Shown: in pieces, positions 1 to 64,000 of the stretch
How positions within the stretch are numbered: position 1 is the first letter of the stretch
Layout of the letters: every line of letters begins with the position of its first letter
NCBI GenBank assembly: GCA_963756225.1
Contig: CAVWMZ010000003.1
Span: 275,988 to 339,987 of the forward strand
Reading direction: 5' to 3'
DNA: 64,000 nucleotides
Source of the DNA: Candidatus Staskawiczbacteria bacterium
Lineage (GTDB): Bacteria; Patescibacteriota; Minisyncoccia; Minisyncoccales; Staskawiczbacteraceae
Position numbers and translations under genes: made by a program
The notes under the pieces: generated by a model
Database searches by the model: none
The model's input: the letters and a program-made list of their open reading frames with translations, nothing else
What the model was told of the DNA's origin: nothing

Positions 1-1195
1 CTGAAATCGGATCTTTTGAAACTTTTTCAACTAAATATTTTAAATGCCTTAATTTATAGGGTTCAGCTTTTGGAACACCGGATCCAATCCTGTCTGCCTG
101 ACGCACCTGTAATAATTCTTCCATATTTTCTGGACCGACATTTCTTACTAATCTTCTTACAGACGCCTCTTTCACTTCATCAACATTGTAGTAAAACAAA
201 TGGTATCTTACAAGTTTTGTTATTTTTTCAACTTCTTTTTTAGAAAATTTTAAATTATTTAAAATCTGAAAAGTCATTTTAGCTCCAATCATTTCATGGT
301 TGTAAAAAGTAGCACCATCTCCCTCACCAGCTTTTGACCTTGGCTTTCCGACATCGTGGAGCAGGGCAGCTATCCTTACATACATATTAAGCTTTTTCTT
401 GGCGGTAAACTCCAAAGCTTTTATAGCATGCATATAGCAATCGTAAATGTGGTGTTTATTTTGAGAGACTCCATAGTTTTCTAAAAGTTCAGGAATAACA
501 TATTTTAACAAGCCAAGTTCGCGCAATAATTCGACGCCTTCGGCGGCGCTATCAGCCATTATTATTTTTATAAACTCGTCCCTAATTCTCTCTTTCGAAA
601 TAGCGTCTAGCCAAATGCTATTTTTTCTAATTGCTTGGGCGGTTTTTTCTTCTATCTTAAAATTTAAATTTGTGGCAAACCTTACAGCTCTTAACATTCT
701 TAAGGCATCTTCGTTAAACCTTTCTTCCGGGTTGCCAACCGTTCTGATAATTTTATTTTTCAAATCTTTTTGTCCATCAAACAAATCAATAACCTTTATT
801 TTCGCCTGCCTACCGGCAGGCAGGTCCATGGCCATAGCATTTACCGTAAAATCTCTTCTGCTTAAATCATCTTCAAGTTTTTTTGCATATTTCACTTCGT
901 CGGGATGCCTTTTATCAGAATATTTTGCATCAAGCCTATAAGTTGTAATTTCAATCTCGGCCAATTCCGGTTTTTTACTTTTTGTCCTAGCGGTGACAGT
1001 TAAAAAACTGTTCTCATAAAAGCTATCTGGGAAAACCTTTTGAATTTCTTCTGGCTTGGCATTAGTTGTAACGTCCCAGTCCTTAGGTTCTTTTTCCAAT
1101 AAAAAATCGCGCACACATCCACCCACGATATACGCCTCAAAGCCCGATTTTTGCAAATCCTGGATTATTTTTTTTACTTCTTTCGGGATAATCAT
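1..1195 (-). CDS. cca: CCA-adding enzyme / tRNA nucleotidyltransferase with HD domain; C-terminal end lies beyond the window start
   Basis: Not in the ORF track because there is no stop inside the window. My translation of the minus strand from ATG 1195-1193 reads MIIPKEVKKIIQDLQKSGFEAYIVGGCVRDFLLEKEPKDWDVTT...RRDFTVNAMA...ALRMLRAVRFA...LLHDVGKP. These are the nucleotidyltransferase head and HD motifs of CCA enzymes. The frame stays open to position 1. Confidence 0.8.
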   Translation of the reverse strand, partial: MIIPKEVKKIIQDLQKSGFEAYIVGGCVRDFLLEKEPKDWDVTTNAKPEEIQKVFPDSFYENSFLTVTARTKSKKPELAEIEITTYRLDAKYSDKRHPDEVKYAKKLEDDLSRRDFTVNAMAMDLPAGRQAKIKVIDLFDGQKDLKNKIIRTVGNPEERFNEDALRMLRAVRFATNLNFKIEEKTAQAIRKNSIWLDAISKERIRDEFIKIIMADSAAEGVELLRELGLLKYVIPELLENYGVSQNKHHIYDCYMHAIKALEFTAKKKLNMYVRIAALLHDVGKPRSKAGEGDGATFYNHEMIGAKMTFQILNNLKFSKKEVEKITKLVRYHLFYYNVDEVKEASVRRLVRNVGPENMEELLQVRQADRIGSGVPKAEPYKLRHLKYLVEKVSKDPIS

Positions 1196-1282
1196 AGTTT
1201 ATATATCTTAGACTAAAAATTGATTTTTTTCAATAAATTTGATATAATTTAGCCAATTTAATACGCTTATCTTCAATTAATA

Positions 1283-1633
1283 ATGCAACCCAAAATAGAC
1301 AAAAAAATAGTAGAGGCTTCGGGTATAAAATTTTTCGTTGAAAAAGATGGCAAAGAAGTTGCCAGAGCCTTTTTGTATGTGATGAAAAATGATTTAAAAG
1401 AAAAACCCTTTGGATTTTTAGAGGATTTATTCGTTGACGAAAGTCTTAGGGGGCAAGGAATTGGCACCAAACTTTTAAATAATGTTATTGCCGAAGCGAA
1501 AAAACTTGGCTGCTACAAGCTTGTAGGAACCAGCCGGCATGAGAGAGAAAACGTTCATAGAATGTATGAAAAGATAGGTTTTAAAAACTTTGGGCTTGAA
1601 TTTAAGATGTATCTGGAGGATGAAAAAAACTAA
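1283..1633 (+). CDS. GNAT family N-acetyltransferase
   Basis: 116-aa ORF with the acetyl-CoA binding motif region RGQGIGTKLLNNVIAEAKKLGC and ...HRMYEKIGF, typical of GNAT. Confidence 0.7.
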   Translation: MQPKIDKKIVEASGIKFFVEKDGKEVARAFLYVMKNDLKEKPFGFLEDLFVDESLRGQGIGTKLLNNVIAEAKKLGCYKLVGTSRHERENVHRMYEKIGFKNFGLEFKMYLEDEKN

Positions 1634-2624
1634 AGATATAAAAAACAGACAAAAAATTGTAACTATCGGAGGAGGCTCTGGCAGTTTTATGGTTTTGTCG
1701 GGCTTAAAAAAATATCCCGTAGATTTATCAGCTATTGTTACAATGTCTGATGACGGCGGATCCACCGGCATTTTAAGAGACGAGCTTGGTGTTTTACCTC
1801 CGGGCGACGTAAGGCAATGCTTAGTAGCGCTTTCCCATTCCAGTAAAACCCTAAGGGAACTTTTTAATTACAGATACGGAAACGGCGGATTAAGCGGACA
1901 TAGTTTTGGAAACATTTTTCTATCTACTTTAGAAAAAATTACAGGCGGTTTTGATACGGCAGTGATAGAGGCCAGTAGAATTTTAAGAATCCGCGGCTAT
2001 GTTTTACCGGTCACCCTAAAAAGTACGAGACTGGTAGCTATTTTAAAAAATGGCAAAAAGATAGTTGGCGAAAAAAATATTTATTGCTATAAAGATGATT
2101 TTTCAAATATAAAAAAATTATACTTAACGCCACCGGCCAAATTAAACCCAAGAATATTTCAAGCGCTGAAAGAGGCCGATAAAATAGTAATCAACCCTGG
2201 TGATCTTTATTCTAGCTTAATACCTAATTTTTTAGTTAAAGATTTGTCAAAAGCTATTAGCAAGTCCAAAGCTGAAGTTATATATGTTGCCAACTTGATG
2301 ACCAAAGCCGGTCAGACTGATAATTTTACCTTGAATGAATATATTTCTACTATAGAAAAATACCTGGGCAAAAAAATAATCAAATACGTTGTCTTTAACA
2401 CGGAGACGCCTGACTCAAAATTATTAAAAAAATATTATAGATATGGCGAGAGATTGGTGATCCCGGGTGATTTTAAAAAATTTCCAAAAATAAAATTTTT
2501 GGGGTACAAACTATTGAGTCACAAAATTCATAAAGCCGATAAAAATGACGCGCTCTCGGGTGAGCGATCTTTTATCAGGCACGATTCTTGCAAGCTGGCA
2601 AAGATAATTTATGATTTGCCTTAA
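1620..2624 (+). CDS. YvcK/CofD-like gluconeogenesis factor family protein
   Basis: IVTIGGGSGSFMVLSGLKKY...LSAIVTMSDDGGSTGILRDELGVLPPGDVRQCLVALS matches the conserved N-terminus of the YvcK (UPF0052) family. The start is taken as the internal ATG at 1620 (MKKTKD), which overlaps the GNAT stop. Confidence 0.8.
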   Translation: MKKTKDIKNRQKIVTIGGGSGSFMVLSGLKKYPVDLSAIVTMSDDGGSTGILRDELGVLPPGDVRQCLVALSHSSKTLRELFNYRYGNGGLSGHSFGNIFLSTLEKITGGFDTAVIEASRILRIRGYVLPVTLKSTRLVAILKNGKKIVGEKNIYCYKDDFSNIKKLYLTPPAKLNPRIFQALKEADKIVINPGDLYSSLIPNFLVKDLSKAISKSKAEVIYVANLMTKAGQTDNFTLNEYISTIEKYLGKKIIKYVVFNTETPDSKLLKKYYRYGERLVIPGDFKKFPKIKFLGYKLLSHKIHKADKNDALSGERSFIRHDSCKLAKIIYDLP

Positions 2625-2707
2625 CAAAGTTGTTTTTTGTTGATTTTTTAGGTAGAATAATATAAAATTGCTCTCGCGGTGGAATCCTCACCCCACACCA
2701 AAGTTCT

Positions 2708-2781
2708 GCCCCCGTGGTGAAATTGGATATCATATTTGGCTTCGAACCAAAAGTCTGCAGGTCCGAGTCCTGCCGGGGGCA
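2708..2781 (+). tRNA. tRNA-Arg (anticodon TCG)
   Basis: Hand-folded 74-nt cloverleaf. Acceptor GCCCCCG/CGGGGGC. D stem GTGA/TCAT. Anticodon stem TTTGG/CCAAA with loop CTTCGAA. T stem GCAGG/CCTGC with loop TCCGAGT. Discriminator A. Confidence 0.8.
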
Positions 2782-2811
2782 CAAAAAAATATTTAATAAA
2801 TTTATTTAAAT

Positions 2812-3177
2812 ATGAATTCAAAAAAAATATTTATAACAGTCACTTTGGCTTGTTTATTATCAATAATTTTTATTCCTATCTTAGCTAAAGCCGCCCTGGT
2901 TAATTGCCAGGGTTCAGACTGCACCTTAGACATGCTTACTCAAGTAGGAACGCAAATCTACAGCCTTATTGTTAATGACATAGCTGCACCCCTGGGAACA
3001 TTGGCAATTTTAATCGGCGCGGTTTTAATGATGACATCCGCTGGAAACCCTAGCATGATGGGTCTTGGGAAAAAAGTTTTTTGGATTGCAGTTATCGGAT
3101 TGTTTTTAGCTCTTGGCACAAAAGCAATAATAAATACCATTATAAGCGCAACCGGATATACTGGATCGCCAGTTTAA
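2812..3177 (+). CDS. Small VirB2/TrbC-like (T4SS pilin-like) membrane protein
   Basis: 121 aa. It has a signal peptide (…ILAKA), a short Cys-containing segment (LVNCQGSDC), and two hydrophobic helices separated by the loop MTSAGNPSMMGLGKK. The same architecture forms the N-termini of the three large proteins at 24309-30233. Confidence 0.5.
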   Translation: MNSKKIFITVTLACLLSIIFIPILAKAALVNCQGSDCTLDMLTQVGTQIYSLIVNDIAAPLGTLAILIGAVLMMTSAGNPSMMGLGKKVFWIAVIGLFLALGTKAIINTIISATGYTGSPV

Positions 3178-3270
3178 AAAGAATATCAAAGCCAATGCCC
3201 GGTCAAACAAGCCAACAAAACGGTTGCCCCTAGTAATTACTTCAAAAATCGATTAGTATCACTTGCGGCC

Positions 3271-3343
3271 GCCCTCATAGCTCAGCTGGTAGAGCAGTTG
3301 CCTCTTAAGCAATTGGTCACAGGTTCGAATCCTGTTGAGGGCA
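3271..3343 (+). tRNA. tRNA-Lys (anticodon CTT)
   Basis: Canonical cloverleaf. Acceptor GCCCTCA/TGAGGGC. D arm GCTC-AGCTGGTA-GAGC. Anticodon loop CTCTTAA. T arm ACAGG-TTCGAAT-CCTGT. Confidence 0.9.
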
Positions 3344-3354
3344 CACTTCGCCTC

Positions 3355-3384
3355 GCCTTGCTCGCTCGGTGCGAGTAAGGCTTT
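3355..3384 (+). terminator. Hairpin after tRNA-Lys (putative terminator)
   Basis: GCCTTGCTCGC-tcggt-GCGAGTAAGGC forms an 11-bp stem with one G-T pair, followed by TTT. Confidence 0.4.
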
Positions 3385-3457
3385 ACAAAACAGAGAAAAT
3401 AGAGTATATTAAAATATTAATTAACCTAAGGTGCCGGAAGCACCTTTATATATAGAA

Positions 3458-3727
3458 ATGGCACTAAATACAAAAGAAAAGTCAAAAATCATAAAAGATG
3501 TCGGGACAAATGAAAAAGATACCGGATCTTCAGAGGTTCAAATCGGCTTATTATCTAAAGGAATAGACAAGCTTGTTTTGCATCTAAAGAAACACCCACA
3601 GGACGTTCACTCAAAAAAGGGTTTGATAACAATGGTTATAAAGAGGAAAAAATTGCTAGCCTATTTGAAAAAAATATCTGAAAAAAGATATTCTGTTATA
3701 ATTAAAAAAATAGGACTTAAAAAGTAA
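3458..3727 (+). CDS. rpsO: 30S ribosomal protein S15
   Basis: …GSSEVQIGLLSKGIDKLVLHLKKHPQDVHSKKGLITMVIKRKKLLAYLKK is the S15 signature. The start is taken as ATG 3458 (MALNTKEK). It lies upstream of pnp, the common rpsO-pnp arrangement, although other genes intervene here. Confidence 0.9.
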   Translation: MALNTKEKSKIIKDVGTNEKDTGSSEVQIGLLSKGIDKLVLHLKKHPQDVHSKKGLITMVIKRKKLLAYLKKISEKRYSVIIKKIGLKK

Positions 3728-3740
3728 CATATTAAAGTAG

Positions 3741-4244
3741 ATGCAGCCAAAACCAAAAGAGCAGAGAGTAGAGGCGCTGATAGATGTACAAAATTTATAC
3801 TATTCGGCAAAAAACCTCTATCATTCTAAAGTAAATTATCAGGAAGTTTTAAAGCAGGCAGTCGCGGGCAGAAAGTTTATTAGAGCTTTTGGTTATGTTG
3901 TGCGCACAAAAACTGGCGAAGAAGCGCCATTTTTTGATGCATTAAGTAAAATTGGAATTGAAACAAGGGTAAGAGACTTGCAAGAATGGTACGGCGGAGC
4001 TAAAAAAGCAGACTGGGATGTTGGAATTGTAATTGACGCCATTAGAACCGCCCCCGGAGTTGACGTGGTTGTGTTGGTTTCCGGTGACGGAGATTTTATT
4101 CCACTAGTAGAATATTTAAAAAATATGGGCAAACGAGTTGAAGTTGTGGCTTTCGGCAGAACAACTTCTGGAAAGCTAAAAGAGGCCGCTGACGAATTTA
4201 TTGATTTGGATGAAGGTGCTGCAAAATTCTTATTGAAAAAGTAG
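3741..4244 (+). CDS. NYN/LabA-like domain protein
   Basis: ALIDVQNLYYSA…DVGIVIDAIRTA…VDVVVLVSGDGDFIPLVEYLKNMGKRVEVVAF matches the NYN (LabA/DUF88) pattern. Confidence 0.65.
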   Translation: MQPKPKEQRVEALIDVQNLYYSAKNLYHSKVNYQEVLKQAVAGRKFIRAFGYVVRTKTGEEAPFFDALSKIGIETRVRDLQEWYGGAKKADWDVGIVIDAIRTAPGVDVVVLVSGDGDFIPLVEYLKNMGKRVEVVAFGRTTSGKLKEAADEFIDLDEGAAKFLLKK

Positions 4245-4463
4245 CTTTATGAAAAAACAAAAAAGAATTTCTACCCTAGTCGGCATAATGATTATTGTCG
4301 TCGCAGTGATTATTCTATTTGGTGGAACCTTCACATATCAATATTTTGCGATAAAAACTTTGCCTACGCAAAATAATCAAATTAACCAAATTGTGCAACC
4401 TGTTTCCGAAGGATGTAAATTACTGCCCTATACCGGGAAGGTGCCTCTTAACCAATTAGAATA

Positions 4464-5228
4464 GGCTCTAGACTAGCAAGACTAGTCAAAGTAGCCGATT
4501 AATTTAATAATATTTTTTAATAATTTTCCACAATTCCTTTTTCATTGTATCATTTGTTTTTCCGTAGCGCCACTCCGACTCTTTAAGATGCAGTTCGAAA
4601 TTCTTTTTTACACCATTAAATTTAGCCAGTCGACGTTTGGTGAAGCTCCAGAAATTTTCAATGCCGTTGATGTGAATACCTGTACCTTTCCTTGCAAATT
4701 CATTGTCTCCGTGATTAACCCTGAAATGTTTGTCGTATCCTACATCAACAAGTCCGTCATAGCTACGCCAGCTGTCCGAATAAATTACTGCTGATTTATC
4801 TACTTTCCCTCTGATAATGCTTTGCAGAATGTCTTTTTTGCAGTTAGGGACGATTTCTGTGTAAACATGTCCGTTGCGTTTCAGTATTCCGAACACCGGT
4901 TGCTTCTGCGTGCCTCGTCCGCGTTTCAGCTTGCCGTGAAATCCGCGTTTGCGCCTTGCTCCAAAATATGATTCGTCCACTTCCGCTTCACCGAAAATCT
5001 TTTCGAATTCTTTGTGCTGATGAGCATAAATTGCCACACGAAATCTGTTGTACCAGTAATTTATCGTGTTGCGATTTACGCCCACCAGAGGAGCTGCTTT
5101 GGAGGCGTTAATATCCAAACAAAAGTGTTCAATAATTTTTTTAATTTTAAATGTCGATAATTTAGATTTTTTGAGACTATTTACTAACATTTTGTCATTA
5201 TACCATGACAGACTGCTAGTCTAGAGCC
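4464..5228 (-). mobile_element. IS1595-family insertion sequence (765 bp)
   Basis: Terminal inverted repeats GGCTCTAGACTAGCA are perfect over 15 bp, at 4464-4478 and as reverse complement at 5214-5228. Direct repeats TAGAATA lie at 4457-4463 and 5229-5235. There is a single transposase ORF inside. Confidence 0.85.
4504..5190 (-). CDS. IS1595-family (ISXO2-like) DDE transposase
   Basis: 228 aa with an N-terminal HTH-like region (…NRNTINYWYNRFR…). The DDE region reads AEVDESYFG…KQPVFGILKRNGHVYTEIVP…IYSDSWRSYDGLVDVGYDKHFRVNH…HINGIENFWSFTKRRL, characteristic of the family. Confidence 0.85.
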   Translation of the reverse strand: MLVNSLKKSKLSTFKIKKIIEHFCLDINASKAAPLVGVNRNTINYWYNRFRVAIYAHQHKEFEKIFGEAEVDESYFGARRKRGFHGKLKRGRGTQKQPVFGILKRNGHVYTEIVPNCKKDILQSIIRGKVDKSAVIYSDSWRSYDGLVDVGYDKHFRVNHGDNEFARKGTGIHINGIENFWSFTKRRLAKFNGVKKNFELHLKESEWRYGKTNDTMKKELWKIIKKYY

Positions 5229-5943
5229 TAGAATATTATGTTAAGGGCGACGAAGATTTTCGCGGAGGCATGATTTGTAGATTTATAGTTAATCCAAAGC
5301 TTCCAATTTTTACTTTTAAGTTTATTGGCCAAGAGGATAACACTTTCGGAGACTTACAAATTACTGAAGGGAATAACCCAAATATAATTCAAGCTATTGG
5401 CAGTGGCATTGATCCAAACGCTATTGCACCAGCTACTGCTCAAGATGTTCTCGGACTTCCTGATATGAACTTTGATGGGTATAATGATTTATCTATTTTA
5501 AATAACTGCGGAGCTACTGGTAACTGCAACTATGACATATGGTTGTATAATCCTCAAAAAAATATATTTGTTGAAAATGATGATTTATCTAATGTAACGA
5601 ACCCAACGCCCGACCCGACTGCAAAAACAATCTCGTCGACTTATAATTGGGGCGCGAGCGGATACGAACAGGACACGTATAAATTTGACGCAAATGAAAA
5701 ATTATTTTTAACGAATGCATACAGACAAGAGGCCGTAGGAGATGGCTCGTCCTGCAAAGAAACTACTAGCGATTTGGTTAATGGAAAAATGATGACAACA
5801 ACAAAAATTGTTGATTGCACAAACTAATAATTTTAAAAAAATAAATAATCCGCAAAGCTAAGAATATACGGCTATACGAAAGCGCTGGAGAAATCCAACT
5901 TTTTGGCATATTCGTACTCATTCAAATCTCTGCGGACAAATAA

Positions 5944-8079
5944 ATGGCAGTAAAAGATACGTTCGAGATAAAAGTGGGCGAAAAGCCCGTCATAATTAAA
6001 ACTACAAACTGGACAGAGCAAGCATCTGGATCTTGTTTGGTTTCGCAAGGAGAAACGGAAGTTCTAGTAACAGCTGTTTTATCCCCTTTCACAAGAGAAG
6101 GAATCGATTATTTCCCGCTAACAGTTGAATATGAGGAAAGATTTTATGCAGCAGGAAAAATTTATGGCTCAAGATTTGTAAGAAGAGAAAGCAGGCCAAC
6201 AGATGAAGCAATCTTAACTGCCAGAATGATTGACCGAGCGATAAGGCCGTTATTTCCAAAAGATTTTAAAAAAGAAGTTCAGGTTATTGTCACCTGCCTT
6301 TCTTGGGACGGAGAAAATGATCCTGATATTCTAGGAATGATTGGTGCGTCATTTGCTTTAGCGACTTCCAATATTCCTTGGAACGGACCTTTGGGGGCAA
6401 TAAGAGTTACCAGAAATAATGGAGAGTGGGTTTTTAATTCTAATTATGCGCAAAGAAAAGAATGCGACATGGATTTAACTTTGTCGGCAATCGAAAGAGA
6501 CGGAGATATTTTGGTTAACATGATTGAAATGGGAGCAAAAGAAGTTTCAGAAAAAGATGTTATGGACGCTTATGGGGCCGCTAAAAAAGAATTGAAAAAA
6601 ATTATTGATGCACAACTTCACGCAGTTAAAAAAATAGGAAAAGAGAAAGATGTTTTTGAACCGGCCGTTGAATTGGATCTTGCAGGGGAGATTAAAGAAT
6701 TTTTAGGTGATAGGTTGGAAAAAGCAATAAGTAATGCTCCAAAAGGAGAAAAAAATCTGGGGGCCACCGAATTATTAAAAATGGAATTAATTGGACATTT
6801 AACATTAAAGTATCCCGGAGAAGGAAAAGAAAAACAAGTTTTAGCTTTTTTTGAGAGAGAAATAGAAAAAATAATTGTCAAAAATATAATTGAAAGAGAT
6901 TATAGGCCAGACGGCAGAAAATCTACCGAGATAAGACCTTTATCTTGCGAGGTTGGAGTCTTGCCGAGAGCTCACGGATCAGGAGTATTTTTTAGAGGGT
7001 TAACAAGAGTGCTTTCTGTTTTAACTTTGGGCGGACCAGCTGATTCGCAAATAATTGAAGGCATGGAAATTGTTGGCAAGAAAAGATTTATGCATCATTA
7101 TAACTTCCCTCCGTTTTCTTCTGGGGAAACCTCTCCAATGAGAGGACCAAAAAGAAGAGAAATTGGACATGGAGCATTAGTTGAAAAAGCATTATTGCCA
7201 GTAATTCCTGAGCTAGAAAAATTTCCGTACACGATTAGAATTGTTTCTGAGGTTGTGTCTTCAAACGGATCTACCTCGCAAGCTTCTGTTTGCGCTTCAT
7301 GCATTGCATTAATGGATGCTGGCGTACCAATAAAAGAACCCGTTGCTGGAATTTCAGTTGGCCTAGCAAAAGACGAAGAAACAAAAAAATATAAAGTACT
7401 AACAGATATTCAAGGACCCGAAGACCATTATGGCGATATGGATTTTAAAGTTGCAGGAACCCGCAATGGAATTACAGCAATTCAAATGGATATTAAGATA
7501 GACGGTATTGATTCTAAAATAATGGAAGAGGCAATGGACCGAGCAAAAGATGCAAGATTAAAAATACTTGATATAATAAAGAAACAGATAGCTGAACCAA
7601 GAAAAGAGTTGTCGCCCTATGCTCCTAAAATATCTACACTCAAAATTAGTCCCGCTAAAATTGGCGAAGTTATCGGTCCTAAGGGTTCTGTGATAAATAA
7701 AATAATTGAAGAGTGCGGGGTTACTATTGATGTTGAGGACGACGGATTTGTTTCTGTAACCGGAGTAGACGCCGAGGGCGTTGAAAAAGCGGTAAACTGG
7801 ATTAAAGGAATTGTTAGAGAAGTTGAAGTTGGAGAAACATTTCAAGGCAAAGTTGTAAAAATTATGGATTTTGGAGCTTTCGTTGAAATATTACCAGGAA
7901 CTGACGGCATGGTGCACATCTCAAAATTTGTGCCGTCTCGCATACAAAGCGTTTCTGAAGTTGTGAAAGAGGGAGATATAATCCCAGTTAAAGTTATGTC
8001 TGTAGACGAACTTGGCAGAATAAACTTATCAGCGCTAGATGCGGGTTTTAAACCAAAACCAAAAAACGAAAAAAGATAA
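5944..8079 (+). CDS. pnp: Polyribonucleotide nucleotidyltransferase (PNPase)
   Basis: 711 aa with two RNase PH domains (…RPDGR…IRPLSCEVG…), then KH (IGEVIGPKGSVINKI) and S1 (GKVVKIMDFGAFVEILPGTDGMVHISK) domains. Confidence 0.95.
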   Translation: MAVKDTFEIKVGEKPVIIKTTNWTEQASGSCLVSQGETEVLVTAVLSPFTREGIDYFPLTVEYEERFYAAGKIYGSRFVRRESRPTDEAILTARMIDRAIRPLFPKDFKKEVQVIVTCLSWDGENDPDILGMIGASFALATSNIPWNGPLGAIRVTRNNGEWVFNSNYAQRKECDMDLTLSAIERDGDILVNMIEMGAKEVSEKDVMDAYGAAKKELKKIIDAQLHAVKKIGKEKDVFEPAVELDLAGEIKEFLGDRLEKAISNAPKGEKNLGATELLKMELIGHLTLKYPGEGKEKQVLAFFEREIEKIIVKNIIERDYRPDGRKSTEIRPLSCEVGVLPRAHGSGVFFRGLTRVLSVLTLGGPADSQIIEGMEIVGKKRFMHHYNFPPFSSGETSPMRGPKRREIGHGALVEKALLPVIPELEKFPYTIRIVSEVVSSNGSTSQASVCASCIALMDAGVPIKEPVAGISVGLAKDEETKKYKVLTDIQGPEDHYGDMDFKVAGTRNGITAIQMDIKIDGIDSKIMEEAMDRAKDARLKILDIIKKQIAEPRKELSPYAPKISTLKISPAKIGEVIGPKGSVINKIIEECGVTIDVEDDGFVSVTGVDAEGVEKAVNWIKGIVREVEVGETFQGKVVKIMDFGAFVEILPGTDGMVHISKFVPSRIQSVSEVVKEGDIIPVKVMSVDELGRINLSALDAGFKPKPKNEKR

Positions 8080-8082
8080 AAA

Positions 8083-8108
8083 ATATGAATTGCTGAAGCA
8101 ATTCATAT
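8083..8108 (+). terminator. Perfect hairpin downstream of pnp
   Basis: ATATGAATTGC-tgaa-GCAATTCATAT has an 11-bp stem. There is no strong T-tract, so its role as a terminator is tentative. Confidence 0.35.
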
Positions 8109-8175
8109 AATCACTTCGCTCGGTCGGAGTGAAAATAAATTTTCCCTCTTCCCTCGTTAATAATTATAAAAAATT

Positions 8176-9012
8176 ATGAAACAGCAATCAACAAAATTAT
8201 TTTTTGTTATTTTATTATTAGTTGTATTTATTGTTCCATCGGTGGCACTCGCAGCTTGGTGGAATCCCCTATCGTGGAATTGGAATATTTTTAATTGGTT
8301 TTCAGGGAATCAAATCTCCATGGTTCAAACAAATCAAAACATAACCCAACAAGCAAATGATAATAAACCCGCTTGCGTTCCAGAAAATGGGCGCTATGCA
8401 GCTCCCGAAACTAGCGCAGATTTATGCTGCGACGGGCTGGTTCAACAACCCGACCCTCAAAGCCAAAGTGGCACAACGGGCACCTGCGTAAAACCGGGCA
8501 ACCAAACCACTGGTTGGAAAACGTATACAAATACTAAATATGGATTTTTATTTCAATATCCCAATAACTACGGACTTTATTCAAGGCTGAGTGACACCGA
8601 TTTATCTGTGGCAAATATTTTATCTCCAATCGCTTCAGATTCTGAGTATATTTATTTAGCAAAATCAGGATCGACTGGTCAAAACTTTACTAATGCTATT
8701 TTACACATAGAGGTTGATCCAATAGATGATATATCTCATAGAAATATTGACAGCTTTGAAGCTTCGGTAAAACAAATTGATCAATCAAATTTAAGATTAG
8801 GACAAATATCGGTTCTTCCTCAATATAGTCGATTTAAAACAGACTCTGGTGAAGACGTGTTTTCGGCTGGAAATTTATCCGATGGAATTCAATACTATCT
8901 TGTGAAAAATGACAAATTAATTGTGATAGAACCAGCAGATCATTCACCACTCCAAAAGAATGACGAAATTGCTATTCAAAATTTAATTAAAACTATTAAA
9001 TTTACGAAATAA
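8176..9012 (+). CDS. Secreted hypothetical protein
   Basis: 278-aa ORF with an N-terminal signal/TM segment (LFFVILLLVVFIVPSVALA). No family recognised. Confidence 0.5.
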   Translation: MKQQSTKLFFVILLLVVFIVPSVALAAWWNPLSWNWNIFNWFSGNQISMVQTNQNITQQANDNKPACVPENGRYAAPETSADLCCDGLVQQPDPQSQSGTTGTCVKPGNQTTGWKTYTNTKYGFLFQYPNNYGLYSRLSDTDLSVANILSPIASDSEYIYLAKSGSTGQNFTNAILHIEVDPIDDISHRNIDSFEASVKQIDQSNLRLGQISVLPQYSRFKTDSGEDVFSAGNLSDGIQYYLVKNDKLIVIEPADHSPLQKNDEIAIQNLIKTIKFTK

Positions 9013-9030
9013 TTAGTATGATTACTAATC

Positions 9031-10089
9031 ATGCCAACTGAAGACGAAGAAATACAAGCTAAAGAATTTCTAAAACGCGCCGAAATTAGAACAATGAAAA
9101 AGGACCTTCTGGCCCTTAGAGAGGTTGATGCCCTAAAAGAGAGAGACAAAATTGTTAAATTAAAAACACTAGAAGAACAATTAGAAGAAAAAAAGAAAGC
9201 CGACGAATCGGCCGTCGGACAAGCCGAGGCAGAAAAGGCCGGGAGAGAAGAGGTTTTATCAAAAAATGAAGGGCAGGAAACGATAGCTGAAAAAGATTTA
9301 AAAAAATATGCCAACGAGCAGGAGCGCCAGCAAATATTTTTATTTGAGTCTCAGCGTCTTGGTTTTGAAAAACAGGTTGATGCAATTGATAAAGAGAAGG
9401 ATCCCGCATTAAAACTAGAAAAAAACAAACTACTATTACAGAAACGTGATTTGCAAATAAAATTAAACTCTGTCTTAACAGATGAGAAGAAACTTGAAGA
9501 TGAACAAAAATTTATTGTTGATAAAGAAAAAACAACCACTATTCCCACCCAAAGAAAAGGCCTAGAACAATCAAGGTGGGATTTAGAAGAAAAAATAAAA
9601 GAGATAGAGAAAAAAAGATGGGCGGCAGAAAAGGCAATACAAGACTTAGATGATAGGGCGTCCCAAATAGATAAATCATCCGAGGGACTTGTAGTAGAAA
9701 AAAATATACTACGAGATAAAATTTTAGGCGCAGATAAATCATTACGAGAAATTTATTCGATTATCGTTAATAGAGAAGAAGAAAAGAGGAAGGGTTTGGC
9801 CGCAGAACAATTAGCCAAAAAAGCAACTGTGGCGAAAATAAGAGAAACAGAAAAAGAAAAAGTTCAAAGAGAACAATGGTCTCCGATAACTATCGCAAGG
9901 AAACAAGCGACCACCTTCAGTGGAGGAAATATAAATAATGTTCCAAAACCCGCAAGAGACAAATTTTTAACATCTTCTGGCAAAGAAGAGGAGGATAGAA
10001 AAAAATTCTTACGCGATGTAGAAAATTGGGACCAGAAAAAAGAAGGCCCACTCGTTAAAGAAGTGCCCGTGCCACCTAAAAAAATATAA
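9031..10089 (+). CDS. Lys/Glu-rich coiled-coil hypothetical protein
   Basis: 352-aa ORF with highly charged, heptad-like composition. The antisense ORFs in the track are composition artefacts. Confidence 0.5.
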   Translation: MPTEDEEIQAKEFLKRAEIRTMKKDLLALREVDALKERDKIVKLKTLEEQLEEKKKADESAVGQAEAEKAGREEVLSKNEGQETIAEKDLKKYANEQERQQIFLFESQRLGFEKQVDAIDKEKDPALKLEKNKLLLQKRDLQIKLNSVLTDEKKLEDEQKFIVDKEKTTTIPTQRKGLEQSRWDLEEKIKEIEKKRWAAEKAIQDLDDRASQIDKSSEGLVVEKNILRDKILGADKSLREIYSIIVNREEEKRKGLAAEQLAKKATVAKIRETEKEKVQREQWSPITIARKQATTFSGGNINNVPKPARDKFLTSSGKEEEDRKKFLRDVENWDQKKEGPLVKEVPVPPKKI

Positions 10090-10099
10090 CAAAAAACAT

Positions 10100-10460
10100 A
10101 TGGATAAAAAAATAATCGACAAGTTAAAAGTAAAATTAGAAGAAGAAAAAAAATCAATTCAAGAAGAATTGAGAAGTTTTGCGACTGAAGATCCAAATTT
10201 AAAGCACAATTGGGATACAAAATATCCCAACAGAGAAGATGATGACAAAGACGAGGCAGCAGACGACCTCCAAGAATACGACAACAAGCTTGTCTTTGGA
10301 ATATAGTTTTGAATTAAAACTTAAAGATATAAATATGGCTTTAGAGAAGATAGAAAAAGGAACGTATGGAATCTGTGAAAAATGCGGTAAAAAAATTGAT
10401 GAAGAAAGGCTAGTTGCCTGCCCCGAAGCAAAGACTTGTCTAAAATGCAACTCTAAATAA
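10100..10460 (+). CDS. DksA/TraR-type C4 zinc-finger protein, apparent frameshift near 10285-10300
   Basis: The N-terminal part (10100-10306) and the C-terminal part (frame of 10239-10460) together give …LQEYDNKL/SLEYSFELKLKDINMALEKIEKGTYGICEKCGKKIDEERLVACPEAKTCLKC. This is the DksA/TraR C-terminal zinc ribbon. Confidence 0.6.
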
Positions 10461-10485
10461 TAACCTACTTATTAATATTTTTTTA

Positions 10486-10515
10486 AAAACCGGACCTAGT
10501 TTCGGTTTTTTATTT
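10486..10515 (+). terminator. Rho-independent terminator after the DksA-like gene
   Basis: AAAACCG-loop-CGGTTTT followed by a T-run. Confidence 0.5.
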
Positions 10516-10520
10516 TTCTA

Positions 10521-10549
10521 TTGACAATAATAAAGCGATATTGTAATTT
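10521..10549 (+). promoter_or_regulatory. Sigma70-like promoter in front of the high-GC islet
   Basis: TTGACA (10521-10526), a 17-nt spacer, then TAATTT (10544-10549). Confidence 0.4.
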
Positions 10550-10613
10550 ATAGTATCGCCTGCTATTTAACAATTTCGTGAACCAACAGCCAACAGAAAG
10601 CGAGGATAAGACT

Positions 10614-10910
10614 ATGGAAACGACAGAAAGAAAGATTGCAGCCGCCGGAAATATCCCGAATAAGCCTTGCGTATATCTGTTCAGCGAACCAGACAAAGAA
10701 ATCCTCCGAGGAGACGGCACGGGACTCGTGCGTAGCGGGACCTTGCGACTTCTTTTGGAGAAAAATTTTGGAAAGGACGTGTTAGATGGCGGAAACCGGT
10801 TCAGCGAACCAGACAAAGAAATCCTCCGAGGAGACGGCACGGGACTCGTGCGTAGCGGGACCTTGCGACTTCTTTTGGAGAAAAATTTTGGAAAGGACGT
10901 GTTAAAATGA
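10614..10910 (+). CDS. Hypothetical protein containing an exact tandem 40-aa repeat
   Basis: ATG at 10614 is preceded by GAGGA. The product contains FSEPDKEILRGDGTGLVRSGTLRLLLEKNFGKDVL twice. The strand choice is uncertain because an antisense ORF (10496-10840) also exists. Confidence 0.4.
   Translation: METTERKIAAAGNIPNKPCVYLFSEPDKEILRGDGTGLVRSGTLRLLLEKNFGKDVLDGGNRFSEPDKEILRGDGTGLVRSGTLRLLLEKNFGKDVLK
10679..10904 (+). repeat. Perfect 106-bp direct repeat, two copies, 120-bp period
   Basis: 10679-10784 and 10799-10904 are identical base for base by visual alignment of lines 10681-10784 and 10801-10904. Confidence 0.9.
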
Positions 10911-11006
10911 ACACAAAACTAATAAGACAGTTTTACGTAGACGTTATCTGTCCCATACCCGTAATTCCATTTATTTTTCTCAACTTCTTTTTACCCCCGC
11001 AAATTT

Positions 11007-11333
11007 ATGCGCACAGAAACGACAATGCCCCAAGAGCATCTTGATAAAAAGGTCAACGAATTCGGTGCATATCTTGATGCCGAGCTGGCGGTACTAGATG
11101 CTGCAAAAAACTATCAGACCGCCCATCGACTCATCAACGAGTTACAAACGAGGGCAACGCGATTCATAGATGCGGAAATGCTCTCGCTCGATGGGCAAAG
11201 AGAGGACTACCTCAAGAGTATAGTATCTGTCGTACAGCGAGCGGATGAATATTCCGCGCGAGATGACTCCCTGCCACAGGAAATTGGTGCGAGATTACAA
11301 GGCCTATCAAGGCACATTCTCACATTAATGTAG
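11007..11333 (+). CDS. Hypothetical protein (high-GC islet)
   Basis: 108-aa ORF with much higher G+C than its surroundings. No family recognised. Confidence 0.4.
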   Translation: MRTETTMPQEHLDKKVNEFGAYLDAELAVLDAAKNYQTAHRLINELQTRATRFIDAEMLSLDGQREDYLKSIVSVVQRADEYSARDDSLPQEIGARLQGLSRHILTLM

Positions 11334-11417
11334 GGATTTACGTTCGGGCCCGTGATACGTCGTGGGCCTTTTTTATTTACAAAAAAATTTGGTATAATAA
11401 ATAAAATAAAGTATTAT

Positions 11418-12947
11418 ATGCCTTCAAAAGTTTTCTCTGGAGCTATAAATGGATTGGACGCGCAATTAGTAGAGGTGGAAATAGATGTATCGCAAGGATT
11501 GCGCTCATTTTCTATTGTAGGTTTGCCCGATAAGGCGGTAAAAGAATCAGAAGAGAGGGTTGATTCGGCAATAAAAAGCACAAAATTATTATCACCTCAT
11601 AGCAGAACTTTTAAAGTTTTAGTAAATCTAGCCCCAGCTGACTTAAAAAAAGAAGGCTCTATTTATGATCTGCCAATTGCTTTGGCTTTTTTAATTGCAT
11701 CAAAACAAACTATTTTTAATGTTTCTGATAAAATATTTATAGGCGAACTTTCTTTAGATGGGAAATTGCGCCCGATAAAAGGCGCGCTATCTTTTGCTCT
11801 AATGGCAAAAAAGCTAGGCGTTAAAGAAATTATTTTGCCAAAACAAAATGCAAAAGAGGCCAGCCTAATAAAAGAGGTAAAGGTTGTAGGCATAAATTCG
11901 CTATCAGAAGCTTTGGCTTATTTAGAACACAGAATACAAATTCAGGGAACAGAATTTAGAGAAGATACTATTTTAAACTCCTCCAATCAGGCATCAGAAC
12001 AGATTGATATCAGTTGGGTGAAAGGGCAAGAATATGCAAAAAGAGCACTCGAGATTACAGCTGCTGGCAGCCATAATCTTTTTATGTTTGGACCTCCTGG
12101 CGGAGGAAAAAGCCTGTTAGCGAAAGCGTTGCCTTCTATCCTGCCAAAACTAAATTTTGCAGAATCTTTAGAGGTTACAAAAATTTACAGTATCGCTGGT
12201 CTTCTGCCAGAAAATACGGCTATTATAAATTTTAGACCATTTCGTTCTCCCCACCACATTTCTTCTGAAGTTGCTCTAATCGGTGGAGGAAGTCCGCCAA
12301 GACCCGGAGAAATAACATTAGCCCATCGTGGAGTTCTATTTTTAGATGAGTTCCCAGAATTTCATAGAGATGTTTTAGAATCTTTGCGTCAGCCGATTGA
12401 AGAGGGGAAAATAACTGTCTCGAGGGCAAAAAATACTTTTACCTTTCCTTCACGATTTATGCTTATAGCAGCGTCAAACCCATGTCCTTGCGGATATTTT
12501 AACGATCCAGAAAAAAACTGCACCTGCTCACCTTCTCAGGTTTCGATGTATAGAAGAAAAATGTCAGGACCCTTAATGGACAGAATTGATTTATTTATTG
12601 AAGTACCAGCAGTAAAATATGAAAAGCTAACTTCCGACTCTGTTGAAAACCAAAGTCAAAACGTTAGGGGAAAAATTGAAAAAGCCCGAGAAAAGCAAAA
12701 GGCCAGATTTATCAACGGCAATATTTTAACAAACTCTGAAATGAACATTCCTGAAATAAAAAAATACTGCGAACACGATGATAAATCACAAAACCTTTTG
12801 AAGAAATACGTTGACTCAGGGAAATTATCAGCCAGAGGATATCACAGAATTTTAAAAGTAGCCCGAACAATTGCCGACCTAGCCGATTCTGACAAAATTC
12901 AATATGAACATATTGCCGAAGCGCTGATGTATCGGGTTAGGGAGTAA
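11418..12947 (+). CDS. comM: YifB/ComM family Mg-chelatase-like AAA ATPase
   Basis: N-terminal Lon-like domain (VEVEIDVSQGLRSFSIVGLPDKAVKESEERV), Walker A GPPGGGKS, and VLFLDEFPEF…MDRIDL…, typical of the family. A TGGTATAAT extended -10 lies at 11390-11398. Confidence 0.85.
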   Translation: MPSKVFSGAINGLDAQLVEVEIDVSQGLRSFSIVGLPDKAVKESEERVDSAIKSTKLLSPHSRTFKVLVNLAPADLKKEGSIYDLPIALAFLIASKQTIFNVSDKIFIGELSLDGKLRPIKGALSFALMAKKLGVKEIILPKQNAKEASLIKEVKVVGINSLSEALAYLEHRIQIQGTEFREDTILNSSNQASEQIDISWVKGQEYAKRALEITAAGSHNLFMFGPPGGGKSLLAKALPSILPKLNFAESLEVTKIYSIAGLLPENTAIINFRPFRSPHHISSEVALIGGGSPPRPGEITLAHRGVLFLDEFPEFHRDVLESLRQPIEEGKITVSRAKNTFTFPSRFMLIAASNPCPCGYFNDPEKNCTCSPSQVSMYRRKMSGPLMDRIDLFIEVPAVKYEKLTSDSVENQSQNVRGKIEKAREKQKARFINGNILTNSEMNIPEIKKYCEHDDKSQNLLKKYVDSGKLSARGYHRILKVARTIADLADSDKIQYEHIAEALMYRVRE

Positions 12948-12961
12948 AAAAATAAATAATA

Positions 12962-12996
12962 AAAAACAGCCCGAATTTTATCGAGGCTGTTTTTTA
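12962..12996. terminator. Bidirectional terminator between convergent comM and the M23 peptidase gene
   Basis: AACAGCC-loop-GGCTGTT flanked by an A-run and a T-run. Confidence 0.6.
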
Positions 12997-13002
12997 TTTA
13001 TA

Positions 13003-14142
13003 TTAATAACTTATTTTTGTTCCTACGGGGAATCTTGCTAAAGGATTTACAGCTCCTATAACTTCGAAGTGAACATGGCATCCGGTTGCATCTCCAGTTC
13101 TGCCCATCAATCCTATAGTGTCTCCAACAGTAACTTTGTCTCCAGGTTTTACATAAACATACTCAAAGTGACCATAATAGGTGACGGTGCCATTTCCATG
13201 CAAAATTGTAACATAGTTTCCTTTGCCCAAATTCCAAGCATTATTAAATACGGCTCTTTGAACCACGCCGGAAGCTGCAGCATGAACTGGCGTGCCGCAT
13301 TTATTGGCAAGGTCAATGGCATTATAATAATGAAGCCCCTGGGTGATATCTCCTTCTGCCGGGTAAATAAAATAATTATTAGCTAAAGGAATTTGGTTAT
13401 TACTTATTGGCGCTGGTGCAGCATTTTTTGGCATTACTCCTCCAGGCACTATTAAAATATCGCCAATATAAATATCGTCTTGGTTTGCTAAATCATTAAA
13501 AGAAATTACGTCTTCTGCTTGCGCCTTATATTTTGCAGCAATGGCCGACATGGTGTCTCCAGATTTTACAAGATGCAAAACGCCATCTACCGGCAAGATC
13601 GTTAAACTCTGGCCGGCTTTTACCGCAGAAGAACTTGTTAGCTGGTTTGCCCAGGCTATGGTGTTAACGGATATATTATAAGAATCTGCAATTGATTTCA
13701 ATGTATCTCCAGGCTGAACAATATAGTTAGTTATATCTTTTTGGGTCTGGTTGGTTCCGCCAAACACGTCTCCCAAGGTTTTAGCAGATATAGCGCATGG
13801 CGTTGATACTGCACAAAGCGTATTGTCCTGCATTGTTTTTAATTCTGGAGTTTCTAATTGAATCGCATTTGCTTGGCTAAAAAATAAACTGTCTCCACTA
13901 GGAGCACCAGACTTATCAAAAAAAGAATTAAAAAATACGATATGACTTGAAGCTAGGCCACCCATATTAGCCGGGCTGTCGCAAGACGCATACATTCCCC
14001 AAAACAAGATGACAGAAACTAACCCGAAAAAAAATAGGGGTTTTTTAAATAACCTCTTAAAATTAGCCCCCTTTGTTGCATTTTTAGCAGAGAGCCAAGC
14101 CATTTTTATCCCTATTAAAATTCTGTTAAATATTTTTAACAA
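13003..14142 (-). CDS. LysM-domain M23 family metallopeptidase
   Basis: Two LysM repeats (YIVQPGDTLKSIADSYNISVNTIAWAN; HLVKSGDTMSAIAAKYKAQAEDVISFN). The M23 motifs are HYYNAIDLA…GNYVTILHGNGTVTYYGHF…GRTGDATGCHVHFEV. Confidence 0.85.
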   Translation of the reverse strand: MLKIFNRILIGIKMAWLSAKNATKGANFKRLFKKPLFFFGLVSVILFWGMYASCDSPANMGGLASSHIVFFNSFFDKSGAPSGDSLFFSQANAIQLETPELKTMQDNTLCAVSTPCAISAKTLGDVFGGTNQTQKDITNYIVQPGDTLKSIADSYNISVNTIAWANQLTSSSAVKAGQSLTILPVDGVLHLVKSGDTMSAIAAKYKAQAEDVISFNDLANQDDIYIGDILIVPGGVMPKNAAPAPISNNQIPLANNYFIYPAEGDITQGLHYYNAIDLANKCGTPVHAAASGVVQRAVFNNAWNLGKGNYVTILHGNGTVTYYGHFEYVYVKPGDKVTVGDTIGLMGRTGDATGCHVHFEVIGAVNPLARFPVGTKISY

Positions 14143-14207
14143 TGTAAGTCAAATTTACCATTTTAAAGACTGCCCGTCAAGCAGTTATTCACAATTAATT
14201 TTATATT

Positions 14208-14235
14208 AAAAAAAGACGCTTTTTTGAAAAGCGCC
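14208..14235 (-). terminator. Rho-independent terminator of the high-GC two-gene islet
   Basis: The minus strand reads GCGCTTTTcaaAAAAGCGTC followed by TTTTTTT. Confidence 0.6.
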
Positions 14236-14258
14236 CTAACTTAGCTCAAAATTTCTGC

Positions 14259-15008
14259 CTATTTCCTAGTAAAGGACATCTTGGGAAGCGGCATAGAAAA
14301 AACCTGATTTTGTTGCGGCTCCACAATAGGCGCGGTTGATTCCAGGAATCTATTCTGCGAGACGGTGCGAGGCACAACTACATTAGGCGATGCTACTATG
14401 GGCGCTTCCTTGCGTTGCACCGCGATAAGCGCAAGCGCTGATTTTTTTAGCCCAACAAACTGAGCTCCATTCCACACCGATCCATTGTCTAACGACACCC
14501 AAGTGTCCGGTATCTTTTTGTCTCTAACGCAATATTTCATCGTAACGCGCCAAAGCGGGTTTGCGCTGTCTCTGTTTTGTATTTTAATTGCCACTATAAG
14601 GATGCCATCATATTCTTTGACGCTGTCAAAGGTCCACGGAGAGAATGACTCTGTTTCTCCCAGCCATTTCAAGTGAGCCGGAATTCCAAACACCCGATCC
14701 AAGGGATCCATAATGCAATAATTATATCTTTCACCAAATTCATCCCCCGAGTCGGAATAATTAAAATTCTCGATAACCGGATCTCCGGTAATGATAATCT
14801 GAAATGGCAAATTTGGATCTGCGTGCCTGTAACAACCACAACCAAACCAATGGGAAAAATAAACTCCGCTAAACGCGGCACCATTGGACAAAAATTTCCG
14901 CACACCTTGCATAATATCGTCTCTATAGGTGACAAGCTTGTCTTCCTGTTTCTGTTTTTCCAATTCTACGGCATGCTGTTCAACCTTCCTCTGCCAGCTG
15001 AACTGCAC
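14259..15008 (-). CDS. Hypothetical protein (high-GC islet)
   Basis: 249-aa ORF with a GTG start that overlaps the upstream lipoprotein gene by 29 nt. No family recognised. Confidence 0.45.
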   Translation of the reverse strand: MQFSWQRKVEQHAVELEKQKQEDKLVTYRDDIMQGVRKFLSNGAAFSGVYFSHWFGCGCYRHADPNLPFQIIITGDPVIENFNYSDSGDEFGERYNYCIMDPLDRVFGIPAHLKWLGETESFSPWTFDSVKEYDGILIVAIKIQNRDSANPLWRVTMKYCVRDKKIPDTWVSLDNGSVWNGAQFVGLKKSALALIAVQRKEAPIVASPNVVVPRTVSQNRFLESTAPIVEPQQNQVFSMPLPKMSFTRK

Positions 15009-15444
15009 GTTGCCGAGCCTGTTCCGCTTCTTGAGCGGCGTGTTCTTTGTCGCGATATTCTTTCAACCGCTCGGGCAATAGATATACCTCCTTCGTATCA
15101 GACTGGCGTATGCCTTCTGGCAAAATATCGTAATAAGACACCGAGGTCTCCATGCCCCTCCTAACAATTCTCAGCCTATTATCATCCCTCGTATATTCCT
15201 CAAGGCGGATTTCGGAGTTCATCTTGAACTCACATTCAGTTTCTGATATCAATGTTATAGTAAATCCATATTTTGGGTTGGTAAAAACGACTTTCTGAAA
15301 AACGTTCTTTTTCTCGGGAATAGCCTGGAGGGCATTCTCTTTCTCTGAAATAGGGGGCACTGATCCGCTCCGACTACAAGAAACAAAAAAACAAACCGCG
15401 GCACCAAACATCAACAAGCATGCTTTTCTGCAATATCTCTTCAT
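14980..15444 (-). CDS. Putative lipoprotein (high-GC islet)
   Basis: MKRYCRKACLLMFGAAVCFFVSCSRSG is a signal peptide with a lipobox-like FVSC. The start is taken as the internal ATG at 15444. Confidence 0.5.
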   Translation of the reverse strand: MKRYCRKACLLMFGAAVCFFVSCSRSGSVPPISEKENALQAIPEKKNVFQKVVFTNPKYGFTITLISETECEFKMNSEIRLEEYTRDDNRLRIVRRGMETSVSYYDILPEGIRQSDTKEVYLLPERLKEYRDKEHAAQEAEQARQRAVQLAEEG

Positions 15445-15686
15445 GTCTTGCTCCTTTCTTAGAAACAAATTTTCAATGCTGAAAATGGCCTGCTAGCTGC
15501 ATGCCACATTATTCCCAGCGAACTAATTTAATTGTGCTACTCCGACACCATAATGTCAAGTCTTCGCCCCACAAATTTGAGTTTTTAATTAAAATTTAAT
15601 GTAATCGAAGCTCTACTATAAAAAATTTACCGCTGGGTAAAGACTTGAACTTATTACCAAATTTTAAACTATGCTATAATATTCTA

Positions 15687-16514
15687 ATGGATTTAACTTC
15701 TCCAACTACAATAAAAAATATTTCTTCGAAATATGACACCAAACCATCAAAAGGATTGGGACAAAATTTTTTAATAGACAAAAATGTTTTGAGAAAAATA
15801 ATTGAGGCTTCGGATATAAAATCAAGCGACACTATTTTAGAAGTGGGGCCGGGCATTGGGACTTTAACTCAAGAATTGGCAGAAAAAGCAGAACGCATTA
15901 TCGCGGTTGAAAAAAGTAAAACAATGATTGAGATATTAAAAGAAACTGTAAAAGATTATAAAAATATAGAAGTTATTGATGAAGATATATTAAAATTTGA
16001 ATCGGAAATTACAAACTACAAATTAATTGCGAACATCCCTTATTATTTAACATCTCCTTTAATCAGAAAGTTTTTAGAGACAAACAATCCTCCAGAATTT
16101 ATGGTTTTAATGCTCCAGAAAGAAGTGGCACAAAGAATATGCGCCAAGCCGTCGGACATGAGCTTATTGGCAGTATCTGTGCAATTTTATGCAGAAGCTA
16201 AAATTATAAGCTACGTCTCAAAAAATTGTTTTTGGCCAGCGCCAAAAATTGATTCTGCAATAATAAAAATTACGCCGCTAATTGATAAAAATAAAAAACA
16301 AATTGACATAGATTTATTTTTTAAAGTTGTGAAAGCCGGATTTTCGCAACCCAGAAAACAACTAGGCAATAATTTATCAAAAATATTAAAAATTGAAAGA
16401 AAAAAAATTGACGAATGGCTATTAAAAAATAACCTGAAGTCAAACCAGCGGGCCGAAACACTATCAACTGAAGATTGGAAAAAATTGTCAGAAAATTTTC
16501 CCTTTTTGGCATAA
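15687..16514 (+). CDS. rsmA: 16S rRNA (adenine1518/1519-N6)-dimethyltransferase
   Basis: …KPSKGLGQNFLIDKNVLRKII…ILEVGPGIGTLTQEL…IANIPYYLTSP… are KsgA/RsmA motifs. ATG 15687 lies 6 nt after a TGCTATAAT extended -10 (15672-15680). Confidence 0.9.
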   Translation: MDLTSPTTIKNISSKYDTKPSKGLGQNFLIDKNVLRKIIEASDIKSSDTILEVGPGIGTLTQELAEKAERIIAVEKSKTMIEILKETVKDYKNIEVIDEDILKFESEITNYKLIANIPYYLTSPLIRKFLETNNPPEFMVLMLQKEVAQRICAKPSDMSLLAVSVQFYAEAKIISYVSKNCFWPAPKIDSAIIKITPLIDKNKKQIDIDLFFKVVKAGFSQPRKQLGNNLSKILKIERKKIDEWLLKNNLKSNQRAETLSTEDWKKLSENFPFLA

Positions 16515-16657
16515 TTTTAATTTCTTTAAAACGCTTGACAATATACTTACCAATATATCATAATAAATATAGCCGTTAGAAATAATCTGGCAAAGCAACG
16601 GGTAGCCTATCTCTAACATTGAAAATTTAGATCCATAAATCCAGAAAGGAACAAAAA

Positions 16658-16948
16658 ATGAGCACTATATCGTCGCCGCATTTGTCTGAAATAGAAAGAA
16701 AGTCTTTGATTGCCGAAGAGATGGACAAGAAACGCGTCAGCAACAAAACGATCGCTATTGTGGTTATATCGTTGACTGTTCTAGTTATTTTTATTTTTGC
16801 CTTTGTTATACCGATAATTGAGAAACAGGCTGTTGAAGATGCCAATAAGGCAAAAGCACAAGAAGTAAACCAACTGTTAAATTCTTCGCAAGAAGGAGTC
16901 AACCAATTCATAAATCACAAAGCTACCTACAACCCACACAACAAATAA
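16658..16948 (+). CDS. Small membrane hypothetical protein
   Basis: 96-aa ORF with one TM helix. A TTGACA-N17-TCATAA promoter-like sequence lies at 16535-16563. Confidence 0.4.
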   Translation: MSTISSPHLSEIERKSLIAEEMDKKRVSNKTIAIVVISLTVLVIFIFAFVIPIIEKQAVEDANKAKAQEVNQLLNSSQEGVNQFINHKATYNPHNK

Positions 16949-17025
16949 TAAACACTATCGCTTAAGGCTAGGCAAAATGCTCTCAAATAATTTCTTGAGG
17001 GCTCTTTTTTTACAAAAAAAATTTT

Positions 17026-17214
17026 ATGGGTGTTAATAACTTGACTAGCTTGAAATTTTTAAATGGTGTAAAATCAAGTAATTCAAAAGAACAAATCGTT
17101 GAATGGCTTTCAAAAAATAACTTAAATTCAAATCAACGGGCAGAAACCCTTAGTGTTTCTGATTGGATAAATTTAACAAAAAGCTTCTCAACTTTTAAAA
17201 AAATAAAAAAATGA
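17026..17214 (+). pseudogene. Relic of the 3' end of an rsmA gene
   Basis: …KEQIVEWLSKNNLNSNQRAETLSVSDWINLTKSF aligns with the C-terminus of the intact RsmA (…KKIDEWLLKNNLKSNQRAETLSTEDWKKLSENF). The nucleotide sequence is diverged, so this is not a recent local duplication. Confidence 0.6.
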
Positions 17215-19235
17215 TAAAATTCTCTCAACCTTTAAAGAATAAAAAATTATTATTTTTTGTTTTTTTATTTATTTTTATCTTCGCGGTGAAAATAAACTTT
17301 GCGCAAGCCGCCGATTGCCCTAGTGGTGACAGTTGCTACTGCATGGAAAACACCTGTTTCCCATATTCAAACGCAGCAATAGCCATAGGAGGAAATCCTG
17401 TAGGAATCCCGTGTTTAAGAGACGTCGATTGTGCACCTTCTCCGACTGGCGATTGCCCTGGTGTCGATAACCTAAGCTACGGCAAGCAGGTTGCAGTGTC
17501 TCTCATAGACGCAGTAGCAGCATTTCCCAATTACATCGCCAAAACCGCCGGATCGCTTGCTTCTATTGGCATGGGCACCGTACTAACTTATCCAATAACA
17601 AATCCAAGCTCAGGATCCGGCCCTATTTCTACATCGGGAGCAACAGCTTTTGTGGCTGGCTGGAAATCAATGAGAGATTTGGCTAATATGCTTGTTGCTT
17701 TAGGTTTTGTTATTATTGGTATAGCAACCGCTCTAAGAATTAGAGAATACGAAGCCGGGAAAGCCCTTATGCCATTAATAATAGTAGCTATTTTAATCAA
17801 TTTTTCTTTATTATTCTGCGGGTTAATTATTGACGCCTCAAACGTGACAATGAACGGATTATTGGGGGGCGGGAGCACAGTAACTACAAGCGGATTTACT
17901 GCGCCATCTATGGGTACGGCCCTATATCAGGCCACGTTGAGCGGAGAATATTCATGGAAATGCCAAGCAGTATCCGCCGAAAGCGTAAGCGGCTATGCTC
18001 TTGTAGTTGTTGCTTATTCGTTTTTATACATGGTAATAGCGTTTGCCTTTTTATATCTTTTTCTTGTGATTCTAGCTAGATATGCCGTTCTTGGAATTCT
18101 ATTTATGCTTTCTCCACTTGGATTTATTTTTTGGGCATTTCCATTCCCGGGAGCAAAAGAACTGGGACAAAAATGGTGGAATCATTTCTTAAAATGGTCG
18201 TTTGTCGGCGTAAGCATGTGCCTTTTCCTTAACTTGGCCCTAGGGATATTAAACAACACCCCATCACTTAATGGCACCCAAACGCCAACCGTAGAAACGG
18301 TGATAGAACCCCTTTTCATTGTTATAATGGTAATTGTAGTGGGAATATACATTAGCGCCAAATCAAACGGAATAGCGTCAATGGCCAGTAAGGCAGTGAT
18401 AGGGGTGGCGACTGGCGGAGCTGCACTTGCGGGGGGAGCAATCGTCGCAGGAGCCGCAGGGGGCTCAAAGATGTTAAATAAAATGACCGGAGGAAAAGTG
18501 GCCGATGCTGGCAGACGAATTAGTAACGCAACCGGACGAGTTTTAGCAAAAGTTGGCCTAGCGGATAGGGAGGCGGTTGATGCAAAAGCTTCAGCGCCAC
18601 TTCAAGAAGCGAAAAAAGCAATGAGCGGCGCAAGCAAAGAAACGTTGACTTCACATGCCCAGGGCAAGGGAATTGGTGTCACCGAACAAAAAAGAGTAGC
18701 TTCAATAGAGGCCATGATTCAAAAAGGCGATATTGGCGACATAGGAGACACCGCGGCGCAACATGCTGCCGTTTCTCGGGTTGAAAATTATCACAAAACT
18801 ATGGGAACGAGTGCCGATTTTAATGTCAGAAAAACCGCAGAAGATCAAAACTATAAGTTAGCTGGCTTCAACGAGGCGAACGTGACAAAATTAAGATCAA
18901 GTCAGCCCGGACTCACAGATGCTGCTGCCAAAGACAAACTAGTCCAAACAAAGCTTGATGAAACATTGCCAGCAATGACCCACACCCAACTTAGAAATAT
19001 TGATGCACCACATCTTACCTCTGAACGAGTAAGCAGATTAACTCCAGAAAAACTTAGCGCATTTAGAACTGGCTCCAAAGACCAGATTGACCAGATCCAG
19101 GGACCAGATGTTAGGGGAAAAATGGATTCTGAACGCATAAATCTTGAGACAGATAAGCATGCTGGACAGAGGATAGATGAGGCCAAACTCTCAAAACTAA
19201 ACAACCAAGTCAAAGAGATAGATAACCTAGCATAA
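17211..19235 (+). CDS. VirB6/TrbL-like polytopic membrane protein (putative T4SS channel component)
   Basis: 674 aa. It has a signal peptide, a Cys-rich N-terminal segment, about 6-8 hydrophobic helices, a Gly/Ala-rich segment and a hydrophilic C-terminal tail. The call rests on architecture and on context next to VirB3-like and VirB4 genes. Confidence 0.45.
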   Translation: MIKFSQPLKNKKLLFFVFLFIFIFAVKINFAQAADCPSGDSCYCMENTCFPYSNAAIAIGGNPVGIPCLRDVDCAPSPTGDCPGVDNLSYGKQVAVSLIDAVAAFPNYIAKTAGSLASIGMGTVLTYPITNPSSGSGPISTSGATAFVAGWKSMRDLANMLVALGFVIIGIATALRIREYEAGKALMPLIIVAILINFSLLFCGLIIDASNVTMNGLLGGGSTVTTSGFTAPSMGTALYQATLSGEYSWKCQAVSAESVSGYALVVVAYSFLYMVIAFAFLYLFLVILARYAVLGILFMLSPLGFIFWAFPFPGAKELGQKWWNHFLKWSFVGVSMCLFLNLALGILNNTPSLNGTQTPTVETVIEPLFIVIMVIVVGIYISAKSNGIASMASKAVIGVATGGAALAGGAIVAGAAGGSKMLNKMTGGKVADAGRRISNATGRVLAKVGLADREAVDAKASAPLQEAKKAMSGASKETLTSHAQGKGIGVTEQKRVASIEAMIQKGDIGDIGDTAAQHAAVSRVENYHKTMGTSADFNVRKTAEDQNYKLAGFNEANVTKLRSSQPGLTDAAAKDKLVQTKLDETLPAMTHTQLRNIDAPHLTSERVSRLTPEKLSAFRTGSKDQIDQIQGPDVRGKMDSERINLETDKHAGQRIDEAKLSKLNNQVKEIDNLA

Positions 19236-19262
19236 TTAATAGTTATTAATTACTATAAAATC

Positions 19263-19880
19263 ATGGACGAACAAAATAATTTAAGAGTTATCTTCACAAA
19301 AAAAGCCGACGCAGTTCTTGCGGGCATTATGAATAAATATAATTTGGAAGAAAACGACGAGCAAACTAGCAAAAAAGTTTTAGAAAAAAAACCATTTAAT
19401 GTAACGACATTAAATCATCTTGCAAAAAAATTTGTAAGAGAAAATATGTCTAAGATTGATTTATCTAATTCACTACAAAAGGAAATAGAGCTCCCGCAAC
19501 AAACAGCAGATAAAGTATCTGACGAAATTATAACGACACTAATCCCATTATTAGAAAAAGCTCCTGAAGAAAAATTTAATGATCCGACCTTTAGAGAAGA
19601 AATATCTAAAAAAGTTACCGGAGAATCAGAGCCGCAAGAAAATAAAAATATTTTCTATAAGGTTGAACCCGCTACAAGCGTTGACGAAATAATTAAAAAA
19701 AATATTCTAGCCGCAACCGAAGAACCGAAAATTGCAGAACCTACAAAAATAGAGACTGCAACGCCTCCCAAAAAAAGAGAACGGATAAAAAAAATAATCA
19801 CTCCAGCGGAAGCTAAAGAGTCTAACCAACAAACAAATCAGACTAAAGGCTCAGATAGATATAGGGAGCCTATTGAGTAA
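19263..19880 (+). CDS. Hypothetical charged protein
   Basis: 205-aa ORF. No family recognised. Confidence 0.4.
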   Translation: MDEQNNLRVIFTKKADAVLAGIMNKYNLEENDEQTSKKVLEKKPFNVTTLNHLAKKFVRENMSKIDLSNSLQKEIELPQQTADKVSDEIITTLIPLLEKAPEEKFNDPTFREEISKKVTGESEPQENKNIFYKVEPATSVDEIIKKNILAATEEPKIAEPTKIETATPPKKRERIKKIITPAEAKESNQQTNQTKGSDRYREPIE

Positions 19881-19897
19881 AAAATTTACAAAAAAAA

Positions 19898-19934
19898 GGG
19901 GGTGGCTTCAGCAAACGCCGAAGCCACCCTTTTA
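19898..19934 (-). terminator. GC-rich terminator belonging to the high-GC SPFH-like gene
   Basis: The minus strand reads GGGTGGCTTC-ggcgtttgct-GAAGCCACCC followed by CCTTTTTTTT. Confidence 0.7.
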
Positions 19935-19951
19935 CTTACATTGACTGATAA

Positions 19952-21184
19952 CTAGGTGGACTCACCTTTATGTCTTTCCAACCAACTGGGTGAAGGTTGG
20001 CCTCCCGAAGCCTCTCCCTCCTGACCACCAACAGGTTTAGCGCCTGAGCCTTGCCCCCGACCGCCACGACCACCTTGTTTACCTCTGCCGCGCCCTAACG
20101 CGCCACCTATAACCTCGGCTCCGCCGAGAATGGCCGCATAATTAGGATCTATGGGCTTTCCACCGCTGCTGATGTCCAGTTCTTGTTTGGAGTAATTACC
20201 CCCAGCCAAGCCCTGAGCCCGCAGCAGTTCAAGCGACTGTTCTTTGCGATCGTAGGCGCCACTCTTTTTAAGAGCTTTAACGGCCACTTTTTCAGTTACC
20301 CCCAAACGCGCAGCCTCATCTTTAACCCATTGATCCATCATGATCTTGACTGGACCACCGAGCCGAGCAGCTTCAGCTTGAGCCAGCAAATCTGCTTCGC
20401 TTTTTGCTTTTAAGGCGGCCGTATATGCCGAGTCTTCGCTGATCTTTAGGATTACGATGGAGTTTGTCTGGATTTCCATTCCCCATCGCTCCGTGATGCC
20501 GTCGAATATAGGCGCTGCTGATGGCGTATCGTTTTCTTGGACAAGCTCGTTCCACAGCCTTACGCCGTCGCCCCTGGCTTCCTGGGCGTGTTGCCGAAAA
20601 CCGCATTTTATCCATGCCCGCAAAACCGCATCCAGCCTGTCTATTGTTTGTCTTGCTACATCGCGAGGCGAGATATACAAGTAGTGAATCGGATTAACGA
20701 CCCGTCTTGTCACCTTCGCCACAACATCCAGATTAACGTTCTCAGGATCCTTGGTTTGCGCCCCGGTACAAATTAAATCCGACGTTACATCGTTGAGCTG
20801 AACCAGTACCCCTCCACCGAATCCATCGGTCGGGTCATTGTGACTTTCATACTTAGCCGGACTAACCAATGGCCAAAGGTAAAAAATCCAGCCACCAATC
20901 CTCCAGATACACCAGCATCCACCGATATTAATCGGCCGATTTTCCTTAGGATTGATGGTGTCGTCACAGCAAATAAATCCGGACATGTCGGGCCTGAAGT
21001 GATAACCCGTGAATTCCAGGGCAGTGTAAACCCGTTTTCCCAAGTATTTAAACGATGCTGCCGTTGCCTCCTGCACAATCACAATCCGCAAGATGCCGAA
21101 AGCCCAAGCGATAATTGCGAGAACCGGTATGGCCACTACAATCCCAATCAACCAATACAACGTAAACATTTCAAAGTCGTTCAT
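19952..21184 (-). CDS. SPFH/band-7-like membrane protein with a Gly/Arg-rich tail (high-GC islet)
   Basis: 410 aa. N-terminal TM helix, then IVQEATAASFKYLG…, later …AEADLLAQAEAARLGG…, and a GRGRGKQGGRGGRGQGSG tail. The resemblance to prohibitin-type SPFH domains is by pattern only. Confidence 0.4.
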   Translation of the reverse strand: MNDFEMFTLYWLIGIVVAIPVLAIIAWAFGILRIVIVQEATAASFKYLGKRVYTALEFTGYHFRPDMSGFICCDDTINPKENRPINIGGCWCIWRIGGWIFYLWPLVSPAKYESHNDPTDGFGGGVLVQLNDVTSDLICTGAQTKDPENVNLDVVAKVTRRVVNPIHYLYISPRDVARQTIDRLDAVLRAWIKCGFRQHAQEARGDGVRLWNELVQENDTPSAAPIFDGITERWGMEIQTNSIVILKISEDSAYTAALKAKSEADLLAQAEAARLGGPVKIMMDQWVKDEAARLGVTEKVAVKALKKSGAYDRKEQSLELLRAQGLAGGNYSKQELDISSGGKPIDPNYAAILGGAEVIGGALGRGRGKQGGRGGRGQGSGAKPVGGQEGEASGGQPSPSWLERHKGEST

Positions 21185-21378
21185 GGCGATTCCTTTCTTT
21201 TTGAATTATTTAATCAATTAACGGCCGGCACGGGAAACTTCCCACACCTATTAAGCTGTCTTTTTCAATGTTCTATAGTGCTTTAATTATATCATATTAA
21301 AATCATATTGTCAATATGTTGAGAACTTTTATTGCCTTTGATTTTTTATACATGATATAATGAACGAATCTTAAATTT

Positions 21379-21787
21379 ATGGAACAATATCCTATACCAC
21401 AATTTATTGAATCTGAGAGCAAGATTGCCTTCTTTATATCCTTTAGACAATTCTTTTATCTTGTGGGAGCTGGTGTTATTTGCTTTTTCATATATTGGAT
21501 TATGCCTCGTTTTCTTTTTTATATAGTAGCTTTTATAATTTTCCTCATAGCAGTAATTCTTGCTTTCGGAACTATCGGTGGCACCCCTATATTAAACTGG
21601 CTTATGGGAGGCAATAGGCTTCTCCTTAGACGGCAAAGATTATACATGGAAAAAGAAAGAATCTCCCTATCCGTTTAAGCCAATAAAAAGAACCCAAATA
21701 AAAAAAATAGACCAAGGACCCGTCTTACAAGCACAAACAAGCCAATTAAAGAAAACAAGGACGCTCGTAGAATTAAAAACAAAATAA
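21379..21787 (+). CDS. PrgI/VirB3-like small membrane protein, apparent +1 frameshift around 21596-21660
   Basis: MEQYPIPQFIESESKIAFFISFRQFFYLVGAGVICFFIYWIMP… is the typical PrgI-family start. The alternative frame continues …AIGFSLDGKDYTWKKKESPYPFKPIKRTQIKKIDQGP… to a stop at 21785-21787, 9 nt before the next gene. Confidence 0.5.
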
Positions 21788-21796
21788 TCTAAAATT

Positions 21797-22457
21797 ATGG
21801 CAGAATCAGCTACACAAGCATTTTTAGAAGTACAAGATATAAGAGAGGGGGTTTTACTTTTAAAAAATAATTCTATAAGAGGAATTTTAATGACCTCTTC
21901 TATAAATTTTGCATTGAAATCGGAAGAAGAACAAACGGCTATAATTTATGCTTTTCAAAATTTTCTAAATTCTTTAGATTTTTTCTGCCAAATTGTTGTT
22001 CAGTCCAGGAATATAAACATAACCCCATATTTAGACAGTTTAAAAGATTTAGAAGACAAGCAAACTAATGAACTCTTAAAAAGACAGACTACGTCATACA
22101 GAGAGTTTATAAAAGAAATGGTTGTAGGAGATGTAGTTATGACAAAAAGTTTTTACATAGTTGTACCATATAACCTAATGGAAATTTTTGGACTGAAGGG
22201 TGCCCAAAAGAAAATAAACTTTGGAGAGGCCCCTGGAGTAAAAAACAACAAACCAATAACTGATGATGAATTCCAAAGATGTAAATCGCAATTATGGCAA
22301 AGAATGGAGTATGTATCAATGGGCCTAAGAAGATGCGGGCTGGAAGCAGTGCCGCTTAACAACGCCCGAACTTATAGAACTTTTTTGGTCCATACACCAT
22401 CCAGATCAAGCAGAAATTGGATATTATCCAGAAATACTTCCCGAGTTATTAAAATAA
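21797..22457 (+). CDS. T4SS-associated protein of unknown function, apparent frameshift at CCC 22364-22367
   Basis: N-terminus QAFLEVQDIREGVLLLKNNSIRGILMTSSINFALKSEEEQTAIIYAFQNFLNSL… resembles the start of Gram-positive conjugation ATPase partners. After the shift the frame reads …LNNAELIELFWSIHHPDQAEIGYYPEILPELLK and stops at 22455-22457. Confidence 0.4.
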
Positions 22458-22469
22458 TTTTAAAACGTT

Positions 22470-24275
22470 ATGGCATTTCTAGACAATCTTCTTGGTAAAA
22501 AAGAAGAAGATCTAACACAAAAAATTTTTCAAGAAGAGGCGTTTGACGTGAGAGATATTATAGCCCCTCCATATATTGGCGTACTGCAAGATCATATAAA
22601 ATTAGGAGAAAGGCTTGCCAAGTCCTTCTTTGTTTTTTCTTATCCTAGATATTTAAATACGGGGTGGTTTTCACCCGTCATTGATTTAAATACTCCAATG
22701 GATATTTCATTTTTTATACATCCTGTCAGCAGCGAATTGATTTTAAAAAAATTAAGAAAAAAAGTTACAGAAGTTTCTTCCGAACTTTTAGAGAGAGAAG
22801 AAAAGGGATTAATTAGAGATCCTGCGCTAGAAACTGCATATAAAGATATTGAGAGCCTTAGAGATAATTTGATGACTGCTCAAGAAAAAATGTTTAGACT
22901 TGGTCTTTATATTACAATTTATGAAACTTCTGAAAAAGAATTAAAAGATACCGAACTTACATTAAGATCAATTTTTGAGTCTAGATTAATTTATATTAAA
23001 GCCGCTTTATTTAAACAAAAAGAAGGATTTATTTCTTGCAATCCTTATGGAATGGACTTAATAGAAGTCCACACTCCAATGGACACAGAGCCTTTGTCAA
23101 CATGTTTTCCATTTATTTGTTTTGATTTAAGCTCTAACGAAGGAATTTTATATGGGATAAATAGACACAATAATTCTTTAGTTTTATTTGACAGATTTAG
23201 TTTGGAAAATGCAAATATGGTGGTTTTCGCAAAATCTGGCGCAGGAAAATCATATGCCATAAAACTGGAAATTTTAAGATATTTGATGCAGGGAGTTGAT
23301 TGTATAATTGTTGACCCAGAAAACGAATATGAATTTTTAGCCGATGCAGTTGGCGGAGCATTCTTGAAAATTTCTTTAACTTCAGCAAACCATGTAAATC
23401 CTTTTGATTTGCCGCTGCCCGGCCCAGACGACAACCCAGAAGATATTTTAAGATCTAATGTTATAAACTTAGTTGGGCTTTTAAGAATTATGTTGGGAGG
23501 GTTAACTCCTGAAGAAGATAGCATTTTAGACGAAGCCCTAACAGAAACTTATGCAATAAGAGATATAACTGCGCAAACAGATCCCAAAACATGGGCGACC
23601 AACACTCCCTTAATGTCTGACTTTGAAGAAGTTTTAGAAAGTATGACGGGAACAGAGTCTCTGGGTAAACGTATTAAAAAATTTACCAAAGGAACTTTTT
23701 CTGATTTCTTCAACCAACAATCTAATATTTCAATGGATAAAAATCTAGTTGTTTTTGGGATAAGAGACATGGAAGAATCGCTAAGACCAATCGCACTATA
23801 TATCATCATGAGATATATATGGAATATTGTTAGAGAGAAATTAAAAAAGAGAATTTTGGTTATTGATGAAGCCTGGTGGCTAATGCAATCTCCAGACGGA
23901 GCTTCCTTTCTTTACGGTATAGTTAAAAGGGGTAGAAAATATTGGCTGGGAGTTACAACTATTACCCAGGATGTAGCCGACTTTATGAAATCAGATTATG
24001 GCAAAGCAATTGTCACAAACTCTTCATTGCAACTTTTAATGAAACAGTCTACTGCCGACATCGATTCTGTGCAAAAAGTATTTCAACTAACCGAGCAAGA
24101 AAAATATTTATTACTGGGAGCGGCAGTTGGAGAGGGGTTATTTTTTGCCGGAAGAAAACACGTGTACCTATCGGTTGTTGGCAGCCAAACAGAGAACCAA
24201 ATAATTACAACAAATCCTCAAGAAGTTCTGCAAAACAAAGCGGAAAAACAAAAACTAGAATCTGCCCAAAATTAA
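22470..24275 (+). CDS. virB4: VirB4/TraC-family type IV secretion ATPase
   Basis: 601 aa. The N-terminal VirB4 domain reads …YPRYLNTGWFSPVIDL…DISFFIHP…. Walker A is AKSGAGKSY, followed by …IIVDPENEY… and a Walker B-like ILVIDEAWW. Confidence 0.8.
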   Translation: MAFLDNLLGKKEEDLTQKIFQEEAFDVRDIIAPPYIGVLQDHIKLGERLAKSFFVFSYPRYLNTGWFSPVIDLNTPMDISFFIHPVSSELILKKLRKKVTEVSSELLEREEKGLIRDPALETAYKDIESLRDNLMTAQEKMFRLGLYITIYETSEKELKDTELTLRSIFESRLIYIKAALFKQKEGFISCNPYGMDLIEVHTPMDTEPLSTCFPFICFDLSSNEGILYGINRHNNSLVLFDRFSLENANMVVFAKSGAGKSYAIKLEILRYLMQGVDCIIVDPENEYEFLADAVGGAFLKISLTSANHVNPFDLPLPGPDDNPEDILRSNVINLVGLLRIMLGGLTPEEDSILDEALTETYAIRDITAQTDPKTWATNTPLMSDFEEVLESMTGTESLGKRIKKFTKGTFSDFFNQQSNISMDKNLVVFGIRDMEESLRPIALYIIMRYIWNIVREKLKKRILVIDEAWWLMQSPDGASFLYGIVKRGRKYWLGVTTITQDVADFMKSDYGKAIVTNSSLQLLMKQSTADIDSVQKVFQLTEQEKYLLLGAAVGEGLFFAGRKHVYLSVVGSQTENQIITTNPQEVLQNKAEKQKLESAQN

Positions 24276-24308
24276 TAAATATTTAACTTCTAAAAATAGA
24301 ATAAGAAA

Positions 24309-27300
24309 ATGGCCTTTTGGAAAAAACTTATTTTCTTTTTTCCTGCTTGCTGCGTCGCTTTTCTAAGCGCTAGTTTTGTTTTAGCCCTTGAAGTAAATCT
24401 TCCAGGCTTAGGAGGAAACCCCGACATTGGCACATATATTTGTTATCTTTTTAGCAAGGGAGTAAGTATAGCCGTTTCTATAGCTGTTGTAGCGGTAGCC
24501 GTTGGCGGAGTTTATTATCTGGTCTCCTATGGAAGTGGAAAAATTACGAACGAAGGGAAAGAATGGATAAAGGCAGGAATAACCGGGCTCTTAATAATTG
24601 TCTGCTCAACTTTGATTATGCAGACAATCAGTCCGAAGTTAGGTAGCTGCAAAATTGGCGTCCTACCACAACTTAATTTAAATCCTCTGCCCAGCAATAC
24701 CCCATTGCCCTCATATGTAACCGTCAACACATATAAAGAAATCCCTATTGGCACATTAACTGAAACACTTTTAGCAAGAACAATAAATTGTTATGGTTTT
24801 GACCAAAGTGGGAACCCTATTAACGGCGACTTTTTAGAAACAGCTAAAAGTTGCTCGGTAGACACAGATTGTGGCATAGGCAGCGGCGAAACGTGCAATC
24901 ATAAAACCAATAAATGCGATGATCCCTCGCCCACCTATATGAACCACGACAGGGCAGACTGCCTAACACAATTAGTTACGGGTGCCCAAGAAAAAGCTAA
25001 TGTCATTTCTGCTCTATCGGACCAAATAGCCAGCCTGATGAATACGTGCGATTGCGCTACATATGGAGATTGCAAGCCTCATTGTAACCCTATTACGGGT
25101 TGCGTTCTTAATGGTACAAGTCCTGATGGCTCAGGAAAAACCTCTGGGCTAGGAACTGATTGCACCGGGTCATGCACTGGAGGCGGTGATTCAACGGGCT
25201 CGTGTGTTAATGGCTCATGTCTAGAGGCTCCAAATCAAACCCCGCCAGATTGTTGCCCCACAACCGCCAGTGACACAATAACAAACACCCCCATCTCCGG
25301 GCTAACAACAAAACAACAAATTGAGCATGGGCCAGTTAATGTTGCTGCTAATGTTGGCGCAAGCGGAGGCGGGACAGCGGAAGCTCCGTCGGCATGCAAA
25401 TGCCCAGCATCATACGGTGGAGGATACAGTCCCGGATGCTGCTCGTTAACTGGAGTTTCAGGCTCAACCACAACCCCAACAGCATGCCCGTGTACTAGCG
25501 GCCCCTATGCGGGCGGCTATGATTCTAGCTGCTGCACAACCACAGATGATAGCTGTAAAACTACTGCCACTGAATATCACGGGCTAGATGAATTTAGGTG
25601 TAACCCAAACCCGATTAATGGTGATTTTCAACCTTGCGACGCTGCTTCAATAAAAAATTTTGTTGAAGAAAATGTACAAATAAATGGCGAGACAGTTGTC
25701 GCAATTAACCCAGACAATTGGAAAAAAATAAATTTATTACAGCAGTTAACCTATCTAAAACAAAAAATAGACGATGTTAAAGAAACAATGAGGGAGGATG
25801 AAACCAATCTAGATAAAGCAAGATATATGTTGGCATCTCCGCAATGCTATTTAGCGATACCCTATGTCGATCTCGTTGACACTTATGAGAATACAGACCA
25901 AACACATACAGTTGTTTTACCTGTAAAAGTTTTTAATGACCCTACCGTTACTACTACGCCCCCGCAGCCCGTAGATTCGTCAAAATATTGCAATGGATTT
26001 AATTATAATAATTCGAGTTGTTTAAAACAATGCGATGATGCATGCCCAGACTCAAGTCCTCTGGCCATGCAATCATACAATGCGTGCGGAGCTTGCGACA
26101 CCACTATTTTAAGTGGAGCAGCGCTACAGACCTGTGAAGACACACAAGAAAAATGCATAGAGAAGGCTTACACCTCAAGACCATGCATATATGCTCAAGA
26201 TACCAGCCAAACTTTTAAAGATTGTATTGGCTCTTGTCAGGATAACTGTGAATATGGTTGCAACCAAAAATATGCCGCGTGCTCTGATGCAAATAGTTTT
26301 TGCCAATCTCAGTGTGGCGATACAACTCAAGGTAATTCAAGTTGTGTTTTGGGTCACGCCGACGAGTGCCTGTTTGGAGCCAGTAATTTTGTAGACTGCA
26401 CAAATGCAAATAAGGCCACCGACCAAGGCAATACCAATTATTGCATCCAAAATGCATATATGTGCAAGAATGGATCTAACGAATATTCTGGATATCCTGA
26501 CTGTGTTATCCAAAATTCAAATTGTTCGAACTACACAGATCCGATAAGCTGCCAAAATGCCCCACAATCAGAGTGTATGTGGGATAATGCAGGATTTTGC
26601 ACCCAAACCGATTATTCATCTTATCTGTATAATTACCCGAATTCACAAAAATGCGCATATCCGGATATTCCTGCTACAAGCGGCCCGTGCACAAGTAGTT
26701 CCAGCCCCGATGCCACTTGCCAGGCCGTATGCCCAGAAACAACAAAATGCACCTCAGATTCGAGTTGTCCTTTGTGCCCATGCGATATTTTAAATGCTTC
26801 TCTTAATTTCCCTGTACCAAATACGTCTGTGCCTTATAAAAGTAGCCCCGGCTTTAATGCCGGAGATGAGGGCGTTAATAATAACCAACAAAAAGTTTCG
26901 TCGGATTTAATGACCGGACCGCAATGTGACCAATATAATTATAATGATGACCCATTAACTTTTTATTGTGAAGATAATTGGTGGAATGCGCCAGACAAAG
27001 AGGAGAATGGGAGCACGCCTGGAGGGCCTGGGGGCCCCGGAAATGCCACTGGCCCAGCAGGAACGGGTACTGGATCGTTGATACCAATAGGACAAGAAAA
27101 AATTTGCCCCGCAGAAAACGAAATACCAATCGGACAAACAATTGACGATGCGAAAAAATGGGCTAATAATATAATAACTTCAATAGGCAGCATAGATCAA
27201 GATATACAGGTGATAATTAACCAAATAACTACAATGGGGAAAGCAAAGGACACAAGCCCCGTACAAAATTACTGTAAATGTGATGCGAAATATGAGAATA

Positions 27301-27827
27301 CCAACCCAATTTGCCAAACTAATTGCAATTATAAACAATGGTACGTTTCAGATGGGAATGGAGGATATGAACCTGCTTGTAATTGCACCTTTGTCCCATG
27401 CCAAGGACAACCATGTCAACAGATGATTAACTATCATTCACAGCTTTGGAATGATTATCAAAGTTTTGAAAATGACTATATAAGTTTTTATACTGATGTG
27501 CTATATGACCAGAGGAGTGATATATTTAAAAAATTAACTTATTCGCGACAAACAACAAACAGCTGCAGCTCAACAAATACTATTTATGGAGGAGAGCAAG
27601 ACAGGCTACTAAGCTGCACTAGGGCCGAAGACGAATTACTCACTCCTATTACCGGAGGTAAAATAAGTTTCGATAATAAAACTTGGCCCAATTATTGCTA
27701 TGGGCAACAATTGGGCAACGTTGCTAATGCACCCCTAACAGATAATTGGTTTTGTTGCCAAGAGTACACCAAAACCCCAACGATAAATAATAATCCTATT
27801 TATAATATACAAAAAAATAATTTTTAA
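24309..27827 (+). CDS. Giant (1172 aa) cysteine-dense secreted protein with an N-terminal pilin-like two-helix module
   Basis: Signal peptide, then TM1 (VSIAVSIAVVAVAVGGVYYLV), the loop SYGSGKITNEGKEW, and TM2 ending IMQTISPKL. About 1050 aa follow, full of CxC/CxxC spacings, with an internal repeat CKCPASYGGGYSPGCC / CPCTSGPYAGGYDSSCC and a GGPGGPGNATGPAGTGTG linker. Confidence 0.6.
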   Translation: MAFWKKLIFFFPACCVAFLSASFVLALEVNLPGLGGNPDIGTYICYLFSKGVSIAVSIAVVAVAVGGVYYLVSYGSGKITNEGKEWIKAGITGLLIIVCSTLIMQTISPKLGSCKIGVLPQLNLNPLPSNTPLPSYVTVNTYKEIPIGTLTETLLARTINCYGFDQSGNPINGDFLETAKSCSVDTDCGIGSGETCNHKTNKCDDPSPTYMNHDRADCLTQLVTGAQEKANVISALSDQIASLMNTCDCATYGDCKPHCNPITGCVLNGTSPDGSGKTSGLGTDCTGSCTGGGDSTGSCVNGSCLEAPNQTPPDCCPTTASDTITNTPISGLTTKQQIEHGPVNVAANVGASGGGTAEAPSACKCPASYGGGYSPGCCSLTGVSGSTTTPTACPCTSGPYAGGYDSSCCTTTDDSCKTTATEYHGLDEFRCNPNPINGDFQPCDAASIKNFVEENVQINGETVVAINPDNWKKINLLQQLTYLKQKIDDVKETMREDETNLDKARYMLASPQCYLAIPYVDLVDTYENTDQTHTVVLPVKVFNDPTVTTTPPQPVDSSKYCNGFNYNNSSCLKQCDDACPDSSPLAMQSYNACGACDTTILSGAALQTCEDTQEKCIEKAYTSRPCIYAQDTSQTFKDCIGSCQDNCEYGCNQKYAACSDANSFCQSQCGDTTQGNSSCVLGHADECLFGASNFVDCTNANKATDQGNTNYCIQNAYMCKNGSNEYSGYPDCVIQNSNCSNYTDPISCQNAPQSECMWDNAGFCTQTDYSSYLYNYPNSQKCAYPDIPATSGPCTSSSSPDATCQAVCPETTKCTSDSSCPLCPCDILNASLNFPVPNTSVPYKSSPGFNAGDEGVNNNQQKVSSDLMTGPQCDQYNYNDDPLTFYCEDNWWNAPDKEENGSTPGGPGGPGNATGPAGTGTGSLIPIGQEKICPAENEIPIGQTIDDAKKWANNIITSIGSIDQDIQVIINQITTMGKAKDTSPVQNYCKCDAKYENTNPICQTNCNYKQWYVSDGNGGYEPACNCTFVPCQGQPCQQMINYHSQLWNDYQSFENDYISFYTDVLYDQRSDIFKKLTYSRQTTNSCSSTNTIYGGEQDRLLSCTRAEDELLTPITGGKISFDNKTWPNYCYGQQLGNVANAPLTDNWFCCQEYTKTPTINNNPIYNIQKNNF

Positions 27828-27839
27828 CAATCACCACTT

Positions 27840-28919
27840 ATGACAAAAAAATTATACAAAAAAAAATATTTCCTAGTTTTGTTATTTTTTATTGCTTTTC
27901 TTTTAGGAAGGGCTGGCATTGCTTCCGCGAGCGAAACATTGATATGTCCTTCGGGTTCGGGATCGAGTATTGGAGCTTGTGTTGTGGCTATTTTTAAAGA
28001 AGGCATAGCTATTGCCGGGGGCTTAGCCGCTGCCTCTTTTGCAGTGGGAGCAATTATGTATGCGATGTCGGGAGTTAGCCCCGAAATGGCAAACAGCGGG
28101 AAAGATAGGATGAGAGGTGCTGTTTTAGGGATAGTGCTTTTAGCTTGCTCTTGGACCATTATGGATACAATTAATCCTAAACTAGTGGGGACTTCTTTAT
28201 CTCCTATAAGCCCCCAAACTCCGCCCGATACAACCCTCGGATCAGGTGTTTATCTTTTTTCAGATTCAGCTTGTCAAAGTCCTCCAGAAGTCATCGCAGA
28301 TAGCCTAGCCACCATTGACTCAAACATTAAAGCATATTCAATTGTTAATGACGATTCAGACCCAACAGATAAAATTGACTATGGAGTTATTTTTCATCAA
28401 AACAATGGACTCCAAAGCGGTGGTCTCTGTAGCGACAATAGCGGCCAGCCGATAACCCAAGCAACCTGTAAGCCTGTTCCTTTTAATGGCGCCTTAAGTG
28501 TTTTCCAGTTAAACCCAGATCCAAAAACCTCCGGGTCTGGCGTAGAGTTTTATAGCGAACCTTATGGGTCAGACAGGGGAACCTCGGCTGGATATTACAT
28601 AGTAAAGGGTAGCGACATAACACTTCCATCTCTCGAAAAAGATCCAACTGCGATGCAATTTCTTTGGACAAATATTAAACAAACAGATGCATACGAATCA
28701 ACTTATAAATATTTCGCCGATCGTCCGGGGTCTATGGATTTAAATGGAGATTATTTGGTCGCCCTTTTCTCTCAAGGGACCTCTGGACTTTATGGAGCCG
28801 TGGGGAAATATTGTGAAACGTTTATTGATGATGCTAAAGACTTAAACGCAGAACCAATAATTGCATCTGGCACAGGGACCGGAAAATTAACTAATATTGA
28901 AATAATCCCAATTAAATAA
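27840..28919 (+). CDS. Pilin-like N-terminal module fused to a 240-aa variable domain (paralog A)
   Basis: Signal peptide, then …ICPSGSGSSIGAC…, TM1, the loop SGVSPEMANSGKDR, and TM2 ending IMDTINPKL. The C-terminal domain shares SGVYLF…, GDYLVALF… and …IEIIPIK with the next gene. Confidence 0.55.
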   Translation: MTKKLYKKKYFLVLLFFIAFLLGRAGIASASETLICPSGSGSSIGACVVAIFKEGIAIAGGLAAASFAVGAIMYAMSGVSPEMANSGKDRMRGAVLGIVLLACSWTIMDTINPKLVGTSLSPISPQTPPDTTLGSGVYLFSDSACQSPPEVIADSLATIDSNIKAYSIVNDDSDPTDKIDYGVIFHQNNGLQSGGLCSDNSGQPITQATCKPVPFNGALSVFQLNPDPKTSGSGVEFYSEPYGSDRGTSAGYYIVKGSDITLPSLEKDPTAMQFLWTNIKQTDAYESTYKYFADRPGSMDLNGDYLVALFSQGTSGLYGAVGKYCETFIDDAKDLNAEPIIASGTGTGKLTNIEIIPIK

Positions 28920-28958
28920 AATCATTTAAAGTCCGCAATCTATTATAGTAGAGCGAAT

Positions 28959-30233
28959 ATGGCAACAAAAAACCGAAAAAAATTTTGTTTTTGCACTTTA
29001 CTTTTTACTCTTTTATTTGTTAATTTTTTTTATATACAAATAAATAAAGTTGCTGCCCTAGAAGTACAGTACCCAACTATAACCGTACTTGGCCAGAGCA
29101 GTCCAAATGTCACGGATTTACCTAGCTATATAACATATTTATACTATGCGGGGTTGGTTGTCGGTCTTGGCTCTGTATTTATTTCTTTAGCTATGGCTGG
29201 AGTAATGTTTTTTTTATCCCCTATTAGTCCCGAGGCAAAAGCCGCTGCAAAAGACAGAACCTTTGGAGCCATATCGGGTTTACTTATTTTAGTGTTAACA
29301 TATTTAATTTTATATACTATAAATCCCCAATTAAATGCGTTTAGTTTTAATAAAATTCAGCCATCTTCGTTGTCGGTAAAAACAACTACCGCTTCGGGTG
29401 TTTATTTATATACGTCTGGATGCACGGCTCAAGATATCCAGCCCAACACAACAAGTATTGCAGATTTAGGTAAATTAAAAAAGAAAATTGGTTCTGTGGG
29501 TATTGTCCAAGATACGGCTAATGGTATTTCTTATGTGTCTATCTTATATTCTAACCCTAATTTTTGGGGCAAATGCTTATATATAAACCCTGGTAGTAGC
29601 TGCGAGTCCGCAAACGATCCCGCCACTAATATGCCGCTCGCCTCATCTGTTTCTATTTATCAATACAATCCTAGCCCAAGTGGTGATGGGGTTTATTTTT
29701 TCCGTAAATCCTGTTTTAATAATGGATATTATAATGATATGAATAGCTTGCTCCAACATTGCAAAAAAGACAGTGGGGGATACTATGAGGTTAGCAATGG
29801 CAGCATTGCCGGTGGCGTTAGTGGGAACATGTATTATTCTAAATTGGGCGATTTAACTTTCACAAATGTTCCAGACGACGAAAAAGACTGCACAGAATAT
29901 GATAAAAATGGAGACTGTTGTACTAAGGCTGATACCGCCTTAGGGTGCGATCAAGATGGTAGAGTAGCGCCGACACTTGGAGGAGAAAATATTTCTTCTA
30001 TAATAGTAAATGGAGACTATGTTGTATTGCTTATTTATGTCGCCAAAAATGATAGTGGCTCGGGGCCATGGACGGCCTGCCAAGAATTCCCTACTAGCTA
30101 TGACACAAATAAAGTGGGACCAAGACAAATAAAGTGGGAAAATATAAGAAACACAAACGGCATAGATGACGGTGGCACAAATTTAGGAAGCGTCATCCCT
30201 AATTATGTTGCCATCATACCAATACAAAGATAA
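28959..30233 (+). CDS. Pilin-like N-terminal module fused to a 300-aa variable domain (paralog B)
   Basis: Signal peptide, TM1, the loop SPISPEAKAAAKDR, and TM2 ending LYTINPQL. The C-terminal domain shares SGVYLY…, GDYVVLLIY… and …VAIIPIQR with the previous gene. Confidence 0.55.
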   Translation: MATKNRKKFCFCTLLFTLLFVNFFYIQINKVAALEVQYPTITVLGQSSPNVTDLPSYITYLYYAGLVVGLGSVFISLAMAGVMFFLSPISPEAKAAAKDRTFGAISGLLILVLTYLILYTINPQLNAFSFNKIQPSSLSVKTTTASGVYLYTSGCTAQDIQPNTTSIADLGKLKKKIGSVGIVQDTANGISYVSILYSNPNFWGKCLYINPGSSCESANDPATNMPLASSVSIYQYNPSPSGDGVYFFRKSCFNNGYYNDMNSLLQHCKKDSGGYYEVSNGSIAGGVSGNMYYSKLGDLTFTNVPDDEKDCTEYDKNGDCCTKADTALGCDQDGRVAPTLGGENISSIIVNGDYVVLLIYVAKNDSGSGPWTACQEFPTSYDTNKVGPRQIKWENIRNTNGIDDGGTNLGSVIPNYVAIIPIQR

Positions 30234-30254
30234 TATTTATATTTATATAATGAC

Positions 30255-30830
30255 GTCCTCCCCGCACTCCGCTAATCGCTACGTGCGGGGTTTCCTTTGA
30301 ATCTCATTCGAATTCTCCAGTTAAATCAATTCCACGGTCAAAGTTATTCTGCATTTCGATGTATTTTCTGATGTGCGCCTCATTGAGTCCGACTGTAGAT
30401 ACAAAGTATCCGGTGCTCCACACGCCGTCATCTCCATAAATTTTTGAAATAAATTTGAACTTCTTTTTCAAAACGAACGCGCTGTCAGCTTTCAATTTCT
30501 GCACCACCTCCGAGATGGAATACTTTGGTGGGACTTCAATCAGAATATGGACATGGTCACCTCCAGTATTGATTTTTATCAAATACCAATCAGGATATTT
30601 TTTCTGTGTTTTATACAAAACTTTCACGAGCTCTGCACGGACATACTCTTTCAAAAATTTACGTCAATAACGTGTGCCCCAAACAATATGATATTCTGTC
30701 TGATACACAGTGTGATTTAACTGACGAATTCTCATGATAACAGTTTAGCACGTCTTCGCGTGCTAAACCATTCCTCCCCGCCCTCCGGCGGACTTCCGTC
30801 CGCCTCAACGCCTACGGGCGGGGTTTCCTG
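30255..30830 (-). mobile_element. IS200/IS605-family element (tnpA only) with subterminal hairpins
   Basis: Hairpins CCCCGCAC…GTGCGGGG (30260-30290) and CCCCGCCC…GGGCGGGG (30776-30823) are both followed by GTTTCCT. There is also a perfect 10-bp stem GTTTAGCACG/CGTGCTAAAC at 30743-30768. These flank a Y1 transposase gene. Confidence 0.7.
30304..30735 (-). pseudogene. tnpA: IS200/IS605 Y1 transposase TnpA with an in-frame TGA
   Basis: The minus strand from ATG 30735 reads MRIRQLNHTVYQTEYHIVWGTRY-TGA-RKFLKEYVRAEL…GGDHVHILIEVPPKYS…WSTGYFVSTVG. The stop (30664-30666) sits where the family has Arg (…YRR…). Confidence 0.75.
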
Positions 30831-30840
30831 TAAGGAAATA

Positions 30841-30875
30841 AAAACCGCCCAATTATAGGCGGTTTTATTTTTTTA
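30841..30875. terminator. Terminator downstream of jag
   Basis: AAAACCGCC-caattat-AGGCGGTTTT with flanking T/A runs. Confidence 0.6.
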
Positions 30876-31382
30876 TTATTTAGGTCTTATTACAATATGT
30901 CTTTCAGGTCCGTCTCCCCGACTTTCTGTAATAACATCTGTCCTTTGCGATAATTCTGCATGCACTATCCTCCTCTCATAAGACGACATTGGCAATAGCC
31001 CTTTTTCTTCTTTGGTTAACGACACCTGGTCGGCAGAATCTTTTGCTAAATATTTTAAATATTCTACCTTCTTTTTTTTATAATCATTAATATCTAAATT
31101 AAGATAATAAACTTTTTGCAACTTCCTGCTTAAAATTGCTCTTAAGAGTCGCTGAATTTCAAAAAGAGTTTGCCCTTGCTGGCCGATTAAAATTTGCGGC
31201 TCTTCTATTTTTATATCTAAATCAATAACGTCAATATTTTCTTCAACTAAATCTTGTGAGTTTTTAGAATCCCTTTTTACAGAAGACAAATCAACCCCAG
31301 TGCTAGAGGCCCCTATTGTCATTTTTTCAAAAAATTCTTCTACTATCTCTTTTATTTTATTTAATTGATTTTGATCTGACAT
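30876..31382 (-). CDS. jag: Jag/KhpB-like KH + R3H RNA-binding protein
   Basis: The C-terminal R3H region is …SSYERRIVHAELS…. The position immediately after yidC is the conserved arrangement. Confidence 0.8.
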   Translation of the reverse strand: MSDQNQLNKIKEIVEEFFEKMTIGASSTGVDLSSVKRDSKNSQDLVEENIDVIDLDIKIEEPQILIGQQGQTLFEIQRLLRAILSRKLQKVYYLNLDINDYKKKKVEYLKYLAKDSADQVSLTKEEKGLLPMSSYERRIVHAELSQRTDVITESRGDGPERHIVIRPK

Positions 31383-31384
31383 AT

Positions 31385-32137
31385 TTAAATATTAACCGAG
31401 CTAACTTGTTCTGGTTTATTTTTTTCCTTAAAAATGAAATACTGTTGAATTATAGAAAATAATCCGCTCACTGTCCAGTATAGTCCTAGGGCAGATGGCA
31501 AGCCTATAAGTATTATTAGTGTGAAGACTGGCATAAAATATACCATTTGTTTTTGCATAGCTTGAGATATATCTGCTTCTTTGCTTTTCGCCGCCCCACC
31601 GAGATCGCTTTTCGGGAGTAACATTTTTGTTTGGAAATACTGAGTTAGCCCAGCCAATATAGCAAAAATTATATTTGGTTTTGAAAGATTTATTAAGTGT
31701 ATAAATAATGGATTTATCAACCCCGGGTTTGAAACAAAACTATATAGAGCGACCAGTTTTTTTTGGTTTAATCCATCCCAGAAAACCCTGTAAAGCGCTA
31801 TTAGTATGGGCACCTGTATTAATGCCAAAAGTAAGCTTGAAAATGGGTTTATTTTTTCTTTTTTATAAAGATCTAAAATTTCTCTAGCCTGCTTCTCTTT
31901 GTCGTTTTTATATTTTTTTTGTGCTTCTTGTATTTGAGGTTGTAATTTTTGGAGACTTTTTTGAGACCTGACCGCTTTAACTGAGGTGGGAAAAAGTATA
32001 ATTCTTATAATTAAAGTTAAACAAATTATCGCTATACCAAAATCATGTCCCGGCACATAATTATATAGCCAAACAAGACAATTGAATAGTGGTTGGTATA
32101 ATATAATATAAAAAAAATTTACTATAGATTCAAACAT
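31385..32137 (-). CDS. yidC: Membrane protein insertase YidC (short form)
   Basis: 250-aa polytopic protein with …GIAIICLTLIIRIILFP…QPQIQEAQKKYKNDKEK…INPFSS…, typical of YidC/Oxa1. It sits between rnpA and jag. Confidence 0.85.
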   Translation of the reverse strand: MFESIVNFFYIILYQPLFNCLVWLYNYVPGHDFGIAIICLTLIIRIILFPTSVKAVRSQKSLQKLQPQIQEAQKKYKNDKEKQAREILDLYKKEKINPFSSLLLALIQVPILIALYRVFWDGLNQKKLVALYSFVSNPGLINPLFIHLINLSKPNIIFAILAGLTQYFQTKMLLPKSDLGGAAKSKEADISQAMQKQMVYFMPVFTLIILIGLPSALGLYWTVSGLFSIIQQYFIFKEKNKPEQVSSVNI

Positions 32138-32144
32138 TTTTATT

Positions 32145-32501
32145 TTACAATAATTTTGATTTAGCTAGAGCAACTGTTACCGCCTCTTTAATTTCAGAAA
32201 AATCTTTTTTTTCTATACCCGATAAAGTTATAAAAACCAAGTCTGTCCCATTTTTTATTTTTCCCCCGGCGAATGTTTTTTTTGTTTCAAAACTTACCGC
32301 TTCCGCCAACCTTCTTTTAACTTTATTTCTTATTGTCGCTCTTTTTGATATCTTTTGACTTACAACAAATCCAAATCTATCCACTCCTAAATTATTTTTC
32401 ATTATTTTAAAAATAAAGAGATTGTTTTTAAAACTCTTTGAATTTTTAAAAATAACTTCAAAATCTTTTTTTTTCTTTATTCTATTTATTGCTGGCAGCA
32501 T
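32145..32501 (-). CDS. rnpA: Ribonuclease P protein component
   Basis: 118 aa, basic, with …RFGFVVSQKISKRATIRNKVKRRLAEAV…. It lies directly downstream of rpmH. Confidence 0.85.
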   Translation of the reverse strand: MLPAINRIKKKKDFEVIFKNSKSFKNNLFIFKIMKNNLGVDRFGFVVSQKISKRATIRNKVKRRLAEAVSFETKKTFAGGKIKNGTDLVFITLSGIEKKDFSEIKEAVTVALAKSKLL

Positions 32502-32506
32502 TTTTA

Positions 32507-32641
32507 TTAGACGGTTACCTTCGCCCTCCCTTTTCTTCTTCTTGCTTGTACCACCTGCCTGCCTGTTTTTGTTTTTTTTCTTCTTAAAAAGCCGTGGGTA
32601 TTCGCTCTTTTCTTCTTTTTTGGTTGATATGTTTTACTCAT
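32507..32641 (-). CDS. rpmH: 50S ribosomal protein L34
   Basis: Below the ORF-track size cut-off. My translation is [44 protein letters not shown]. Confidence 0.9.
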
Positions 32642-33115
32642 GATGCTGGCTTAAAAAGAGAGCTGGCGTGCGAGCTTATTGCGAGCAATTCATCTCTCTG
32701 ATTAAACGATGTAATTATACAAATATTTATTAAAAAATTCCTATTGCGTATTTTTTTAGTTAATATATAATATAGCCAGTATATCTTAAAAAGTTGGAAA
32801 TTACAACATTTTTTATAGATTAATATTTTATAATATTTATTAGATAAATTTTGTAAAATACTTATTGTGCGTCTCTGTTTAAGCGCGTTACACAGGTTAT
32901 ACACAGCTTAATAACATCCCTCTTTGTTTTATATCTATTTGACAAAGCATTAATAAAAGGGAAAAATATAATATTAAAACAGTATTTAAATAATTTTTTA
33001 GAAATAAATATTTTTCTCACCCATAAGAGCATTCGGCCCACTTTAAAATACTCTTCCCGTGCCCTGGTCGGGTTATTTTATTAAAGCCCCGCGAAAAATC
33101 TCAAAATATATAATT

Positions 33116-34472
33116 ATGAATAATTTAGAACTTTGGCAGTCAGTCTTAGCACAAATGCAGTTTCATATTTCTGGGGCGAATTTTGCTACATGGTTCCAAA
33201 ATACTGAGATTGCTTCAAGGGATAATGAAAAAATTATAATTTCTGTCCCAAACGCTTTTTCTAAAGAATGGCTAAGTAATAAATATAATAAACTAATTTT
33301 AAAAACACTACACGACATAGACGACAGTATAAAAGAATTAGAATTTATTATAAAAGTACAACCAATAAAGAATACCCCCCTAAAAAATACAACCAGCACT
33401 TCCGAACAAGAAGAGGTGCAATTAAAATTTGAAGAGTTTAAAATAAACAAAGAAACAAACCTCAACCCACGATATACATTTAATAGTTTTGTGGTAGGAT
33501 CTTTTAATGAATTAGCCCATGCAGCAGCCTTGGCCGTAGCTGATAATCCGGGCTTTACCTATAATCCTTTATTTATTTATGGTGGGACGGGATTAGGTAA
33601 AACACATTTAATACAATCTATTGGTAATAAAATAAGCGACGAACAAAAAAAGAAAAAAATAAAATATATTTCTTCAGAAAAATTTGTTTCAAGTATTGTT
33701 TCAGCTATTAGAACAAACACTATGGAGGCTTTTAAGGCAAGCCTAGCCCCAATAGATGTTTTAATTTTAGACGATATCCAATTTATAGCCGGCAAGAATA
33801 AAAGCCAAGAAGAATTTTTTCATATCTTTAATTCTTTATATGAGAAAAATAAACAAATAATTCTTTCATCAGATAGGCCGCCAAACGCGATTGCGGAACT
33901 AGAAGAAAGATTAAGATCTAGATTTGAAGGGGGTATGATCGCCGACGTTAGTTTGCCAGACTATGAAACAAGGTTGGTTATTTTAAAACAAAAACTCCAG
34001 GAAAAAAATATGGACCTCCCAGAAGATGTTTTAGATTATATCGCCACTAATGTTAAAAAAAATATTAGAGAATTAGAGGGAGCATTAAACAAAATTTTAA
34101 TCCATAATAAAATCAACCAAGAATTAAATATAGAAACGGTTAAAAAATTGTTAAGAGGTTTTGTTTTCTCCCCTTTTGACGTAGCAAATTATAAAAAAAT
34201 TATAGAGACCGTTGCTAAATTTTATAATTTAGAAGAAAAAAACCTCTTCGACCCAACAAGACGTAAAGAGATTGTGAAGCCAAGACAAATTGCTATGTTT
34301 TTATTAAGAAAAGAATTAAAATATTCCTTTCCCGGCAATAGCTAGAAAATTCGGGGGCAAAGATCATACAACCGCCATTTATGCTTACAAAAAAATCTTG
34401 CAGGAAAACGAAGAAAACAATAAATTAACAGAAGAATTAAATCTAATAAAACAGAGAATATATAGTGCATAA
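33116..34472 (+). CDS. dnaA: Chromosomal replication initiator DnaA, apparent frameshift near 34330-34336
   Basis: Start MNNLELWQSVLAQMQ…. AAA+ core is GGTGLGKTHL and …LILDDIQFIAGK…. After …LKYSFP the alternative frame gives AIARKFGGKDHTTAIYAYKKI…, the DnaA domain IV signature, with a stop at 34470-34472. Confidence 0.85.
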
Positions 34473-34741
34473 CTTGGTTTAAAAAATATAATAAAATTTA
34501 CACTAAAAATTCCGCCAACTAAATTACTAATTTTATTCTACTTATTTATCCACACAATTTGCACAGAAAAATTTAAGCTTAAAATAAAAATTTTATACTT
34601 AAACCTTCTAATAAAAATCGACAAAAATACAAACCCTAATAACAATAAGTTTAATATATTAAATTAATTAATAATTATTAGAAAAAATAATCACTCGGCT
34701 GGAAATTAAAAATATTTTATATTCCTCCGTCATTAAAACAC
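34473..34741. promoter_or_regulatory. Candidate oriC segment (dnaA-dnaN intergenic, AT-rich)
   Basis: A perfect DnaA box TTATCCACA lies at 34546-34554 inside a very AT-rich 269-bp spacer. A one-mismatch box TTATACACA lies upstream of dnaA (about 32895). Confidence 0.45.
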
Positions 34742-35874
34742 ATGAAAGTAGAAATATTAAAAGAAAATTTAAAAAATGGGATAAGCATTGTTGAAAAAAT
34801 TGTAGGGAAAAACCCATCTTTGCCGATTTTAGATAACGTTTTAATAAGTACAGAGGATAATTTTTTAAGTTTAAGTTCAACAGATTTAGAAACTGCTATA
34901 AAATTATGGATATTAACCAAAATTGTGAAAAAGGGAAAAGCAGTTGTGCCTGCAAAATTTTTCTCTAATCTAGTGTCTTTATTGCCCAATGAAAAGATTG
35001 TATTAGAAGAAAAAAATCAAGCCCTACACATTGAGTGTAAGAACCTAAAAAACCAAATTCAAGGCTTTAATCCGGACGAGTTTCCCCTAATCCCAGAGTT
35101 TGAAAATCTAGAATTTATAGAAGTAGATAATAAGAAGTTTTGCCAAGGGTTGTCTCAAATTGTGGAAATATCTTCTCCTTCACAGTCTAGGCCGGAAATT
35201 TCGGGTATTTATTTTATTTTCTTCGAAAAACTTAATAAAAATAGTTGCTACGGACAGTTTTCGCTTAGCGGAGAAGAAATATTATTCTAGAAGAGCCAAT
35301 AAAAAAAGAAACTTCTTTTATCTTGCCCCAAAAACCAGCTAGAGAAATAATTAATATTTTAGGAGAAAAAGAAGGTAAATTAAAAATATATTTTTCACCA
35401 AGTCAAATAATGTTTGAGTTCCCAATGAAAGACGCCCCTCGCCCACAAGTTCAGATTATTTCTAGACTGATTGAGGGGGAATATCCTAATTACGAAGAAA
35501 TTATCCCTAAAAAATTTAAAACACATATTATTATAAAGAGAGATGAATTTTTAAATCAAATTAAAACAGCATCACTTTTCTCTGGTAAAATAAGCGAGAT
35601 AAAAATTAAAATAGATCCAGAGAAAAAAGAGGTTGGAATTTCTGCTCAAGACCCAGATGTTGGCGAAAGCAATTCTAATATTGCGGCCAAAATTGAAGGA
35701 GAGCCCATAGAAACATCTTTTAATTATAAATTTTTAGCAGATGGGCTATTAAATATTAAAAGTTCAGAGGTTATATTTGATTTAAGCAAAGAGGACGGGC
35801 CATGTGTATTAAGGCCAGTGGGAGATGCCAGCTATATTTATGTGGTTATGCCAATTAAATCGACACAAAGGTAA
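34742..35874 (+). CDS. dnaN: DNA polymerase III beta sliding clamp, two apparent frameshifts (about 35205-35225 and the A7 run 35301-35307)
   Basis: The three track ORFs concatenate to …RPEISGIYFIF/SSKNLIKIVATDSFRLAEKKYYSRRANKK/ETSFILPQKPAREIINIL…. The VATDSFRLA motif and overall length fit DnaN. Confidence 0.8.
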
Positions 35875-35885
35875 GATTATTAAAA

Positions 35886-35920
35886 CAAAAAAGCACCCTT
35901 CTTAAGTGCTTTTTTGTTTG
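35886..35920. terminator. Bidirectional terminator between dnaN and the PBP1A gene
   Basis: AAAAAGCAC-ccttctta-GTGCTTTTT followed by a T-run. Confidence 0.6.
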
Positions 35921-35922
35921 TT

Positions 35923-38074
35923 TTAAGAGGCGCTTGAATCGGGTGCGGCCGTACTATTTGTTGACAACCAATCATTAATCCCCGCTTGCCATAAGAAGTA
36001 TTGTGGGTCAGATGATGGGTTTTGAGGAGGAGGCCCTAAGGGATTATTTTTATCAACATAATATAAGATTGTATTTGTGTCTCCCGGCGGTAGTAGGCCC
36101 AATAATACGGGACTTCTGTTAGTAATTGGATCTGGCGGGGTAAAGTTTTCGGTGGGGCTCGCGGATACTATTTTTGTCATAACTTTATTCCACATTGGGG
36201 CGGCAATTCCTACTCCCTCGTCTTTTGTCGGGTGGTTATTATTATTCCCAGTCCACACCCCGATAACAACAAAAGGGGTGTATCCCATTGTCCAACCATC
36301 AACAAAATTTTGTGTGGTTCCGGTTTTTAGCTGCTACCTGATAGCCGGGCACATATAATGGGGAGCTATATCCGAAAATTGGACCTCTCGCGTTATTGTC
36401 AGACAAAACATTATTAATTTGTCTTGCAATTTGTGTATCTAAAACTTTTGTCGGCTGTTCTTTGTTTTGTTCAATAATATTCCCATTAGCATCTGTTATT
36501 TTTAGAATACTTACCGGGGGAATATAATTACCCTCTGTTGCGAAAACCCCATACGCAGACGTCATCTCTAATAAATTTACATCACCTCCCCCCAATACTA
36601 AAGACAATCCATAATCTTTAGTGTCTGTAAGTGTTGTAATCCCTAAATCTTTGGCTGTTTTTAAAGTATCTGGAATGCCAGCTAAATATAGCGTTTTTAC
36701 GGACGGGATGTTTAAAGAACAATCTAGCGCTGTGCGCATAGTCACTGGTCCCCTATTTTTACCATCATAGTCTTGTGGGTTGTAACAGGCGCTGCCGTCT
36801 GTGCCGACCACGCCATTCCCGCTTGGGTCACAGCTCGGGTTAAATTCAGTTTTTACGTCCCATAATACTGTGCTTGGGGTATATCCCTTTTTCAAAGGCT
36901 GTTGCATAGGCGAAGGGCTTGAAAGAAGATCCTGGTTGTCTTTGTCCCATTGTGGCTACATCGTATTTGGGTTCAAATAAACAACTATTTGAGGTGCTAT
37001 CATCACAACCAGCAGGATACGAAGGGGCGAAGTAATCTTTTGACCCCACTAGAGCTAAAATTCGGCCAGTTTTAGGGTCTAAAACAACCATGGCTGCATT
37101 ATATGCCCCCTTACTTATATTTGTTTTTTCTGCGTCTTTAATAACCTGTTCTGCATACTGTTGGACATCCCAATTTAAAGAAGTGTAAACCCTTAACCCT
37201 TTTTCCTTTAAATAATCTTCTCCATATTTATCATCTAAATATTTTTTAACGTACATTACAAAATCTGGAGCCTTTATTGGTTCTGTGTTTTCGGCAAAAG
37301 TTATTTTTTCGGCCTTAGATTCAATTAATTGGGCGTTAGTTATATATCCCAACTTCTGCATTTTATCTAAAATAAGATCCTTTTTTTGTAGCAATTCTGC
37401 TTGTTGGGCCCATAAGGAGAATAATAACTTGGGGCTGGTATTAGGGCAGTTAGGGTGGCGGCCTGGGCTATTGTCAGGTCAGATGCTGGTTCGCTAAAAT
37501 ATGTTTGGCTGGCAGCTTCAGCTCCGTAGGCATTTTCTCCGAAAGGAATTTCATTTAAATACCAGTCAAAAATTTGGTCCTTAGAATATCTTTCTTCTAA
37601 TTCTATGCTTAAAACAATTTCTTTAATTTTTCTAGATAAACTTTTTTGATTTGTTAAATATACGGCCCGTACAAGCTGTTGGGTTAAAGTAGATCCTCCC
37701 TGGCTTTTAGATCCAGAAGTGAAGTCAACCCATGCAGCCCTTATAATTCCTTCAAAATCAACCCCTCCATGTTGGTAAAACCTGGAATCCTCTGAAGATA
37801 AAACAGAATGTTTTAAATTATCTGAAATTTTATCAAATGAGACAATTTCCCTTTTTTCTTCGCCATAAATATCATATAAAAGAACCTTGCCCGTGCTGTC
37901 GTAAATTTTAGTAGATTGGATAAACGGGGTCTCGGTAAATTTTTCCGGTTGGGGCAAATCCCAGGTGTAATAAACAAAAACTAATAAAAGTAAAACGCAC
38001 CCTCCTAAAAACAAAAAAGCCAAATATTTACCGGCCGTGATTAAAACGTCAAATTTTTTATTTTTCTTAAACAT
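35923..38074 (-). CDS. Class A penicillin-binding protein (transglycosylase/transpeptidase), three apparent frameshifts
   Basis: Four consecutive minus-strand ORFs. GT51 motifs are EDSRFYQHGGVDFEGIIRA and GGSTLTQQL. The transpeptidase SxxK is PGSSFKPF, with …KTGTTQNF… recovered across the junction at an A-run near 36310. Other junctions lie near 37385 and 36890. Confidence 0.8.
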
Positions 38075-38228
38075 ATTATATTGTGCAATTGGACGCTTTT
38101 ATTAATATCGCAAGCGTTTTTCTATTATAACCTTAAGAACTATTTTATAAAAGAAGTTAATGATATAAATACGGCCTGCTAAATAAAAAACCCGCCTATC
38201 AAAGAACGGCGGATTATTTATTGATTAT

Positions 38229-38402
38229 TTATTCTTCTTCCTCTTCTGGTGCGGCAGCATCATCTGTGTCATCATCGTCATCATCATCGTCTACGTCGTC
38301 ATCTGCGTCCTTGTTTGTATCATCATCTGAGCCGTCATCCCAATTAGTATCTTCAAAATCATCGTCTTCGCTTATAAGTCTAGTTAAAAATTCCTCTTCC
38401 AT
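38229..38402 (-). CDS. Possible 57-aa extremely acidic peptide
   Basis: The minus strand gives MEEEFLTRLISEDDDFEDTNWDDGSDDDTNKDADDDVDDDDDDDDTDDAAAPEEEEE. It is followed by its own terminator (CCGCC…GGCGG plus a T-run at 38185-38215). It is too short for the track. Confidence 0.3.
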   Translation of the reverse strand: MEEEFLTRLISEDDDFEDTNWDDGSDDDTNKDADDDVDDDDDDDDTDDAAAPEEEEE

Positions 38403-38649
38403 TTTTTTATAACTGGAAAGAGCAAGAAGAAGAAAAAATATTTTTTATTCTTCGAGCGGTCAAACCGGCTATATTATTTTCTTTATTTAATAAATCTAGT
38501 TGTCCTGCCTTGGGTCGCCAAAGCCCTTGATCTATCAAAATAGTTAATAATTTTAATATATAGATACGTTTGTATCTCTATTGCTCTTTATTATATTTTT
38601 TAACAAACTATTGTCAATACCAAACTTTCCACAATTACTTTTATGAGGT

Positions 38650-39159
38650 TTAATAGCTTTTTAATGCCACGCAGATCGCCATTCCTAGTGCATCGAAAGC
38701 GTCATCTTTTTTTCTATTGTTTTTTGTTAAATCAAAATTATCTATATTAATAGTCTTTTTGATCATTTTTTGGACCTGTTTTTTTTCTGCCCTACCATAC
38801 CCCGCAATAGACATTTTCATCTGCAGGGGGGTGAATTCTTGCACTGGGATTTTCCCCTCTTCGGCGGCAAGCAAAATCACGCCCCTTGTTTGGCTAACGG
38901 GCATTACGGTTTTAAGGTTTTTAAAGAAAAATAATTTTTCAATAGACATTATATTCGGTCTGTGTTTTTTTATTATTTTTGTTATCTCGCCGTGTATTTT
39001 TTTCAACCTTTCTCCCGTTGTAGCAAACTTATCGGTTATTATACACCCAAAATCAACAACCCTTAGGCACTCCTCTTTTGATCCAGACGGCAGGCCACGC
39101 CGTTCAATAATAGCGTATCCCGTTATAACAGATCCTGGGTCTATCCCTAAAATTATCAT
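38650..39159 (-). CDS. ruvC: Crossover junction endodeoxyribonuclease RuvC
   Basis: MIILGIDPGSVITGYAIIE…EKLFFFKN…DAFDALGMAI are RuvC catalytic motifs. Confidence 0.85.
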   Translation of the reverse strand: MIILGIDPGSVITGYAIIERRGLPSGSKEECLRVVDFGCIITDKFATTGERLKKIHGEITKIIKKHRPNIMSIEKLFFFKNLKTVMPVSQTRGVILLAAEEGKIPVQEFTPLQMKMSIAGYGRAEKKQVQKMIKKTINIDNFDLTKNNRKKDDAFDALGMAICVALKSY

Positions 39160-39885
39160 CTAGTTTTTAATATTTGAGTAAGTGTCGTTTACGGAGTCGT
39201 TTTCGTCTAGTGCCTCAAAAAGTCTTTGAGCCTGCTCTTTTTCTTTTTCTGAAATATTAATTTCTTCTTTTGCGATGTATTCTATAGAAGAGGATTCTAT
39301 TTTTATTCCTTTTTCTTCAAGGGTTTTTTTAATGTTTTCTAAATCTTCCGGCTTTGTATAAATATCTATATTGTTTTCATCTGAGGAAACATCATCTGCT
39401 CCAAGCTCGATTGCTAACAGCTCTAACTCTTCTTTTGTTCTACCTTCTGCAGATATTGTTATTGTCCCCTTTTTTTCAAACATCCATCTTACGGCGCCCT
39501 CTCCGGCCATCTTCCCATTATTTTGGTTTAATATAGATCTCACTTCATTTAATGTCCTGTTTTTATTGTCGGTAATGCCATTAATTATTAAAGCAATTCC
39601 TCCTGGTCCGAACCCTTCTACGGAAATTTCTTCCAATGCCTCTCCTGCTAATTCTCCGGTGCCTCTCTTAATAGCCCTTTCGATATTCTCTTTAGGCATG
39701 TCCATTTGTTTCGCTTGTTCGATGGCTGCTTTAAGCTTGGAGTTTTTGGATGAATCTCCAGAACCACCACCGTCTTTAACTGCGATCGTAATTAGTCTGC
39801 CATATTTAGAAAATACTCTTCCTCTTTTTTCGGCATTGGCCATTTTTGTGGCCATAACTGTTTTTGCGTGACTATGTCCTGACAT
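39160..39885 (-). CDS. yebC: YebC/PmpR family DNA-binding regulator
   Basis: MSGHSHAKTVMATKMANAEKRGRVFSKYGRLITIAVKDGGG… is the family signature. It lies upstream of ruvC, as in many bacteria. Confidence 0.9.
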   Translation of the reverse strand: MSGHSHAKTVMATKMANAEKRGRVFSKYGRLITIAVKDGGGSGDSSKNSKLKAAIEQAKQMDMPKENIERAIKRGTGELAGEALEEISVEGFGPGGIALIINGITDNKNRTLNEVRSILNQNNGKMAGEGAVRWMFEKKGTITISAEGRTKEELELLAIELGADDVSSDENNIDIYTKPEDLENIKKTLEEKGIKIESSSIEYIAKEEINISEKEKEQAQRLFEALDENDSVNDTYSNIKN

Positions 39886-40432
39886 GATTTTTTAAAAATT
39901 TTAATTTTATAAATAATACAATTACGGCCAAGACTATAGTTGCCGCCAAAACTGTAAAAAATAAAAACCAAGGATTTTTTATATTATTATTCTCTTGGTT
40001 TCCATCTAAACTTTGGCTGACATCTGCTAGTCCTGGAGCTGATACGTCATTTTTAGCAGAATTTTTGCTTTTTGACAAGGCTTTATTATTGTTTGTCGTT
40101 CGGACTGCAGTAATAATATTAATAGCTCCCGGAGTTAATGTTGAGCTCCACTGCCAACTAGACCCGACTTTATTATAAGACTGATTCAGCGGGGCTGACG
40201 CGAAAGTCATAGAATCAACAGCCTTCCCGTCGGGTGTTAATAAATTTAAACCATCCTTATCATTATTTAGCATTATTTTTGTGTCAGGTCTTTTAAAAAC
40301 TAAAAATCCATTCGCTAAAATATTTGTATTTTGTGGTATCGTATAGGTTGTTATTGTGCCCCGTATGTCTTGTAATTCCCATCCAAATAAATCAACATTA
40401 ACATTATTAGAATTATATAATTCAATCCATTC
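39872..40432 (-). pseudogene. 3' half of a ComEA-HhH/lamin-tail-domain (LTD) gene, separated from its 5' half by the integrative element
   Basis: From the GAATGG core the frame reads EWIELYNSNNVNVDLFGWELQD…, the LTD consensus start, then a Thr/Asn-rich region and a C-terminal TM helix. The residues upstream of the core (MARSDCRVVATTQ) are element sequence. Confidence 0.75.
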
Positions 40433-40443
40433 TTGGGTTGTCG

Positions 40444-42099
40444 CTACAACCCGACAGTCGCTCCTGGCCACTTTCTCCTCTTAGGGGTATTAGGAACTCT
40501 ATTTTCGAGCTTATCGTCAGTTTTAACCACTTTTTCTACTAAGTCCTGCAGAATCTCTCTCTTTAATTCATAAGTAGCATTTTCAAGCCCATTTTTCAAT
40601 TGTCCATAAAGCTCCTTTATAGACATCAATTGAATTGCCTTTTCATTTTCAGATGTTGCGAACCGCCCCAGCTTTGCATCCTCTTCTTGTAGTTTTTCAA
40701 TTTTATCATCACACTCTTTTATTTTTTTATCATAAAAGTTTTTGCTTACAGATTTTTCGGCATATAATTCAGCGTACCTTTCCTTTTTTTCTTCTTGGGA
40801 CGCAAACTCTTTTTTAATGGTTTCTAACCGATCAGATACATTATTACCGCCACCTTGGTTTTTACAATCTTCAATTTCTTTCAACGCTACCTCCGGTTCA
40901 AGAAAAATTTCTTTTAGCTTGTCCCACACCGGCGGCATAATTCTTGATTCACTTATAGTTGGCACACAGCACCTCCTCGCAGTCATGTATGGCCTATTTC
41001 CCACACAGAAGTAGTATTTTGTTTTTCTTTTTTCACCCTCGTCTGTTTTATATTTTCTGTTGGCGCTTTGGTATTTATAGCCATCGTAGCCGCAGACTAT
41101 TTTATGCTGGAGGGTGTAAATTTCTTTTGTATTTCTTATCGCCTGTTCTTTATTCTTTTTCAGTTGTTTTTGTCCTCTTTCAAATATTTCTTTGGAGATA
41201 ATTTTTAGAGACTTGTCCTCAACTTTAATCCAGTCTTCTTTCGGCCTTAAATTGTTTTCATTTTTTGTCCTGCCGGGATGCAAATATTTTCTGTAGTAAA
41301 ATGTTCCCGTGTAAACTTCGTTGCTCAGAATTCTGTCCACCGTTTTTCTATTCCACCAGCCTTTAGTTTCTGTTATTTTTTTTCTTCCTATTAAATCAAA
41401 CTTTGTGGGAACTTTCATGTCGTTTAATCTTTGCTGTATTTTGTATTCGCTCAATCCTTCGTCCACAAGCCATCCATACATCATTTTTACTGTTTTTATT
41501 TCATTCTTTTCAATTTCCAGTTTTTGTTTTTCTTTATTGATTTTTAGTCCATAGGGAGCGGTACCACCCAAGTATTTTCCTTCCTTCATTGCCTTCACCA
41601 TCCCTTCATTTCTTGATTCCAATCCAACCTCCCTCATCCACTCAGCGAACACGCCCGCGTTAGCGAACATAGCCCTCCCGGTAGGTGTTGAGGTGTCAAA
41701 CGGCTCTGTCACTGACTTAAACTCTATCCCGATGTCCCTGAGTTCGGCCACGGTGTTTAGTAGTAGTCGTAGGTTTCTAAAGAACCGATCCATTCTATAA
41801 ACAATTATTACATCAATCTTTTTATTCCGGGCATCTTTGAGCAATCTTTGCAGGTCCGGCCTTTTTTCTGTTCCGCCCGAGAATCCGATGTCTTTATATA
41901 GTGACCCTTCGTTTATTTCCCATCCTTCATTTTTTGCAAAGCTTTTTATTTTTTCTTCCTGCGTCTCCGGGCTGTATCCTTCCTTGCCCGCCTCATCTGA
42001 CGAGCATCTAACATAAAAAGCCGCATTCTTTGTTTTAATGGTTGTTTCTCGGCCGATGTTATAATTTTGTATTGCTGTTTTCATGTTGTTTTTCTCCAT
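40444..42099 (-). CDS. Large serine recombinase (integrase)
   Basis: 551 aa. The resolvase catalytic domain is AAFYVRCSSDEAGKEGYSPETQ…DVIIVYRMDRFFRN…. It is followed by a recombinase domain, a Cys-containing zinc-ribbon region (…KIVCGYDG…FCVGN…RRCC…) and a long coiled-coil. Confidence 0.9.
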   Translation of the reverse strand: MEKNNMKTAIQNYNIGRETTIKTKNAAFYVRCSSDEAGKEGYSPETQEEKIKSFAKNEGWEINEGSLYKDIGFSGGTEKRPDLQRLLKDARNKKIDVIIVYRMDRFFRNLRLLLNTVAELRDIGIEFKSVTEPFDTSTPTGRAMFANAGVFAEWMREVGLESRNEGMVKAMKEGKYLGGTAPYGLKINKEKQKLEIEKNEIKTVKMMYGWLVDEGLSEYKIQQRLNDMKVPTKFDLIGRKKITETKGWWNRKTVDRILSNEVYTGTFYYRKYLHPGRTKNENNLRPKEDWIKVEDKSLKIISKEIFERGQKQLKKNKEQAIRNTKEIYTLQHKIVCGYDGYKYQSANRKYKTDEGEKRKTKYYFCVGNRPYMTARRCCVPTISESRIMPPVWDKLKEIFLEPEVALKEIEDCKNQGGGNNVSDRLETIKKEFASQEEKKERYAELYAEKSVSKNFYDKKIKECDDKIEKLQEEDAKLGRFATSENEKAIQLMSIKELYGQLKNGLENATYELKREILQDLVEKVVKTDDKLENRVPNTPKRRKWPGATVGL

Positions 42100-42259
42100 A
42101 TTTATCCCAAAGCTCGTTGAAACTTTTCATAATAAATATGCAGTTTTCTTTGGTTAATATTCCCTCGCTCAATTCGACCACTTTTCTTACGTCAAACATA
42201 TTAGTTGCTCCGCTGTCCCGGATTTCCAAATAAGTTTGAAATCGTTTTTTTGTTATCAT
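42059..42259 (-). CDS. Small conserved-looking mobile-element protein
   Basis: 66 aa, …YLEIRDSGATNMFDVRKVVELS…. It overlaps the recombinase start. The function is unknown. Confidence 0.4.
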   Translation of the reverse strand: MITKKRFQTYLEIRDSGATNMFDVRKVVELSEGILTKENCIFIMKSFNELWDKYGEKQHENSNTKL

Positions 42260-42316
42260 GTTTTTTCATTTTAATTATTCCGACCTCATCAAGGTAATGG
42301 ATACTCCTATTAAAAG

Positions 42317-42655
42317 TTAAGTCAAGTTGTTTCCCTCGATCATGCCTTTATATCTTTGTTTCCTATATTCAAGCCCCAAACAGATCCGGCAGCCAATTTG
42401 CTGGTTTATTGGGTGGTAAAACAGCACCCCGGCTCGTTTATTGCATATGGGGCATAGGAACCATATGCGCGCGCCGTTGAAGCAGGTTTTGGAAGTAGTC
42501 AGCTCAATTTTAAGGCCCAAGGTCTCTAACTCTGAAGTTAAGAGCGATTCTTTTAATAACACCCTACTTTTTTTCAAAAAATTATTTATGCGTATTGCTT
42601 GGCACTCGTCCACCAAAATTGTTTTTCCTAAATCATTTGGGTTCAATGTTTTCAT
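42317..42655 (-). CDS. Hypothetical zinc-ribbon protein
   Basis: 112 aa with CPICNKR…GCRIC, which are CxxC pairs. Confidence 0.4.
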   Translation of the reverse strand: MKTLNPNDLGKTILVDECQAIRINNFLKKSRVLLKESLLTSELETLGLKIELTTSKTCFNGARIWFLCPICNKRAGVLFYHPINQQIGCRICLGLEYRKQRYKGMIEGNNLT

Positions 42656-43304
42656 TTTTTTCTTTTGGATTAATATTTAGCTGTTGGTTCTGCGCAAGAA
42701 AGGTGTTTTTACTTTTTAGGTTTATTTCGATCGCCGGCGTCTTAAATTGTTTCAGCGTTGTAATGGTGGCTATAAAATGTCGATAGGCACGATCAATCTC
42801 TTTGCCGATCATTGAGTAGTAATCATTTGTCTGTTTTGTTGCTATTTCAGCGCCGGCAAAGGATATGCATCTATGCATCTGTGCTGAAAGCTCCATAATT
42901 CTTATATAGGCGTTAGCCACAGCCTGGGCCAATGCTTTTTCACCTGCCGATTTACAATCAAAATCCTCGCAAAGCTTACTTGCAAACTCTATTGCGAGCC
43001 CCTTATAAGACCGTCCGGTAACATAATAAAGGGGATAATGGTTATCTAATCCGTTCGCAATCAAAACTTCCTCTATCACTCCAAGATTTAAGCCATCTAC
43101 TCCTTCATCTACAGCTTTTTTAATTTTTTCTTTTGTGTCCAATCTTTCATTCAATTTTCCTACCGACAAACGAGGGTCGTCAAAGAATGTAAACGATTTA
43201 ATTATGAAGTCCCTTAATTCCTTAATGCTCATCTTTTCGATGACGGCTTTATTGGTTTCATCTAATTGCTTTATGTTTTCATTTTTTGAGCACCCATTTT
43301 CCAT
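42633..43304 (-). CDS. Hypothetical protein
   Basis: 223-aa ORF that overlaps the downstream gene start. No family recognised. Confidence 0.4.
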   Translation of the reverse strand: MENGCSKNENIKQLDETNKAVIEKMSIKELRDFIIKSFTFFDDPRLSVGKLNERLDTKEKIKKAVDEGVDGLNLGVIEEVLIANGLDNHYPLYYVTGRSYKGLAIEFASKLCEDFDCKSAGEKALAQAVANAYIRIMELSAQMHRCISFAGAEIATKQTNDYYSMIGKEIDRAYRHFIATITTLKQFKTPAIEINLKSKNTFLAQNQQLNINPKEKNENIEPK

Positions 43305-43484
43305 AAAATTTTTAAGCTTATTTTTATTAAATTTTATTGTAGAGTTGTTTCCACCCTGTGGAAATAATTAATGTTCTTTCCTTTGGGTAAGATTAGGAAT
43401 GCTTCTTCCCAATCTATTCCCTTTACTGCAAGATTTGCAGTGATTTTGTAATTTGGGTACAAGTGACCGATGCCTTGTTCTTTT

Positions 43485-43577
43485 ACTACCAGAACTACCA
43501 GAACTACCAAGATATAAAGTAAGGGCTACATATACAGACCCAACTCAAACCTCGGTAGTTTCGGTAGTTTCGGTAGT
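43485..43577. repeat. Inverted arrays of 9-bp-period iterons (ACTACC x3 / GGTAGT x3)
   Basis: ACTACC occurs at 43485, 43494 and 43503. GGTAGT occurs at 43554, 43563 and 43572. The right array overlaps the last codons (TTETTETTE) of the helicase gene. Confidence 0.6.
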
Positions 43578-45682
43578 TTTTGTCTTAAATTTAATATTTA
43601 GAACGGCTGAAAACGAATCCTCGTTTTGCTTCCTTTTTCCAATTTCATATCCAAGATCCCGCAATTGTTTACCGGCCTGTCGTATATTTATAATTCTTAA
43701 CCTTTTGGATTTTAACCAAAGATTAAATCTATTCCCGAATTCTTGGAGTTTTACATTTTCTCCTGCCACTTCTTCACAATTTTCTTCAATAAAAGTTGGT
43801 AGGGGATTTGATCTCTCTTCATATTTTTGCCCCCTTTCTTCGTAGCTACCTTCATTTGTGAATTTATGAGTTTCGTATAATCCCTTAAGTATATTCACAC
43901 ACTTAAAACAAAGTTTCTCGTATTCTTGTTCCGAAATTCCAGAAAGAACATCTGACTTAATGTTAAAAATGTTTGGAAAATCAGTGATAACCCACCTCCT
44001 ATAAAATCCAAGTGATTTATCCGGGGTAGTTGGCAGACTATTGGTTGCAATGAAGAAAGTAGTAATGCAATCATCGGTAAAAGAAGTTTTGCCCTTGAAC
44101 TCGTATTCTATTAAATCCTCTCCTGTTATTTTTTTTAAAACATTTGTACTGGACAGGTCGTTATATCCAACTTCTCCGGCAAACGCCACGAGTTTTTTGT
44201 AAATAGAACTCATGGCAAAATTATTTATTGATAATTTTTTTATATCTATGGAAATACAATTATTGCGACCAACCAACTGTTCTACAACTTTCAAAAAAGT
44301 TCCTTTTCCGTTGCTTCCTCCGCCAGTCAGGGCAATTATCCTTTGCATAAACAAATCATCTGTTAAGGCATACGATATATATTCGTATAAACTTTTTATA
44401 TAACTCTCATCCTGAACGCCTTCTTTAACGGCCCACTCTCGTAAAAGCCTATCTATCTCCGGCGTTTCCTCCGATTCGCCGAGTTTATGTGGGATCGGGT
44501 TGGTTAAAAAGTATTTATGATCTGCTTTTGTTTGCTCCAATGTTTTTGGATTTATTAAAACATCTTTAAATTGTATCCACCCCTTCGGCTTTAACTGAGG
44601 CGCCTGTTCGCGCCCCACTTGTTTTAAAGCATTTAATATTTGCGTTCGGTTTCCGCTACCGACCGTATCAATATTCATCTCTTTGCGAATTCCGTTTAGC
44701 AAATCAGTTTCATCCTTTGGTTCGTAACAGCATCTATCAAAATTCCAGAACCATAATAATCCTTCGGGAGAAAAGTAAATTGGTTGTTTTTCTATAAATA
44801 TCTTTGCTTGTCCTATTCTTGTAAAAACATCACCTGTATTTTTAGCTTCTTCCTTTTTCTTGTAGAAATTAAACTTATCCTTTAATTCCGCTTCTTCAAT
44901 TGGTGGTTTGTTTTGCGTGTTCCACATTTTTGTAGCTTCCCATGCAACCTTAAAATCTTCTTCAGTTTTTGCTCCAGCTAAATAGTGTCCAATCACTCTG
45001 ACTGATAAGTTGTTTCTGCCGCCGTCTTCTACTCCGTATATAGCCGAAGAATAATCAAAAGCTTCTTGAGGTTGTTCTGACTGATTCTTTCCTTCCACTT
45101 TTTGAAAAGGACACCTTTTTAAATAATCCAAATACCAATCAACGGGAAATTCTGCGAATGGCAAATCCTCAATAATTTCATAGCCAGCCCAAGTCCCGTC
45201 TAATAATTGATATTTTGTTGGTGGGGCGAATTTAGTCCTCCGTCTGAACGAATATCAACGTTTTTCGCTTGATTCTGGTTTTGTTTAACCTTGTCTGTGT
45301 ATCTATACCACTTATGTATTCCCTTCCGAGTTGCAGTCGTAAAAGTTGGTGGAAGTTTATTTAATTCTGGGAAGTTTTTGCAGTCTATATCTATAACTGT
45401 TTTGTCGCTTATCTTTCCTGTTTTTATAGCTATGCCTTCAGCAAAACTAAAACTTCTTTCCAGTTCAAAATCGTTTTTCGGATTTTCAATAATCTCACCC
45501 CATGACGGTAAAAAAGGTTTTTTCTTTTCTTCTCCCTTTGCATCCAAATATGTATCTATATGAAAAATAGGTAAAATAATGATCCCTTTTTTGATATACT
45601 CTAACGCAAATTTTTTTATTTTTTCTTTATATTCATTTTTCATCAAATATTTTATTAATTTTTTTAATAACTTCTGTTTCAA
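43545..45682 (-). CDS. Bifunctional primase-polymerase (PrimPol) fused to a P4/D5-type helicase, apparent frameshift near 45225-45240
   Basis: The PrimPol part reads …GIAIKTGKISDKTVIDIDCKN…KGIHKWYRY…NVDIRSDGG. The alternative frame continues …FAPPTKYQLLDGTWAGYEIIEDLPFAEFPVDWYL… straight into the 539-aa ORF, which has Walker A LTGGGSNGKGTF. Confidence 0.7.
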
Positions 45683-45914
45683 TTATCCCGCCAATTTCTT
45701 GGTTTATTGGGTGGAATGTGTTTATATTTTTTTCTCCAACTTTTTTACTGGGATAAACCAGCCTGTATCCCGAACCATCCAGTTTTGTATAGATCGCAAC
45801 CGAACCAACATAATATTTTTCTTCTAAAATAAAAGAAACGAAGCCAATCAGCCCGTCTTTTGGTTTAACTGGTATTACTTGAATTTCACTTATTTTCAAA
45901 TTTTGTGTTTCCAT
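45633..45914 (-). CDS. spoVG: SpoVG-family protein
   Basis: …KISEIQVIPVKPKDGLIGFVSFILEEKYYVGSVAIYTKLDGSGYRLVYPSKKVG…FHPINQEIGGIIETEVIKK has the SpoVG pattern (…HPIN…). Confidence 0.6.
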   Translation of the reverse strand: METQNLKISEIQVIPVKPKDGLIGFVSFILEEKYYVGSVAIYTKLDGSGYRLVYPSKKVGEKNINTFHPINQEIGGIIETEVIKKINKIFDEK

Positions 45915-45983
45915 AGATTTTATGCTTGGGATGGTGCAAGGTACTACCTTGCTATGTCTGCCGTGCTTTATGTTTGCTGGCGG

Positions 45984-46289
45984 CTATGTTTTACTTTTTT
46001 TGTTAAGGGGATTCACCCTTTTCTTTATGGCCTCGTCTCTCGCCAATCTTATAGCATAATTTAAGACTTCATTTTTATCTTCCGGAGCGTAGTCGTCTTT
46101 TTCAACGAGTTTGTAAAACCATTTTTTAACCAAGCGAGGATGCAATGTTTTTCTATTTTTACTTACTTCGTGAAAGCAGATCAATGAGCTCCAGCAAGGG
46201 TTTAACCTTTGCGTTTCCGAAAATTCATATTTTGGAAACTGGCCTGAGTATTTAATGTTTTGTGGATTTTCAATTATTTGGTCTTGCAT
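45984..46289 (-). CDS. Hypothetical protein
   Basis: 101-aa ORF. No family recognised. Confidence 0.35.
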   Translation of the reverse strand: MQDQIIENPQNIKYSGQFPKYEFSETQRLNPCWSSLICFHEVSKNRKTLHPRLVKKWFYKLVEKDDYAPEDKNEVLNYAIRLARDEAIKKRVNPLNKKSKT

Positions 46290-46463
46290 GTTGTTTTTGT
46301 TGTTTGATTATCGTGATTATTAAGTTCGTTAATATTTTTTTTATTGAATAAAATAATATCAATCCATTTTTGCATTTTTTTTCTTCTTTCCGCATAGGGT
46401 ATATCCGAGGACTTTATTGTTATTTCAAAAGCTTGTTTCATAATACAAGCTCATTATAAATAC

Positions 46464-46498
46464 CAAAAAAGACACTAATTTGCATAAATTAGTGTCTT
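46464..46498 (-). terminator. Strong rho-independent terminator
   Basis: A 13-bp perfect stem AAGACACTAATTT/AAATTAGTGTCTT with a 4-nt loop, followed by a T-run on the minus strand. Confidence 0.7.
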
Positions 46499-46527
46499 AA
46501 ATATACTTAATTGCGCCGACTTAAATT

Positions 46528-47358
46528 TTAACTCCGGTCTATTATTTTTTGTATTGCGGACGTAGTAATTTTAATTTTTTCTTGCCGCATATCTTGCTTA
46601 ATTTTATCAACAATATGGTTTGCGCCAACCCTCTTTTCGTATTGAGCGTATAATTCCAAGACTGTTTTTCTAATCTTACTTCTTTCGTCTCTTCTCGGTC
46701 TACCTATCAGAACTTTTTTGTCCAAAGACCCATATTCTTTTTTATCTCTTTTAGCCATTTCAGCAATTTTTGTTGAAGCCATATCCCCATCCAGTCTCAT
46801 AAATTTTTCGTATTTACCAGCTATAAAAGGGTGCGCTCTGTAGATAGTATACGGTCCGGGGTCGGCAGGGATTATCCGGTTAAAAAGTAAAAGTTCTTCC
46901 ATGGCAGAGTAATATGATTCTGATAGTCCAAATTTTACTAATATTTCGTAAACCACCTTTTTAATTTTTTCTTGTATTTTATAGTCGTGTTTTTCATCGT
47001 GCATAAAGCCAATCCATTTATTGAATTCAGAACTTCTCGCAAACAATTCGGTCGAACATAATTCATATTTTTTGGGGTCAGTTCCTTCTTTTACCCCATT
47101 TATAATTGATATATCTATTTCTTTGTCTATTTTGAATCCGGATAATAAGTTGGGCATCCCTATTATTTTTCTCCCCTCAACAATATCTTTTTGTTTTTTT
47201 GGATGTTTAATTATTTCTTGGTGCCTAAGACTATTTTTATGAAATTCTTTGAGTTCGGGCAACTCTATGGGATGTATTGTGGGACTATTAATTATCCCAT
47301 AAAAAATACTCATATCTCCCAGCTGATAAGATTCTTTTACAAATTCATATCCCGCCAA
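46528..47358 (-). CDS. Hypothetical protein
   Basis: 276-aa ORF. No family recognised. Confidence 0.4.
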   Translation of the reverse strand: MAGYEFVKESYQLGDMSIFYGIINSPTIHPIELPELKEFHKNSLRHQEIIKHPKKQKDIVEGRKIIGMPNLLSGFKIDKEIDISIINGVKEGTDPKKYELCSTELFARSSEFNKWIGFMHDEKHDYKIQEKIKKVVYEILVKFGLSESYYSAMEELLLFNRIIPADPGPYTIYRAHPFIAGKYEKFMRLDGDMASTKIAEMAKRDKKEYGSLDKKVLIGRPRRDERSKIRKTVLELYAQYEKRVGANHIVDKIKQDMRQEKIKITTSAIQKIIDRS

Positions 47359-47785
47359 ATATTCTGCTTAATATCAATATTTTTTTTCTTAAATATGGGG
47401 CTCTTTTTACACTCTATAATAAAATCTTCAGCATCCATTTTGTTTCAAATTTTGTGTTAATTATTTTTTTACTTAACTTAAACTTATTTATGCCTGCTTA
47501 CGTTTTCTACTTTATCCTGCTACTTTTTCGGCTAATTTTCAAGCTTCGGGGTGTTCATTTCCAAAAATTTGTTATATGATAAATCAACAATTTAATATGA
47601 GTTACGGCCTAAACCTTTGAAAGAAATTTCAGTGGCATGGTCATTTATCACATAGAGCTTAAAGATCCCATCATCAGGATCGCTCAATGCGTCATACGTG
47701 GAAACGCGTATGTGACCGCAAGGTCAAACTGGTGGTGGGCTTTTTGTTTATGCCACCAGAATCATAAAATTAACTTGTAAAATTT

Positions 47786-48385
47786 ATGAGTGAAATAATT
47801 TATGTTCTGATAAATGAAGCTATGCCCGGTTATGTAAAAATCGGCATGACCAATAACTCTGTTTTAGAGAGGCTTAAACAACTGGACAGGACTAATATCC
47901 CTATGCCTTTTGAGTGCTATTATGCCTGCGAAGTAGAGAATGCACACGAAGAAGAAAGGTGGCTGCATTCTATATTTTCAGATCGCAGAGTCCGCGATGA
48001 GCGCGAGTTTTTTAAGATTGATCCGGAGCGCGTCGTTGCTGCTGTTCGTAGGATCCAAAAAAAAGACGTCACACCTAAAGATTTTGTTAACGTTACAAAA
48101 GAAGAAGAAAGCGAGATTGAGGGCGCCAAAGAAAAAAGAGCGCGTTTTGATTTCGCTAATTACAAAATACCAGTCGGCTCAACCATTGTTTTTTCAAGAG
48201 ATAATTCTGTCACGGCCAAAGTTCTTGAAAATAACAAGATTGAACTTGATGGCAAGTTAACGAGCTTATCAGAATCCGCACAAAATTTGCTCGGCTACAA
48301 AAGGGGAATCGCTGGCATTTTGTATTGGATGTATGAAGACGAGACATCGGATGAGCGCCGCCAAAGGATGGACTTGGAAAAATAA
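47786..48385 (+). CDS. T5orf172/GIY-YIG-like nuclease-domain protein
   Basis: IIYVLINEAMPGYVKIGMTNNSVLERLKQLDRTNIPMPFECYYACEV…ERWLHSIFSDRRVRDEREFFKI fits the T5orf172 (MUG113-like) pattern. Confidence 0.6.
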   Translation: MSEIIYVLINEAMPGYVKIGMTNNSVLERLKQLDRTNIPMPFECYYACEVENAHEEERWLHSIFSDRRVRDEREFFKIDPERVVAAVRRIQKKDVTPKDFVNVTKEEESEIEGAKEKRARFDFANYKIPVGSTIVFSRDNSVTAKVLENNKIELDGKLTSLSESAQNLLGYKRGIAGILYWMYEDETSDERRQRMDLEK

Positions 48386-48462
48386 CTTTACTTTTTTTCC
48401 GAACCAAGCTAAAGGATTACAAAGTCGAGAATAATCGAATACTTATTAATTTTTTTTAATTT

Positions 48463-48684
48463 ATGTTAAGTATAATATTTTTAATCATCCACGGCACTTT
48501 ATTCGTAGGGGCGGTTATCGGAGGGATAAAGCCAGAAATGATGAAGAACAAGAAAGGCATAGTCCCCAAAAAATCGCAAATCATAATAAGTTCCTCGGTC
48601 TTAATGGTAATATTCCTTGTTTTGGCAATCGTGTTTGTACCCCACAGGAGAATAATTGAGCGCAGCAGTCACGAGCCAGTATGA
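48463..48684 (+). CDS. Small membrane protein
   Basis: 73 aa with two hydrophobic helices. Confidence 0.35.
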   Translation: MLSIIFLIIHGTLFVGAVIGGIKPEMMKNKKGIVPKKSQIIISSSVLMVIFLVLAIVFVPHRRIIERSSHEPV

Positions 48685-49001
48685 GTCTTACTGTGGGTCA
48701 GGTTACTTCAATGCAGGCGTTTCCTGACAGCCCTGATGCAAAAGTTGGTTGGTTGTTTTCTATCCAAAACCAAAACACTTTTGACTGGCAAGATTGCGAC
48801 TTGAAATTGAACGATACCTATACCGCGCACTTGAATGAAATACCCGCCCCGAAAGCTAAAAATGCCTATGTCTATATTTATGAGAATAATTTTTACAAAA
48901 CTGATGGAACGCGCTTCAATCCTGTCGCGCAGAAGCCACTTAAAATAATGGTCTGCTGCAATAAACCGACCGTAGACTGTTACGAAGGGGGTTGGCAATA
49001 A
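48681..49001 (+). CDS. Hypothetical protein
   Basis: 106-aa ORF whose start overlaps the previous stop. Confidence 0.35.
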   Translation: MSLTVGQVTSMQAFPDSPDAKVGWLFSIQNQNTFDWQDCDLKLNDTYTAHLNEIPAPKAKNAYVYIYENNFYKTDGTRFNPVAQKPLKIMVCCNKPTVDCYEGGWQ

Positions 49002-49004
49002 ATT

Positions 49005-49678
49005 ATGACTAATATGAAAAAGTTAATTTTAACAGTCGCTATTTTTGCGACAGCAGTTATCGCTCTACAGGCTTTCGCTACTTATGGAGTACAAACTAAA
49101 ACGAGTGGTTGCTCTGCTAATCAAATTCTCCCGGACTCTGCTTGCACGCCAGGGGCGGTTTTAACAACCAGACAACCATTGTTTGCAAAAGTCGGATATA
49201 CAAAAACCGTTAGAGATGTTTCCGAGGCTACAAAGAAAAAAGTGTTTGCCGAATATGGCATACCATACAGGGAGCACAGCAATTATGAGGTTGACCATTT
49301 AATTTCATTGGAAATCGGCGGCGGTAATGATATATCAAACCTTTCCGGAGAACTCAAAAATCACAGACGGCTCTTTGACGAAAGATAAGTTTGAGAATTA
49401 TCTGCATGCGCAAGTCTGCACAGGCAAGATGACCATTCAAGAAGCTCAAAAAGAAATCTCGGCTGATTGGCTGAGCTATTATCAGTTAGACACAAACACT
49501 AAAACAAAAACCATTACTTACTGCAACGGCTTCCGTGCTGACACAACCGTCGCCAACCCAGAGTGCTGGTTTAGTTCCCAAAGGAGCTACTGGAAAATGC
49601 AATGATGGAACTTACACTTTTGCGATAAACCACAAGGGAGCATGCTCAAAGCATGGCGGCGTAGCAAGGTGGTACTAA
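49005..49678 (+). pseudogene. Secreted HNH-type nuclease-like protein with a C-terminal DUF3761-like module, two frameshifts
   Basis: Signal peptide, then …YEVDHLISLEIGGGNDISNL / (shift) FPENSKITDGSLTKDKFENYLHAQVCTGKMTIQEAQKEISADW / (shift) …GKCNDGTYTFAINHKGACSKHGGVARWY, with a stop at 49676-49678. Confidence 0.6.
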
Positions 49679-49777
49679 CTCCTTAATTCCTCCTCAGATA
49701 GGCCCCCAGACGAGCAAATGTCTATCTTTTGATTAAGGATCGCACAAAGCTTACCGAAACAATCGCTAAGGTGCATC

Positions 49778-49806
49778 AAAAAAGCCCGATACTCCGGGCT
49801 CTTTTG
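49778..49806. terminator. Bidirectional terminator
   Basis: AGCCCG-atactc-CGGGCT flanked by an A-run and a T-run. Confidence 0.55.
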
Positions 49807-50064
49807 ATTATGAAATTATTTTTTCCTATTTTTTACCATACTCGTTCGCCTTTGTTAGATCAACAAACAATCAATAAAACTATCGACGAATTGTATTTTT
49901 CAATGTATTTTTTTGTCTCATCTGATAAATCGGGCAGTTCCTTTCAATTCTAATTTTTTTCGGCTGAAAAATAAGAATTTCTTATTATTAGATATTACAT
50001 ATTTTCTTAGAAAAAGCAACTCCTAAGTAAAAACTCTGCCTAAAATTATCACTTTATTGGATTC

Positions 50065-52455
50065 TTATTTAAACAGGTTTTCAAACATTTTCCAGTTTTT
50101 ATCCTCGTTTATTTTGCCTTTTTGGTATAAGTAATTTTCTGAATCGTTGTAATAGCAAACCCCATTGTCAAATACTACTATACCGCCGATAAATTTCTTA
50201 CCCAGTTTTTTAATCTTCAAGGCTAAAAATTTGGCTTTGTCTATGGTTTCCTGTGTAATAGCAGTTTCGCCGTCTTTTGTATCAAAAATACCTATCTTGC
50301 CGTTCTTAAAACGGATGATCCAGTCTGGATAAAATAATTCTTCCTTGTTATCCGTATTGTTAAAATACTTTATCGCAAAATACTCTTTGCCTTGATTGCC
50401 ATTTTTAAACCACCAGTCAATATGTTTGTTTTTCCCATCAATATAATTTACAAATTTCAATTCATTCTCTCTGCCCCGATAGTCTTTTAAAACATATAAT
50501 TTATCCAATACACAAAGTTTTTGCGGAACTTCTGCATAATCATCGGTAAAATCATACCTTTCTTCAATTTTAAAAATGGGAGTTTCCTTTTCCTCCTGCT
50601 GTTTCTTTTTCTCTTTTAATATCTCTTGTGCTATGGGCTTAAAATCACTTAAAGCTTTTGTTATTGCTGGTCTAAATTTACTGCTTAATCCTTTCTCAAT
50701 ATCCTTAACAAAAACACGATAATAATAATCGCTGTCATCTCCCAAAACCGACTTAAACCAAATTCTGATAGCTGATTTTAAAACTCCCCAAGATCGGGCT
50801 ATGTTTGTATATTTTGCCTTTTCGTCTGTCTGCTCTTTCAAAAGCTGATAACAAAAATAATTAAAAGTTTTTTCAACATCGTTGGTAGACATTTCTAAAT
50901 CTAAATCAATACCATTCTTTTTAAAATCAAAAGCAAGCTGATCAAAGTCCTCAAATTCGGCATTGGCAATAACAGATTTGGTTAATTTTTCAGACAAATC
51001 AATTCCTGATTTTTCTAACTTCTTTTTCGCTTTGCCTAAAATATCATCTTTTGTTATACCAAAATATTTATTCATTGATTTTGCAAAACTGGTTTGAAAC
51101 TGAAAAGACGCTGGGATGTCGCCGTAATCAATACGAGATATAAAAGCAGATTCTAACTCAACATTTTCAATGCCCTCCTTTCTGTATGCGTGTAAATCAT
51201 ACGGCTTATTACTGCCCGACTGGTCTGGGATTCTTACTTGATTTCTTTGGTAGTTAGTAAATAAATATCCAATTCTTAAATTAGGATTATTTTTATAATC
51301 TTCTTTCAGTTGTGGCTCTGGCATTCTTAAAATTCTGCCAACCGTTTGCGTGTAAAACTTATCAGATTTTATCTCTCTAAACATAACTAAAACGCAAGCA
51401 CGGGGACAATCCCAGCCAGTCCCAGCCGTTTGCTTAAACAGTAAAAAATCAATATCATTATCGTTCTCCTTAACATAATCGCCATAATTCTCTCTTCTGC
51501 CATCAAACCATTTAGCTATTTGCGGATTTTTTATACCTTGCTCGGCTAAATATCTGCAAACCACCTCTTCTTTTGTTTTGTCGCCAGTAGCCATCAGCTC
51601 CCTGTCGTCGTTTGGCAATTGGATCATCATCAATGGGTTTATGTCTTTTCCCAATGATTTTAATTCTTTTTTTATTTCTTCTCGTTTTTCCATTCCCAAC
51701 TGTAAAAGCACCTTATCTAAATCCTTATCCTTAAACTTTTTTAAATCTTCTTCCGTCTGCACTGATATTTTATCCTTAATAAGCCCCTGCTCAACAACTG
51801 GCTCTCTGGCAACTTCAATCCAGCTATTAGTTCTACGAGCCTCCAATTCATCTTCTTCGGACGGGGTCGCCGTAATATGAATAATGATTTTAGGATCAAT
51901 TCTGTTGATTATATCTTGTGCCAATTCGGTTTCCCTGTGCGTGTGCGATTCGTCTATCACTAAAATAATTTCTCGCTTATCTTTTTTTGTTTCTTCAATA
52001 AAATCCTCAAAATAACTCCCGCTTTCTTTACGCATTGTTTTATCATCAGGTCTTCTTAATACCCTTGTTTCAGCAGATTTTGAAACAACCTTTTGCCAAT
52101 TTAAAAATAAAATATCGTTTTCATAAAGCTTGCCCCTGTTTATGTCATTCACAGTTAAAAGACTATTTTCTAAATTATTTTCAAAATATTCCTTAAACTT
52201 ATCTTTGCTTTGCATCGCTAAATCATCGCTAAAAGTAATCCAAATAAACGCCTTGTCTATTTTCCACTGTGGCAAATGATTAAGCCCACGAATAAAATGA
52301 GCGATGGTTAAAGTTTTACCGCTCCCAGTTGGCGACTTAAAGACAAGCGGGAGTTGCCTTTCTGTTTTTTTCCAAAGCATTAAAAAAGCTTCGCTTAAAT
52401 CGTCAACTGCTTTCTTTTGAAATTTTAATAGATTAAAAGAGGGCATATTAGGCAA
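50065..52455 (-). CDS. res: Type III restriction enzyme Res subunit (helicase plus PD-(D/E)xK-like C-terminus)
   Basis: Helicase motif I is SPTGSGKT and motif II is VIDESH. The C-terminal …YPDWIIRFKNGKIGIFDTKDG… resembles a nuclease core. It overlaps the upstream mod gene by 8 nt. Confidence 0.75.
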   Translation of the reverse strand: MPNMPSFNLLKFQKKAVDDLSEAFLMLWKKTERQLPLVFKSPTGSGKTLTIAHFIRGLNHLPQWKIDKAFIWITFSDDLAMQSKDKFKEYFENNLENSLLTVNDINRGKLYENDILFLNWQKVVSKSAETRVLRRPDDKTMRKESGSYFEDFIEETKKDKREIILVIDESHTHRETELAQDIINRIDPKIIIHITATPSEEDELEARRTNSWIEVAREPVVEQGLIKDKISVQTEEDLKKFKDKDLDKVLLQLGMEKREEIKKELKSLGKDINPLMMIQLPNDDRELMATGDKTKEEVVCRYLAEQGIKNPQIAKWFDGRRENYGDYVKENDNDIDFLLFKQTAGTGWDCPRACVLVMFREIKSDKFYTQTVGRILRMPEPQLKEDYKNNPNLRIGYLFTNYQRNQVRIPDQSGSNKPYDLHAYRKEGIENVELESAFISRIDYGDIPASFQFQTSFAKSMNKYFGITKDDILGKAKKKLEKSGIDLSEKLTKSVIANAEFEDFDQLAFDFKKNGIDLDLEMSTNDVEKTFNYFCYQLLKEQTDEKAKYTNIARSWGVLKSAIRIWFKSVLGDDSDYYYRVFVKDIEKGLSSKFRPAITKALSDFKPIAQEILKEKKKQQEEKETPIFKIEERYDFTDDYAEVPQKLCVLDKLYVLKDYRGRENELKFVNYIDGKNKHIDWWFKNGNQGKEYFAIKYFNNTDNKEELFYPDWIIRFKNGKIGIFDTKDGETAITQETIDKAKFLALKIKKLGKKFIGGIVVFDNGVCYYNDSENYLYQKGKINEDKNWKMFENLFK

Positions 52456-54175
52456 GATTATATATTTGTTTGTATATTTCTAAAATCGGCTGTGGTATTG
52501 TTTTTACGGTTATATTTTTATCATCTTCAAATCCATTGAAATCAAGCTCTTTTTCCCAGCTAAAAATATATGCTACCAGTGGTTTTTTCAACAACCTTAC
52601 CTTCTCTTCAAAATTATCAAATTTATCAAATTCCTCCCTAAAATATACTGCCGTATATTGCTTTTCATTTTCAAATAATTGGTAATAACTATTTTCTTCT
52701 ACTTTTTCAAGCGTGTTTTCTGCGATAGCAAGCATAGCTCCCGCATTATGAGCAAGCTCTATTTTATCTCTATCATCTGCGTCCAAAATATTATTTTTAC
52801 CAACAAAAGCAGTTTTATAATATTTTATTGAATTACCTAATCCCTTTGTGTTGTTATATCCCTTAATAACTTTTTTTATTCTCGGATAACAAACATCATC
52901 CATTATTTTATGTTTTTTCCCGTTAGTAATTTCATCATTTGTTGTTATTAAAATAAATTGACGACTTCCCTCGTCTTCCTCATTTAAATCCATAACTGCG
53001 TGTCCCGTTGTGCCACTCCCAGCAAAAAAATCTAAAACAATAGCATTTTTTGGGACAGTGGCTCTTATTATTTCTTTTACTAATTTTGTTGGCTTCGGAG
53101 TATCAAAAGGCACTTCGGTTTCACTTACTTCAAAAATTTCCGCCAACTCTTTCTTTGCTGAATTAAGCGAACCTACACCCTCTAAAATGGTTTCAAAATA
53201 AAAATCTTTTTCTTCATTTTCAAAAATTTTTAACGCTGGCACGCCATCACCTCCTTTTGGAAAATAAATTCTGTTATCTTTCAAAAGTTTTTCAAATTCG
53301 TTTTTTAGAACGAAAAAATGTCTTGTAATTTTTCTTCCAGATGGAATTTCAATGGTATAATAGTAATCTGAATTTTTATCTTCTTGTTTGTGTCCCTCTT
53401 GAAAAGAAATAATGCCCTGTTTATACGCACCTCTCGGGTCGTTATCTGGGTTTGTATATTTATTTAACCAATTAGGTAATTTTTTAATTTTTTCAAAAAT
53501 AGTTTCTTCTTTGTTTTTATAAACTACTAAAATAAACTCGTGTATTCTTTTAGTCCTTTTTGTAATTTTGGCATTTGCATTTCTGTCATATTTTGGGTCA
53601 ATCTTTTTCCAAACAACAATATCAACATTTTTTTCATTAAATATCTCATCACATAATAATTTTAATTGAGCCACCTCGTTGTCATCAATATCAATAAACA
53701 TTACCCCGTTTTTACTTAACAAAGATTCTGTAAGCTGTAATCGCTTTTTCATAAACGAAAGCCAATAACTATGTCGCAGTGGATGGTCAACTGGCACTTC
53801 TGTCCCATCGGGGTATTTATCTAAAATTCTCTTGTCTTTATATTTAAAATGGTCTGAACCAGTATTATACGGCGGGTCAAGGTATATGGCGTCTATTTTG
53901 CCCTTATGCGTGTAATTTAAACAGGTTAGAGCGTGATAATTGTCGCCCTCAATTAAAATATGAGTTGGCTTGTCATCTTTGCTTTTTATGGCTAATTTCT
54001 GCACTTCTTCCAAAATTGGGAGTTTATTTTCTACATCATCCTCAAAACCCTCTGGCACATCCAGCCAAAGCAAGCCAAAATGGTCTTTTGCATATTTTGT
54101 TAATTCCCTTTTTAACTTCTCGTTTTCTTTTTCCAGTTTAAATATTTTATTATCTTTTGGATCTGTATGGGACAT
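52448..54175 (-). CDS. mod: Type III (beta-class) DNA methyltransferase Mod subunit
   Basis: IDAIYLDPPYNTGSD (motif IV) lies N-terminal and LDFFAGSGTTGHAV (motif I) lies C-terminal. Confidence 0.8.
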   Translation of the reverse strand: MSHTDPKDNKIFKLEKENEKLKRELTKYAKDHFGLLWLDVPEGFEDDVENKLPILEEVQKLAIKSKDDKPTHILIEGDNYHALTCLNYTHKGKIDAIYLDPPYNTGSDHFKYKDKRILDKYPDGTEVPVDHPLRHSYWLSFMKKRLQLTESLLSKNGVMFIDIDDNEVAQLKLLCDEIFNEKNVDIVVWKKIDPKYDRNANAKITKRTKRIHEFILVVYKNKEETIFEKIKKLPNWLNKYTNPDNDPRGAYKQGIISFQEGHKQEDKNSDYYYTIEIPSGRKITRHFFVLKNEFEKLLKDNRIYFPKGGDGVPALKIFENEEKDFYFETILEGVGSLNSAKKELAEIFEVSETEVPFDTPKPTKLVKEIIRATVPKNAIVLDFFAGSGTTGHAVMDLNEEDEGSRQFILITTNDEITNGKKHKIMDDVCYPRIKKVIKGYNNTKGLGNSIKYYKTAFVGKNNILDADDRDKIELAHNAGAMLAIAENTLEKVEENSYYQLFENEKQYTAVYFREEFDKFDNFEEKVRLLKKPLVAYIFSWEKELDFNGFEDDKNITVKTIPQPILEIYKQIYNLA

Positions 54176-54214
54176 ATTTTTTAATTTTTGCCGTTTTTAT
54201 TTATGATAGTAATA

Positions 54215-54927
54215 TTACGGTATTTCCTTGAAATTAATCAATTCTTTTATCAACCCTTCGTTTTTAAGATAACCCCTGAAATCAACGTATGTAGAATTAT
54301 GAATGAAGCTGTTGGGAGTAATAAACCCAAGTTTACCGCTATCTTTTTTTAAGGAATTAATGCCGATTTCAAAAAATACAAGGAATAAATCTATGATCCC
54401 ATTCCTGCAGAAAACATATCTGTTTTTTATGTCTGAAATTTTGCTTTTGTCTATGTTATGAATTCTAACATATGGAGGATTACCAACAACGTAATCGAAA
54501 CTCGGTAATTTTTTCTCCCAGAAATTCAGTATGTCGTCATTAAAAATTTTCCACTTAACGTCTGTTATCCCATATTTATTTGATAACTGATTAAGGCGGT
54601 TGATGCATTGCTTAAAAACACATTCGTCTATCTCGATTCCGTAAATATATTTTTCCAGTCCACTTTTTATTTCCTTTTTGCTAAGCCCATGTTTTAAGCC
54701 AGAACCAATATATCTATTGATAATCTGATACAAGAAATTACCATCACCACACCCCGGTTCAAAAACATATTTTTTTAGTATTGATTCTCCGTTATATTCT
54801 AAGCGATTCAAAATAACTCCAACAATCCAGTCTGGCGTGAATACCTGTCCCAGCTTCTTTTTTTATCAATCGCACTGCAGTATGGTATGGACAATTCAGA
54901 TTTATATTTTTCTTGTAATATCGCCAT
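54215..54927 (-). pseudogene. Remnant of an Eco57I/TaqI-like N6-adenine methyltransferase: frameshift in a homopolymer and a missing C-terminal region
   Basis: From ATG 54927 the frame reads MAILQEKYKSELSIPYCSAIDKK, then shifts in the A7 run (T7 on the plus strand, 54858-54864) to KKLGQVFTPDWIVGVILNRL…FEPGCGDGNFL…VVGNPPYVRI…. The ORF stops after about 240 aa, with no target-recognition region. Confidence 0.65.
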
Positions 54928-55015
54928 TTGAAATGAATTATTTATTACCTTATTTTGTCCTTTTTACGACAAAAATGCAACCTTACAAATTTATTATCAT
55001 TTGGTATAATCAATT

Positions 55016-55065
55016 TGGGGCTGGAAGTTGCAGTAGTTAAGCACAACTTAATAAACATCCAGCCC
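55016..55065 (+). ncRNA. Candidate structured RNA / leader hairpin, copy 1
   Basis: A TGGTATAAT extended -10 lies at 55001-55009. It is followed by GGGGCTGGA-AGTTGcagtagttaagcaCAACTT-aataaaca-TCCAGCCCC, a nested hairpin. The 22-nt core GGGCTGGAAGTTGCAGTAGTTA is identical to that at 62701-62722. Confidence 0.35.
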
Positions 55066-55143
55066 CGCCTATTTTTATTGACTTTTAATTAATATTATAG
55101 TATAATATTAATAAGTTTTATTTAACAAAAATTAGAAAAAATT

Positions 55144-56031
55144 ATGGCTAGAAAAAATAAGAAGATTGGTTTCATAGGCCAAGGATGGATCGGTAAAAAT
55201 TATGCTGATGATTTTGAAAAAAGAGGATATAACGTAGTTCGCTATTCTCTTGAGCAAAAATATATAAGAAATGCTAGTAAGATAAAAGACTGTGATATCG
55301 TTTTTATTGCTGTCCCAACTCCCACGGTTGGAAATGTTTTTGACGATAGCCTTGTGAGGTCATCAATAAAAAAAGTTGGCAAAGGGAAAGTTGCTGTAAT
55401 AAAATCAACTATTTTGCCCGGGACAACAGAATCTATCCAGAAGGAAAATAACGGTGTCTATGTTATGCATTCACCAGAGTTTTTGCGTTCAGCTAGTGCG
55501 GCATATGACTCAGCTAATCCAGAAAGGAATATTATAGGTATTCCAGTAGATAATGGAGAATATAGGAAGCTTGCAAATGATGTACTTAAGACGTTGCCTA
55601 AGGCTAAATTTGAAACTGTATGTAATTCTAAAGAAGCGGAGATTATCAAATATGCAGGCAATGCTTTTCTCTATCTGAAGGTTGTGTATATCAACTTGCT
55701 TTTTGATTTAGCGACAAAAAATGGCTGTGACTGGAATATTGTAAAACAATCATTCGGAGCCGACTCAAGAATAGGTAACAGTCACCTTGACCCTATTTCT
55801 TCTAGTGGTAGGGGCGCTGGAGGGCATTGTTTTATTAAGGATTTTGCTGCATTAGAAAAATTTTACAAAAACAGCATAGGAGATGAATCTGGGTTAAGAT
55901 TTTTAGAAAGCATATCAATAAAAAATATAGAATTATTAATAAAGAGTGGGAAAGATATAGACTTATTGGAAAATGTATATGGCAAAGATGTTATTAAAAA
56001 GATGCGAGGCCGAATCAGTAAGGATAATTAA
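55144..56031 (+). CDS. UDP-glucose/GDP-mannose dehydrogenase family protein (short)
   Basis: IGFIGQGWIGKNYA is the NAD-binding motif, followed by …IKSTILPGTT… and …HSPEFLRSASAAYDSANPERNIIG…. Confidence 0.65.
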   Translation: MARKNKKIGFIGQGWIGKNYADDFEKRGYNVVRYSLEQKYIRNASKIKDCDIVFIAVPTPTVGNVFDDSLVRSSIKKVGKGKVAVIKSTILPGTTESIQKENNGVYVMHSPEFLRSASAAYDSANPERNIIGIPVDNGEYRKLANDVLKTLPKAKFETVCNSKEAEIIKYAGNAFLYLKVVYINLLFDLATKNGCDWNIVKQSFGADSRIGNSHLDPISSSGRGAGGHCFIKDFAALEKFYKNSIGDESGLRFLESISIKNIELLIKSGKDIDLLENVYGKDVIKKMRGRISKDN

Positions 56032-56037
56032 TTTTTA

Positions 56038-56473
56038 TTGTTGATGACTATAAGCTATAAATTACCACATCAAATTATAAAATTCTTGATAATAGGTGTC
56101 TTAAACACCGCGATTGATTTTGCTATATTAAATGGGCTTGTTTTTGTATTCACACCCGGGCAAGAACACGTTGTTGTATATTTCATTCAAAGCAATTTCT
56201 TTTTTAGTTGCCGTAATAAATAGTTACTATTTTAATAAATATTGGGTATTCCATTCACAGACTAATTCTAAATCAAAGTTCAGTTATTTTTTTATCGTAA
56301 GCTTAGTTGGATTCTTTCTAAACGTGGCTGTTGCCTCAATAATATACAATATCCTTGTTAGTACATATCCGACCCACATTCAAATCATAGCTAACATAGG
56401 AGCATCAATGGGTACGTTTATCGTTCTAATTTGGAATTTCGTTGGGTATAAATTTTTAGTTTTTAAAACCTAA
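56038..56473 (+). CDS. GtrA-like membrane protein, apparent frameshift near 56155-56165
   Basis: …IKFLIIGVLNTAIDFAILNGLVFVFTPG / KNTLLYISFKAISFLVAVINSYYFNKYWVF… is the GtrA family pattern across two frames. Confidence 0.55.
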
Positions 56474-56478
56474 ATAAT

Positions 56479-59015
56479 ATGGAAGATATTTTTTTATCAG
56501 TTATAATTCCTGCATACAATGAAGAAAAAAGAATAGGGAATACTCTTTCGAGCATCCAAGAGTATTTTAAGTTGAAAAATATTACTTATGAAATTATAGT
56601 TGTTAACGATGGATCTACGGATAGTACGGTGGGAGCCGTAGAGGCTTTTCAAAATAAAGATCCAAACCTCAAACTTATTAATAATCCAATTAATTTTGGT
56701 AAAGGATATGCTGTAAACTGCGGGATGAATGAAGCCAAGGGTAAATACAGGCTATTCATGGATGCTGATAATTCTGTTCACATTGATTCTGTTGAAAACT
56801 TTTTAACTGAGATACGCGAGGGGGCTGATATTGTGATAGGTTCAATCGCCATTAATAAAGCTGAGGTCACTGAGCACAATGCTTGGCATCGAAGGATATT
56901 TGGTACTATTTCAAAGTTTCTTATTAGAATGGTTGCTGTGCCAGGTATTTATGATACACAGAGGGGTTTTAAACTTTTTACCGCAGAATCTGCTACAAGA
57001 ATATTCCCTCTTCAAACTATCTGGAGATTTGGTTTTGATATTGAGTTATTGGTGATTGCCGAAACTCAGAAAATGAAAATCAAAGAACTACCAGTTGTAT
57101 GGGACAATCCCAGCGGTTCTAAGGTTAGGCTCAGAGATTATATTAAAACCTTCTATGAACTTTTTAGAATTGTTTTAAATAAAATTCGTGGAAAATATAT
57201 TTTGAAAAGTAAAAACATTACTACGATGGAAAACAACATTGCATGTGAAGAGGATAAGGGGATAGATAAATCATATGTCGCTATTGGAGGTATGGATAGC
57301 TTTTTTGAGAAACTTGCAATGCACGCTTTATTTTTCGGTATTTTTTTGGTTTTTATTCTGAATGTAGGATTTTTTATGGGCGTTACAATCAATGGATTCA
57401 TTTTACCGGTCGCATATATATTATATTTATTAGGTCTATTATTATTAAACCTCAAGCTACATAAGAAAATAAAATTAATAGGCATTATTACCGCGATAAT
57501 TATAATACCAACGGTTTTATTTTTAGGATTCCTTTTGTTTGCTCACACATATGATTTTACAGTCGATGGGCAAGACTATCAACAAACGGCCGTGATCTCA
57601 ATGGCCAATGGGTGGAACCCGATTAGAGGTTCTCAGCTAAAGATACCAGCCCCCGTCGGTTTGTATGGATTGGGTGGGGAATTTGGATTACCATTTGCCA
57701 TAGGTTACCCAAAGACTCTTTGGATGATACAATCTTCTATTTACAAAACCACGGGCCATGTTAATTCTGCAGTTATTACCAACTTGCTGTCGGCCTTAAT
57801 CGCTTTTGTATTTCTTTTTTATCTGCTTCTTAGGCTTAAAATTTCAAAGTTTTGGGCATCATTTATAGCACTGTTTTCCGTTTTAGAGCCACACTTTATC
57901 CAACAATTTTTCTCCTTTATGTCGGATGGTTTTGGTTACGAAATTTCTATAGTAGCAATAGTCGCATTAATAAGCTTGATTATTAGTAAAGAAAAAACCA
58001 CACCCTTATTATTGTTTATATGTTCTTGGATTTTTCTTATAGGAACAAAATTCAGTAATGCATACCTCGGACTTATTTTAGCCGTTGTTTGTTTAATAAT
58101 AATTATTAAATATGTTTTCTTTCGCCAGAAATTTTCAAAAAAATAAGTAGAAATATTACTATTAGGAATATTTTTATCAATATTTATTTTATCTAACCCA
58201 TTTGTTGTAAATTTTTTTAGATATGGGTCTCCTATTTTTCCTGCTAATTTTTCTTGGGCGAAAGAACAGGTTAAAATACAAAATGTTCCACTTAATCTTT
58301 ATAACGCCAATAGTCCAGAGCTACTTTTTTACGGAATATATTCACAAACACAAACTCCATCCGAATATTCAAATTCTCATAATGTTGCTGTATTAAAAAT
58401 ACCTTTTACTATAAGTCGTGGAGAGATTCCAAGTATGTCTACAAGCCAGCCGTCTATAAGGGTTGCTACGTGTGGATTACTTTTTAGTGGTCTTTTTACT
58501 ATTAGTATTATCCTTTTGCTTTTAGTATTTATTTTTGTCCCATCATTGCTTAATGACGGGGTGATCTGGTCTGCCATTATATCCAGCGTGCTTATAATCT
58601 TTGCCGCTCTTGCTTTACCGACCCCCAACGTTTTGAGGTATACGCCCCTAATAACCTTTATTCCTTTTATTACACTTATAAGTTTGATTATGATTAATGG
58701 CGCTAGAAAAATTTTATGGTTGCGGATTGCAATATTTCTATTTGCTGTACTTTTAGCAATAAATACAATAAATTTTTTGTATATTTTCGCTGTCACTAAC
58801 ATGAACGAAACCCAGCAAGCCCGCCAACAGCTTCACTGTTGCACGATAGTGGATTAACTTACGATGTTTATGCTCCTAGCTTTTATTCCAATTATATCCG
58901 TTTTAAAGAGGCCGGTATTAAGTTCAATGAGACGAATAAACTTTCCTGTAAAAATCCTCAAACACTAGATTATACATATGGAGCATCTGCAACAAAATAT
59001 TGTCCTGTTCAATAG
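56479..59015 (+). CDS. GT2 glycosyltransferase fused to a large polytopic membrane domain; interrupted by an in-frame TAA (58144-58146) and a frameshift near 58830
   Basis: LSVIIPAYNEEKRI…VVNDGSTDST…LFMDADNS… is a dolichyl-phosphate glycosyltransferase-like GT2. The same frame stays open from 58147 to 58857 with further TM helices. An alternative frame continues …LASLLHDSGLTYDVYAPSFYSNY… to 59015. Confidence 0.6.
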
Positions 59016-59050
59016 ATTGGACTTTCTTTATTGCAGTATAAAATAATTAT

Positions 59051-60720
59051 ATGATGGATCCAAATAAAATAAATAAATATCTTTATATTGATAAAACTCC
59101 GACTTGGTTGGTGAGGGCGACATACGCCATCGGTATTTGTGTTTGGTCTTTAGTGTTATATGAATATACAATTGCTGCAATGTATAATTCATTCTACTTT
59201 TGGGTTATATATCCATTCATTATAATTTTTACTGTTTATCTATTTTTAAGTTTCGGACTGAACCTTTTTTATCGCAGGTTCGATCTTAAAAAACATTTCC
59301 CGCTTGTTAGTCAATTTTGGTCAACCATCAATAATAATTATCCATCTGTCAATGTTTTTTTGCCGATATGCGGTGAAGATCAGAGAGATTCTAATACACA
59401 CATGGGAAAACGTATCTCGGCTCAATTATAAAAACTTCAAAGTATACGTGTTAGATGATTCTAAAGAAGGGCAAGAAGAACATAGATTGATGGCTGAAAA
59501 ATACGGATTTAATTATTTTGAGAGGCCGAATAAGGGTGAAGTGAAAAAAGCGGGCAATCTTAAATATGGATATGAAAGAACAAACGGAGATGTTATTGCT
59601 ATTTTTGATGCCGACTTTGCGCCCCATCCAGATTTTTTGCATGACCTTCTGCCATATATGTCTAATCCTAAAATAGGAATAGTGCAATCTCCGCAATATT
59701 TTGAGACTTCAGAAGAAGCGAATAAGCATTCTCGCTTGGCATATGGTTCATCTTATGTACAGGAGTGTTTTTATAGATTTATAGAAGTTGTAAGAGATAG
59801 ATTCAACGCCACTGTTTGTTGCGGGACTTGTGCTGTTTATAGGCGTGCCGCTTTAAAAGATATTGGTGGTTATGTGCAAGTCGGACACAGTGAAGATCAG
59901 AGGACTGGTTTTGCCCTTCAAAGCAAGGGATACATAGTAAAGTACATTCCTATTATCTTGACGGTTGGATTGTGTCCCGATGATATATATACCTATTTTC
60001 ACCAGCGGACACAGATGGTGCGCTGGAAATATCCAGTTAATGTTGGATAAGAATTTTTGGAATTACCGGTATCCTGGCAGACAAAACTTTCTTATTTCAC
60101 TGGCTTCCTTTTCTATATCTGGTATCCGCTTTCAATCATTTTTTCCTTTCAACTTTTCTATACGCTTTTTTACTACAACCAATATATATCCTTTTATTCC
60201 GGGCTGGCATTTTATCCATATCTACTTTTTTCAATAATGTTTATGGTATCTTTTTCAACACCAAGATTCCATGTGGGGGCCATATACGCATCTTTTGCTA
60301 GGATATACGCCTACAGCCATGCCGTTCTTTCCACCTTATTTGGGCAATCGGTTGGATGGATAGCTACTGGCGCGAAGCAGTCCACCGTTTCAAAAGCTTT
60401 CCGAAACACTGTTATTATTATTTGTATATATATTTTTGTTTATATAGCACTGATAGCCTTTTCTTCCGGGGAGGATTAATACATTTATTTAATTACAATT
60501 ACTGGTCTGTTCAATTCTGGTTGTTTTATAACATAGCCCTTCCGGAATTATCTTATGGCAGATGTATGCAGCCATGGCAAGAAGGCAAAAAGAACAAATT
60601 CTACTTGAGAACAATCAATCTAAGTCTGATAATTCTTCTATTAATTTATGGATGTTAAAAACCACGGGTGTATATGTCTTATTGTTAATTTTTATGTTTG
60701 GCGTTATAGTATTTATATAG
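59051..60720 (+). CDS. Cellulose-synthase-like GT2 membrane glycosyltransferase, at least four apparent frameshifts
   Basis: The pieces give …VNVFLPICGED / ILIHTWENVSRLNYKNFKVYVLDDS…IFDADFAPHPDFL…VQSPQYF…CCGTCAVYRR…FHQR / HRWCAGN (QxxRW-type motif) / …WQTKLSYFTGFLFY…, followed by C-terminal TM helices. Confidence 0.6.
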
Positions 60721-60806
60721 GTAGCTATTTTTGTTTTTGGCTATTGACAAATTATCATGTTTAATGATATACTGATTAATATTTATTAATAATTCATTAA
60801 TAATTA

Positions 60807-61112
60807 ATGAAAACCAATATGAATAAAATTATTTTAGTTTCCGCTACATTAATTGTGGCGTTGTTTGCAGTGGTCGTCCCATTAACTACTTACGCTCAAT
60901 ATGGAGGAGGCGGTGGCGCAATGATGATACCGCCCACAGTTTCATCTATTCCCGGTGATATAACTGGCAACGGAACAGTTGATGAATATGATTTAGCAAT
61001 ATTAATGTCGCAATGGGGACAGACAGGAACTAATCTTTCTGCTGATTTAAACCATGATGGCACAGTCAACGAATATGACTTGGCTATATTAATGGCTAAT
61101 TGGGGCAAATAA
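60807..61112 (+). CDS. Small secreted dockerin-repeat protein
   Basis: Signal peptide, then two EF-hand-like repeats DITGNGTVDEYDLAILMSQWG and DLNHDGTVNEYDLAILMANWG. Confidence 0.65.
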   Translation: MKTNMNKIILVSATLIVALFAVVVPLTTYAQYGGGGGAMMIPPTVSSIPGDITGNGTVDEYDLAILMSQWGQTGTNLSADLNHDGTVNEYDLAILMANWGK

Positions 61113-61132
61113 AAATATAAATAAAAACTACT

Positions 61133-61869
61133 ATGAAAAAAATAATCTTATTAGCATTATTAACCATTGTAGGAGTATTGGGAGTAAGCCAAATGGTTTT
61201 GGCAGATACCTTCAATATTATCTACATCACCAGCAACTCTTAATAGCGCTGTTGGTACACCATTTAATGTTTCAGTTAATTTGAATCCATTCGGCAATAG
61301 TGTTTGTGTCGTAATGGGTGCTGTAAATTTTAATGGATTGGCTTGTCAAAGCATTAACGTAGCGACAAGCGGCATTATAGCTACGACACCTCCGACTTGT
61401 GCTAACCCAAGCTTTGTTATAGCTATCCCAAAATGCACAACAGCTTCTCAAGATTTGTTTTCAATGTCTATTAAAGGTAATCAAGTTGGTCAAGCATATT
61501 TGTATTTTACAGGGTTAAAGGCTGTAGGAGTTAGCGGCAATACTGCAAGTAATGTCGCGTCTGTGTGGGAAGGCGGTTCATATAACATATTGGCTACAAC
61601 AGCTCAACCAACACAACAGCCACAACACAAGTAGCGCAACCGACAATACAAACAACTCAGCCAGTCCCAACAAGGTTACTACCCCAGAGCAGCAAGCAGC
61701 ACCAGTTAATAATATTCCAACAGGCCAAGGAGCAGCAGCCGGATTGCAAGCTTCTCTTGCAACCAGATCGCCCATAAATACTACAGTGGTAATTGTTATT
61801 GTCTTGTTGTTAATTATAATAATTGGAGGAGTGTGGTTGATGATTAGCAAGAGAAAAAAGAATAAATAA
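61133..61869 (+). CDS. Membrane-anchored surface protein, possibly cohesin-like; two apparent frameshifts
   Basis: Signal peptide MKKIILLALLTIVGVLGVSQMVLA, then a beta-rich domain (…LNSAVGTPFNVSVNLNP…VMGAVNFNGL…), a Thr/Gln/Pro linker, and a C-terminal TM with KRKKNK. The cohesin assignment is tentative. Confidence 0.4.
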
Positions 61870-61961
61870 TCTCAAGATTTTTTGAAAATAAAAAGCTCTG
61901 CAATAAAATGCGGGGCTTTTTAGTTTCCAAATCATTAAAAATTGTAATATAATTAAAAAAT

Positions 61962-62681
61962 ATGATTAACTATTTATATCTTTATTTAATATATTTGATT
62001 TTTGCGTTGACTCCGGTTTTGATCTGGCTTTTCTTTTATTTCAAAAAGGATGCGCACCCTGAGCCGAAGAAAATGATTTTAAAAATTTTCATTCTCGGAA
62101 TGGTGGCAGCTTGTTTGGCTGCTCTTTTTGAAATGGTTGTTTTGAAGTTTTTTACAGGAACATCACTTTTGTTTGCGGTTTTGGAATCATTCCTTTTGAT
62201 TGCTTTAGTTGAAGAATTTGTTAAATGGCTCGTTGTAAGAATTTTTATTTATAACGATCCTGTGTTTGATGAGCCGCTTGATGTCATGCTTTATATGGTG
62301 GTTTCTGCTTTAGGGTTTGCTTTTTTGGAAAATATAATACTTTTTTTTGCTGCGAGTCAGCCATATGCTATCGGAGCAGCGATTAGGTTTGCTCTGCTGA
62401 GATTTGTAGGAGCGGTATTTTTGCACACACTAACATCTGGAACCATAGGATACTTTATAGCCTTATCTTTTTGTTCGATTAAAAACAAAACGAAACTTTT
62501 ATTTACAGGGTTTTTAATAGCAATTGTGTTGCACGGCTTCTATAACCTTGCCATAACACGGCTTACCGGATTCTGGCAGTATTCTGTCCCTGCCATAATC
62601 ATAATTATTTTAGCTGTTTTCACCACATACGGCTTTGTTAAGTTAAGAAAGCTGAAGGGTGTCTGCCAAATATCATCGTAA
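61962..62681 (+). CDS. PrsW-family intramembrane protease
   Basis: Polytopic, with LVEEFVKWLVV (the ExxK motif) and later FLHTLTSGTIGY…HGFYN. Confidence 0.6.
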   Translation: MINYLYLYLIYLIFALTPVLIWLFFYFKKDAHPEPKKMILKIFILGMVAACLAALFEMVVLKFFTGTSLLFAVLESFLLIALVEEFVKWLVVRIFIYNDPVFDEPLDVMLYMVVSALGFAFLENIILFFAASQPYAIGAAIRFALLRFVGAVFLHTLTSGTIGYFIALSFCSIKNKTKLLFTGFLIAIVLHGFYNLAITRLTGFWQYSVPAIIIIILAVFTTYGFVKLRKLKGVCQISS

Positions 62682-62700
62682 TTTTGGTATAATAGACTAA

Positions 62701-62746
62701 GGGCTGGAAGTTGCAGTAGTTAGTACAATTTAATAAATGCCAGCCC
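62701..62746 (+). ncRNA. Candidate structured RNA, copy 2 (orphan, with its own terminator)
   Basis: A TGGTATAAT lies at 62685-62693, then GGGCTGG-AAGTTGcagtagttagtaCAATTT-aataaatg-CCAGCCC. A terminator hairpin follows at 62750-62780. There is no downstream plus-strand gene. Confidence 0.35.
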
Positions 62747-62749
62747 AAC

Positions 62750-62780
62750 GAAAAGACCCTTACGGGCCTTTTCTGTTTTA
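62750..62780 (+). terminator. Rho-independent terminator
   Basis: GAAAAGACCC-ttac-GGGCCTTTTC followed by TGTTTT. Confidence 0.6.
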
Positions 62781-62876
62781 ATTATACCTCCGCCATAATC
62801 CTTTTACCTTTATTTCCTTCCGCCAGGTATGTAGTTACAAATATGCTAAAGCTGTTTGTTGTATTGTAGGTACGAC

Positions 62877-63317
62877 CCATTCATCGTCACTGTCGGCTCC
62901 TTCTGGATTAGGGAGAATTTCATTTATGTACACACCACTTGGGTATGTTATTGCTACTGCAGGAGCTGGGCTTTCTATCTCGGATGTTTGGTTTGTATCT
63001 ACGGTTGTTGGCGTTGGATTGGTTGTTTGGTTTGTATCCACTGTTTGTGTTGTGGTTGTCTGACAATTAACACATGCCCATCCTTGATTTATTATATCCT
63101 GCAAATACTTTCCATTACCGATGCCCTTTACCCTACTTAAATCTCCGACTGAAGAAAACGGTCTTGAGTCGATAATCTTTTGCGCTGTTTTTGGACCGAT
63201 ATGCACAATTTCGTCGAGTTGCGACAAGTTTGCAGAGTTAATGTCTATTTGTTCGGCTAAAATAAAAACCGGGCAGGAAAAAAACAATACGCAAAATAAG
63301 AATAAAACCTTTTTCAT
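62877..63317 (-). pseudogene. 5' half of the ComEA-HhH/LTD gene
   Basis: Signal peptide, then the ComEA-type helix-hairpin-helix (INSANLSQLDEIVHIGPKTAQKIIDSRPF…VKGIGNGK), a Thr-rich linker, and …VYINEILPNPEGADSDDEW at the core. Beyond the core the ORF runs 14 codons into element DNA and stops at 62835. Confidence 0.75.
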
Positions 63318-63462
63318 ATTTTAGAATAGAGATATTTATTAATTATATTTCTTTTAAAAAATAATTAAAAGCTATTAAAATAGATCCAACCAAAGGGTGT
63401 TGTATTTTATTGCGGATATAGTATAAAAGAAATACAAACGTAAAGCGTCATTAAATAAAAAA

Positions 63463-64000
63463 ATGAACCAAAAAATTTTATTTTCAATAATTTTCACTAT
63501 TTTAGGCCTTCTAGCCTTTAGGGTTTCTATAGATCACATAATAGGCTCAAGCCAAAATTTCACCCTGTTTGAATTTTTGGGGCCAATTGGAGGAATGTTT
63601 TTAGGGCCAGTATTGGGCGCCACATCTGCTTTGGCCGTTAGTCTATTAAATCTAATTATTTTCCACAAGTCTTTAAATCTTTTAGCAGTGGCCTTGTTTT
63701 TACCGCCGATAATGGCGGCGACTTATTTTGGGTTAAAGCAAAAAATAACAGCAATTGTTTTTCCAATTTGTATTGTTTTATTTTGGTTAAATCCTATTGG
63801 CAGGCAGGCATGGATTTATCCATTAATTTGGTTAATTCCGCTTTTCGCAACCTTTTTAAAAAAGAGGCTAATTTTTAATAGCCTCGGAGCCACATTTACA
63901 GCTCATGCGGTGGGATCTATTATTTTTCTTTATATGTTTGGATTAACTCCGGCAATCTGGATGGCTTTAATCCCGGTTGTTTTTATTGAGAGAGGAATTT
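63463..64000 (+). CDS. Polytopic membrane protein, 3' end beyond the window
   Basis: Not in the track because there is no stop in the window. ATG 63463 gives MNQKILFSIIFTILGLLAF…GPIGGMFLGPVLGATSALAV…, with multiple hydrophobic helices. No family assigned. Confidence 0.5.
   Translation, partial: MNQKILFSIIFTILGLLAFRVSIDHIIGSSQNFTLFEFLGPIGGMFLGPVLGATSALAVSLLNLIIFHKSLNLLAVALFLPPIMAATYFGLKQKITAIVFPICIVLFWLNPIGRQAWIYPLIWLIPLFATFLKKRLIFNSLGATFTAHAVGSIIFLYMFGLTPAIWMALIPVVFIERGI

Follow-up and report, generated by a model that had tools for sequence, protein, structure and literature searches.

A giant cysteine-rich VirB2-hairpin fusion in a chromosomal type IV secretion locus of Patescibacteria, and its possible role in host contact

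What does a 1172-residue, cysteine-dense protein do when its gene lies in a type IV secretion system (T4SS) locus? The question is raised by a 64-kb stretch of DNA (hereafter, the window) from an ultra-small bacterium of the Candidatus Staskawiczbacteria clade (Patescibacteria). The epibiotic growth of a saccharibacterium needs T4SS and pilin genes, and its system lacks a relaxase and a coupling protein (PMC10633639). In Paceibacteria parasitising methanogens, genes for proteins with T4SS-pilin domains rank among the function-unknown genes with the highest expression (PMC10936435). Our preferred reading, held with moderate confidence, is that the giant protein is a surface or tip subunit of the T4SS, diversifying fast on a disulfide scaffold and touching the host.

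The giant gene and its T4SS locus

Three consecutive genes of a chromosomal T4SS of the Patescibacteria type encode VirB2-hairpin fusions, and the giant is both the first and the largest of them (Table 1). The gene order is prgI/virB3, trsD, virB4, the giant, and a pair of smaller, paralogous pilin fusions. A promoter-like site and a terminator-like hairpin bound this block, whose neighbours are jag, yidC, rnpA, and dnaA, with jag, yidC, dnaA, and dnaN directly downstream, and the same T4SS synteny is found in the related loci L001 and L002. The system combines a monoderm-type (MPF-FATA-like) VirB4 with TrsD and PrgI/VirB3, is chromosomal and dnaA-proximal, and has no relaxase or VirD4 coupling protein among the ORFs scanned in the 64-kb window. 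In the assembly, prgI is frameshifted at ~21605 (tblastn), which is why its listed ORF stops at 21678, and the C-terminus of trsD is frameshifted at ~22420 (tblastn, L001 orthologue). Upstream, a 674-residue protein carries a signal peptide, a Cys-rich ectodomain of ~115 residues, at least six TM segments, and a tail of ~260 residues. Since Pfam and NCBIfam scans gave no family match, its VirB6-like assignment is drawn from topology and position. The short pilin encoded farther upstream is a candidate for the major pilin, supplied in trans.

Table 1. Positions in the window of the giant's modules and of the genes and signals around it
Feature	Coordinates	Strand	Description and basis
Short VirB2/TrbC-like pilin, 121 aa	2812..3177	+	Between tRNA-Arg and tRNA-Lys; PF04956, E = 7e-4, 20.2 bits vs cut-off 27.9, profile positions 2-98 of 98
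Candidate VirB6-like polytopic protein, 674 aa	17211..19235	+	Hydropathy, conserved synteny
Promoter-like site upstream of prgI	21332..21361	+	TTGCCT-18-TATAAT, extended TG; consensus scan only
PrgI/VirB3-like	21379..21784	+	PF12666, 35.4 bits vs cut-off 27
TrsD-like, related to VirB4 N-terminal domain	21797..22498	+	NF041427, E = 1.4e-5
VirB4 ATPase, CD1110/MPF-FATA type	22470..24275	+	NF045971, 347.3 bits vs cut-off 325; PF19044, PF12846
Giant, 1172 aa	24309..27827	+	Cys-rich VirB2-hairpin fusion; ATG start; ORF and translation
Giant: putative signal peptide	24309..24386	+	Residues 1-26; hydropathy and alignment consensus ALExxYP
Giant: VirB2/TrbC-like two-helix hairpin	24426..24629	+	Helices 40-75 and 81-107 (AF2); basic loop GSGKITNEGKEW
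Giant: D1 core module	24720..25343	+	Residues 138-345; high pLDDT, invariant residues
Giant: hypervariable insertion hot spot	25344..25568	+	Residues 346-420; holds twin CxC..GGY..CC mini-modules
Giant: clade-specific central body	25569..27005	+	Residues 421-899; high pLDDT
Giant: Gly/Pro-rich hinge	27006..27083	+	Residues 900-925; lineage-specific insertion
Giant: D5 C-terminal core module	27084..27824	+	Residues 926-1172; common to distant relatives
Second pilin fusion, 359 aa	27840..28919	+	VirB2-like hairpin and ectodomain, paralogous to third; PF18895, E = 8.1e-6, 26.3 bits, just under cut-off 26.6
Third pilin fusion, 424 aa	28959..30233	+	VirB2-like hairpin and βγ-crystallin-type ectodomain (AF2, pLDDT 85.3)
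Bidirectional terminator-like hairpin	30841..30866	.	After third pilin-fusion gene

The giant is a real gene. Rather than an assembly artefact, it is an ORF that aligns end to end with its homologues (n = 92, 25–52% identity). A set of 1.84 billion representative proteins contains approximately 167 full-length family members. The full-length gene was seen at 15 related loci, always directly 3' of virB4, and the VirB4 proteins of these loci are all at least 77% identical to that of the window. The first array members of the clade measure 850–1,320 aa and contain 5–7% Cys. The original prediction had described a real, Cys-dense 1172-aa protein in a secretion operon, and both points stand; it had also placed the gene at the end of that operon, which is incorrect, as two pilin fusions precede the terminator-like hairpin.

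This arrangement bears on the possibility that the giant has a general coat or protective function at the surface, as a Cys-rich variable surface protein comparable to the VSPs of Giardia, in which case the hairpin would be a mere anchor and the operon position historical. Such a role would suit a Cys-rich protein that evolves fast on a conserved scaffold and whose detectable similarity to T4SS components is confined to the hairpin. However, gaps of only 33 nt to virB4 and 12 nt to the following gene, together with the failure to find a strong terminator-like hairpin on the + strand before 30841, form a geometry of co-transcription. The synteny with virB4 is strict across the clade, the hairpin shares homology with the plain TrbC-like pilin and with the hairpins of the rest of the array, and the gene occurs in one copy per locus, with no silent cassettes found within the 64-kb window. 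We regard a coat protein as very improbable.

The VirB2-like anchor and the predicted ectodomain

Residues 1–113 of the giant constitute a signal peptide and a VirB2-like two-helix hairpin. Hydropathy segments cover residues 1–34, 43–76, and 85–109. Export through the signal peptide is predicted, with a putative cleavage site between ..FVLA and LEV, and Glu28 and Pro32 are nearly invariant in the family alignment. The T4SS_pilin profile PF18895 matches the giant at 14.3 bits (E = 0.044), below the gathering cut-off of 26.6, and its homologues at 19.8–22 bits. The hairpin is colinear in the alignment with the two paralogous hairpins and the short pilin, whose alignment ends at the start of the fusion ectodomains. 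The giant thus shares with the VirB2/TrbC/T4SS_pilin families (PF04956, PF18895) the signal peptide, two hydrophobic helices, a short basic loop, and a location beside virB3/virB4. It departs from them in its sub-threshold Pfam score and in its size: classical VirB2, which polymerises with lipid into a filament, comprises ~70–120 aa in its mature form, whereas the giant adds a C-terminal extension of 1,050 aa. The pilin-like anchor foreseen in the original prediction is therefore of the VirB2/TrbC-like (conjugative pilin) kind, and an identity as a type IV pilin was rejected. Cys45 and Cys114 tend to occur together (55/56/55 of 93 sequences) and may form a staple between the hairpin's two ends. 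Agrobacterium VirB2 and RP4 TrbC are cyclised head-to-tail, and the putative staple can be likened to this cyclisation by analogy only.

The ectodomain of ~1,050 residues is confidently predicted by AlphaFold2 to be a compact structure (pLDDT 82.5, pTM 0.81), and by analogy with VirB2-type topology it would be located outside the cell. Two core modules, D1 and D5, are common to distant relatives. D1 contains the motif EIPIGTLTE, a long helix (215–244), and a CxC cluster ending in DCCP..IEHGP, while D5 comprises EIPIGQT, long helices at 941–981 and 1037–1092, and YCKC..C..C. Positions up to ~285 of the family HMM match 750–1060-aa proteins encoded after virB4 at loci whose VirB4 is 65–70% identical, and positions 711–965 match proteins in L044, L045, L046, L047, L055, and L062. 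The central body is modelled as a long helix (476–509), an all-alpha Cys-rich part (555–825), and a beta-sheet (826–890), and HMM comparison revealed no counterpart of it in the more distant relatives. The low-complexity Gly/Pro hinge that had been noticed earlier is indeed present (residues 901–923), with a column occupancy of 0.26 and pLDDT below 50.

No known domain was found in the ectodomain by Pfam, NCBIfam, PHROGs, or PDB-profile searches, and a Foldseek comparison of the model with the PDB and BFVD returned no match at E ≤ 0.001, βγ-crystallins included. The same pipeline recovered γ/β-crystallins and microbial βγ-crystallins from the PDB for the neighbouring third pilin fusion, with 9g3w (E = 7.8e-4, probability 1.0) and 3hzb (TMt 0.69) among the matches, and the search therefore works; Protein S, flavollin, and clostrillin share this fold. 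Within the scope of the PDB and BFVD, the modelled giant ectodomain is thus without a known fold, and the earlier failure to recognise a domain in it is confirmed by both sequence profiles and structure comparison.

Cysteines account for 84 residues of the giant (7.2%), compared with 1.13% across the window's 47 remaining large ORFs. They occur as CC five times, CxC six times, and CxxxC ten times; CxxC appears just twice and is therefore no prominent spacing. In the alignment of 93 sequences, conservation reaches at least 97% in 23 Cys columns, and it is 90% or higher in most of the Cys columns of the central body. The pairs 593–616, 571–643, and 1086–1149 co-occur perfectly across the family, and 596–609, 794–808, 431–443, and 782–804 nearly so (r = 0.88–0.98 for the non-perfect pairs). 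Among 175 strain-level substitutions in the giant, one hits a Cys, against 11.3 expected. The variable cysteines are gained and lost pairwise, which indicates that the ectodomain cysteines behave as disulfide pairs and predicts a disulfide scaffold. Conserved cysteines with pairwise gain and loss are what a generic disulfide-rich extracellular scaffold displays, and the homologues support the predicted disulfide-knotted body and show its Cys positions to be conserved. With the ORF aligning over its whole length as well, neither of the two refuting conditions set at the outset applied. No DsbA, VKOR, or thiol-oxidase genes were found among the ORFs of the 64-kb window. Many relatives come from anoxic habitats, and we counted both observations against the disulfide-based main reading.

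Divergence and the insertion hot spot

Between the window and L001, VirB4 and DnaA are 92% and 91% identical, respectively, compared with 35% for the giant, 32% for the 674-aa VirB6-like candidate, and 40–41% for the small pilin fusions. Over 120 pairs, the mean identity is 84% for VirB4 and 35% for the giant. Judging from these alignments, divergence of the giant is several times as fast as that of the cytoplasmic T4SS motor, and fast diversification is confined to the exposed parts of the T4SS locus. Outside the hot spots, the divergence of the giant is fairly even, with no concentration in one "receptor-binding" tip. Rapid evolution is common among extracellular proteins in general, and it singles out no adhesin here, because the VirB6-like candidate is equally fast.

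The hot spot separates the anchors IEHGP and GLDEFRC by an insert that ranges from 13 to 415 aa across the family. Its column occupancy is 0.25–0.32, and pLDDT falls below 50 for residues 353–412. Both units of the internal near-repeat noted earlier lie within it, ACKCPASYGGGYSPGCCS at residues 362–379 and PTACPCTSGPYAGGYDSSCCT at residues 390–410. When the ectodomain was shuffled 20,000 times with its composition preserved, the motif, itself defined post hoc, appeared at least twice in only 5 of the shuffles. The near-repeat is no tandem repeat at the DNA level. Among the homologues scanned, the near-repeat is found in the giant alone, and the sole two other pattern matches, in P0132 and P0133, proved to be unrelated coincidences. 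Accordingly, CxC...YGGGY...CC is unique to this protein and not a hallmark of its family.

Of 167 members, 11 carry a metzincin-like HELGHxxGLxD...S[VI]MN module at the hot spot, 4 carry an M23-like half-domain with GPHLHF, and 2 have a coiled coil there. The metzincin-like and M23-like inserts would suit a giant that is delivered to the host as an enzyme or toxin, such as a cell-wall hydrolase equivalent to VirB1; in most Patescibacteria classes, VirB1 homologues are seldom encoded near virB4 (PMC12102498). However, these enzyme modules are optional, occurring in fewer than 10% of members. The HExxH, HxH, and GPHLHF catalytic motifs are absent from the window's giant and its own insert, which places it outside the M23 and metzincin peptidases, and no enzyme family or fold matched it. 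Just upstream (13003..14142), another conserved gene encodes a LysM-M23 peptidase, and the giant is anchored in the membrane by two TM helices. We regard a delivered enzyme or toxin as very improbable.

The pattern of divergence also bears on whether the giant is a static part of the channel, namely a stalk or collar that spans the cell wall or S-layer without host recognition. It would then replace the VirB8/VirB9/VirB10- or PrgL-type parts missing from Patescibacteria T4SS loci; Patescibacteria have few VirB8 homologues (PMC12102498). The single copy at a fixed position in the 15 carrying loci, the conservation of the whole architecture and Cys scaffold, the high pTM suggestive of one rigid body, and the equally fast evolution of the polytopic channel candidate are all compatible with this idea. 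Scaffolds that touch conserved partners normally evolve slowly, however, and the giant does not follow VirB4 in this respect. Moreover, its central 450 residues are clade-specific, the ectodomains at the same position in other Paceibacteria are quite different (300–2095 aa), and the peptidase-bearing, length-variable hot spot fits a display platform better. We consider a static channel part unlikely.

Proposed role and relation to known systems

Rapid divergence and a module-bearing hot spot are consistent with an adhesin or host-contact role, and we infer such a role and a tip location for the giant. After Sec export, the hairpin would park the protein in the membrane and make it a substrate for the VirB4/VirB6-driven assembly route of the short pilin. 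A VirB2 filament offers no room along its length for 1,050-aa appendages, so the giant would occupy the distal end of a pilus or stub, or form a ring at the mouth of the channel. At that site, the disulfide-stapled body would present its lineage-specific surface and swappable insert to the host envelope for recognition and attachment, and relatives with enzyme inserts might additionally break down the host surface locally. The hairpin could also be merely a membrane anchor. A bolder proposal, which we offer tentatively and consider rather doubtful, is that the giant represents an unrecognised class of T4SS tip proteins, in which a VirB2 hairpin carries, covalently linked, a disulfide-knotted "warhead" with a new fold. 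Host range in Paceibacteria episymbionts would then be set by the hypervariable cassette, sometimes a metzincin or M23 module, which would also assist in breaching the host envelope. Where classical VirB2 is cyclised head-to-tail, these proteins would have the Cys45–Cys114 staple instead.

The proposed principle of a pilin-like entry module joined to a large tip domain recalls the VirB5 tip proteins and the minor pilins CofB and TcpB. This likeness would be one of function only: VirB5 is not fused to VirB2, and CofB and TcpB are type IV pilins, an unrelated family. An identity of the giant as VirB5 was rejected, with no match in Pfam or NCBIfam and none in the PDB by Foldseek at E ≤ 0.001. Like PrgB (aggregation substance), the giant would be a large surface protein that is encoded with a monoderm-type T4SS and acts in cell-cell contact. 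The two differ in that the giant has a hairpin anchor, no LPXTG/sortase signal (its C-terminus reads ...NNPIYNIQKNNF), no PrgB domains, and no homology to PrgB, and membership in the PrgB-like adhesin class was rejected.

Arrays of VirB2-like pilins near dnaA have been described for Patescibacteria T4SSs (Quinonero-Coronel et al. 2025, PMC12102498), and this 2025 survey states that it detected no adhesins. The window carries the same system as these arrays (Wang et al. 2023, PMC10633639; PMC12102498), sharing the MPF-FATA-like VirB4, TrsD, PrgI/VirB3, the chromosomal location near dnaA, and several divergent pilin-hairpin genes in tandem after virB4. The published array members are, by description, small VirB2-like pilins (PMC10633639, PMC12102498), whereas in the Paceibacteria-type loci examined, wherever an array was detected, every member bears an ectodomain of 130–2,000 aa. 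The first array member of the window's clade, in its length, its Cys content, and its lack of a known fold, is unlike those of the published arrays.

A conserved disulfide-type ectodomain on a VirB2-like hairpin

The cysteine-rich protein encoded downstream of virB4 (referred to as the giant) joins a VirB2-like hairpin to a conserved, disulfide-type ectodomain of predicted novel fold; it belongs to a type IV secretion system (T4SS) operon, diversifies fast and carries a cassette site. It contains 84 Cys residues (7.2%, against a mean of 1.13% across the remaining 47 large ORFs in the window), arranged as five CC, six CxC, two CxxC and ten CxxxC spacings. The original prediction described the sequence accurately with respect to the near-repeats (residues 362–379 and 390–410) and the Gly/Pro hinge, while the CxxC spacing that it listed is rare. 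A search of 5.8 billion proteins yielded 92 homologues with 25–52% identity, 4.9–8.3% Cys and lengths of 896–1645 aa, except for two truncated entries of about 690 aa. Where a source is named, it is Candidatus Staskawiczbacteria or Patescibacteria, with annotations of "hypothetical" and, in a single entry, "pilin". When 1.84 billion representative proteins were searched exhaustively with a profile, 239 matched at E <= 1e-30; approximately 20,000 weaker matches probably concern mostly the pilin module; 167 family members of at least 800 aa were collected. Among the 5.8 billion proteins, no match to the giant exceeds 52% identity, and its gene had apparently been neither predicted nor deposited there. 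The 424-aa protein of the window is present in this set as P0199 (383-kb contig) and also on a Logan contig (ERR10755936).

The ORF is unbroken and can be aligned with its homologues over its full length; in an alignment of 93 sequences, 23 Cys columns reach at least 97% conservation (about 45 at least 90%). Both observations argue against an assembly artefact or unconserved cysteines, the two outcomes that would have spoken against the original prediction. The variable cysteines in this alignment come and go as pairs: co-occurrence is perfect for 593–616 (74/74/74), 571–643 (84/84/84) and 1086–1149 (82/82/82), and r reaches 0.88–0.98 for 45–114, 596–609, 794–808, 431–443 and 782–804. Such pairwise gain and loss is the pattern expected of disulfide partners; metal clusters are disfavoured, since the covariation appears pairwise and not in fours. 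Within eight clusters built at 90% identity, one of 175 strain-level substitutions falls on a Cys against 11.3 expected, a set too small for reliable mapping of hot spots. No genes for the oxidative-folding partners DsbA, MdbA, VKOR or thioredoxin were found within the window. CPR genomes are reportedly enriched in MdbA-like and VKOR genes (bioRxiv 10.1101/335083).

AlphaFold2 modelling with an 83-sequence alignment gave a mean pLDDT of 82.5 and a pTM of 0.81 for the ectodomain (residues ~138–1152), with low confidence confined to the post-hairpin linker, residues 353–412 and the hinge. No Foldseek match reached E <= 0.001, the best values being 2.3 in PDB and 0.97 in BFVD, and the ectodomain has no match in Pfam, NCBIfam, PHROGs or a profile search of PDB sequences. 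Foldseek matches to VSG, MakE and VgrG-Tle (E > 4) were discarded as noise, and a venom allergen, the best PDB sequence match (E = 0.12), was rejected. As a positive control, the 424-aa neighbour modelled in the same way (pLDDT 85.3) matches βγ-crystallins with probability 1.0. Since the control works, the ectodomain is, as modelled, a new fold or set of folds within the libraries searched; the family thus supplies a confidently predicted, apparently new disulfide-rich fold. Internal duplication was rejected, as hhalign of the N module (125–270) against the C module (920–1060) gave only 14% probability and self-BLAST gave nothing; an "EIPIG + helix + CxC" pattern common to both modules is only a hint.

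Divergence of the exposed parts and an insertion hot spot

With VirB4 as the seed, a scan covering a single genome for each GTDB species recovered 80 loci, whose VirB4 is 91–54% identical to that of the window. The full-length giant occurs in only 15 of them (VirB4 >= ~77%), in each case immediately downstream of virB4 and, where the contig reaches far enough, ahead of two or three smaller pilin fusions. At loci with 65–70% VirB4 identity, the protein in this position (~690–1060 aa) shares only the hairpin, N-module and C-module, which indicates that the central ~450 residues of the giant are a clade-specific elaboration. In the remaining loci, the pilin-hairpin genes detected after virB4 bear other ectodomains (complete ORFs of ~300–2095 aa). 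The "VirB2-like pilins" detected after virB4 in this class thus turn out to be large-ectodomain fusions. Between the window and L001, a related locus on a 738-kb contig, identity is 92% for VirB4, 91% for DnaA, 76% for YidC and 67% for KsgA, compared with 35% for the giant, 32% for the 674-aa VirB6-like candidate and 40–41% for the small fusions, the two pilin-hairpin genes that follow the giant. Mean identity across 120 species pairs is 84% for VirB4 and 35% for the giant (93% and 45% in the closest pair). These values indicate that sequence change is much faster in the exposed parts of the machine than in its motor, although the Cys scaffold is preserved.

The near-repeat of the giant lies between the conserved anchors IEHGP and GLDEFRC, within a hypervariable insertion site (residues 346–420). 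Across the family the anchors lie 13 to 415 aa apart, with a median of 43 and a value of 82 in the window. Only the giant has the twin CxC..GGY..CC modules, which show no DNA tandem repeat, and no silent cassettes for antigenic variation were found within the window. In other members, a metzincin-like module (HELGHxxGLxDxYD...S[VI]MN) lies at or near this site (11/167; PF00413 E = 1.3e-7 for the insert in P0040), as does a 250-aa apolipoprotein-like coiled coil in two. An M23-like half-domain (GPHLHF) occurs in at least four members (PF01551 E down to 6e-11), lying elsewhere in the protein in P0071 and P0129. Carriers of a metzincin-like or M23-like module, mostly at the hot spot, are P0040, P0012, P0032, P0034, P0064, P0066, P0095, P0099, P0100, P0112 and P0119, together with P0037, P0074, P0129 and P0132. 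The M23 pieces comprise the C-terminal half only, lack the N-terminal HxxxD half and may be non-catalytic. That the giant is itself an enzyme or toxin is the least likely of the readings considered. Because such swaps are tolerated there, the hot spot is most simply an exposed display position, and what it contains (protease, peptidase, coiled coil or Cys-knots) could be related to the identity of the host.

The pilin hairpin, the T4SS cluster and a proposed position

Features of the giant, the T4SS cluster and its surroundings (residue numbers refer to the giant)
Feature	Position	Strand	Remark
tRNA-Arg	2708..2782
Short pilin, plain TrbC/VirB2-like, 121 aa	2812..3177	+	between the two tRNA genes
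tRNA-Lys	3271..3344
IS1595-family (ISXO2-like DDE) transposase	4504..5190	-	near short pilin gene
LysM-LysM-Peptidase_M23 protein	13003..14142	-	T4SS cluster edge, then ksgA; conserved in L001 and L002
674-aa polytopic protein	17211..19235	+	VirB6-like candidate by topology only
205-aa protein			between 674-aa and 410-aa genes
410-aa membrane protein	19952..21184	-	divergently transcribed, inside cluster; C-terminus Gly/Arg-rich
TTGACA-17-TATAAT	21314..21286		perfect site, upstream of 410-aa gene
prgI/virB3 (PF12666)	21379..21784		upstream of giant
trsD-like gene	21797..22454		after prgI
virB4			after trsD; NF045971, 347 bits, above cut-off
Giant	24309..27827	+	ATG start, 1172 aa
Signal peptide	residues 1-26		family-wide ALE..YP motif after
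Hydrophobic helices	residues 40-75, 81-107		basic loop between; hydropathy and AlphaFold2
Cys45, Cys114	24441..24443, 24648..24650		flank hairpin, predicted outer face
N-module	residues 138-345		mixed alpha/beta, long helix 215-244 (AlphaFold2)
Second module	residues 421-545		helix 476-509 (AlphaFold2)
All-alpha Cys-rich region	residues 555-825		AlphaFold2
Beta-sheet	residues 826-890		AlphaFold2
Gly/Pro hinge	residues 901-923
C-module	residues 926-1172		long helices 941-981, 1037-1092 (AlphaFold2)
359-aa fusion	27840..28919		after giant
424-aa fusion	28959..30233		then jag, yidC, dnaA, dnaN
dnaN	34742..35874
Class A PBP gene	35965..38089
Large serine recombinase	40444..42099		in ~40444..54811 region
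Type III res	50065..52455		in ~40444..54811 region
Type III mod	52448..54175		in ~40444..54811 region

The giant shares its hairpin module with the two small fusions (~32% identity). Against PF18895 (T4SS_pilin, cut-off 26.6 bits), it scores a weak 14.3, its homologues 20–22 and the 359-aa gene 26.3. The short pilin, encoded ~19 kb away from the T4SS cluster, combines a signal peptide and a CQGSDC motif with two TM helices and a short tail, and covers the full PF04956 profile at a sub-threshold 20.2 bits (E = 7e-4). It aligns colinearly with the fusion hairpins and ends where the ectodomains start, and is possibly a major pilin encoded in trans. Cys45 and Cys114 co-occur across the family (55/56/55 in 93 sequences) and, on a VirB2-type topology, are predicted to lie where the hairpin faces outward, one at each end; a disulfide between them may staple the hairpin, in analogy to classical VirB2/TrbC, which is cyclised head to tail. 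The small fusions, both encoded on the + strand, are paralogous (29% identity over 258 aa), and the 424-aa protein has a βγ-crystallin-type ectodomain according to AlphaFold2 and Foldseek; no description of a VirB2-like hairpin fused to a βγ-crystallin was found in the literature searched. As these two genes come after it, the giant does not end the secretion operon as had been proposed.

The gene order is shared with L001 and with a distant locus, L002, and the cluster is the chromosomal Patescibacteria T4SS described previously, with an MPF-FATA-like VirB4, TrsD, VirB3 and arrays of VirB2-like pilins, near dnaA and usually without a relaxase (Quinonero-Coronel et al. 2025, PMC12102498). This T4SS is already known, and the same survey detected no adhesins (PMC12102498). 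The stretch from prgI to the 424-aa gene is flanked by a promoter-like site upstream and a bidirectional terminator-like hairpin downstream. The LysM-M23 protein could be the cell-wall hydrolase (VirB1 analogue). The 674-aa protein, a candidate extended VirB6, begins with a signal peptide and a small Cys-rich ectodomain (CPSGDSCYC..C..C), followed by at least six TM segments and a ~260-aa hydrophilic tail; it is syntenic in relatives and has no family match. The 410-aa protein has a clear L001 orthologue (38% identical, without Pfam match), and the L002 gene in its position encodes a Band_7/SPFH domain with no BLASTP similarity to it.

Following Sec export, the giant would be kept in the membrane by its hairpin, which would also admit it to the assembly route of the short pilin. 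A 1,050-aa appendage would be unpackable along a VirB2 filament; the giant thus probably sits at the distal tip of a pilus or stub, or at the channel rim, where it would touch the host envelope. A static envelope-spanning collar is unlikely, and a surface coat independent of the T4SS, for a protein encoded within this operon, is highly improbable. A distal or rim position would in principle resemble that of VirB5 tips and the large minor pilins of type IV pili, a resemblance and not homology. Patescibacteria comprise a large share of bacterial diversity; to our knowledge, theirs is the sole T4SS essential for the growth of its own bacterium. The giant family supplies a specific candidate for the part of the T4SS that faces the host in one Paceibacteria clade. 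Fitting such a role, T4SS-pilin-domain proteins are highly expressed in Paceibacteria parasitising methanogens (PMC10936435). Epibiotic growth of Saccharibacteria requires both the T4SS and its pilin genes (PMC10633639; PMC12857230). No description of the giant family, of large-ectodomain "pilins" of this class or of the cassette site was found in the literature searched. Together, the ectodomain fusions, the new fold and the cassette site make the host specificity of ultra-small episymbionts more directly testable.

Assembly errors and a candidate mobile element

Relative to their L001 orthologues, prgI, trsD (at its C-terminus), dnaN and the class A PBP gene each carry one to three frameshifts, indicating that the window assembly is indel-prone. 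Since so many essential genes are broken, these breaks point to assembly errors rather than pseudogenes. The 233-aa ORF 5' of virB4 was ruled out as a frameshifted VirB4 N-terminus, being a TrsD-like gene as in other Patescibacteria (PMC12102498). Farther downstream, the region ~40444..54811 resembles an integrated mobile element or a defence island. Besides the recombinase and the restriction-modification pair, it holds a DUF5906 helicase-like protein, a Prim-Pol, a T5orf172 protein and an Eco57I-like methylase fragment, and it overlaps strong negative GC and AT skew at ~38–46 kb and 50–54 kb.

What the first reader, a model, noticed from the sequence alone, without database searches (positions are those of the whole stretch)
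40427..62882. 22.4-kb serine-recombinase integrative element splits a ComEA-HhH/lamin-tail-domain gene; attL, attR, attB and attP can be reconstructed
**What the sequence shows**
- The minus-strand ORF 62835-63317 encodes a signal peptide, a ComEA-type HhH, a Thr-rich linker and then …NEILPNPEGADSDDEW. It then runs into 14 unrelated codons and a stop.
- The minus-strand ORF 39872-40471 starts with unrelated residues and then reads EWIELYNSNNVNVDLFGWELQD…, the canonical start of a lamin-tail domain, followed by a TM anchor.
- The hexamer CCATTC (GAATGG, the E-W codons) is present at both 40427-40432 and 62877-62882.
- Both halves are in frame with it: 63317-62882=435 and 40471-40432=39.
- Joining them gives …GADSDDEWIELYNSNN….
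- A 551-aa large serine recombinase gene ends 12 nt from the left core.
- Circularising the element ends gives ttgtaggtacgac-CCATTC-ttgggttgtcgctacaac, an imperfect dyad (TTGTAG..CGAC arms), as expected for an attP.

**Why it matters**
- The cargo is unusual: a PrimPol-helicase with an iteron palindrome, SpoVG, a Type III R-M, and a whole glycosylation/surface cassette.
- There are no virion genes. This looks like an integrated plasmid-like element rather than a prophage.
- It inactivates a likely DNA-uptake/DNA-binding surface protein.
Basis: partly seen in the sequence, partly recalled or inferred. Interest (0 to 1): 0.85.

Follow-up and report, generated by a model that had tools for sequence, protein, structure and literature searches.

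The report
Integrative plasmid splitting a CPR surface-protein gene
A 22.4-kb mobile DNA element, inserted by its own large serine recombinase exactly inside a conserved DNA-binding surface-protein gene of an ultra-small (CPR) bacterium, also occurs as a free circle in another metagenome assembly. It belongs to a family of at least 17 related elements that all hit the same codon of that gene.

Summary

- **Split gene.** CCATTC sits at 40427-32 and 62877-82. Joining the flanking minus-strand ORFs gives a 331-aa signal-peptide/HhH/lamin-tail-domain/TM protein. It aligns without a gap to more than 400 uninterrupted homologues from Ca. Staskawiczbacteria and relatives. A syntenic relative has the intact gene.
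- **Recombinase family.** The adjacent gene is a bona fide large serine recombinase (LSR). In 16 further loci, LSRs 43-89% identical lie directly upstream of an LTD C-terminal half that starts at the same E-W(F)-I-E codons. One 7.5-kb relative shows both ends.
- **attP.** Four attP sites (two deduced, two real free forms) share one 36-bp dyad centred on the GA of GAATGG.
- **Free circle.** A 22,433-bp circular contig, 99.3% identical, is the element joined P to P'. It lacks 29 bp at the junction.
- **Not a prophage.** No virion genes were found. A PrimPol-helicase with iterons suggests an integrative plasmid.

- The window has single-base indel errors.
- The true LSR is 553 aa, reads through the core and takes its stop codon from host DNA.
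- attP therefore lies inside the LSR ORF.
- "Inactivation" of the host gene is only partly certain.

This is a new member of a known kind.

The parts
39872..40426 (-). C-terminal half of the split host gene (LTD from EWIELYN onward, linker, TM anchor); B' side of attL
   Evidence: Translation. Pfam LTD 49.1 bits. 71% identical to residues 140-328 of the intact homologue P0001.
40427..40432 (.). Left copy of the core CCATTC (GAATGG on the gene strand). The predicted crossover dinucleotide is TC at 40431-40432.
   Evidence: The dyad centre was deduced from four attP sites.
40433..40449 (-). P arm of attL (gene strand TTGTAGCGACAACCCAA). It also encodes the LSR C-terminus ...GCSDNPR.
   Evidence: Conserved as TTGT[AG]G-N-GACA in 17 attL junctions.
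40423..42099 (-). Large serine recombinase. The window ORF is 40444-42099 (551 aa) and carries a 1-nt insertion near its 3' end. The intact form (P0231, 553 aa) ends ...NPRMD with its stop at 40423-40425 in host DNA.
   Evidence: Pfam Resolvase 128 bits, Recombinase 72 bits, Zn_ribbon_recom 25.8 bits. P0231 sequence. Full-length match to SPbeta integrase 9dxh.
42059..42259 (-). 66-aa ORF overlapping the LSR start. It travels with the LSR in relatives. It is a candidate regulator or directionality factor (inference).
   Evidence: phrog_8677, E 2e-6. Present in L044 and L078 in front of the LSR.
42317..43304 (-). Two conserved backbone ORFs (112 aa and 223 aa) of unknown function
   Evidence: No Pfam, PHROG or NCBIfam hits. 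Conserved in L004 and L079.
43485..43579 (.). Inverted iteron set: 3 x ACTACCAGA and 3 x TCGGTAGTT about 40 nt apart, at the 3' end of the helicase gene. Candidate replication origin (inference).
   Evidence: TRF. Sequence. DNA fold z = -2.2.
43545..45682 (-). PrimPol-PriCT-DUF5906 helicase replicase. It is split in the window by one 1-nt deletion and is an intact 699-aa protein in L079, L083 and L084.
   Evidence: Pfam. PHROG DNA primase, E 9e-54. Indel located. Intact forms.
45633..47358 (-). SpoVG-like protein (93 aa) plus 101-aa and 276-aa backbone ORFs
   Evidence: SpoVG E 6e-6, below the Pfam cut-off. 75% identical homologues in L004.
47786..48385 (+). T5orf172/MUG113 (GIY-YIG-like) protein
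   Evidence: Pfam 66.8 bits.
50065..54175 (-). Type III restriction-modification pair: Res 50065-52455 and Mod 52448-54175
   Evidence: ResIII 75 bits and N6_N4_Mtase 134 bits.
54215..54811 (-). Short (198 aa) Eco57I/MmeI-type N6-adenine methyltransferase fragment
   Evidence: Pfam Eco57I 81 bits, covering profile positions 45-166 of 171.
55144..60479 (+). Glycosylation cassette: UDP-glucose dehydrogenase-like, GtrA flippase-like and two GT2 glycosyltransferases. The GT2 genes are broken by frameshifts in the window.
   Evidence: Pfam. In the circular contig the same genes are 845 aa and 331 aa.
60807..62681 (+). Surface and secretion-related cargo: dockerin-domain protein, two small secreted or TM ORFs, PrsW-family intramembrane protease
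   Evidence: Pfam Dockerin_1 38 bits and PrsW 109.5 bits.
62785..62876 (-). P' side. It holds the P' arm GTCGTACCTACAA (62864-62876). In the LSR frame it holds 31 codons (GRTYNTTNSFSIFVTTYLAEGNKGKRIMAEV) that would extend the LSR in the circular form.
   Evidence: The motif TxxF[SK][IV]FV[TS]T is shared with the 711-aa free-form LSRs P0130 and P0147.
62877..62882 (.). Right copy of the core CCATTC. The predicted crossover dinucleotide is TC at 62881-62882.
62883..63317 (-). N-terminal half of the split host gene (signal peptide, HHH_3 domain, Thr-rich linker, first ~20 residues of the LTD); B side of attR
   Evidence: Translation. HHH_3 45.9 bits. 65% identical to residues 1-144 of P0001.

Best explanation
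Window 40433-62876 is a 22.4-kb integrative plasmid-like element of a Ca. Staskawiczbacteria-like (CPR/Patescibacteria) bacterium.

**Integration (shown from sequence unless marked).** Its large serine recombinase recombined an attP that lies at the 3' end of its own gene with an attB inside the most conserved codons (D-E-W-I-E-L-Y-N) of the host's secreted HhH/lamin-tail-domain/TM protein. Strand exchange is predicted (inferred from dyad geometry) at the GA of GAATGG on the gene strand. On the + strand this is the TC at 40431-32 and 62881-82. The result is attL (40427-40449) and attR (62864-62882), with no duplication beyond the shared 6-bp identity.

**Consequences of integration (shown).**
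- The HhH half is cut off from the LTD and anchor half.
- The last 31 codons of the recombinase are replaced by one codon plus a host stop codon.

**Excision and the free form.** Excision is precise in silico. It would restore both the host ORF and the long recombinase form. In the free state the element is a circle. It is probably replicated by its PrimPol-DUF5906 helicase from the inverted 9-mer iterons (inferred). It carries a Type III R-M system and a glycosylation/surface cassette as cargo.

**Family.** The recombinase, its small upstream ORF and the att specificity form a portable module. In relatives it is coupled to a prophage, to a plasmid encoding a TraG-like coupling protein, or to a 7.5-kb minimal element.
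For: - **Join.** The join restores a full LTD. It aligns gap-free to intact homologues.
- **Synteny.** L001 has intact gene-yebC-ruvC-PBP-dnaN-dnaA, as on the left of the element in the window, and the h224 gene as on the right.
- **LSR domains and catalytic residues.** Pfam domains. R31 and S33 are invariant in 27 homologues. Full-length similarity to SPbeta integrase.
- **Shared target.** 16 further loci with LSRs of 43-89% identity have an LTD C-half starting at the same codon immediately downstream. LSRs of 34-41% identity do not.
- **A relative with both ends.** L063 shows both ends and an 8-bp core.
- **Free-form relatives.** L077 and L050 carry TTGTAG...GAATGG...CCACAA inside the LSR ORF.
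- **Common attP geometry.** The outer hexamers lie at -17..-12 and +13..+18 around GA in four attPs.
- **Horizontal transfer.** The element is more conserved than its host. In L004 the LSR is 80% and SpoVG 75% identical, against YebC 59% and the LTD half 41%.
- **Free circle.** ENA contig_41715 is 22,433 bp, colinear and 99.3% identical. Its ends overlap by 5 bp at window 42306-42310. It joins window 40437 to 62862.
- **No virion genes**.
- **Replicase.** It is intact in near-identical copies.
Against: - The circular contig lacks 29 bp (ACAACCCAAGAATGGGTCGTACCTACAAT, flanked by ACAAC repeats). That stretch includes the core, so an intact attP of this exact element was not observed.
- No same-species empty attB was found. 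The best intact homologue is 70% identical.
- No recombination directionality factor was identified.
- Replication from the iterons is inferred only.
- The closest LSR relative (L044, 89%) sits in an element with a large terminase. A phage-derived or satellite nature cannot be fully excluded.
- The window has indel errors, so some cargo genes may or may not be functional.
Confidence: 0.88

Rival explanations
1. It is a prophage or phage satellite. The circle is a phage or satellite genome that is packaged by its own undetected virion genes or by a helper's.
For: - The element with the most similar LSR (L044/L048, 89%) encodes a large terminase (phrog_2, E 1.7e-27). IMG/VR lists it as viral.
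- About a dozen ORFs in the window element have no annotation.
- CPR phage structural proteins may be too divergent for PHROGs.
Against: - None of the 20 ORFs tested has a PHROG structural or packaging hit. There are no Pfam virion domains.
- About half of the 22 kb is R-M and glycosylation cargo. The remaining unannotated ORFs are short.
- Between the LSR and the replicase, L044 has a terminase where the window has the 112-aa and 223-aa ORFs.
Confidence: 0.08
2. It is a non-replicative integrative element. The circle is only a transient excision product, or a dead-end deletion derivative. The PrimPol-helicase serves transfer or repair, not plasmid maintenance.
For: - Many integrative elements excise as non-replicating circles.
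- The circle was seen in only one assembly.
- No partition genes were identified.
Against: - A transient intermediate rarely assembles as its own closed contig.
- The 29-bp loss of the core would prevent re-integration, so that molecule must persist by replication if the deletion is real.
- PrimPol-DUF5906 proteins with adjacent iterons are typical plasmid or phage replicases.
Confidence: 0.15
3. It is a transposon-like insertion with a 6-bp target-site duplication, or an assembly chimera, and not site-specific recombination.
For: - A 6-bp direct repeat flanking an insertion is what a target-site duplication looks like.
- CCATTC is common in the window.
- The window shows assembly indel errors.
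Against: - No DDE transposase or terminal inverted repeats were found.
- The same codon is hit in 17 loci from divergent hosts, next to a conserved P arm.
- Free-form relatives already contain the GAATGG core between inverted arms. A target-site duplication would not predict this.
- Independent short-read contigs show the same attL (P0231, P0233, P0236; L045 and L048).
Confidence: 0.01

Closest known systems
Listeria A118/phi10403S-type prophages integrated in comK by a large serine integrase ('active lysogeny')
   Same: - An LSR-borne element is inserted inside the coding sequence of a competence-associated gene.
- Precise excision restores the ORF.
- The attachment site lies next to the integrase gene.
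   Different: - This element has no virion genes and carries a PrimPol-helicase replicon.
- The host is a CPR bacterium.
- The target is a secreted HhH-LTD protein, not a transcription factor.
- Regulated reversible excision is not shown here.
(The comparison rests on established knowledge, not on a tool result.)
Bacillus subtilis SPbeta (SprA/YokA, in spsM) and skin (SpoIVCA, in sigK) gene-splitting elements
   Same: - The LSR aligns over its full length with SPbeta integrase (PDB 9dxh, residues 62-515).
- The gene is split in frame and can be reconstituted by excision.
   Different: - Sequence similarity is low (E 2e-13).
- There is no sporulation context.
- The cargo and replicon differ.
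- A free replicating circle is likely here.
SCCmec Ccr recombinases and Anabaena XisF
   Same: The best NCBIfam similarities are to these LSRs of non-phage chromosomal cassettes (CcrB 138 bits, CcrC 114 bits, XisF 99 bits).
   Different: - All scores are far below the equivalog cut-offs (900 and 375 bits).
- The target sites differ (orfX, fdxN).
- There is a single recombinase here, not a CcrAB pair.
SSV1-type archaeal integrases and mycobacteriophage 'integration-dependent immunity' (attP inside a gene, so integration changes the product)
   Same: attP lies inside a coding sequence of the element. The free and integrated forms therefore encode proteins with different C-termini. Here the LSR is 584 aa when free and 553 aa when integrated.
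   Different: - Those systems use tyrosine recombinases.
- In SSV1 the int gene is split in two. In the mycobacteriophages it is the repressor that is truncated.
- No functional consequence has been shown here.
(Comparison from established knowledge.)
Integrative plasmids of actinomycetes (pSAM2/AICE) and Sulfolobales (pNOB8-like, pSSVi)
   Same: A small circular replicon that can switch between a free and a site-specifically integrated state and carries accessory cargo.
   Different: - Those use tyrosine integrases and tRNA-gene targets.
- This one uses an LSR and a protein-coding target.
- No conjugation genes were detected in the window element.

Membership tests
Large serine recombinase (serine integrase) | N-terminal resolvase-type catalytic domain with the catalytic Ser and conserved Arg | tested here: met
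   PF00239 at 128 bits over profile positions 1-145 of 145. R31 and S33 are invariant in the 27-sequence alignment A2.
Large serine recombinase (serine integrase) | C-terminal recombinase domain plus zinc-ribbon domain | tested here: met
   PF07508 at 71.6 bits. PF13408 at 25.8 bits, just above its 25.3 cut-off. Cys336, Cys365 and Cys377 are invariant.
Large serine recombinase (serine integrase) | Coiled-coil motif inserted in the zinc-ribbon domain, which controls directionality | not tested
   Only indirect evidence: the alignment to SPbeta integrase spans residues 62-515. No coiled-coil prediction or structure model was run.
Large serine recombinase (serine integrase) | Short (~40-50 bp) imperfectly palindromic attP and attB sharing a central crossover dinucleotide; conservative exchange | tested here: met
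   - A 36-bp dyad with 13 of 16 arm matches.
- The same geometry is found in four attPs, centred on GA inside the 6-8 bp attP/attB identity.
- The in-frame scarless join is shown.
- The actual cleavage position is not testable here.
Integrative plasmid (free circle and integrated form, own replicon) | A free circular form of the same element exists | tested here: met
   The 22,433-bp contig_41715 is circularly permuted, 99.3% identical, with a 5-bp end overlap. Caveat: a 29-bp deletion at the junction.
Integrative plasmid (free circle and integrated form, own replicon) | Autonomous replication module | tested here: inconclusive
   A PrimPol-PriCT-DUF5906 replicase and inverted iterons are present. 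Function was not tested.
Integrative conjugative element (ICE) | Relaxase, coupling protein and type IV secretion genes | tested here: not met
   The window element has no such Pfam hits. A free-form relative (L077) does encode a TrwB/TraG-like coupling protein.
Prophage | Capsid, portal, terminase or tail genes | tested here: not met
   20 ORFs were searched against PHROGs and the only functional-category hits were to DNA-metabolism families, chiefly DNA primase. Pfam shows no virion domains. The relative L044 does have a terminase.
ComEA (competence DNA receptor) | Match to the ComEA family model at equivalog or subfamily level | tested here: not met
   TIGR01259 scores 31 bits against a cut-off of 152. 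Only the HhH region matches: PF12836 at 44-46 bits. The protein is best called an HhH(ComEA-like)-LTD surface protein.
Gene-splitting regulatory switch ('active lysogeny'/phage-RS) | Reversible, regulated excision that restores the host gene without loss of the element | not testable with these tools
   Scarless reconstitution is shown in silico and a circle exists. Regulation and reversibility need experiments or read-level data.
Type III restriction-modification system | Adjacent Mod (N6/N4 methyltransferase) and Res (ResIII helicase-nuclease) genes | tested here: met
   Mod 52448-54175 (PF01555, 134 bits) overlaps Res 50065-52455 (PF04851, 75 bits) by 8 nt.

The most novel reading that the evidence does not exclude
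attP lies inside the 3' end of the recombinase gene, so integration and excision toggle two things at once.

1. **The recombinase's own C-terminus.** The free form carries a conserved extension. It is 31 aa in this element and about 155 aa in the 711-aa relatives. The integrated form ends ...PRMD at a host stop codon.
2. **The host's HhH-LTD surface protein.**

The tail swap could be a built-in directionality or stability switch for a large serine recombinase. That would be analogous to integration-dependent immunity in mycobacteriophages.

The element family could also act as a reversible switch of DNA binding or uptake in CPR bacteria, which are thought to depend on scavenged DNA.
Probability: 0.2. 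Interest if true: 0.75.

Novelty: new member of a known kind. Interest (0 to 1): 0.58.

Why it matters
- **Mobile elements of CPR bacteria are poorly known.** A 2025 groundwater survey notes that plasmids in these bacteria are rarely studied (PMC12023590). Here one element is defined to the base pair in both integrated and circular states.
- **A natural series of recombinase/att variants.** At least 17 recombinases of 43-89% identity share a specificity for one conserved protein-coding motif. They give a ready-made set of attP/attB pairs for studying serine-integrase specificity. They are also candidates for genetic tools in Patescibacteria.
- **The target is conserved.** It is an HhH-LTD surface protein next to yebC-ruvC, near dnaA. 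The element may change how these cells bind or take up DNA.
- **A testable idea about directionality.** The position of attP inside the recombinase ORF suggests a way that integration state could feed back on the recombinase.

Tried and rejected
- **Searches for an intact attP or attR of this element in IMG/VR.** The P-arm pattern found only another attL (L048, the same element as L044). The P'-arm pattern found nothing.
- **Same-species empty attB.** None exists in the 5.8-billion-protein set. The best intact homologue is 70% identical.
- **Identifying the window's own contig or sample.** Exact look-ups of the host and junction proteins P0024, YebC, P0121 and the N-half are not on record. I could not tell whether the circle and the integrated copy come from the same sample.
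- **Literature.** I found no paper on ComEA-LTD proteins or on serine-recombinase elements in Patescibacteria.
- **Target-site duplication or assembly chimera.** Rejected.
- **Prophage.** Rejected for this element, although a close relative is phage-like.
- **The 711-aa LSR homologues as LSR-LTD read-through fusions.** They are not. Their extension is encoded by the element (P' side) and is unrelated to the LTD.
- **Compositional boundary.** GC is 35.0% inside the element and 37.3% in the sequence to its left. There is no skew break.

Full report
**1. Observation**

The hexamer CCATTC is present at 40427-40432 and 62877-62882.

On the minus strand, ORF 62835-63317 encodes a signal peptide, a ComEA-type helix-hairpin-helix domain and a Thr-rich linker. 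It continues with ...YINEILPNPEGADSDDEW, followed by 13 unrelated codons and a stop.

ORF 39872-40471 encodes 13 unrelated residues. It then reads EWIELYNSNN... through a lamin-tail domain (LTD), a linker and a C-terminal transmembrane helix.

The hexamer by itself means nothing. It occurs 32 times in the window.

Joining the halves through one copy gives a 331-aa protein.
- Its Pfam LTD match rises from 49.1 bits (profile positions 22-107 of 109, C-half alone) to 61.5 bits (positions 6-107).
- It finds 433 homologues at E<1e-5. Nearly all of the best 120 listed are about 300-350 aa with HHH_3 plus LTD. Many are labelled Candidatus Staskawiczbacteria. The best is 70% identical over 100% of the length.
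- In an alignment with 12 of them there is no gap at the junction. E146-W-I-E-L-Y-N152 is invariant.

**2. It is an insertion**

In the closest relative (L001, JGI Ga0182027_10000192) the intact gene is followed by yebC, ruvC, a 57-aa ORF, a PBP, dnaN, dnaA, rnpA, yidC and an R3H gene.

All of these lie in the same order to the left of 39872 in the window. A 224-aa gene from the upstream neighbourhood lies to the right of 63317. Residues 1-144 and 140-328 of the relative's protein map to 63317-62874 and 40438-39875.

GC content and skew show no break (35.0% inside the element, 37.3% to its left). No tRNA gene is involved.

**3. The recombinase**

ORF 40444-42099 has Resolvase, Recombinase and Zn_ribbon_recom domains. 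R31, S33 and the zinc-ribbon cysteines are invariant in a 27-sequence alignment.

It aligns over its full length with SPbeta integrase (PDB 9dxh). It also matches the TP901-1 catalytic domain. Its best NCBIfam similarities are to CcrB, CcrC and XisF, all far below their cut-offs.

The window copy carries a 1-nt homopolymer insertion (GAAAATAG for GAAATAG). Near-identical copies from short-read assemblies (P0231, P0233, P0236) read ...KLEIEFLIPLRGESGQERLSGCSDNPRMD. That ending matches the family consensus.

The true 553-aa ORF therefore runs through the P arm and the core (AGA ATG GAT TGA). It stops at 40423-40425, in host DNA.

**4. A family with one target**

A genome scan found an 80% identical LSR in a MAG labelled Saccharibacteria (L004). 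It is followed directly by ...TTGTAGTGACAACCCAA-GAATGG-ATAGAAATATATAAT (EWIEIYN), then yebC, ruvC, PBP, dnaN and dnaA.

In L004 the host genes are much more diverged than the element genes. YebC is 59%, RuvC 53% and the LTD half 41% identical. The LSR is 80%, SpoVG 75% and the 101-aa ORF 75% identical. This indicates horizontal spread.

The protein search gave about 90 LSR homologues of 35-89% identity. Their source labels include Staskawiczbacteria, Doudnabacteria, Nealsonbacteria and Parcubacteria.

Context look-ups and a metagenome scan gave the following picture.
- In 16 loci beyond the window, with LSRs of 43-89% identity, an LTD C-half begins within about 100 nt after the LSR. It starts at homologue residues ~138-143.
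- Loci with LSRs of 34-41% identity show no LTD.
- Aligned on the E codon, all 17 attL sites show TTGT[AG]G at -17..-12, GACA around -10..-7, and then GAATGG. In the Doudnabacteria locus the core is GAATTT, encoding E-F.

**5. Both ends and free forms in relatives**

L063 (LSR 43% identical) holds both junctions about 7.5 kb apart.
- Its N-terminal ORF ends ...PSPEGEDAEEEW|SVATKQHSLYL.
- Its core is AGAATGGA.
- Its cargo is a DNA methylase, a DnaD-like protein and a few small ORFs.

Three homologues of 711-715 aa (P0130, P0137, P0147) are not LTD fusions. In their contigs (L050, L077) the LSR ORF reads through TTGTAGCAACAACAGAA-GAATGG-ATTGTCCCCACAA into a conserved ~155-aa extension. Element genes lie on both sides and no LTD is present. 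This is a genuine attP in an unintegrated molecule. L077 encodes a TrwB/TraG-like coupling protein.

In all four attPs (window and L063 deduced, L077 and L050 observed) the outer hexamers occupy -17..-12 and +13..+18 relative to the G of GAATGG. The centre of symmetry is therefore the dinucleotide GA. This lies inside the attP/attB identity in every case.
- It is non-palindromic, as expected for the crossover site of a serine integrase.
- That GA is where cleavage occurs is an inference.
- In window + strand coordinates this is TC at 40431-32 and 62881-82.

**6. The free circle of this element**

The 90% cluster of the window LSR contains fragments on a 22,433-bp ENA contig. Two look-ups recovered it completely (L078 plus L080).

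Reverse-complemented, the contig runs as follows:
- window 42310 down to 40437;
- then directly 62862 down to 42306, in one colinear 20,577-bp alignment at 99.3% identity;
- its last 5 bases (ATAGG) repeat its first 5.

It is thus a closed circle of the whole element, joined P to P'.

The junction differs from the predicted attP by a 29-bp deletion (ACAACCCAAGAATGGGTCGTACCTACAAT) bounded by ACAAC direct repeats. The contig ends are elsewhere, so this is not an end-joining artefact.

I cannot decide between two readings.
- It may be a real palindrome-associated deletion. That would lock the molecule in the plasmid state and imply autonomous replication.
- It may be a consensus error.

**7. Nature of the element**

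- PrimPol plus PriCT/DUF5906 helicase
- SpoVG-like protein
- T5orf172
- Type III Mod and Res
- a short Eco57I-type methylase
- UDP-glucose dehydrogenase-like protein, GtrA and two GT2 glycosyltransferases
- a dockerin protein
- PrsW

PrimPol and helicase are separated in the window by a single missing base. They form one 699-aa protein in near-identical copies.

Three ACTACCAGA repeats face three TCGGTAGTT repeats across about 40 nt at the end of that gene. This is a plausible origin of replication.

Twenty ORFs gave no PHROG structural or packaging hits.

The element with the most similar LSR (L044/L048) does carry a large terminase and is listed in IMG/VR. The integration module (the 66-aa ORF, the LSR and attP) is therefore shared between a prophage, plasmid-like elements and a minimal element.

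Conversely, the same replicon (276-aa ORF, SpoVG, replicase, 223-aa and 112-aa ORFs; 90-100% identical at the amino-acid level) occurs in another genome with a different serine recombinase, next to tRNA genes (L079).

**8. Consequences for the host gene and for the recombinase**

The LTD and membrane anchor are certainly cut off from their signal peptide. The 160-aa N-terminal product keeps its signal peptide and HhH domain, so DNA binding may persist. 'Inactivation' is therefore partial at the level of what can be shown.

The HhH domain matches ComEA models only at domain level (TIGR01259 31 bits against a cut-off of 152).

For the recombinase, the circular form would encode ...NPRM-GRTYNTTNSFSIFVTTYLAEGNKGKRIMAEV (584 aa). 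The integrated form ends ...NPRMD. The extension shares the motif TxxF[SK][IV]FV[TS]T with L063 and with the long extensions of the 711-aa free forms. This suggests it is coding and not only a DNA site. Whether the tail swap matters for directionality or stability is speculation.

**9. Comparison and novelty**

Mechanistically this is a standard large-serine-recombinase integration into a protein-coding target. Established examples are the Listeria comK prophages and the B. subtilis SPbeta and skin elements (from established knowledge).

What is new:
- the host clade (CPR/Patescibacteria);
- the target, the signature motif of an HhH-LTD surface protein;
- the plasmid-like replicon with R-M and glycosylation cargo;
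- the size of the natural family sharing the site;
- the position of attP inside the LSR ORF.

I found no paper describing this. Plasmids of CPR bacteria are described as rarely studied (PMC12023590).

I rate it a new member of a known kind, of moderate-to-good interest.

Noticed in passing
window 33155-38077 (dnaA, dnaN, PBP) and 40515, 45230, 56479-60479: - Essential host genes dnaA, dnaN and the PBP align to their L001 orthologues in two to four pieces in different frames.
- The LSR, the PrimPol-helicase and the GT2 genes each differ from intact near-identical copies by single-base indels.
- The window probably comes from a long-read assembly with residual indel errors. Apparent pseudogenes here should not be trusted.
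   Followed up: partly
L079 8446-15400 (ENA ERZ25039501 contig_49098, 283,690 bp): The same replicon module (276-aa ORF, SpoVG, 699-aa PrimPol-helicase, 223-aa and 112-aa ORFs; 90-100% aa identity) is joined to a different, unrelated-looking 539-aa serine recombinase. It sits next to tRNA-like sequences, not in an LTD gene. This is a recent swap of the integration module.
   Followed up: partly
L044 4456-6265 / L048 (IMGVR_UViG_3300040758_000073): The element with the closest LSR (89%) carries DUF5681 plus a large terminase (phrog_2, E 1.7e-27) directly upstream of the LSR. The same att specificity is therefore used by a probable CPR prophage.
   Followed up: partly
L077 938-3076 and 11033-19671 (ENA ERZ6006181 NODE_184, 20,905 bp): This unintegrated relative has a 711-aa LSR. 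It encodes a TrwB/TraG-like coupling protein, an HTH_17 protein and several UvrD/AAA_11-type helicases. It may be a mobilisable or conjugative plasmid of a CPR bacterium.
   Followed up: no
L078 ~1870-1880 (circle junction); window 40433-40441 and 62863-62882: The circular contig lacks 29 bp of the predicted attP, between two ACAAC repeats. This removes the core and the inner arms. It is either a palindrome-stimulated deletion that locks the plasmid state, or a consensus error.
   Followed up: partly
L046 11660-12500 (Doudnabacteria, JGI Ga0265296_1000438): The targeted host protein has two LTD repeats, and the core reads GAATTT (E-F) instead of GAATGG. The LSR (64% identical) has inserted at the first repeat. 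The second repeat (GEFIELQN) is untouched.
   Followed up: no
window 54215-54811: A 198-aa Eco57I/MmeI-type methyltransferase fragment sits beside the Type III R-M genes. It is also 198 aa in the circular contig, so it is a genuine truncated or orphan gene and not an assembly artefact.
   Followed up: no
L081 (ENA ERZ25039472 contig_41716, 10,645 bp): A second contig in the same assembly as the circle carries a variant of the element. It has the same replicon but different genes upstream of T5orf172. This suggests co-existing element variants in that sample.
   Followed up: no

Follow-up and report, generated by a model that had tools for sequence, protein, structure and literature searches.

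Genomic context of the two loci

The window, by which we mean the whole 64,000-nucleotide stretch of DNA that was analysed, carries an integrative element with two copies of a short module made of a promoter box and a hairpin (Table 1). The element splits a ComEA-HhH/LTD gene, and the translations of the two parts, ...NEILPNPEGADSDDEW and EWIELYNSNN..., rejoin at the junction core CCATTC as one LTD motif (NEILPNPEGADSDDEW-IELYN). Its cargo comprises a PrimPol/helicase module, the LOOT RNA, a T5orf172 gene, type III restriction-modification genes and methylase remnants, followed in order by copy 1 of the module, a 7.6-kb block and copy 2. The 7.6-kb block encodes a UDP-sugar dehydrogenase-like (UDPG-DH-like) protein, GtrA, GT2 glycosyltransferases, a dockerin mini-protein, a frameshifted cohesin-like protein and PrsW. 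Measured from the right junction, copy 2 ends 130 bp and copy 1 lies 7.8 kb within the element. The reconstructed attP arms of the element contain a dyad, TTGTAGGTACGAC ... GTCGCTACAA.

Table 1. Features of the integrative element and of the four module copies (window coordinates, except where a contig is named).
Feature	Position	Strand	Description
Integrative element	40427-62882		22.4 kb; carries both copies; junction core CCATTC at 40427-40432 and 62877-62882
LTD ORF	39872-40471		LTD (lamin-tail domain) by Pfam; reads ...EW-IELYNSNN...
Large serine recombinase	40444-42099	-	Pfam Resolvase, Recombinase, Zn_ribbon_recom
LOOT RNA	47606-47726	+	Rfam RF03000; 67.7 bits versus gathering threshold 46.4
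Promoter, copy 1 (predicted)	54982-55010	+	CTTACA-17-TATAAT with TG upstream; extended -10 TGGTATAAT; consensus scan 10/12
Hairpin RNA, copy 1 (candidate)	55017-55066	+	Outer stem GGGGCUGGA/UCCAGCCCC; interior conserved; likely +1 is G55017
22-mer, copy 1	55018-55039	+	GGGCTGGAAGTTGCAGTAGTTA
U-rich tract	55067-55079	+	GCC UAUUUUUAUU; 3' of hairpin 1; overlaps the -35 of the next promoter
Promoter P2 (predicted)	55078-55106	+	TTGACT-17-TATAAT; consensus scan 11/12; before the UDP-sugar dehydrogenase-like gene (ATG 55144)
Promoter, copy 2 (predicted)	62685-62693	+	Extended -10 TGGTATAAT; starts 4 nt past the PrsW stop codon (62681)
Hairpin RNA, copy 2 (candidate)	62700-62747	+	Outer stem GGGCUGG/CCAGCCC; likely +1 is A62700
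22-mer, copy 2	62701-62722	+	GGGCTGGAAGTTGCAGTAGTTA
Intrinsic terminator, copy 2 (predicted)	62751-62785	+	AAAAGACCCUUACGGGCCUUUU CUGUUUU, A-tract on the other side; predicted from fold and sequence
ComEA-type ORF	62835-63317	-	HHH_3, ComEA-type HhH; ends ...NEILPNPEGADSDDEW, then 14 unrelated codons
Hairpin, G004	L035 109-155	-	73 bits with covariance model R1
Hairpin, G088	L082 9921-9974		54 bits, E 7e-9 with covariance model R1

A dockerin mini-protein gene followed by that of a cohesin-like membrane protein was found at 60807-61870 in the window, at 16091-17508 of contig L082 and on contigs L112-L114, and compared with its counterpart in genome G088 the cohesin-like gene of the window genome has a frameshift, owing to a 1-nt difference near 61180. 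Other relatives keep the genes of the giant YDG/Big surface protein, the dockerin protein, the cohesin-like protein and PrsW together in a conserved chromosomal block, flanked by ychF and a pseudouridine synthase gene, with an ordinary promoter and no motif. In the context of the closest PrsW homolog (83% identity; L086 3153-6712), a DnaA-like fragment and a 792-aa PrimPol gene come next after PrsW, indicating that a mobile replication module abuts the surface-gene block in another lineage too. An insertion-sequence end (...AATCGGCTACTTTGACTAGTCTTGCTAGTCTAGAGCC) is present in ~28 near-identical copies in the 778-kb genome, one of them at ~4510 on the minus strand of the window, which is an unusually heavy insertion-sequence load for a CPR bacterium.

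Anatomy of the two modules

A previous sequence-only reading of this DNA had described an identical 22-mer at two loci, preceded at a distance of 6-8 nt by an extended -10 element. Both observations were reproduced: the 22-mer is present on the + strand at the two loci with 0 mismatches, and TGGTATAAT (55002-55010 and 62685-62693) is placed exactly 7 nt ahead of GGGCTGG each time. Both copies are also preceded by TTTGGTATAAT. When we searched the window for a third 22-mer with up to 3 mismatches, none was found, and 100 shuffles gave 0 matches. The source genome (778 kb in 8 contigs, 84% complete) contains just two copies of the 22-mer, both in the window. The combined pattern TGNTATAAT-N7-GGG matches the 64-kb window at the two copies only, against an expectation of 0.02.

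In copy 1, the sequence after the hairpin is GCC TATTTTTATT, and transcription may terminate intrinsically at the U-tract, which begins 3 nt past the stem. A simple terminator scan made no call at this site because the loop is longer than 8 nt. The end of copy 1 and the start codon of the dehydrogenase-like gene are 77 nt apart, in agreement with the approximately 80 nt given previously.

In copy 2, the promoter has no good -35 and is missing from the list of the two-hexamer scan. The predicted terminator, which the simple scan overlooked owing to one stem mismatch, starts 4 nt after the hairpin and probably also serves the convergent ComEA-fragment gene. Promoter, hairpin, terminator and convergent gene thus make copy 2 a closed unit of ~85 nt, with nothing downstream to regulate.

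Distribution of the motif

In order to find homologs, a covariance model (R1) was built from copy 1, copy 2 and a copy in G004, a genome of the same genus. Searches with this model covered 26 genomes of the genus, 79 of the family and a sample of 150 of the order, and 400 genomes of the order were scanned with a pattern allowing 3 mismatches. In addition, we ran BLAST over 60 relatives, an exact pattern over GTDB representatives, the 19-mer GCTGGNAGTTGCAGTAGTT over metagenome contigs and two patterns over viral contigs. All searches together gave two further copies, the one in G004 and one in G088, a genome of another genus in the same family, so that four copies in three genomes are available. 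The three model-building sequences score 68.8-73.4 bits (copy 1, 68.8 bits; copy 2, 70.6 bits), and G088 is an independent fourth sequence. In R1, the 3' arms of copy 1 and G088 are shifted by one base, which may cost sensitivity for distant homologs, although the model did recover G088.

The exact-pattern scan of GTDB returned the G004 copy and two chance matches in coding sequence, and the nearest public record with the motif is a Candidatus Staskawiczbacteria MAG. The 36 matches of GCTGGNAGTTGCAGTAGTT in metagenome contigs were all chance matches in coding DNA, the two scans of viral contigs gave chance matches only, and BLAST against phages and plasmids gave no match. Five contexts of PrsW homologs (73-83% identity) and three extended ones contained the dockerin, cohesin-like and PrsW block and no motif, even with filters off, and the contexts of UDPG-DH homologs were likewise free of it. 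The motif is therefore found in 3 of ~600 related genomes, and in its own genus in one of the 25 other genomes searched. As judged from these comparisons, the motif is real and recurs across genera, yet it is very rare and patchy.

The G088 copy comes after an Ltp-type lipoprotein gene and a 59-aa ORF, and dockerin and cohesin-like genes with homologs in the window genome (G000) are found in its vicinity. The G004 copy is located downstream of a PEP-CTERM protein gene with its terminator, 108 nt from the end of the contig. No terminator was recognisable 3' of the hairpin in G004 or G088; only the 5' hairpin is conserved. When we attempted to delimit the G088 island by synteny, the left-flank protein had no counterpart in other genomes of that genus. 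The motif thus occurs sporadically, as a passenger of accessory DNA rich in surface genes. The PEP-CTERM sorting-signal protein directly upstream of the G004 hairpin (L035 254-1108, minus strand) has a G+C content noticeably above that of its surroundings on a 2.3-kb contig, and could represent foreign DNA or a mis-binned contig.

The two loci had been said to resemble no recognised riboswitch, and the Rfam searches agreed. At the gathering threshold, Rfam 15 identified just two tRNAs and the LOOT RNA in the whole window and no family at either hairpin. At E values up to 10, the two loci gave sub-threshold chance matches such as HSUR (22 bits versus 50) and Atu_C8 (22 bits versus 50). ARAGORN found only tRNA-Arg at 2708 and tRNA-Lys at 3271 and no tRNA-like structure at the hairpins. 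The LOOT RNA lies in the gap between the replication and defence modules of the element. Just 5' of it, at 47587-47597, is the 11-mer ACAATTTAATA, which is identical to the core of the 3' half of the hairpins in copy 2, G004 and G088; this match is probably due to chance.

Shared features of the hairpin

The hairpin had been described as an outer stem enclosing a nested inner stem, and this description holds with two small corrections. Stable folds were obtained for both copies (copy 1, -24.6 kcal/mol, z -6.2; copy 2, -14.6 kcal/mol, z -2.2). In copy 1, A55025 had been counted in the outer stem GGGGCTGGA and also in the inner stem AAGTTG, and the two stems can form simultaneously only as 9+5 or 8+6 pairs. 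Furthermore, the inner pairing proposed previously, AAGUUG/CAAYUU, is the minimum free energy pairing in the G004 homolog only, and that of copy 1, copy 2 and G088 is GUU/AAY plus AGUU/AAYU. Both inner folds are compatible with all four sequences, and the inner helix is ambiguous.

Detailed comparison of the four copies revealed several shared features. First, the 7-bp clamp GGGCUGG/CCAGCCC is invariant in all four, as are GUUGCAGUAGUU and ACAAYUUAAUA. Second, the length between the outer arms varies (34, 32, 33 and 40 nt), and all indels fall at one point, the hairpin apex, which reads AAGC, AGT, AAAC or TGTTCTTCGT. Third, the substitutions in the stems are A-U to G-U or G-C to G-U only, giving one-sided wobbles at 3 pairs. 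In the hand alignment of the four sequences, 55 of 56 cells are paired on the + strand and 50 of 56 on the - strand; these counts were made in Python from the hand alignment, since MAFFT would not place the 1-nt bulge gap internally. Finally, TGnTAT(A/T)AT stands exactly 7 nt before GGGCTGG in every copy, with a purine at the predicted +1, and the hairpin begins at the predicted +1/+2 each time. Pairwise identity is 76-88% in the hairpin, 7-11 of 11 positions in the -10 block and only 2-5 of 7 in the spacer. In the 60-nt flanks to either side it is ~50%, the background for this A+T-rich DNA. Taken together, the wobble-only substitutions, the fixed -10 spacing, the apical indels and the sharp boundaries point to a + strand transcript that would start at the hairpin foot, and argue against a dyad-symmetric DNA site for protein binding.

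The earlier view that the repeat is an RNA module and not a protein-coding one is consistent with these data, as the homologs conserve the -10 box and the hairpin only, with apical indels and + strand wobbles. A coding repeat was also considered and rejected: the indels break every frame, there is no shared start codon, and the 38-aa minus-strand ORF of copy 1 is missing in copy 2. Of the anticipated further copies and covariation, the copies were found (two more), while two-sided compensatory changes numbered 0. Four sequences give no statistical power, and covariation among them neither supports nor rejects the fold.

These comparisons also bear on whether the module is a functionless relic, that is, a piece of a promoter region or terminator that was duplicated and then moved along as accessory DNA was rearranged. 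A relic would be compatible with the extreme rarity described above (3 of ~600 related genomes, with no copy from the scans of metagenome, viral, phage and plasmid sequences), with the constant location in accessory DNA and with the lack of the motif in the closest relatives of both flanking genes. However, a relic would not be expected to keep sharp conservation boundaries across two genera while its flanks and the 7-nt spacer diverged to background, to retain an identical 22-mer between paralogs with differing 3' halves, or to preserve pairing in 55 of 56 cells. We consider a relic improbable.

Relation to the glycosylation cassette

It had been proposed that copy 1 is an attenuator or riboregulator of the glycosylation cassette, and that the motif might always accompany glycosyltransferase genes. 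Neither proposal is supported by the sequence data. Promoter P2 is situated between hairpin 1 and the dehydrogenase-like gene, 37 nt before the ATG, and its hexamers and their spacing are identical, with a diverged spacer, before an 81%-identical dehydrogenase homolog on metagenome contig L115. In two 78%-identical UDPG-DH homologs, the upstream intergenic space is 35 nt or none, which leaves no room for a hairpin. Moreover, the downstream contexts of the four copies all differ: the UDPG-DH cassette, a terminator with a convergent gene, a giant surface protein gene 370 nt away and a contig end. A riboswitch or attenuator of the cassette is therefore not supported, as P2 lies downstream of the hairpin and the downstream gene class is not recurrent. 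Since P2 is conserved in L115, the cassette appears to have its own promoter, and the hairpin is not a regular companion of the UDPG-DH gene. Based on these predictions, we suggest that P2 is the promoter serving the sugar genes and that the hairpin is not the leader of the glycosylation cassette. The module does share with riboswitches and attenuators a compact conserved hairpin with an asymmetric internal loop that lies upstream of a gene and is followed by a U-tract, but it differs from them in having no Rfam match, no conserved class of downstream genes, an intervening promoter and one copy without a downstream gene.

A broader cis-acting role needs to be considered here, in which the module would be a portable start whose stem-loop acts on its own transcript, by protecting the 5' end from decay or by antitermination of the put/nut-like or LoaP/RfaH type. 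In the ompA, ermC and aprE leaders, a 5'-terminal position of the stem-loop is needed for 5' protection, and the start of the hairpin at +1/+2 in all four copies is the position that such protection requires. The 5' hairpin is the only part that is conserved, the 3' parts being different, and its occurrence without a 3' terminator in G004 and G088 would fit a cis-acting 5' element as well. Copy 1 is at the head of the 7.6-kb cassette of glycosylation and surface genes, the gene of a 1321-aa YDG/cadherin-like surface protein starts 370 nt past the G088 copy, and dockerin and cohesin-like genes are found downstream in both the window genome and G088.

Promoter-proximal antitermination RNAs are known from HK022 (putL and putR) and lambda (nutL and nutR), and LoaP is a NusG paralog that uses leader hairpins. 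The put RNAs are two-stem structures, with operons following on both sides. Like the put and nut sites and the LoaP leaders, the window contains two paralogous stem-loops on one element, each just 3' of a promoter, one of them ahead of a long operon of surface-polysaccharide type. Unlike the put RNAs, copy 2 has no operon and copy 1 is followed by a second promoter. A cis-acting module is also at odds with other observations. Copy 2 faces a terminator and a convergent gene and would have nothing to act on, and between copy 1 and the gene there are a U-tract and the stronger, conserved promoter P2. Simple 5' protection would not conserve the sequence of loops and bulges, and in relatives the same surface-gene block is served by an ordinary promoter and lacks the motif. 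Because the context of copy 2 and the presence of P2 weigh against it, we regard a cis-acting role as rather unlikely.

The modules as possible DNA sites

With the cassette (55.07-62.70 kb) between them, the two copies are direct repeats inside an element that encodes a serine recombinase. They might therefore be recombination or junction sites around an exchangeable 7.6-kb cargo cassette, in the form of a folded or dyad recombinase site or of the conserved end of stacked mobile units. The attP sites of Bxb1 and phiC31 illustrate the inverted-repeat outline of the att sites of large serine integrases. The perfect outer inverted repeats of 7-9 bp in a unit of ~50 bp, located on elements that encode large serine recombinases, resemble this outline; the G088 copy is 5.6 kb from another large serine recombinase, and the G004 copy is 108 nt from a contig break.

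However, the junctions of the element are elsewhere. The junction core CCATTC is found at the two positions given in Table 1, the right one 130 bp beyond copy 2, and the arms are unrelated to the hairpin. A terminal repeat of the element, which would have spoken against the earlier reading, and an att site were rejected on these grounds. In contrast to the Bxb1 and phiC31 sites, the outer repeats are spaced variably (32 to 40 bp) around an asymmetric interior, which fits a dimeric DNA-binding site poorly, and they have a promoter box attached, lie away from the junctions and differ from the true att arms. A DNA site also leaves the conserved -10 box at a fixed distance unexplained, and it does not account for substitutions that are strand-specific wobbles. 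Further, the sequences after copy 1 and copy 2 are unlike each other, the recombinase near the G088 copy is a different one that gave no BLASTP match to the window recombinase at E 1e-4, and G088 has a single copy. With the true junction positions and the strand-specific pattern of conservation weighing against it, a DNA-level function appears quite improbable. A MITE or REP-like repeat was rejected as well, because the ends of the unit, which runs from TTTGRTATAAT to CCAGCCC, are not mutual inverted repeats, no flanking duplication was seen, and the genome has 2 copies.

A more speculative variant, to which we assign only a slim chance, is that the promoter-hairpin is a junction element of CPR integrative islands that marks, and perhaps mediates, the exchange of cargo cassettes through a hairpin recognised by the recombinase or another protein of the element. 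Such an element could double as an outward-firing promoter, and it would then be an RNA/DNA 'chassis' part around which ultra-small episymbiotic bacteria could swap surface genes.

A candidate stand-alone small RNA

We propose, with about even confidence, that the two loci are paralogous genes for a stand-alone, lineage-restricted small non-coding RNA on accessory DNA. As judged by consensus, an own promoter and conservation confined to the promoter box and the RNA were found in four of four copies. According to this proposal, each copy would have an extended -10 promoter (TGnTATAAT) of its own, driving + strand transcription that starts at the purine just before GGGCUGG. The RNA would begin at the foot of a G+C clamp of 7-9 bp that closes a hairpin of ~50 nt, and the 5'-terminal position of the clamp would stabilise it. 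The copy 2 RNA would end at the intrinsic terminator after ~85 nt, and the copy 1 RNA probably at the U-tract past the hairpin, after ~60 nt. Its working surface would be the invariant interior, GUUGCAGUAGUU and ACAAYUUAAUA, displayed in loops and bulges for the binding of a protein or of a target RNA through a short seed. The gene would travel with the accessory or mobile DNA of one CPR family (Staskawiczbacteria-like). We infer the transcription, the end points and the action in trans of this small RNA from the DNA sequence.

When we searched the whole genome with RNAduplex for an extended antisense target of the 22-mer, none was convincing; apart from self matches, the best duplex was located ~870 nt into a gene. 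The complement of a 9-mer seed was found 8 times in the genome against ~6 expected, and two of the eight are the hairpin loci themselves. With no antisense target and seed complements at chance level, a protein partner and a short-seed target are equally possible.

Lambda OOP and P4 CI RNA are stand-alone small RNAs of mobile islands and prophages. For the sibling small RNAs OmrA/OmrB, PrrF1/2 and LhrC, seeds and targets are defined, and conservation within their genera is broad. Salmonella Genomic Island 1 is described as encoding an sRNA of its own (PMC9299015). The candidate described here resembles the small RNAs of mobile islands and prophages in being a short non-coding unit with its own predicted promoter, a stable hairpin and, in copy 2, a terminator, placed in intergenic DNA between modules of an integrative element. 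It differs from the Salmonella Genomic Island 1 sRNA, OOP and CI RNA in having no similarity of sequence or structure to them, no antisense partner that we could find and two sibling copies on one element, and in being a candidate from sequence. Like OmrA/OmrB, PrrF1/2 and LhrC, the hairpin paralogs share an identical 5' part while their 3' parts and terminators have diverged; unlike them, the hairpin motif occurs in just one of the 25 other genomes searched in the genus. The LOOT RNA is likewise an orphan non-coding RNA gene in an inter-module gap of the same element, as the hairpin is a candidate to be, but it is an unrelated 121-nt structure of an already curated family.

Biological significance

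The best reading of the motif is that it would be an uncatalogued and very narrowly distributed example of a well-known type, namely small RNA units on mobile DNA that run from promoter to terminator. It is a well-delimited and very rare candidate, present in three genomes and without covariation support, and is therefore a lead rather than a discovery. The finding that the glycosylation cassette is not under a novel riboswitch is in itself a useful negative result. To our knowledge, very few regulatory RNAs are known in CPR bacteria (Patescibacteria), and none has been found on their integrative elements. If transcribed, the module would provide a compact and experimentally tractable sRNA. 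The accessory DNA that carries the motif encodes surface functions, namely glycosylation, dockerin and cohesin-like proteins and giant adhesin-like proteins, and cell-surface functions are thought to matter for the episymbiotic lifestyle of CPR bacteria.
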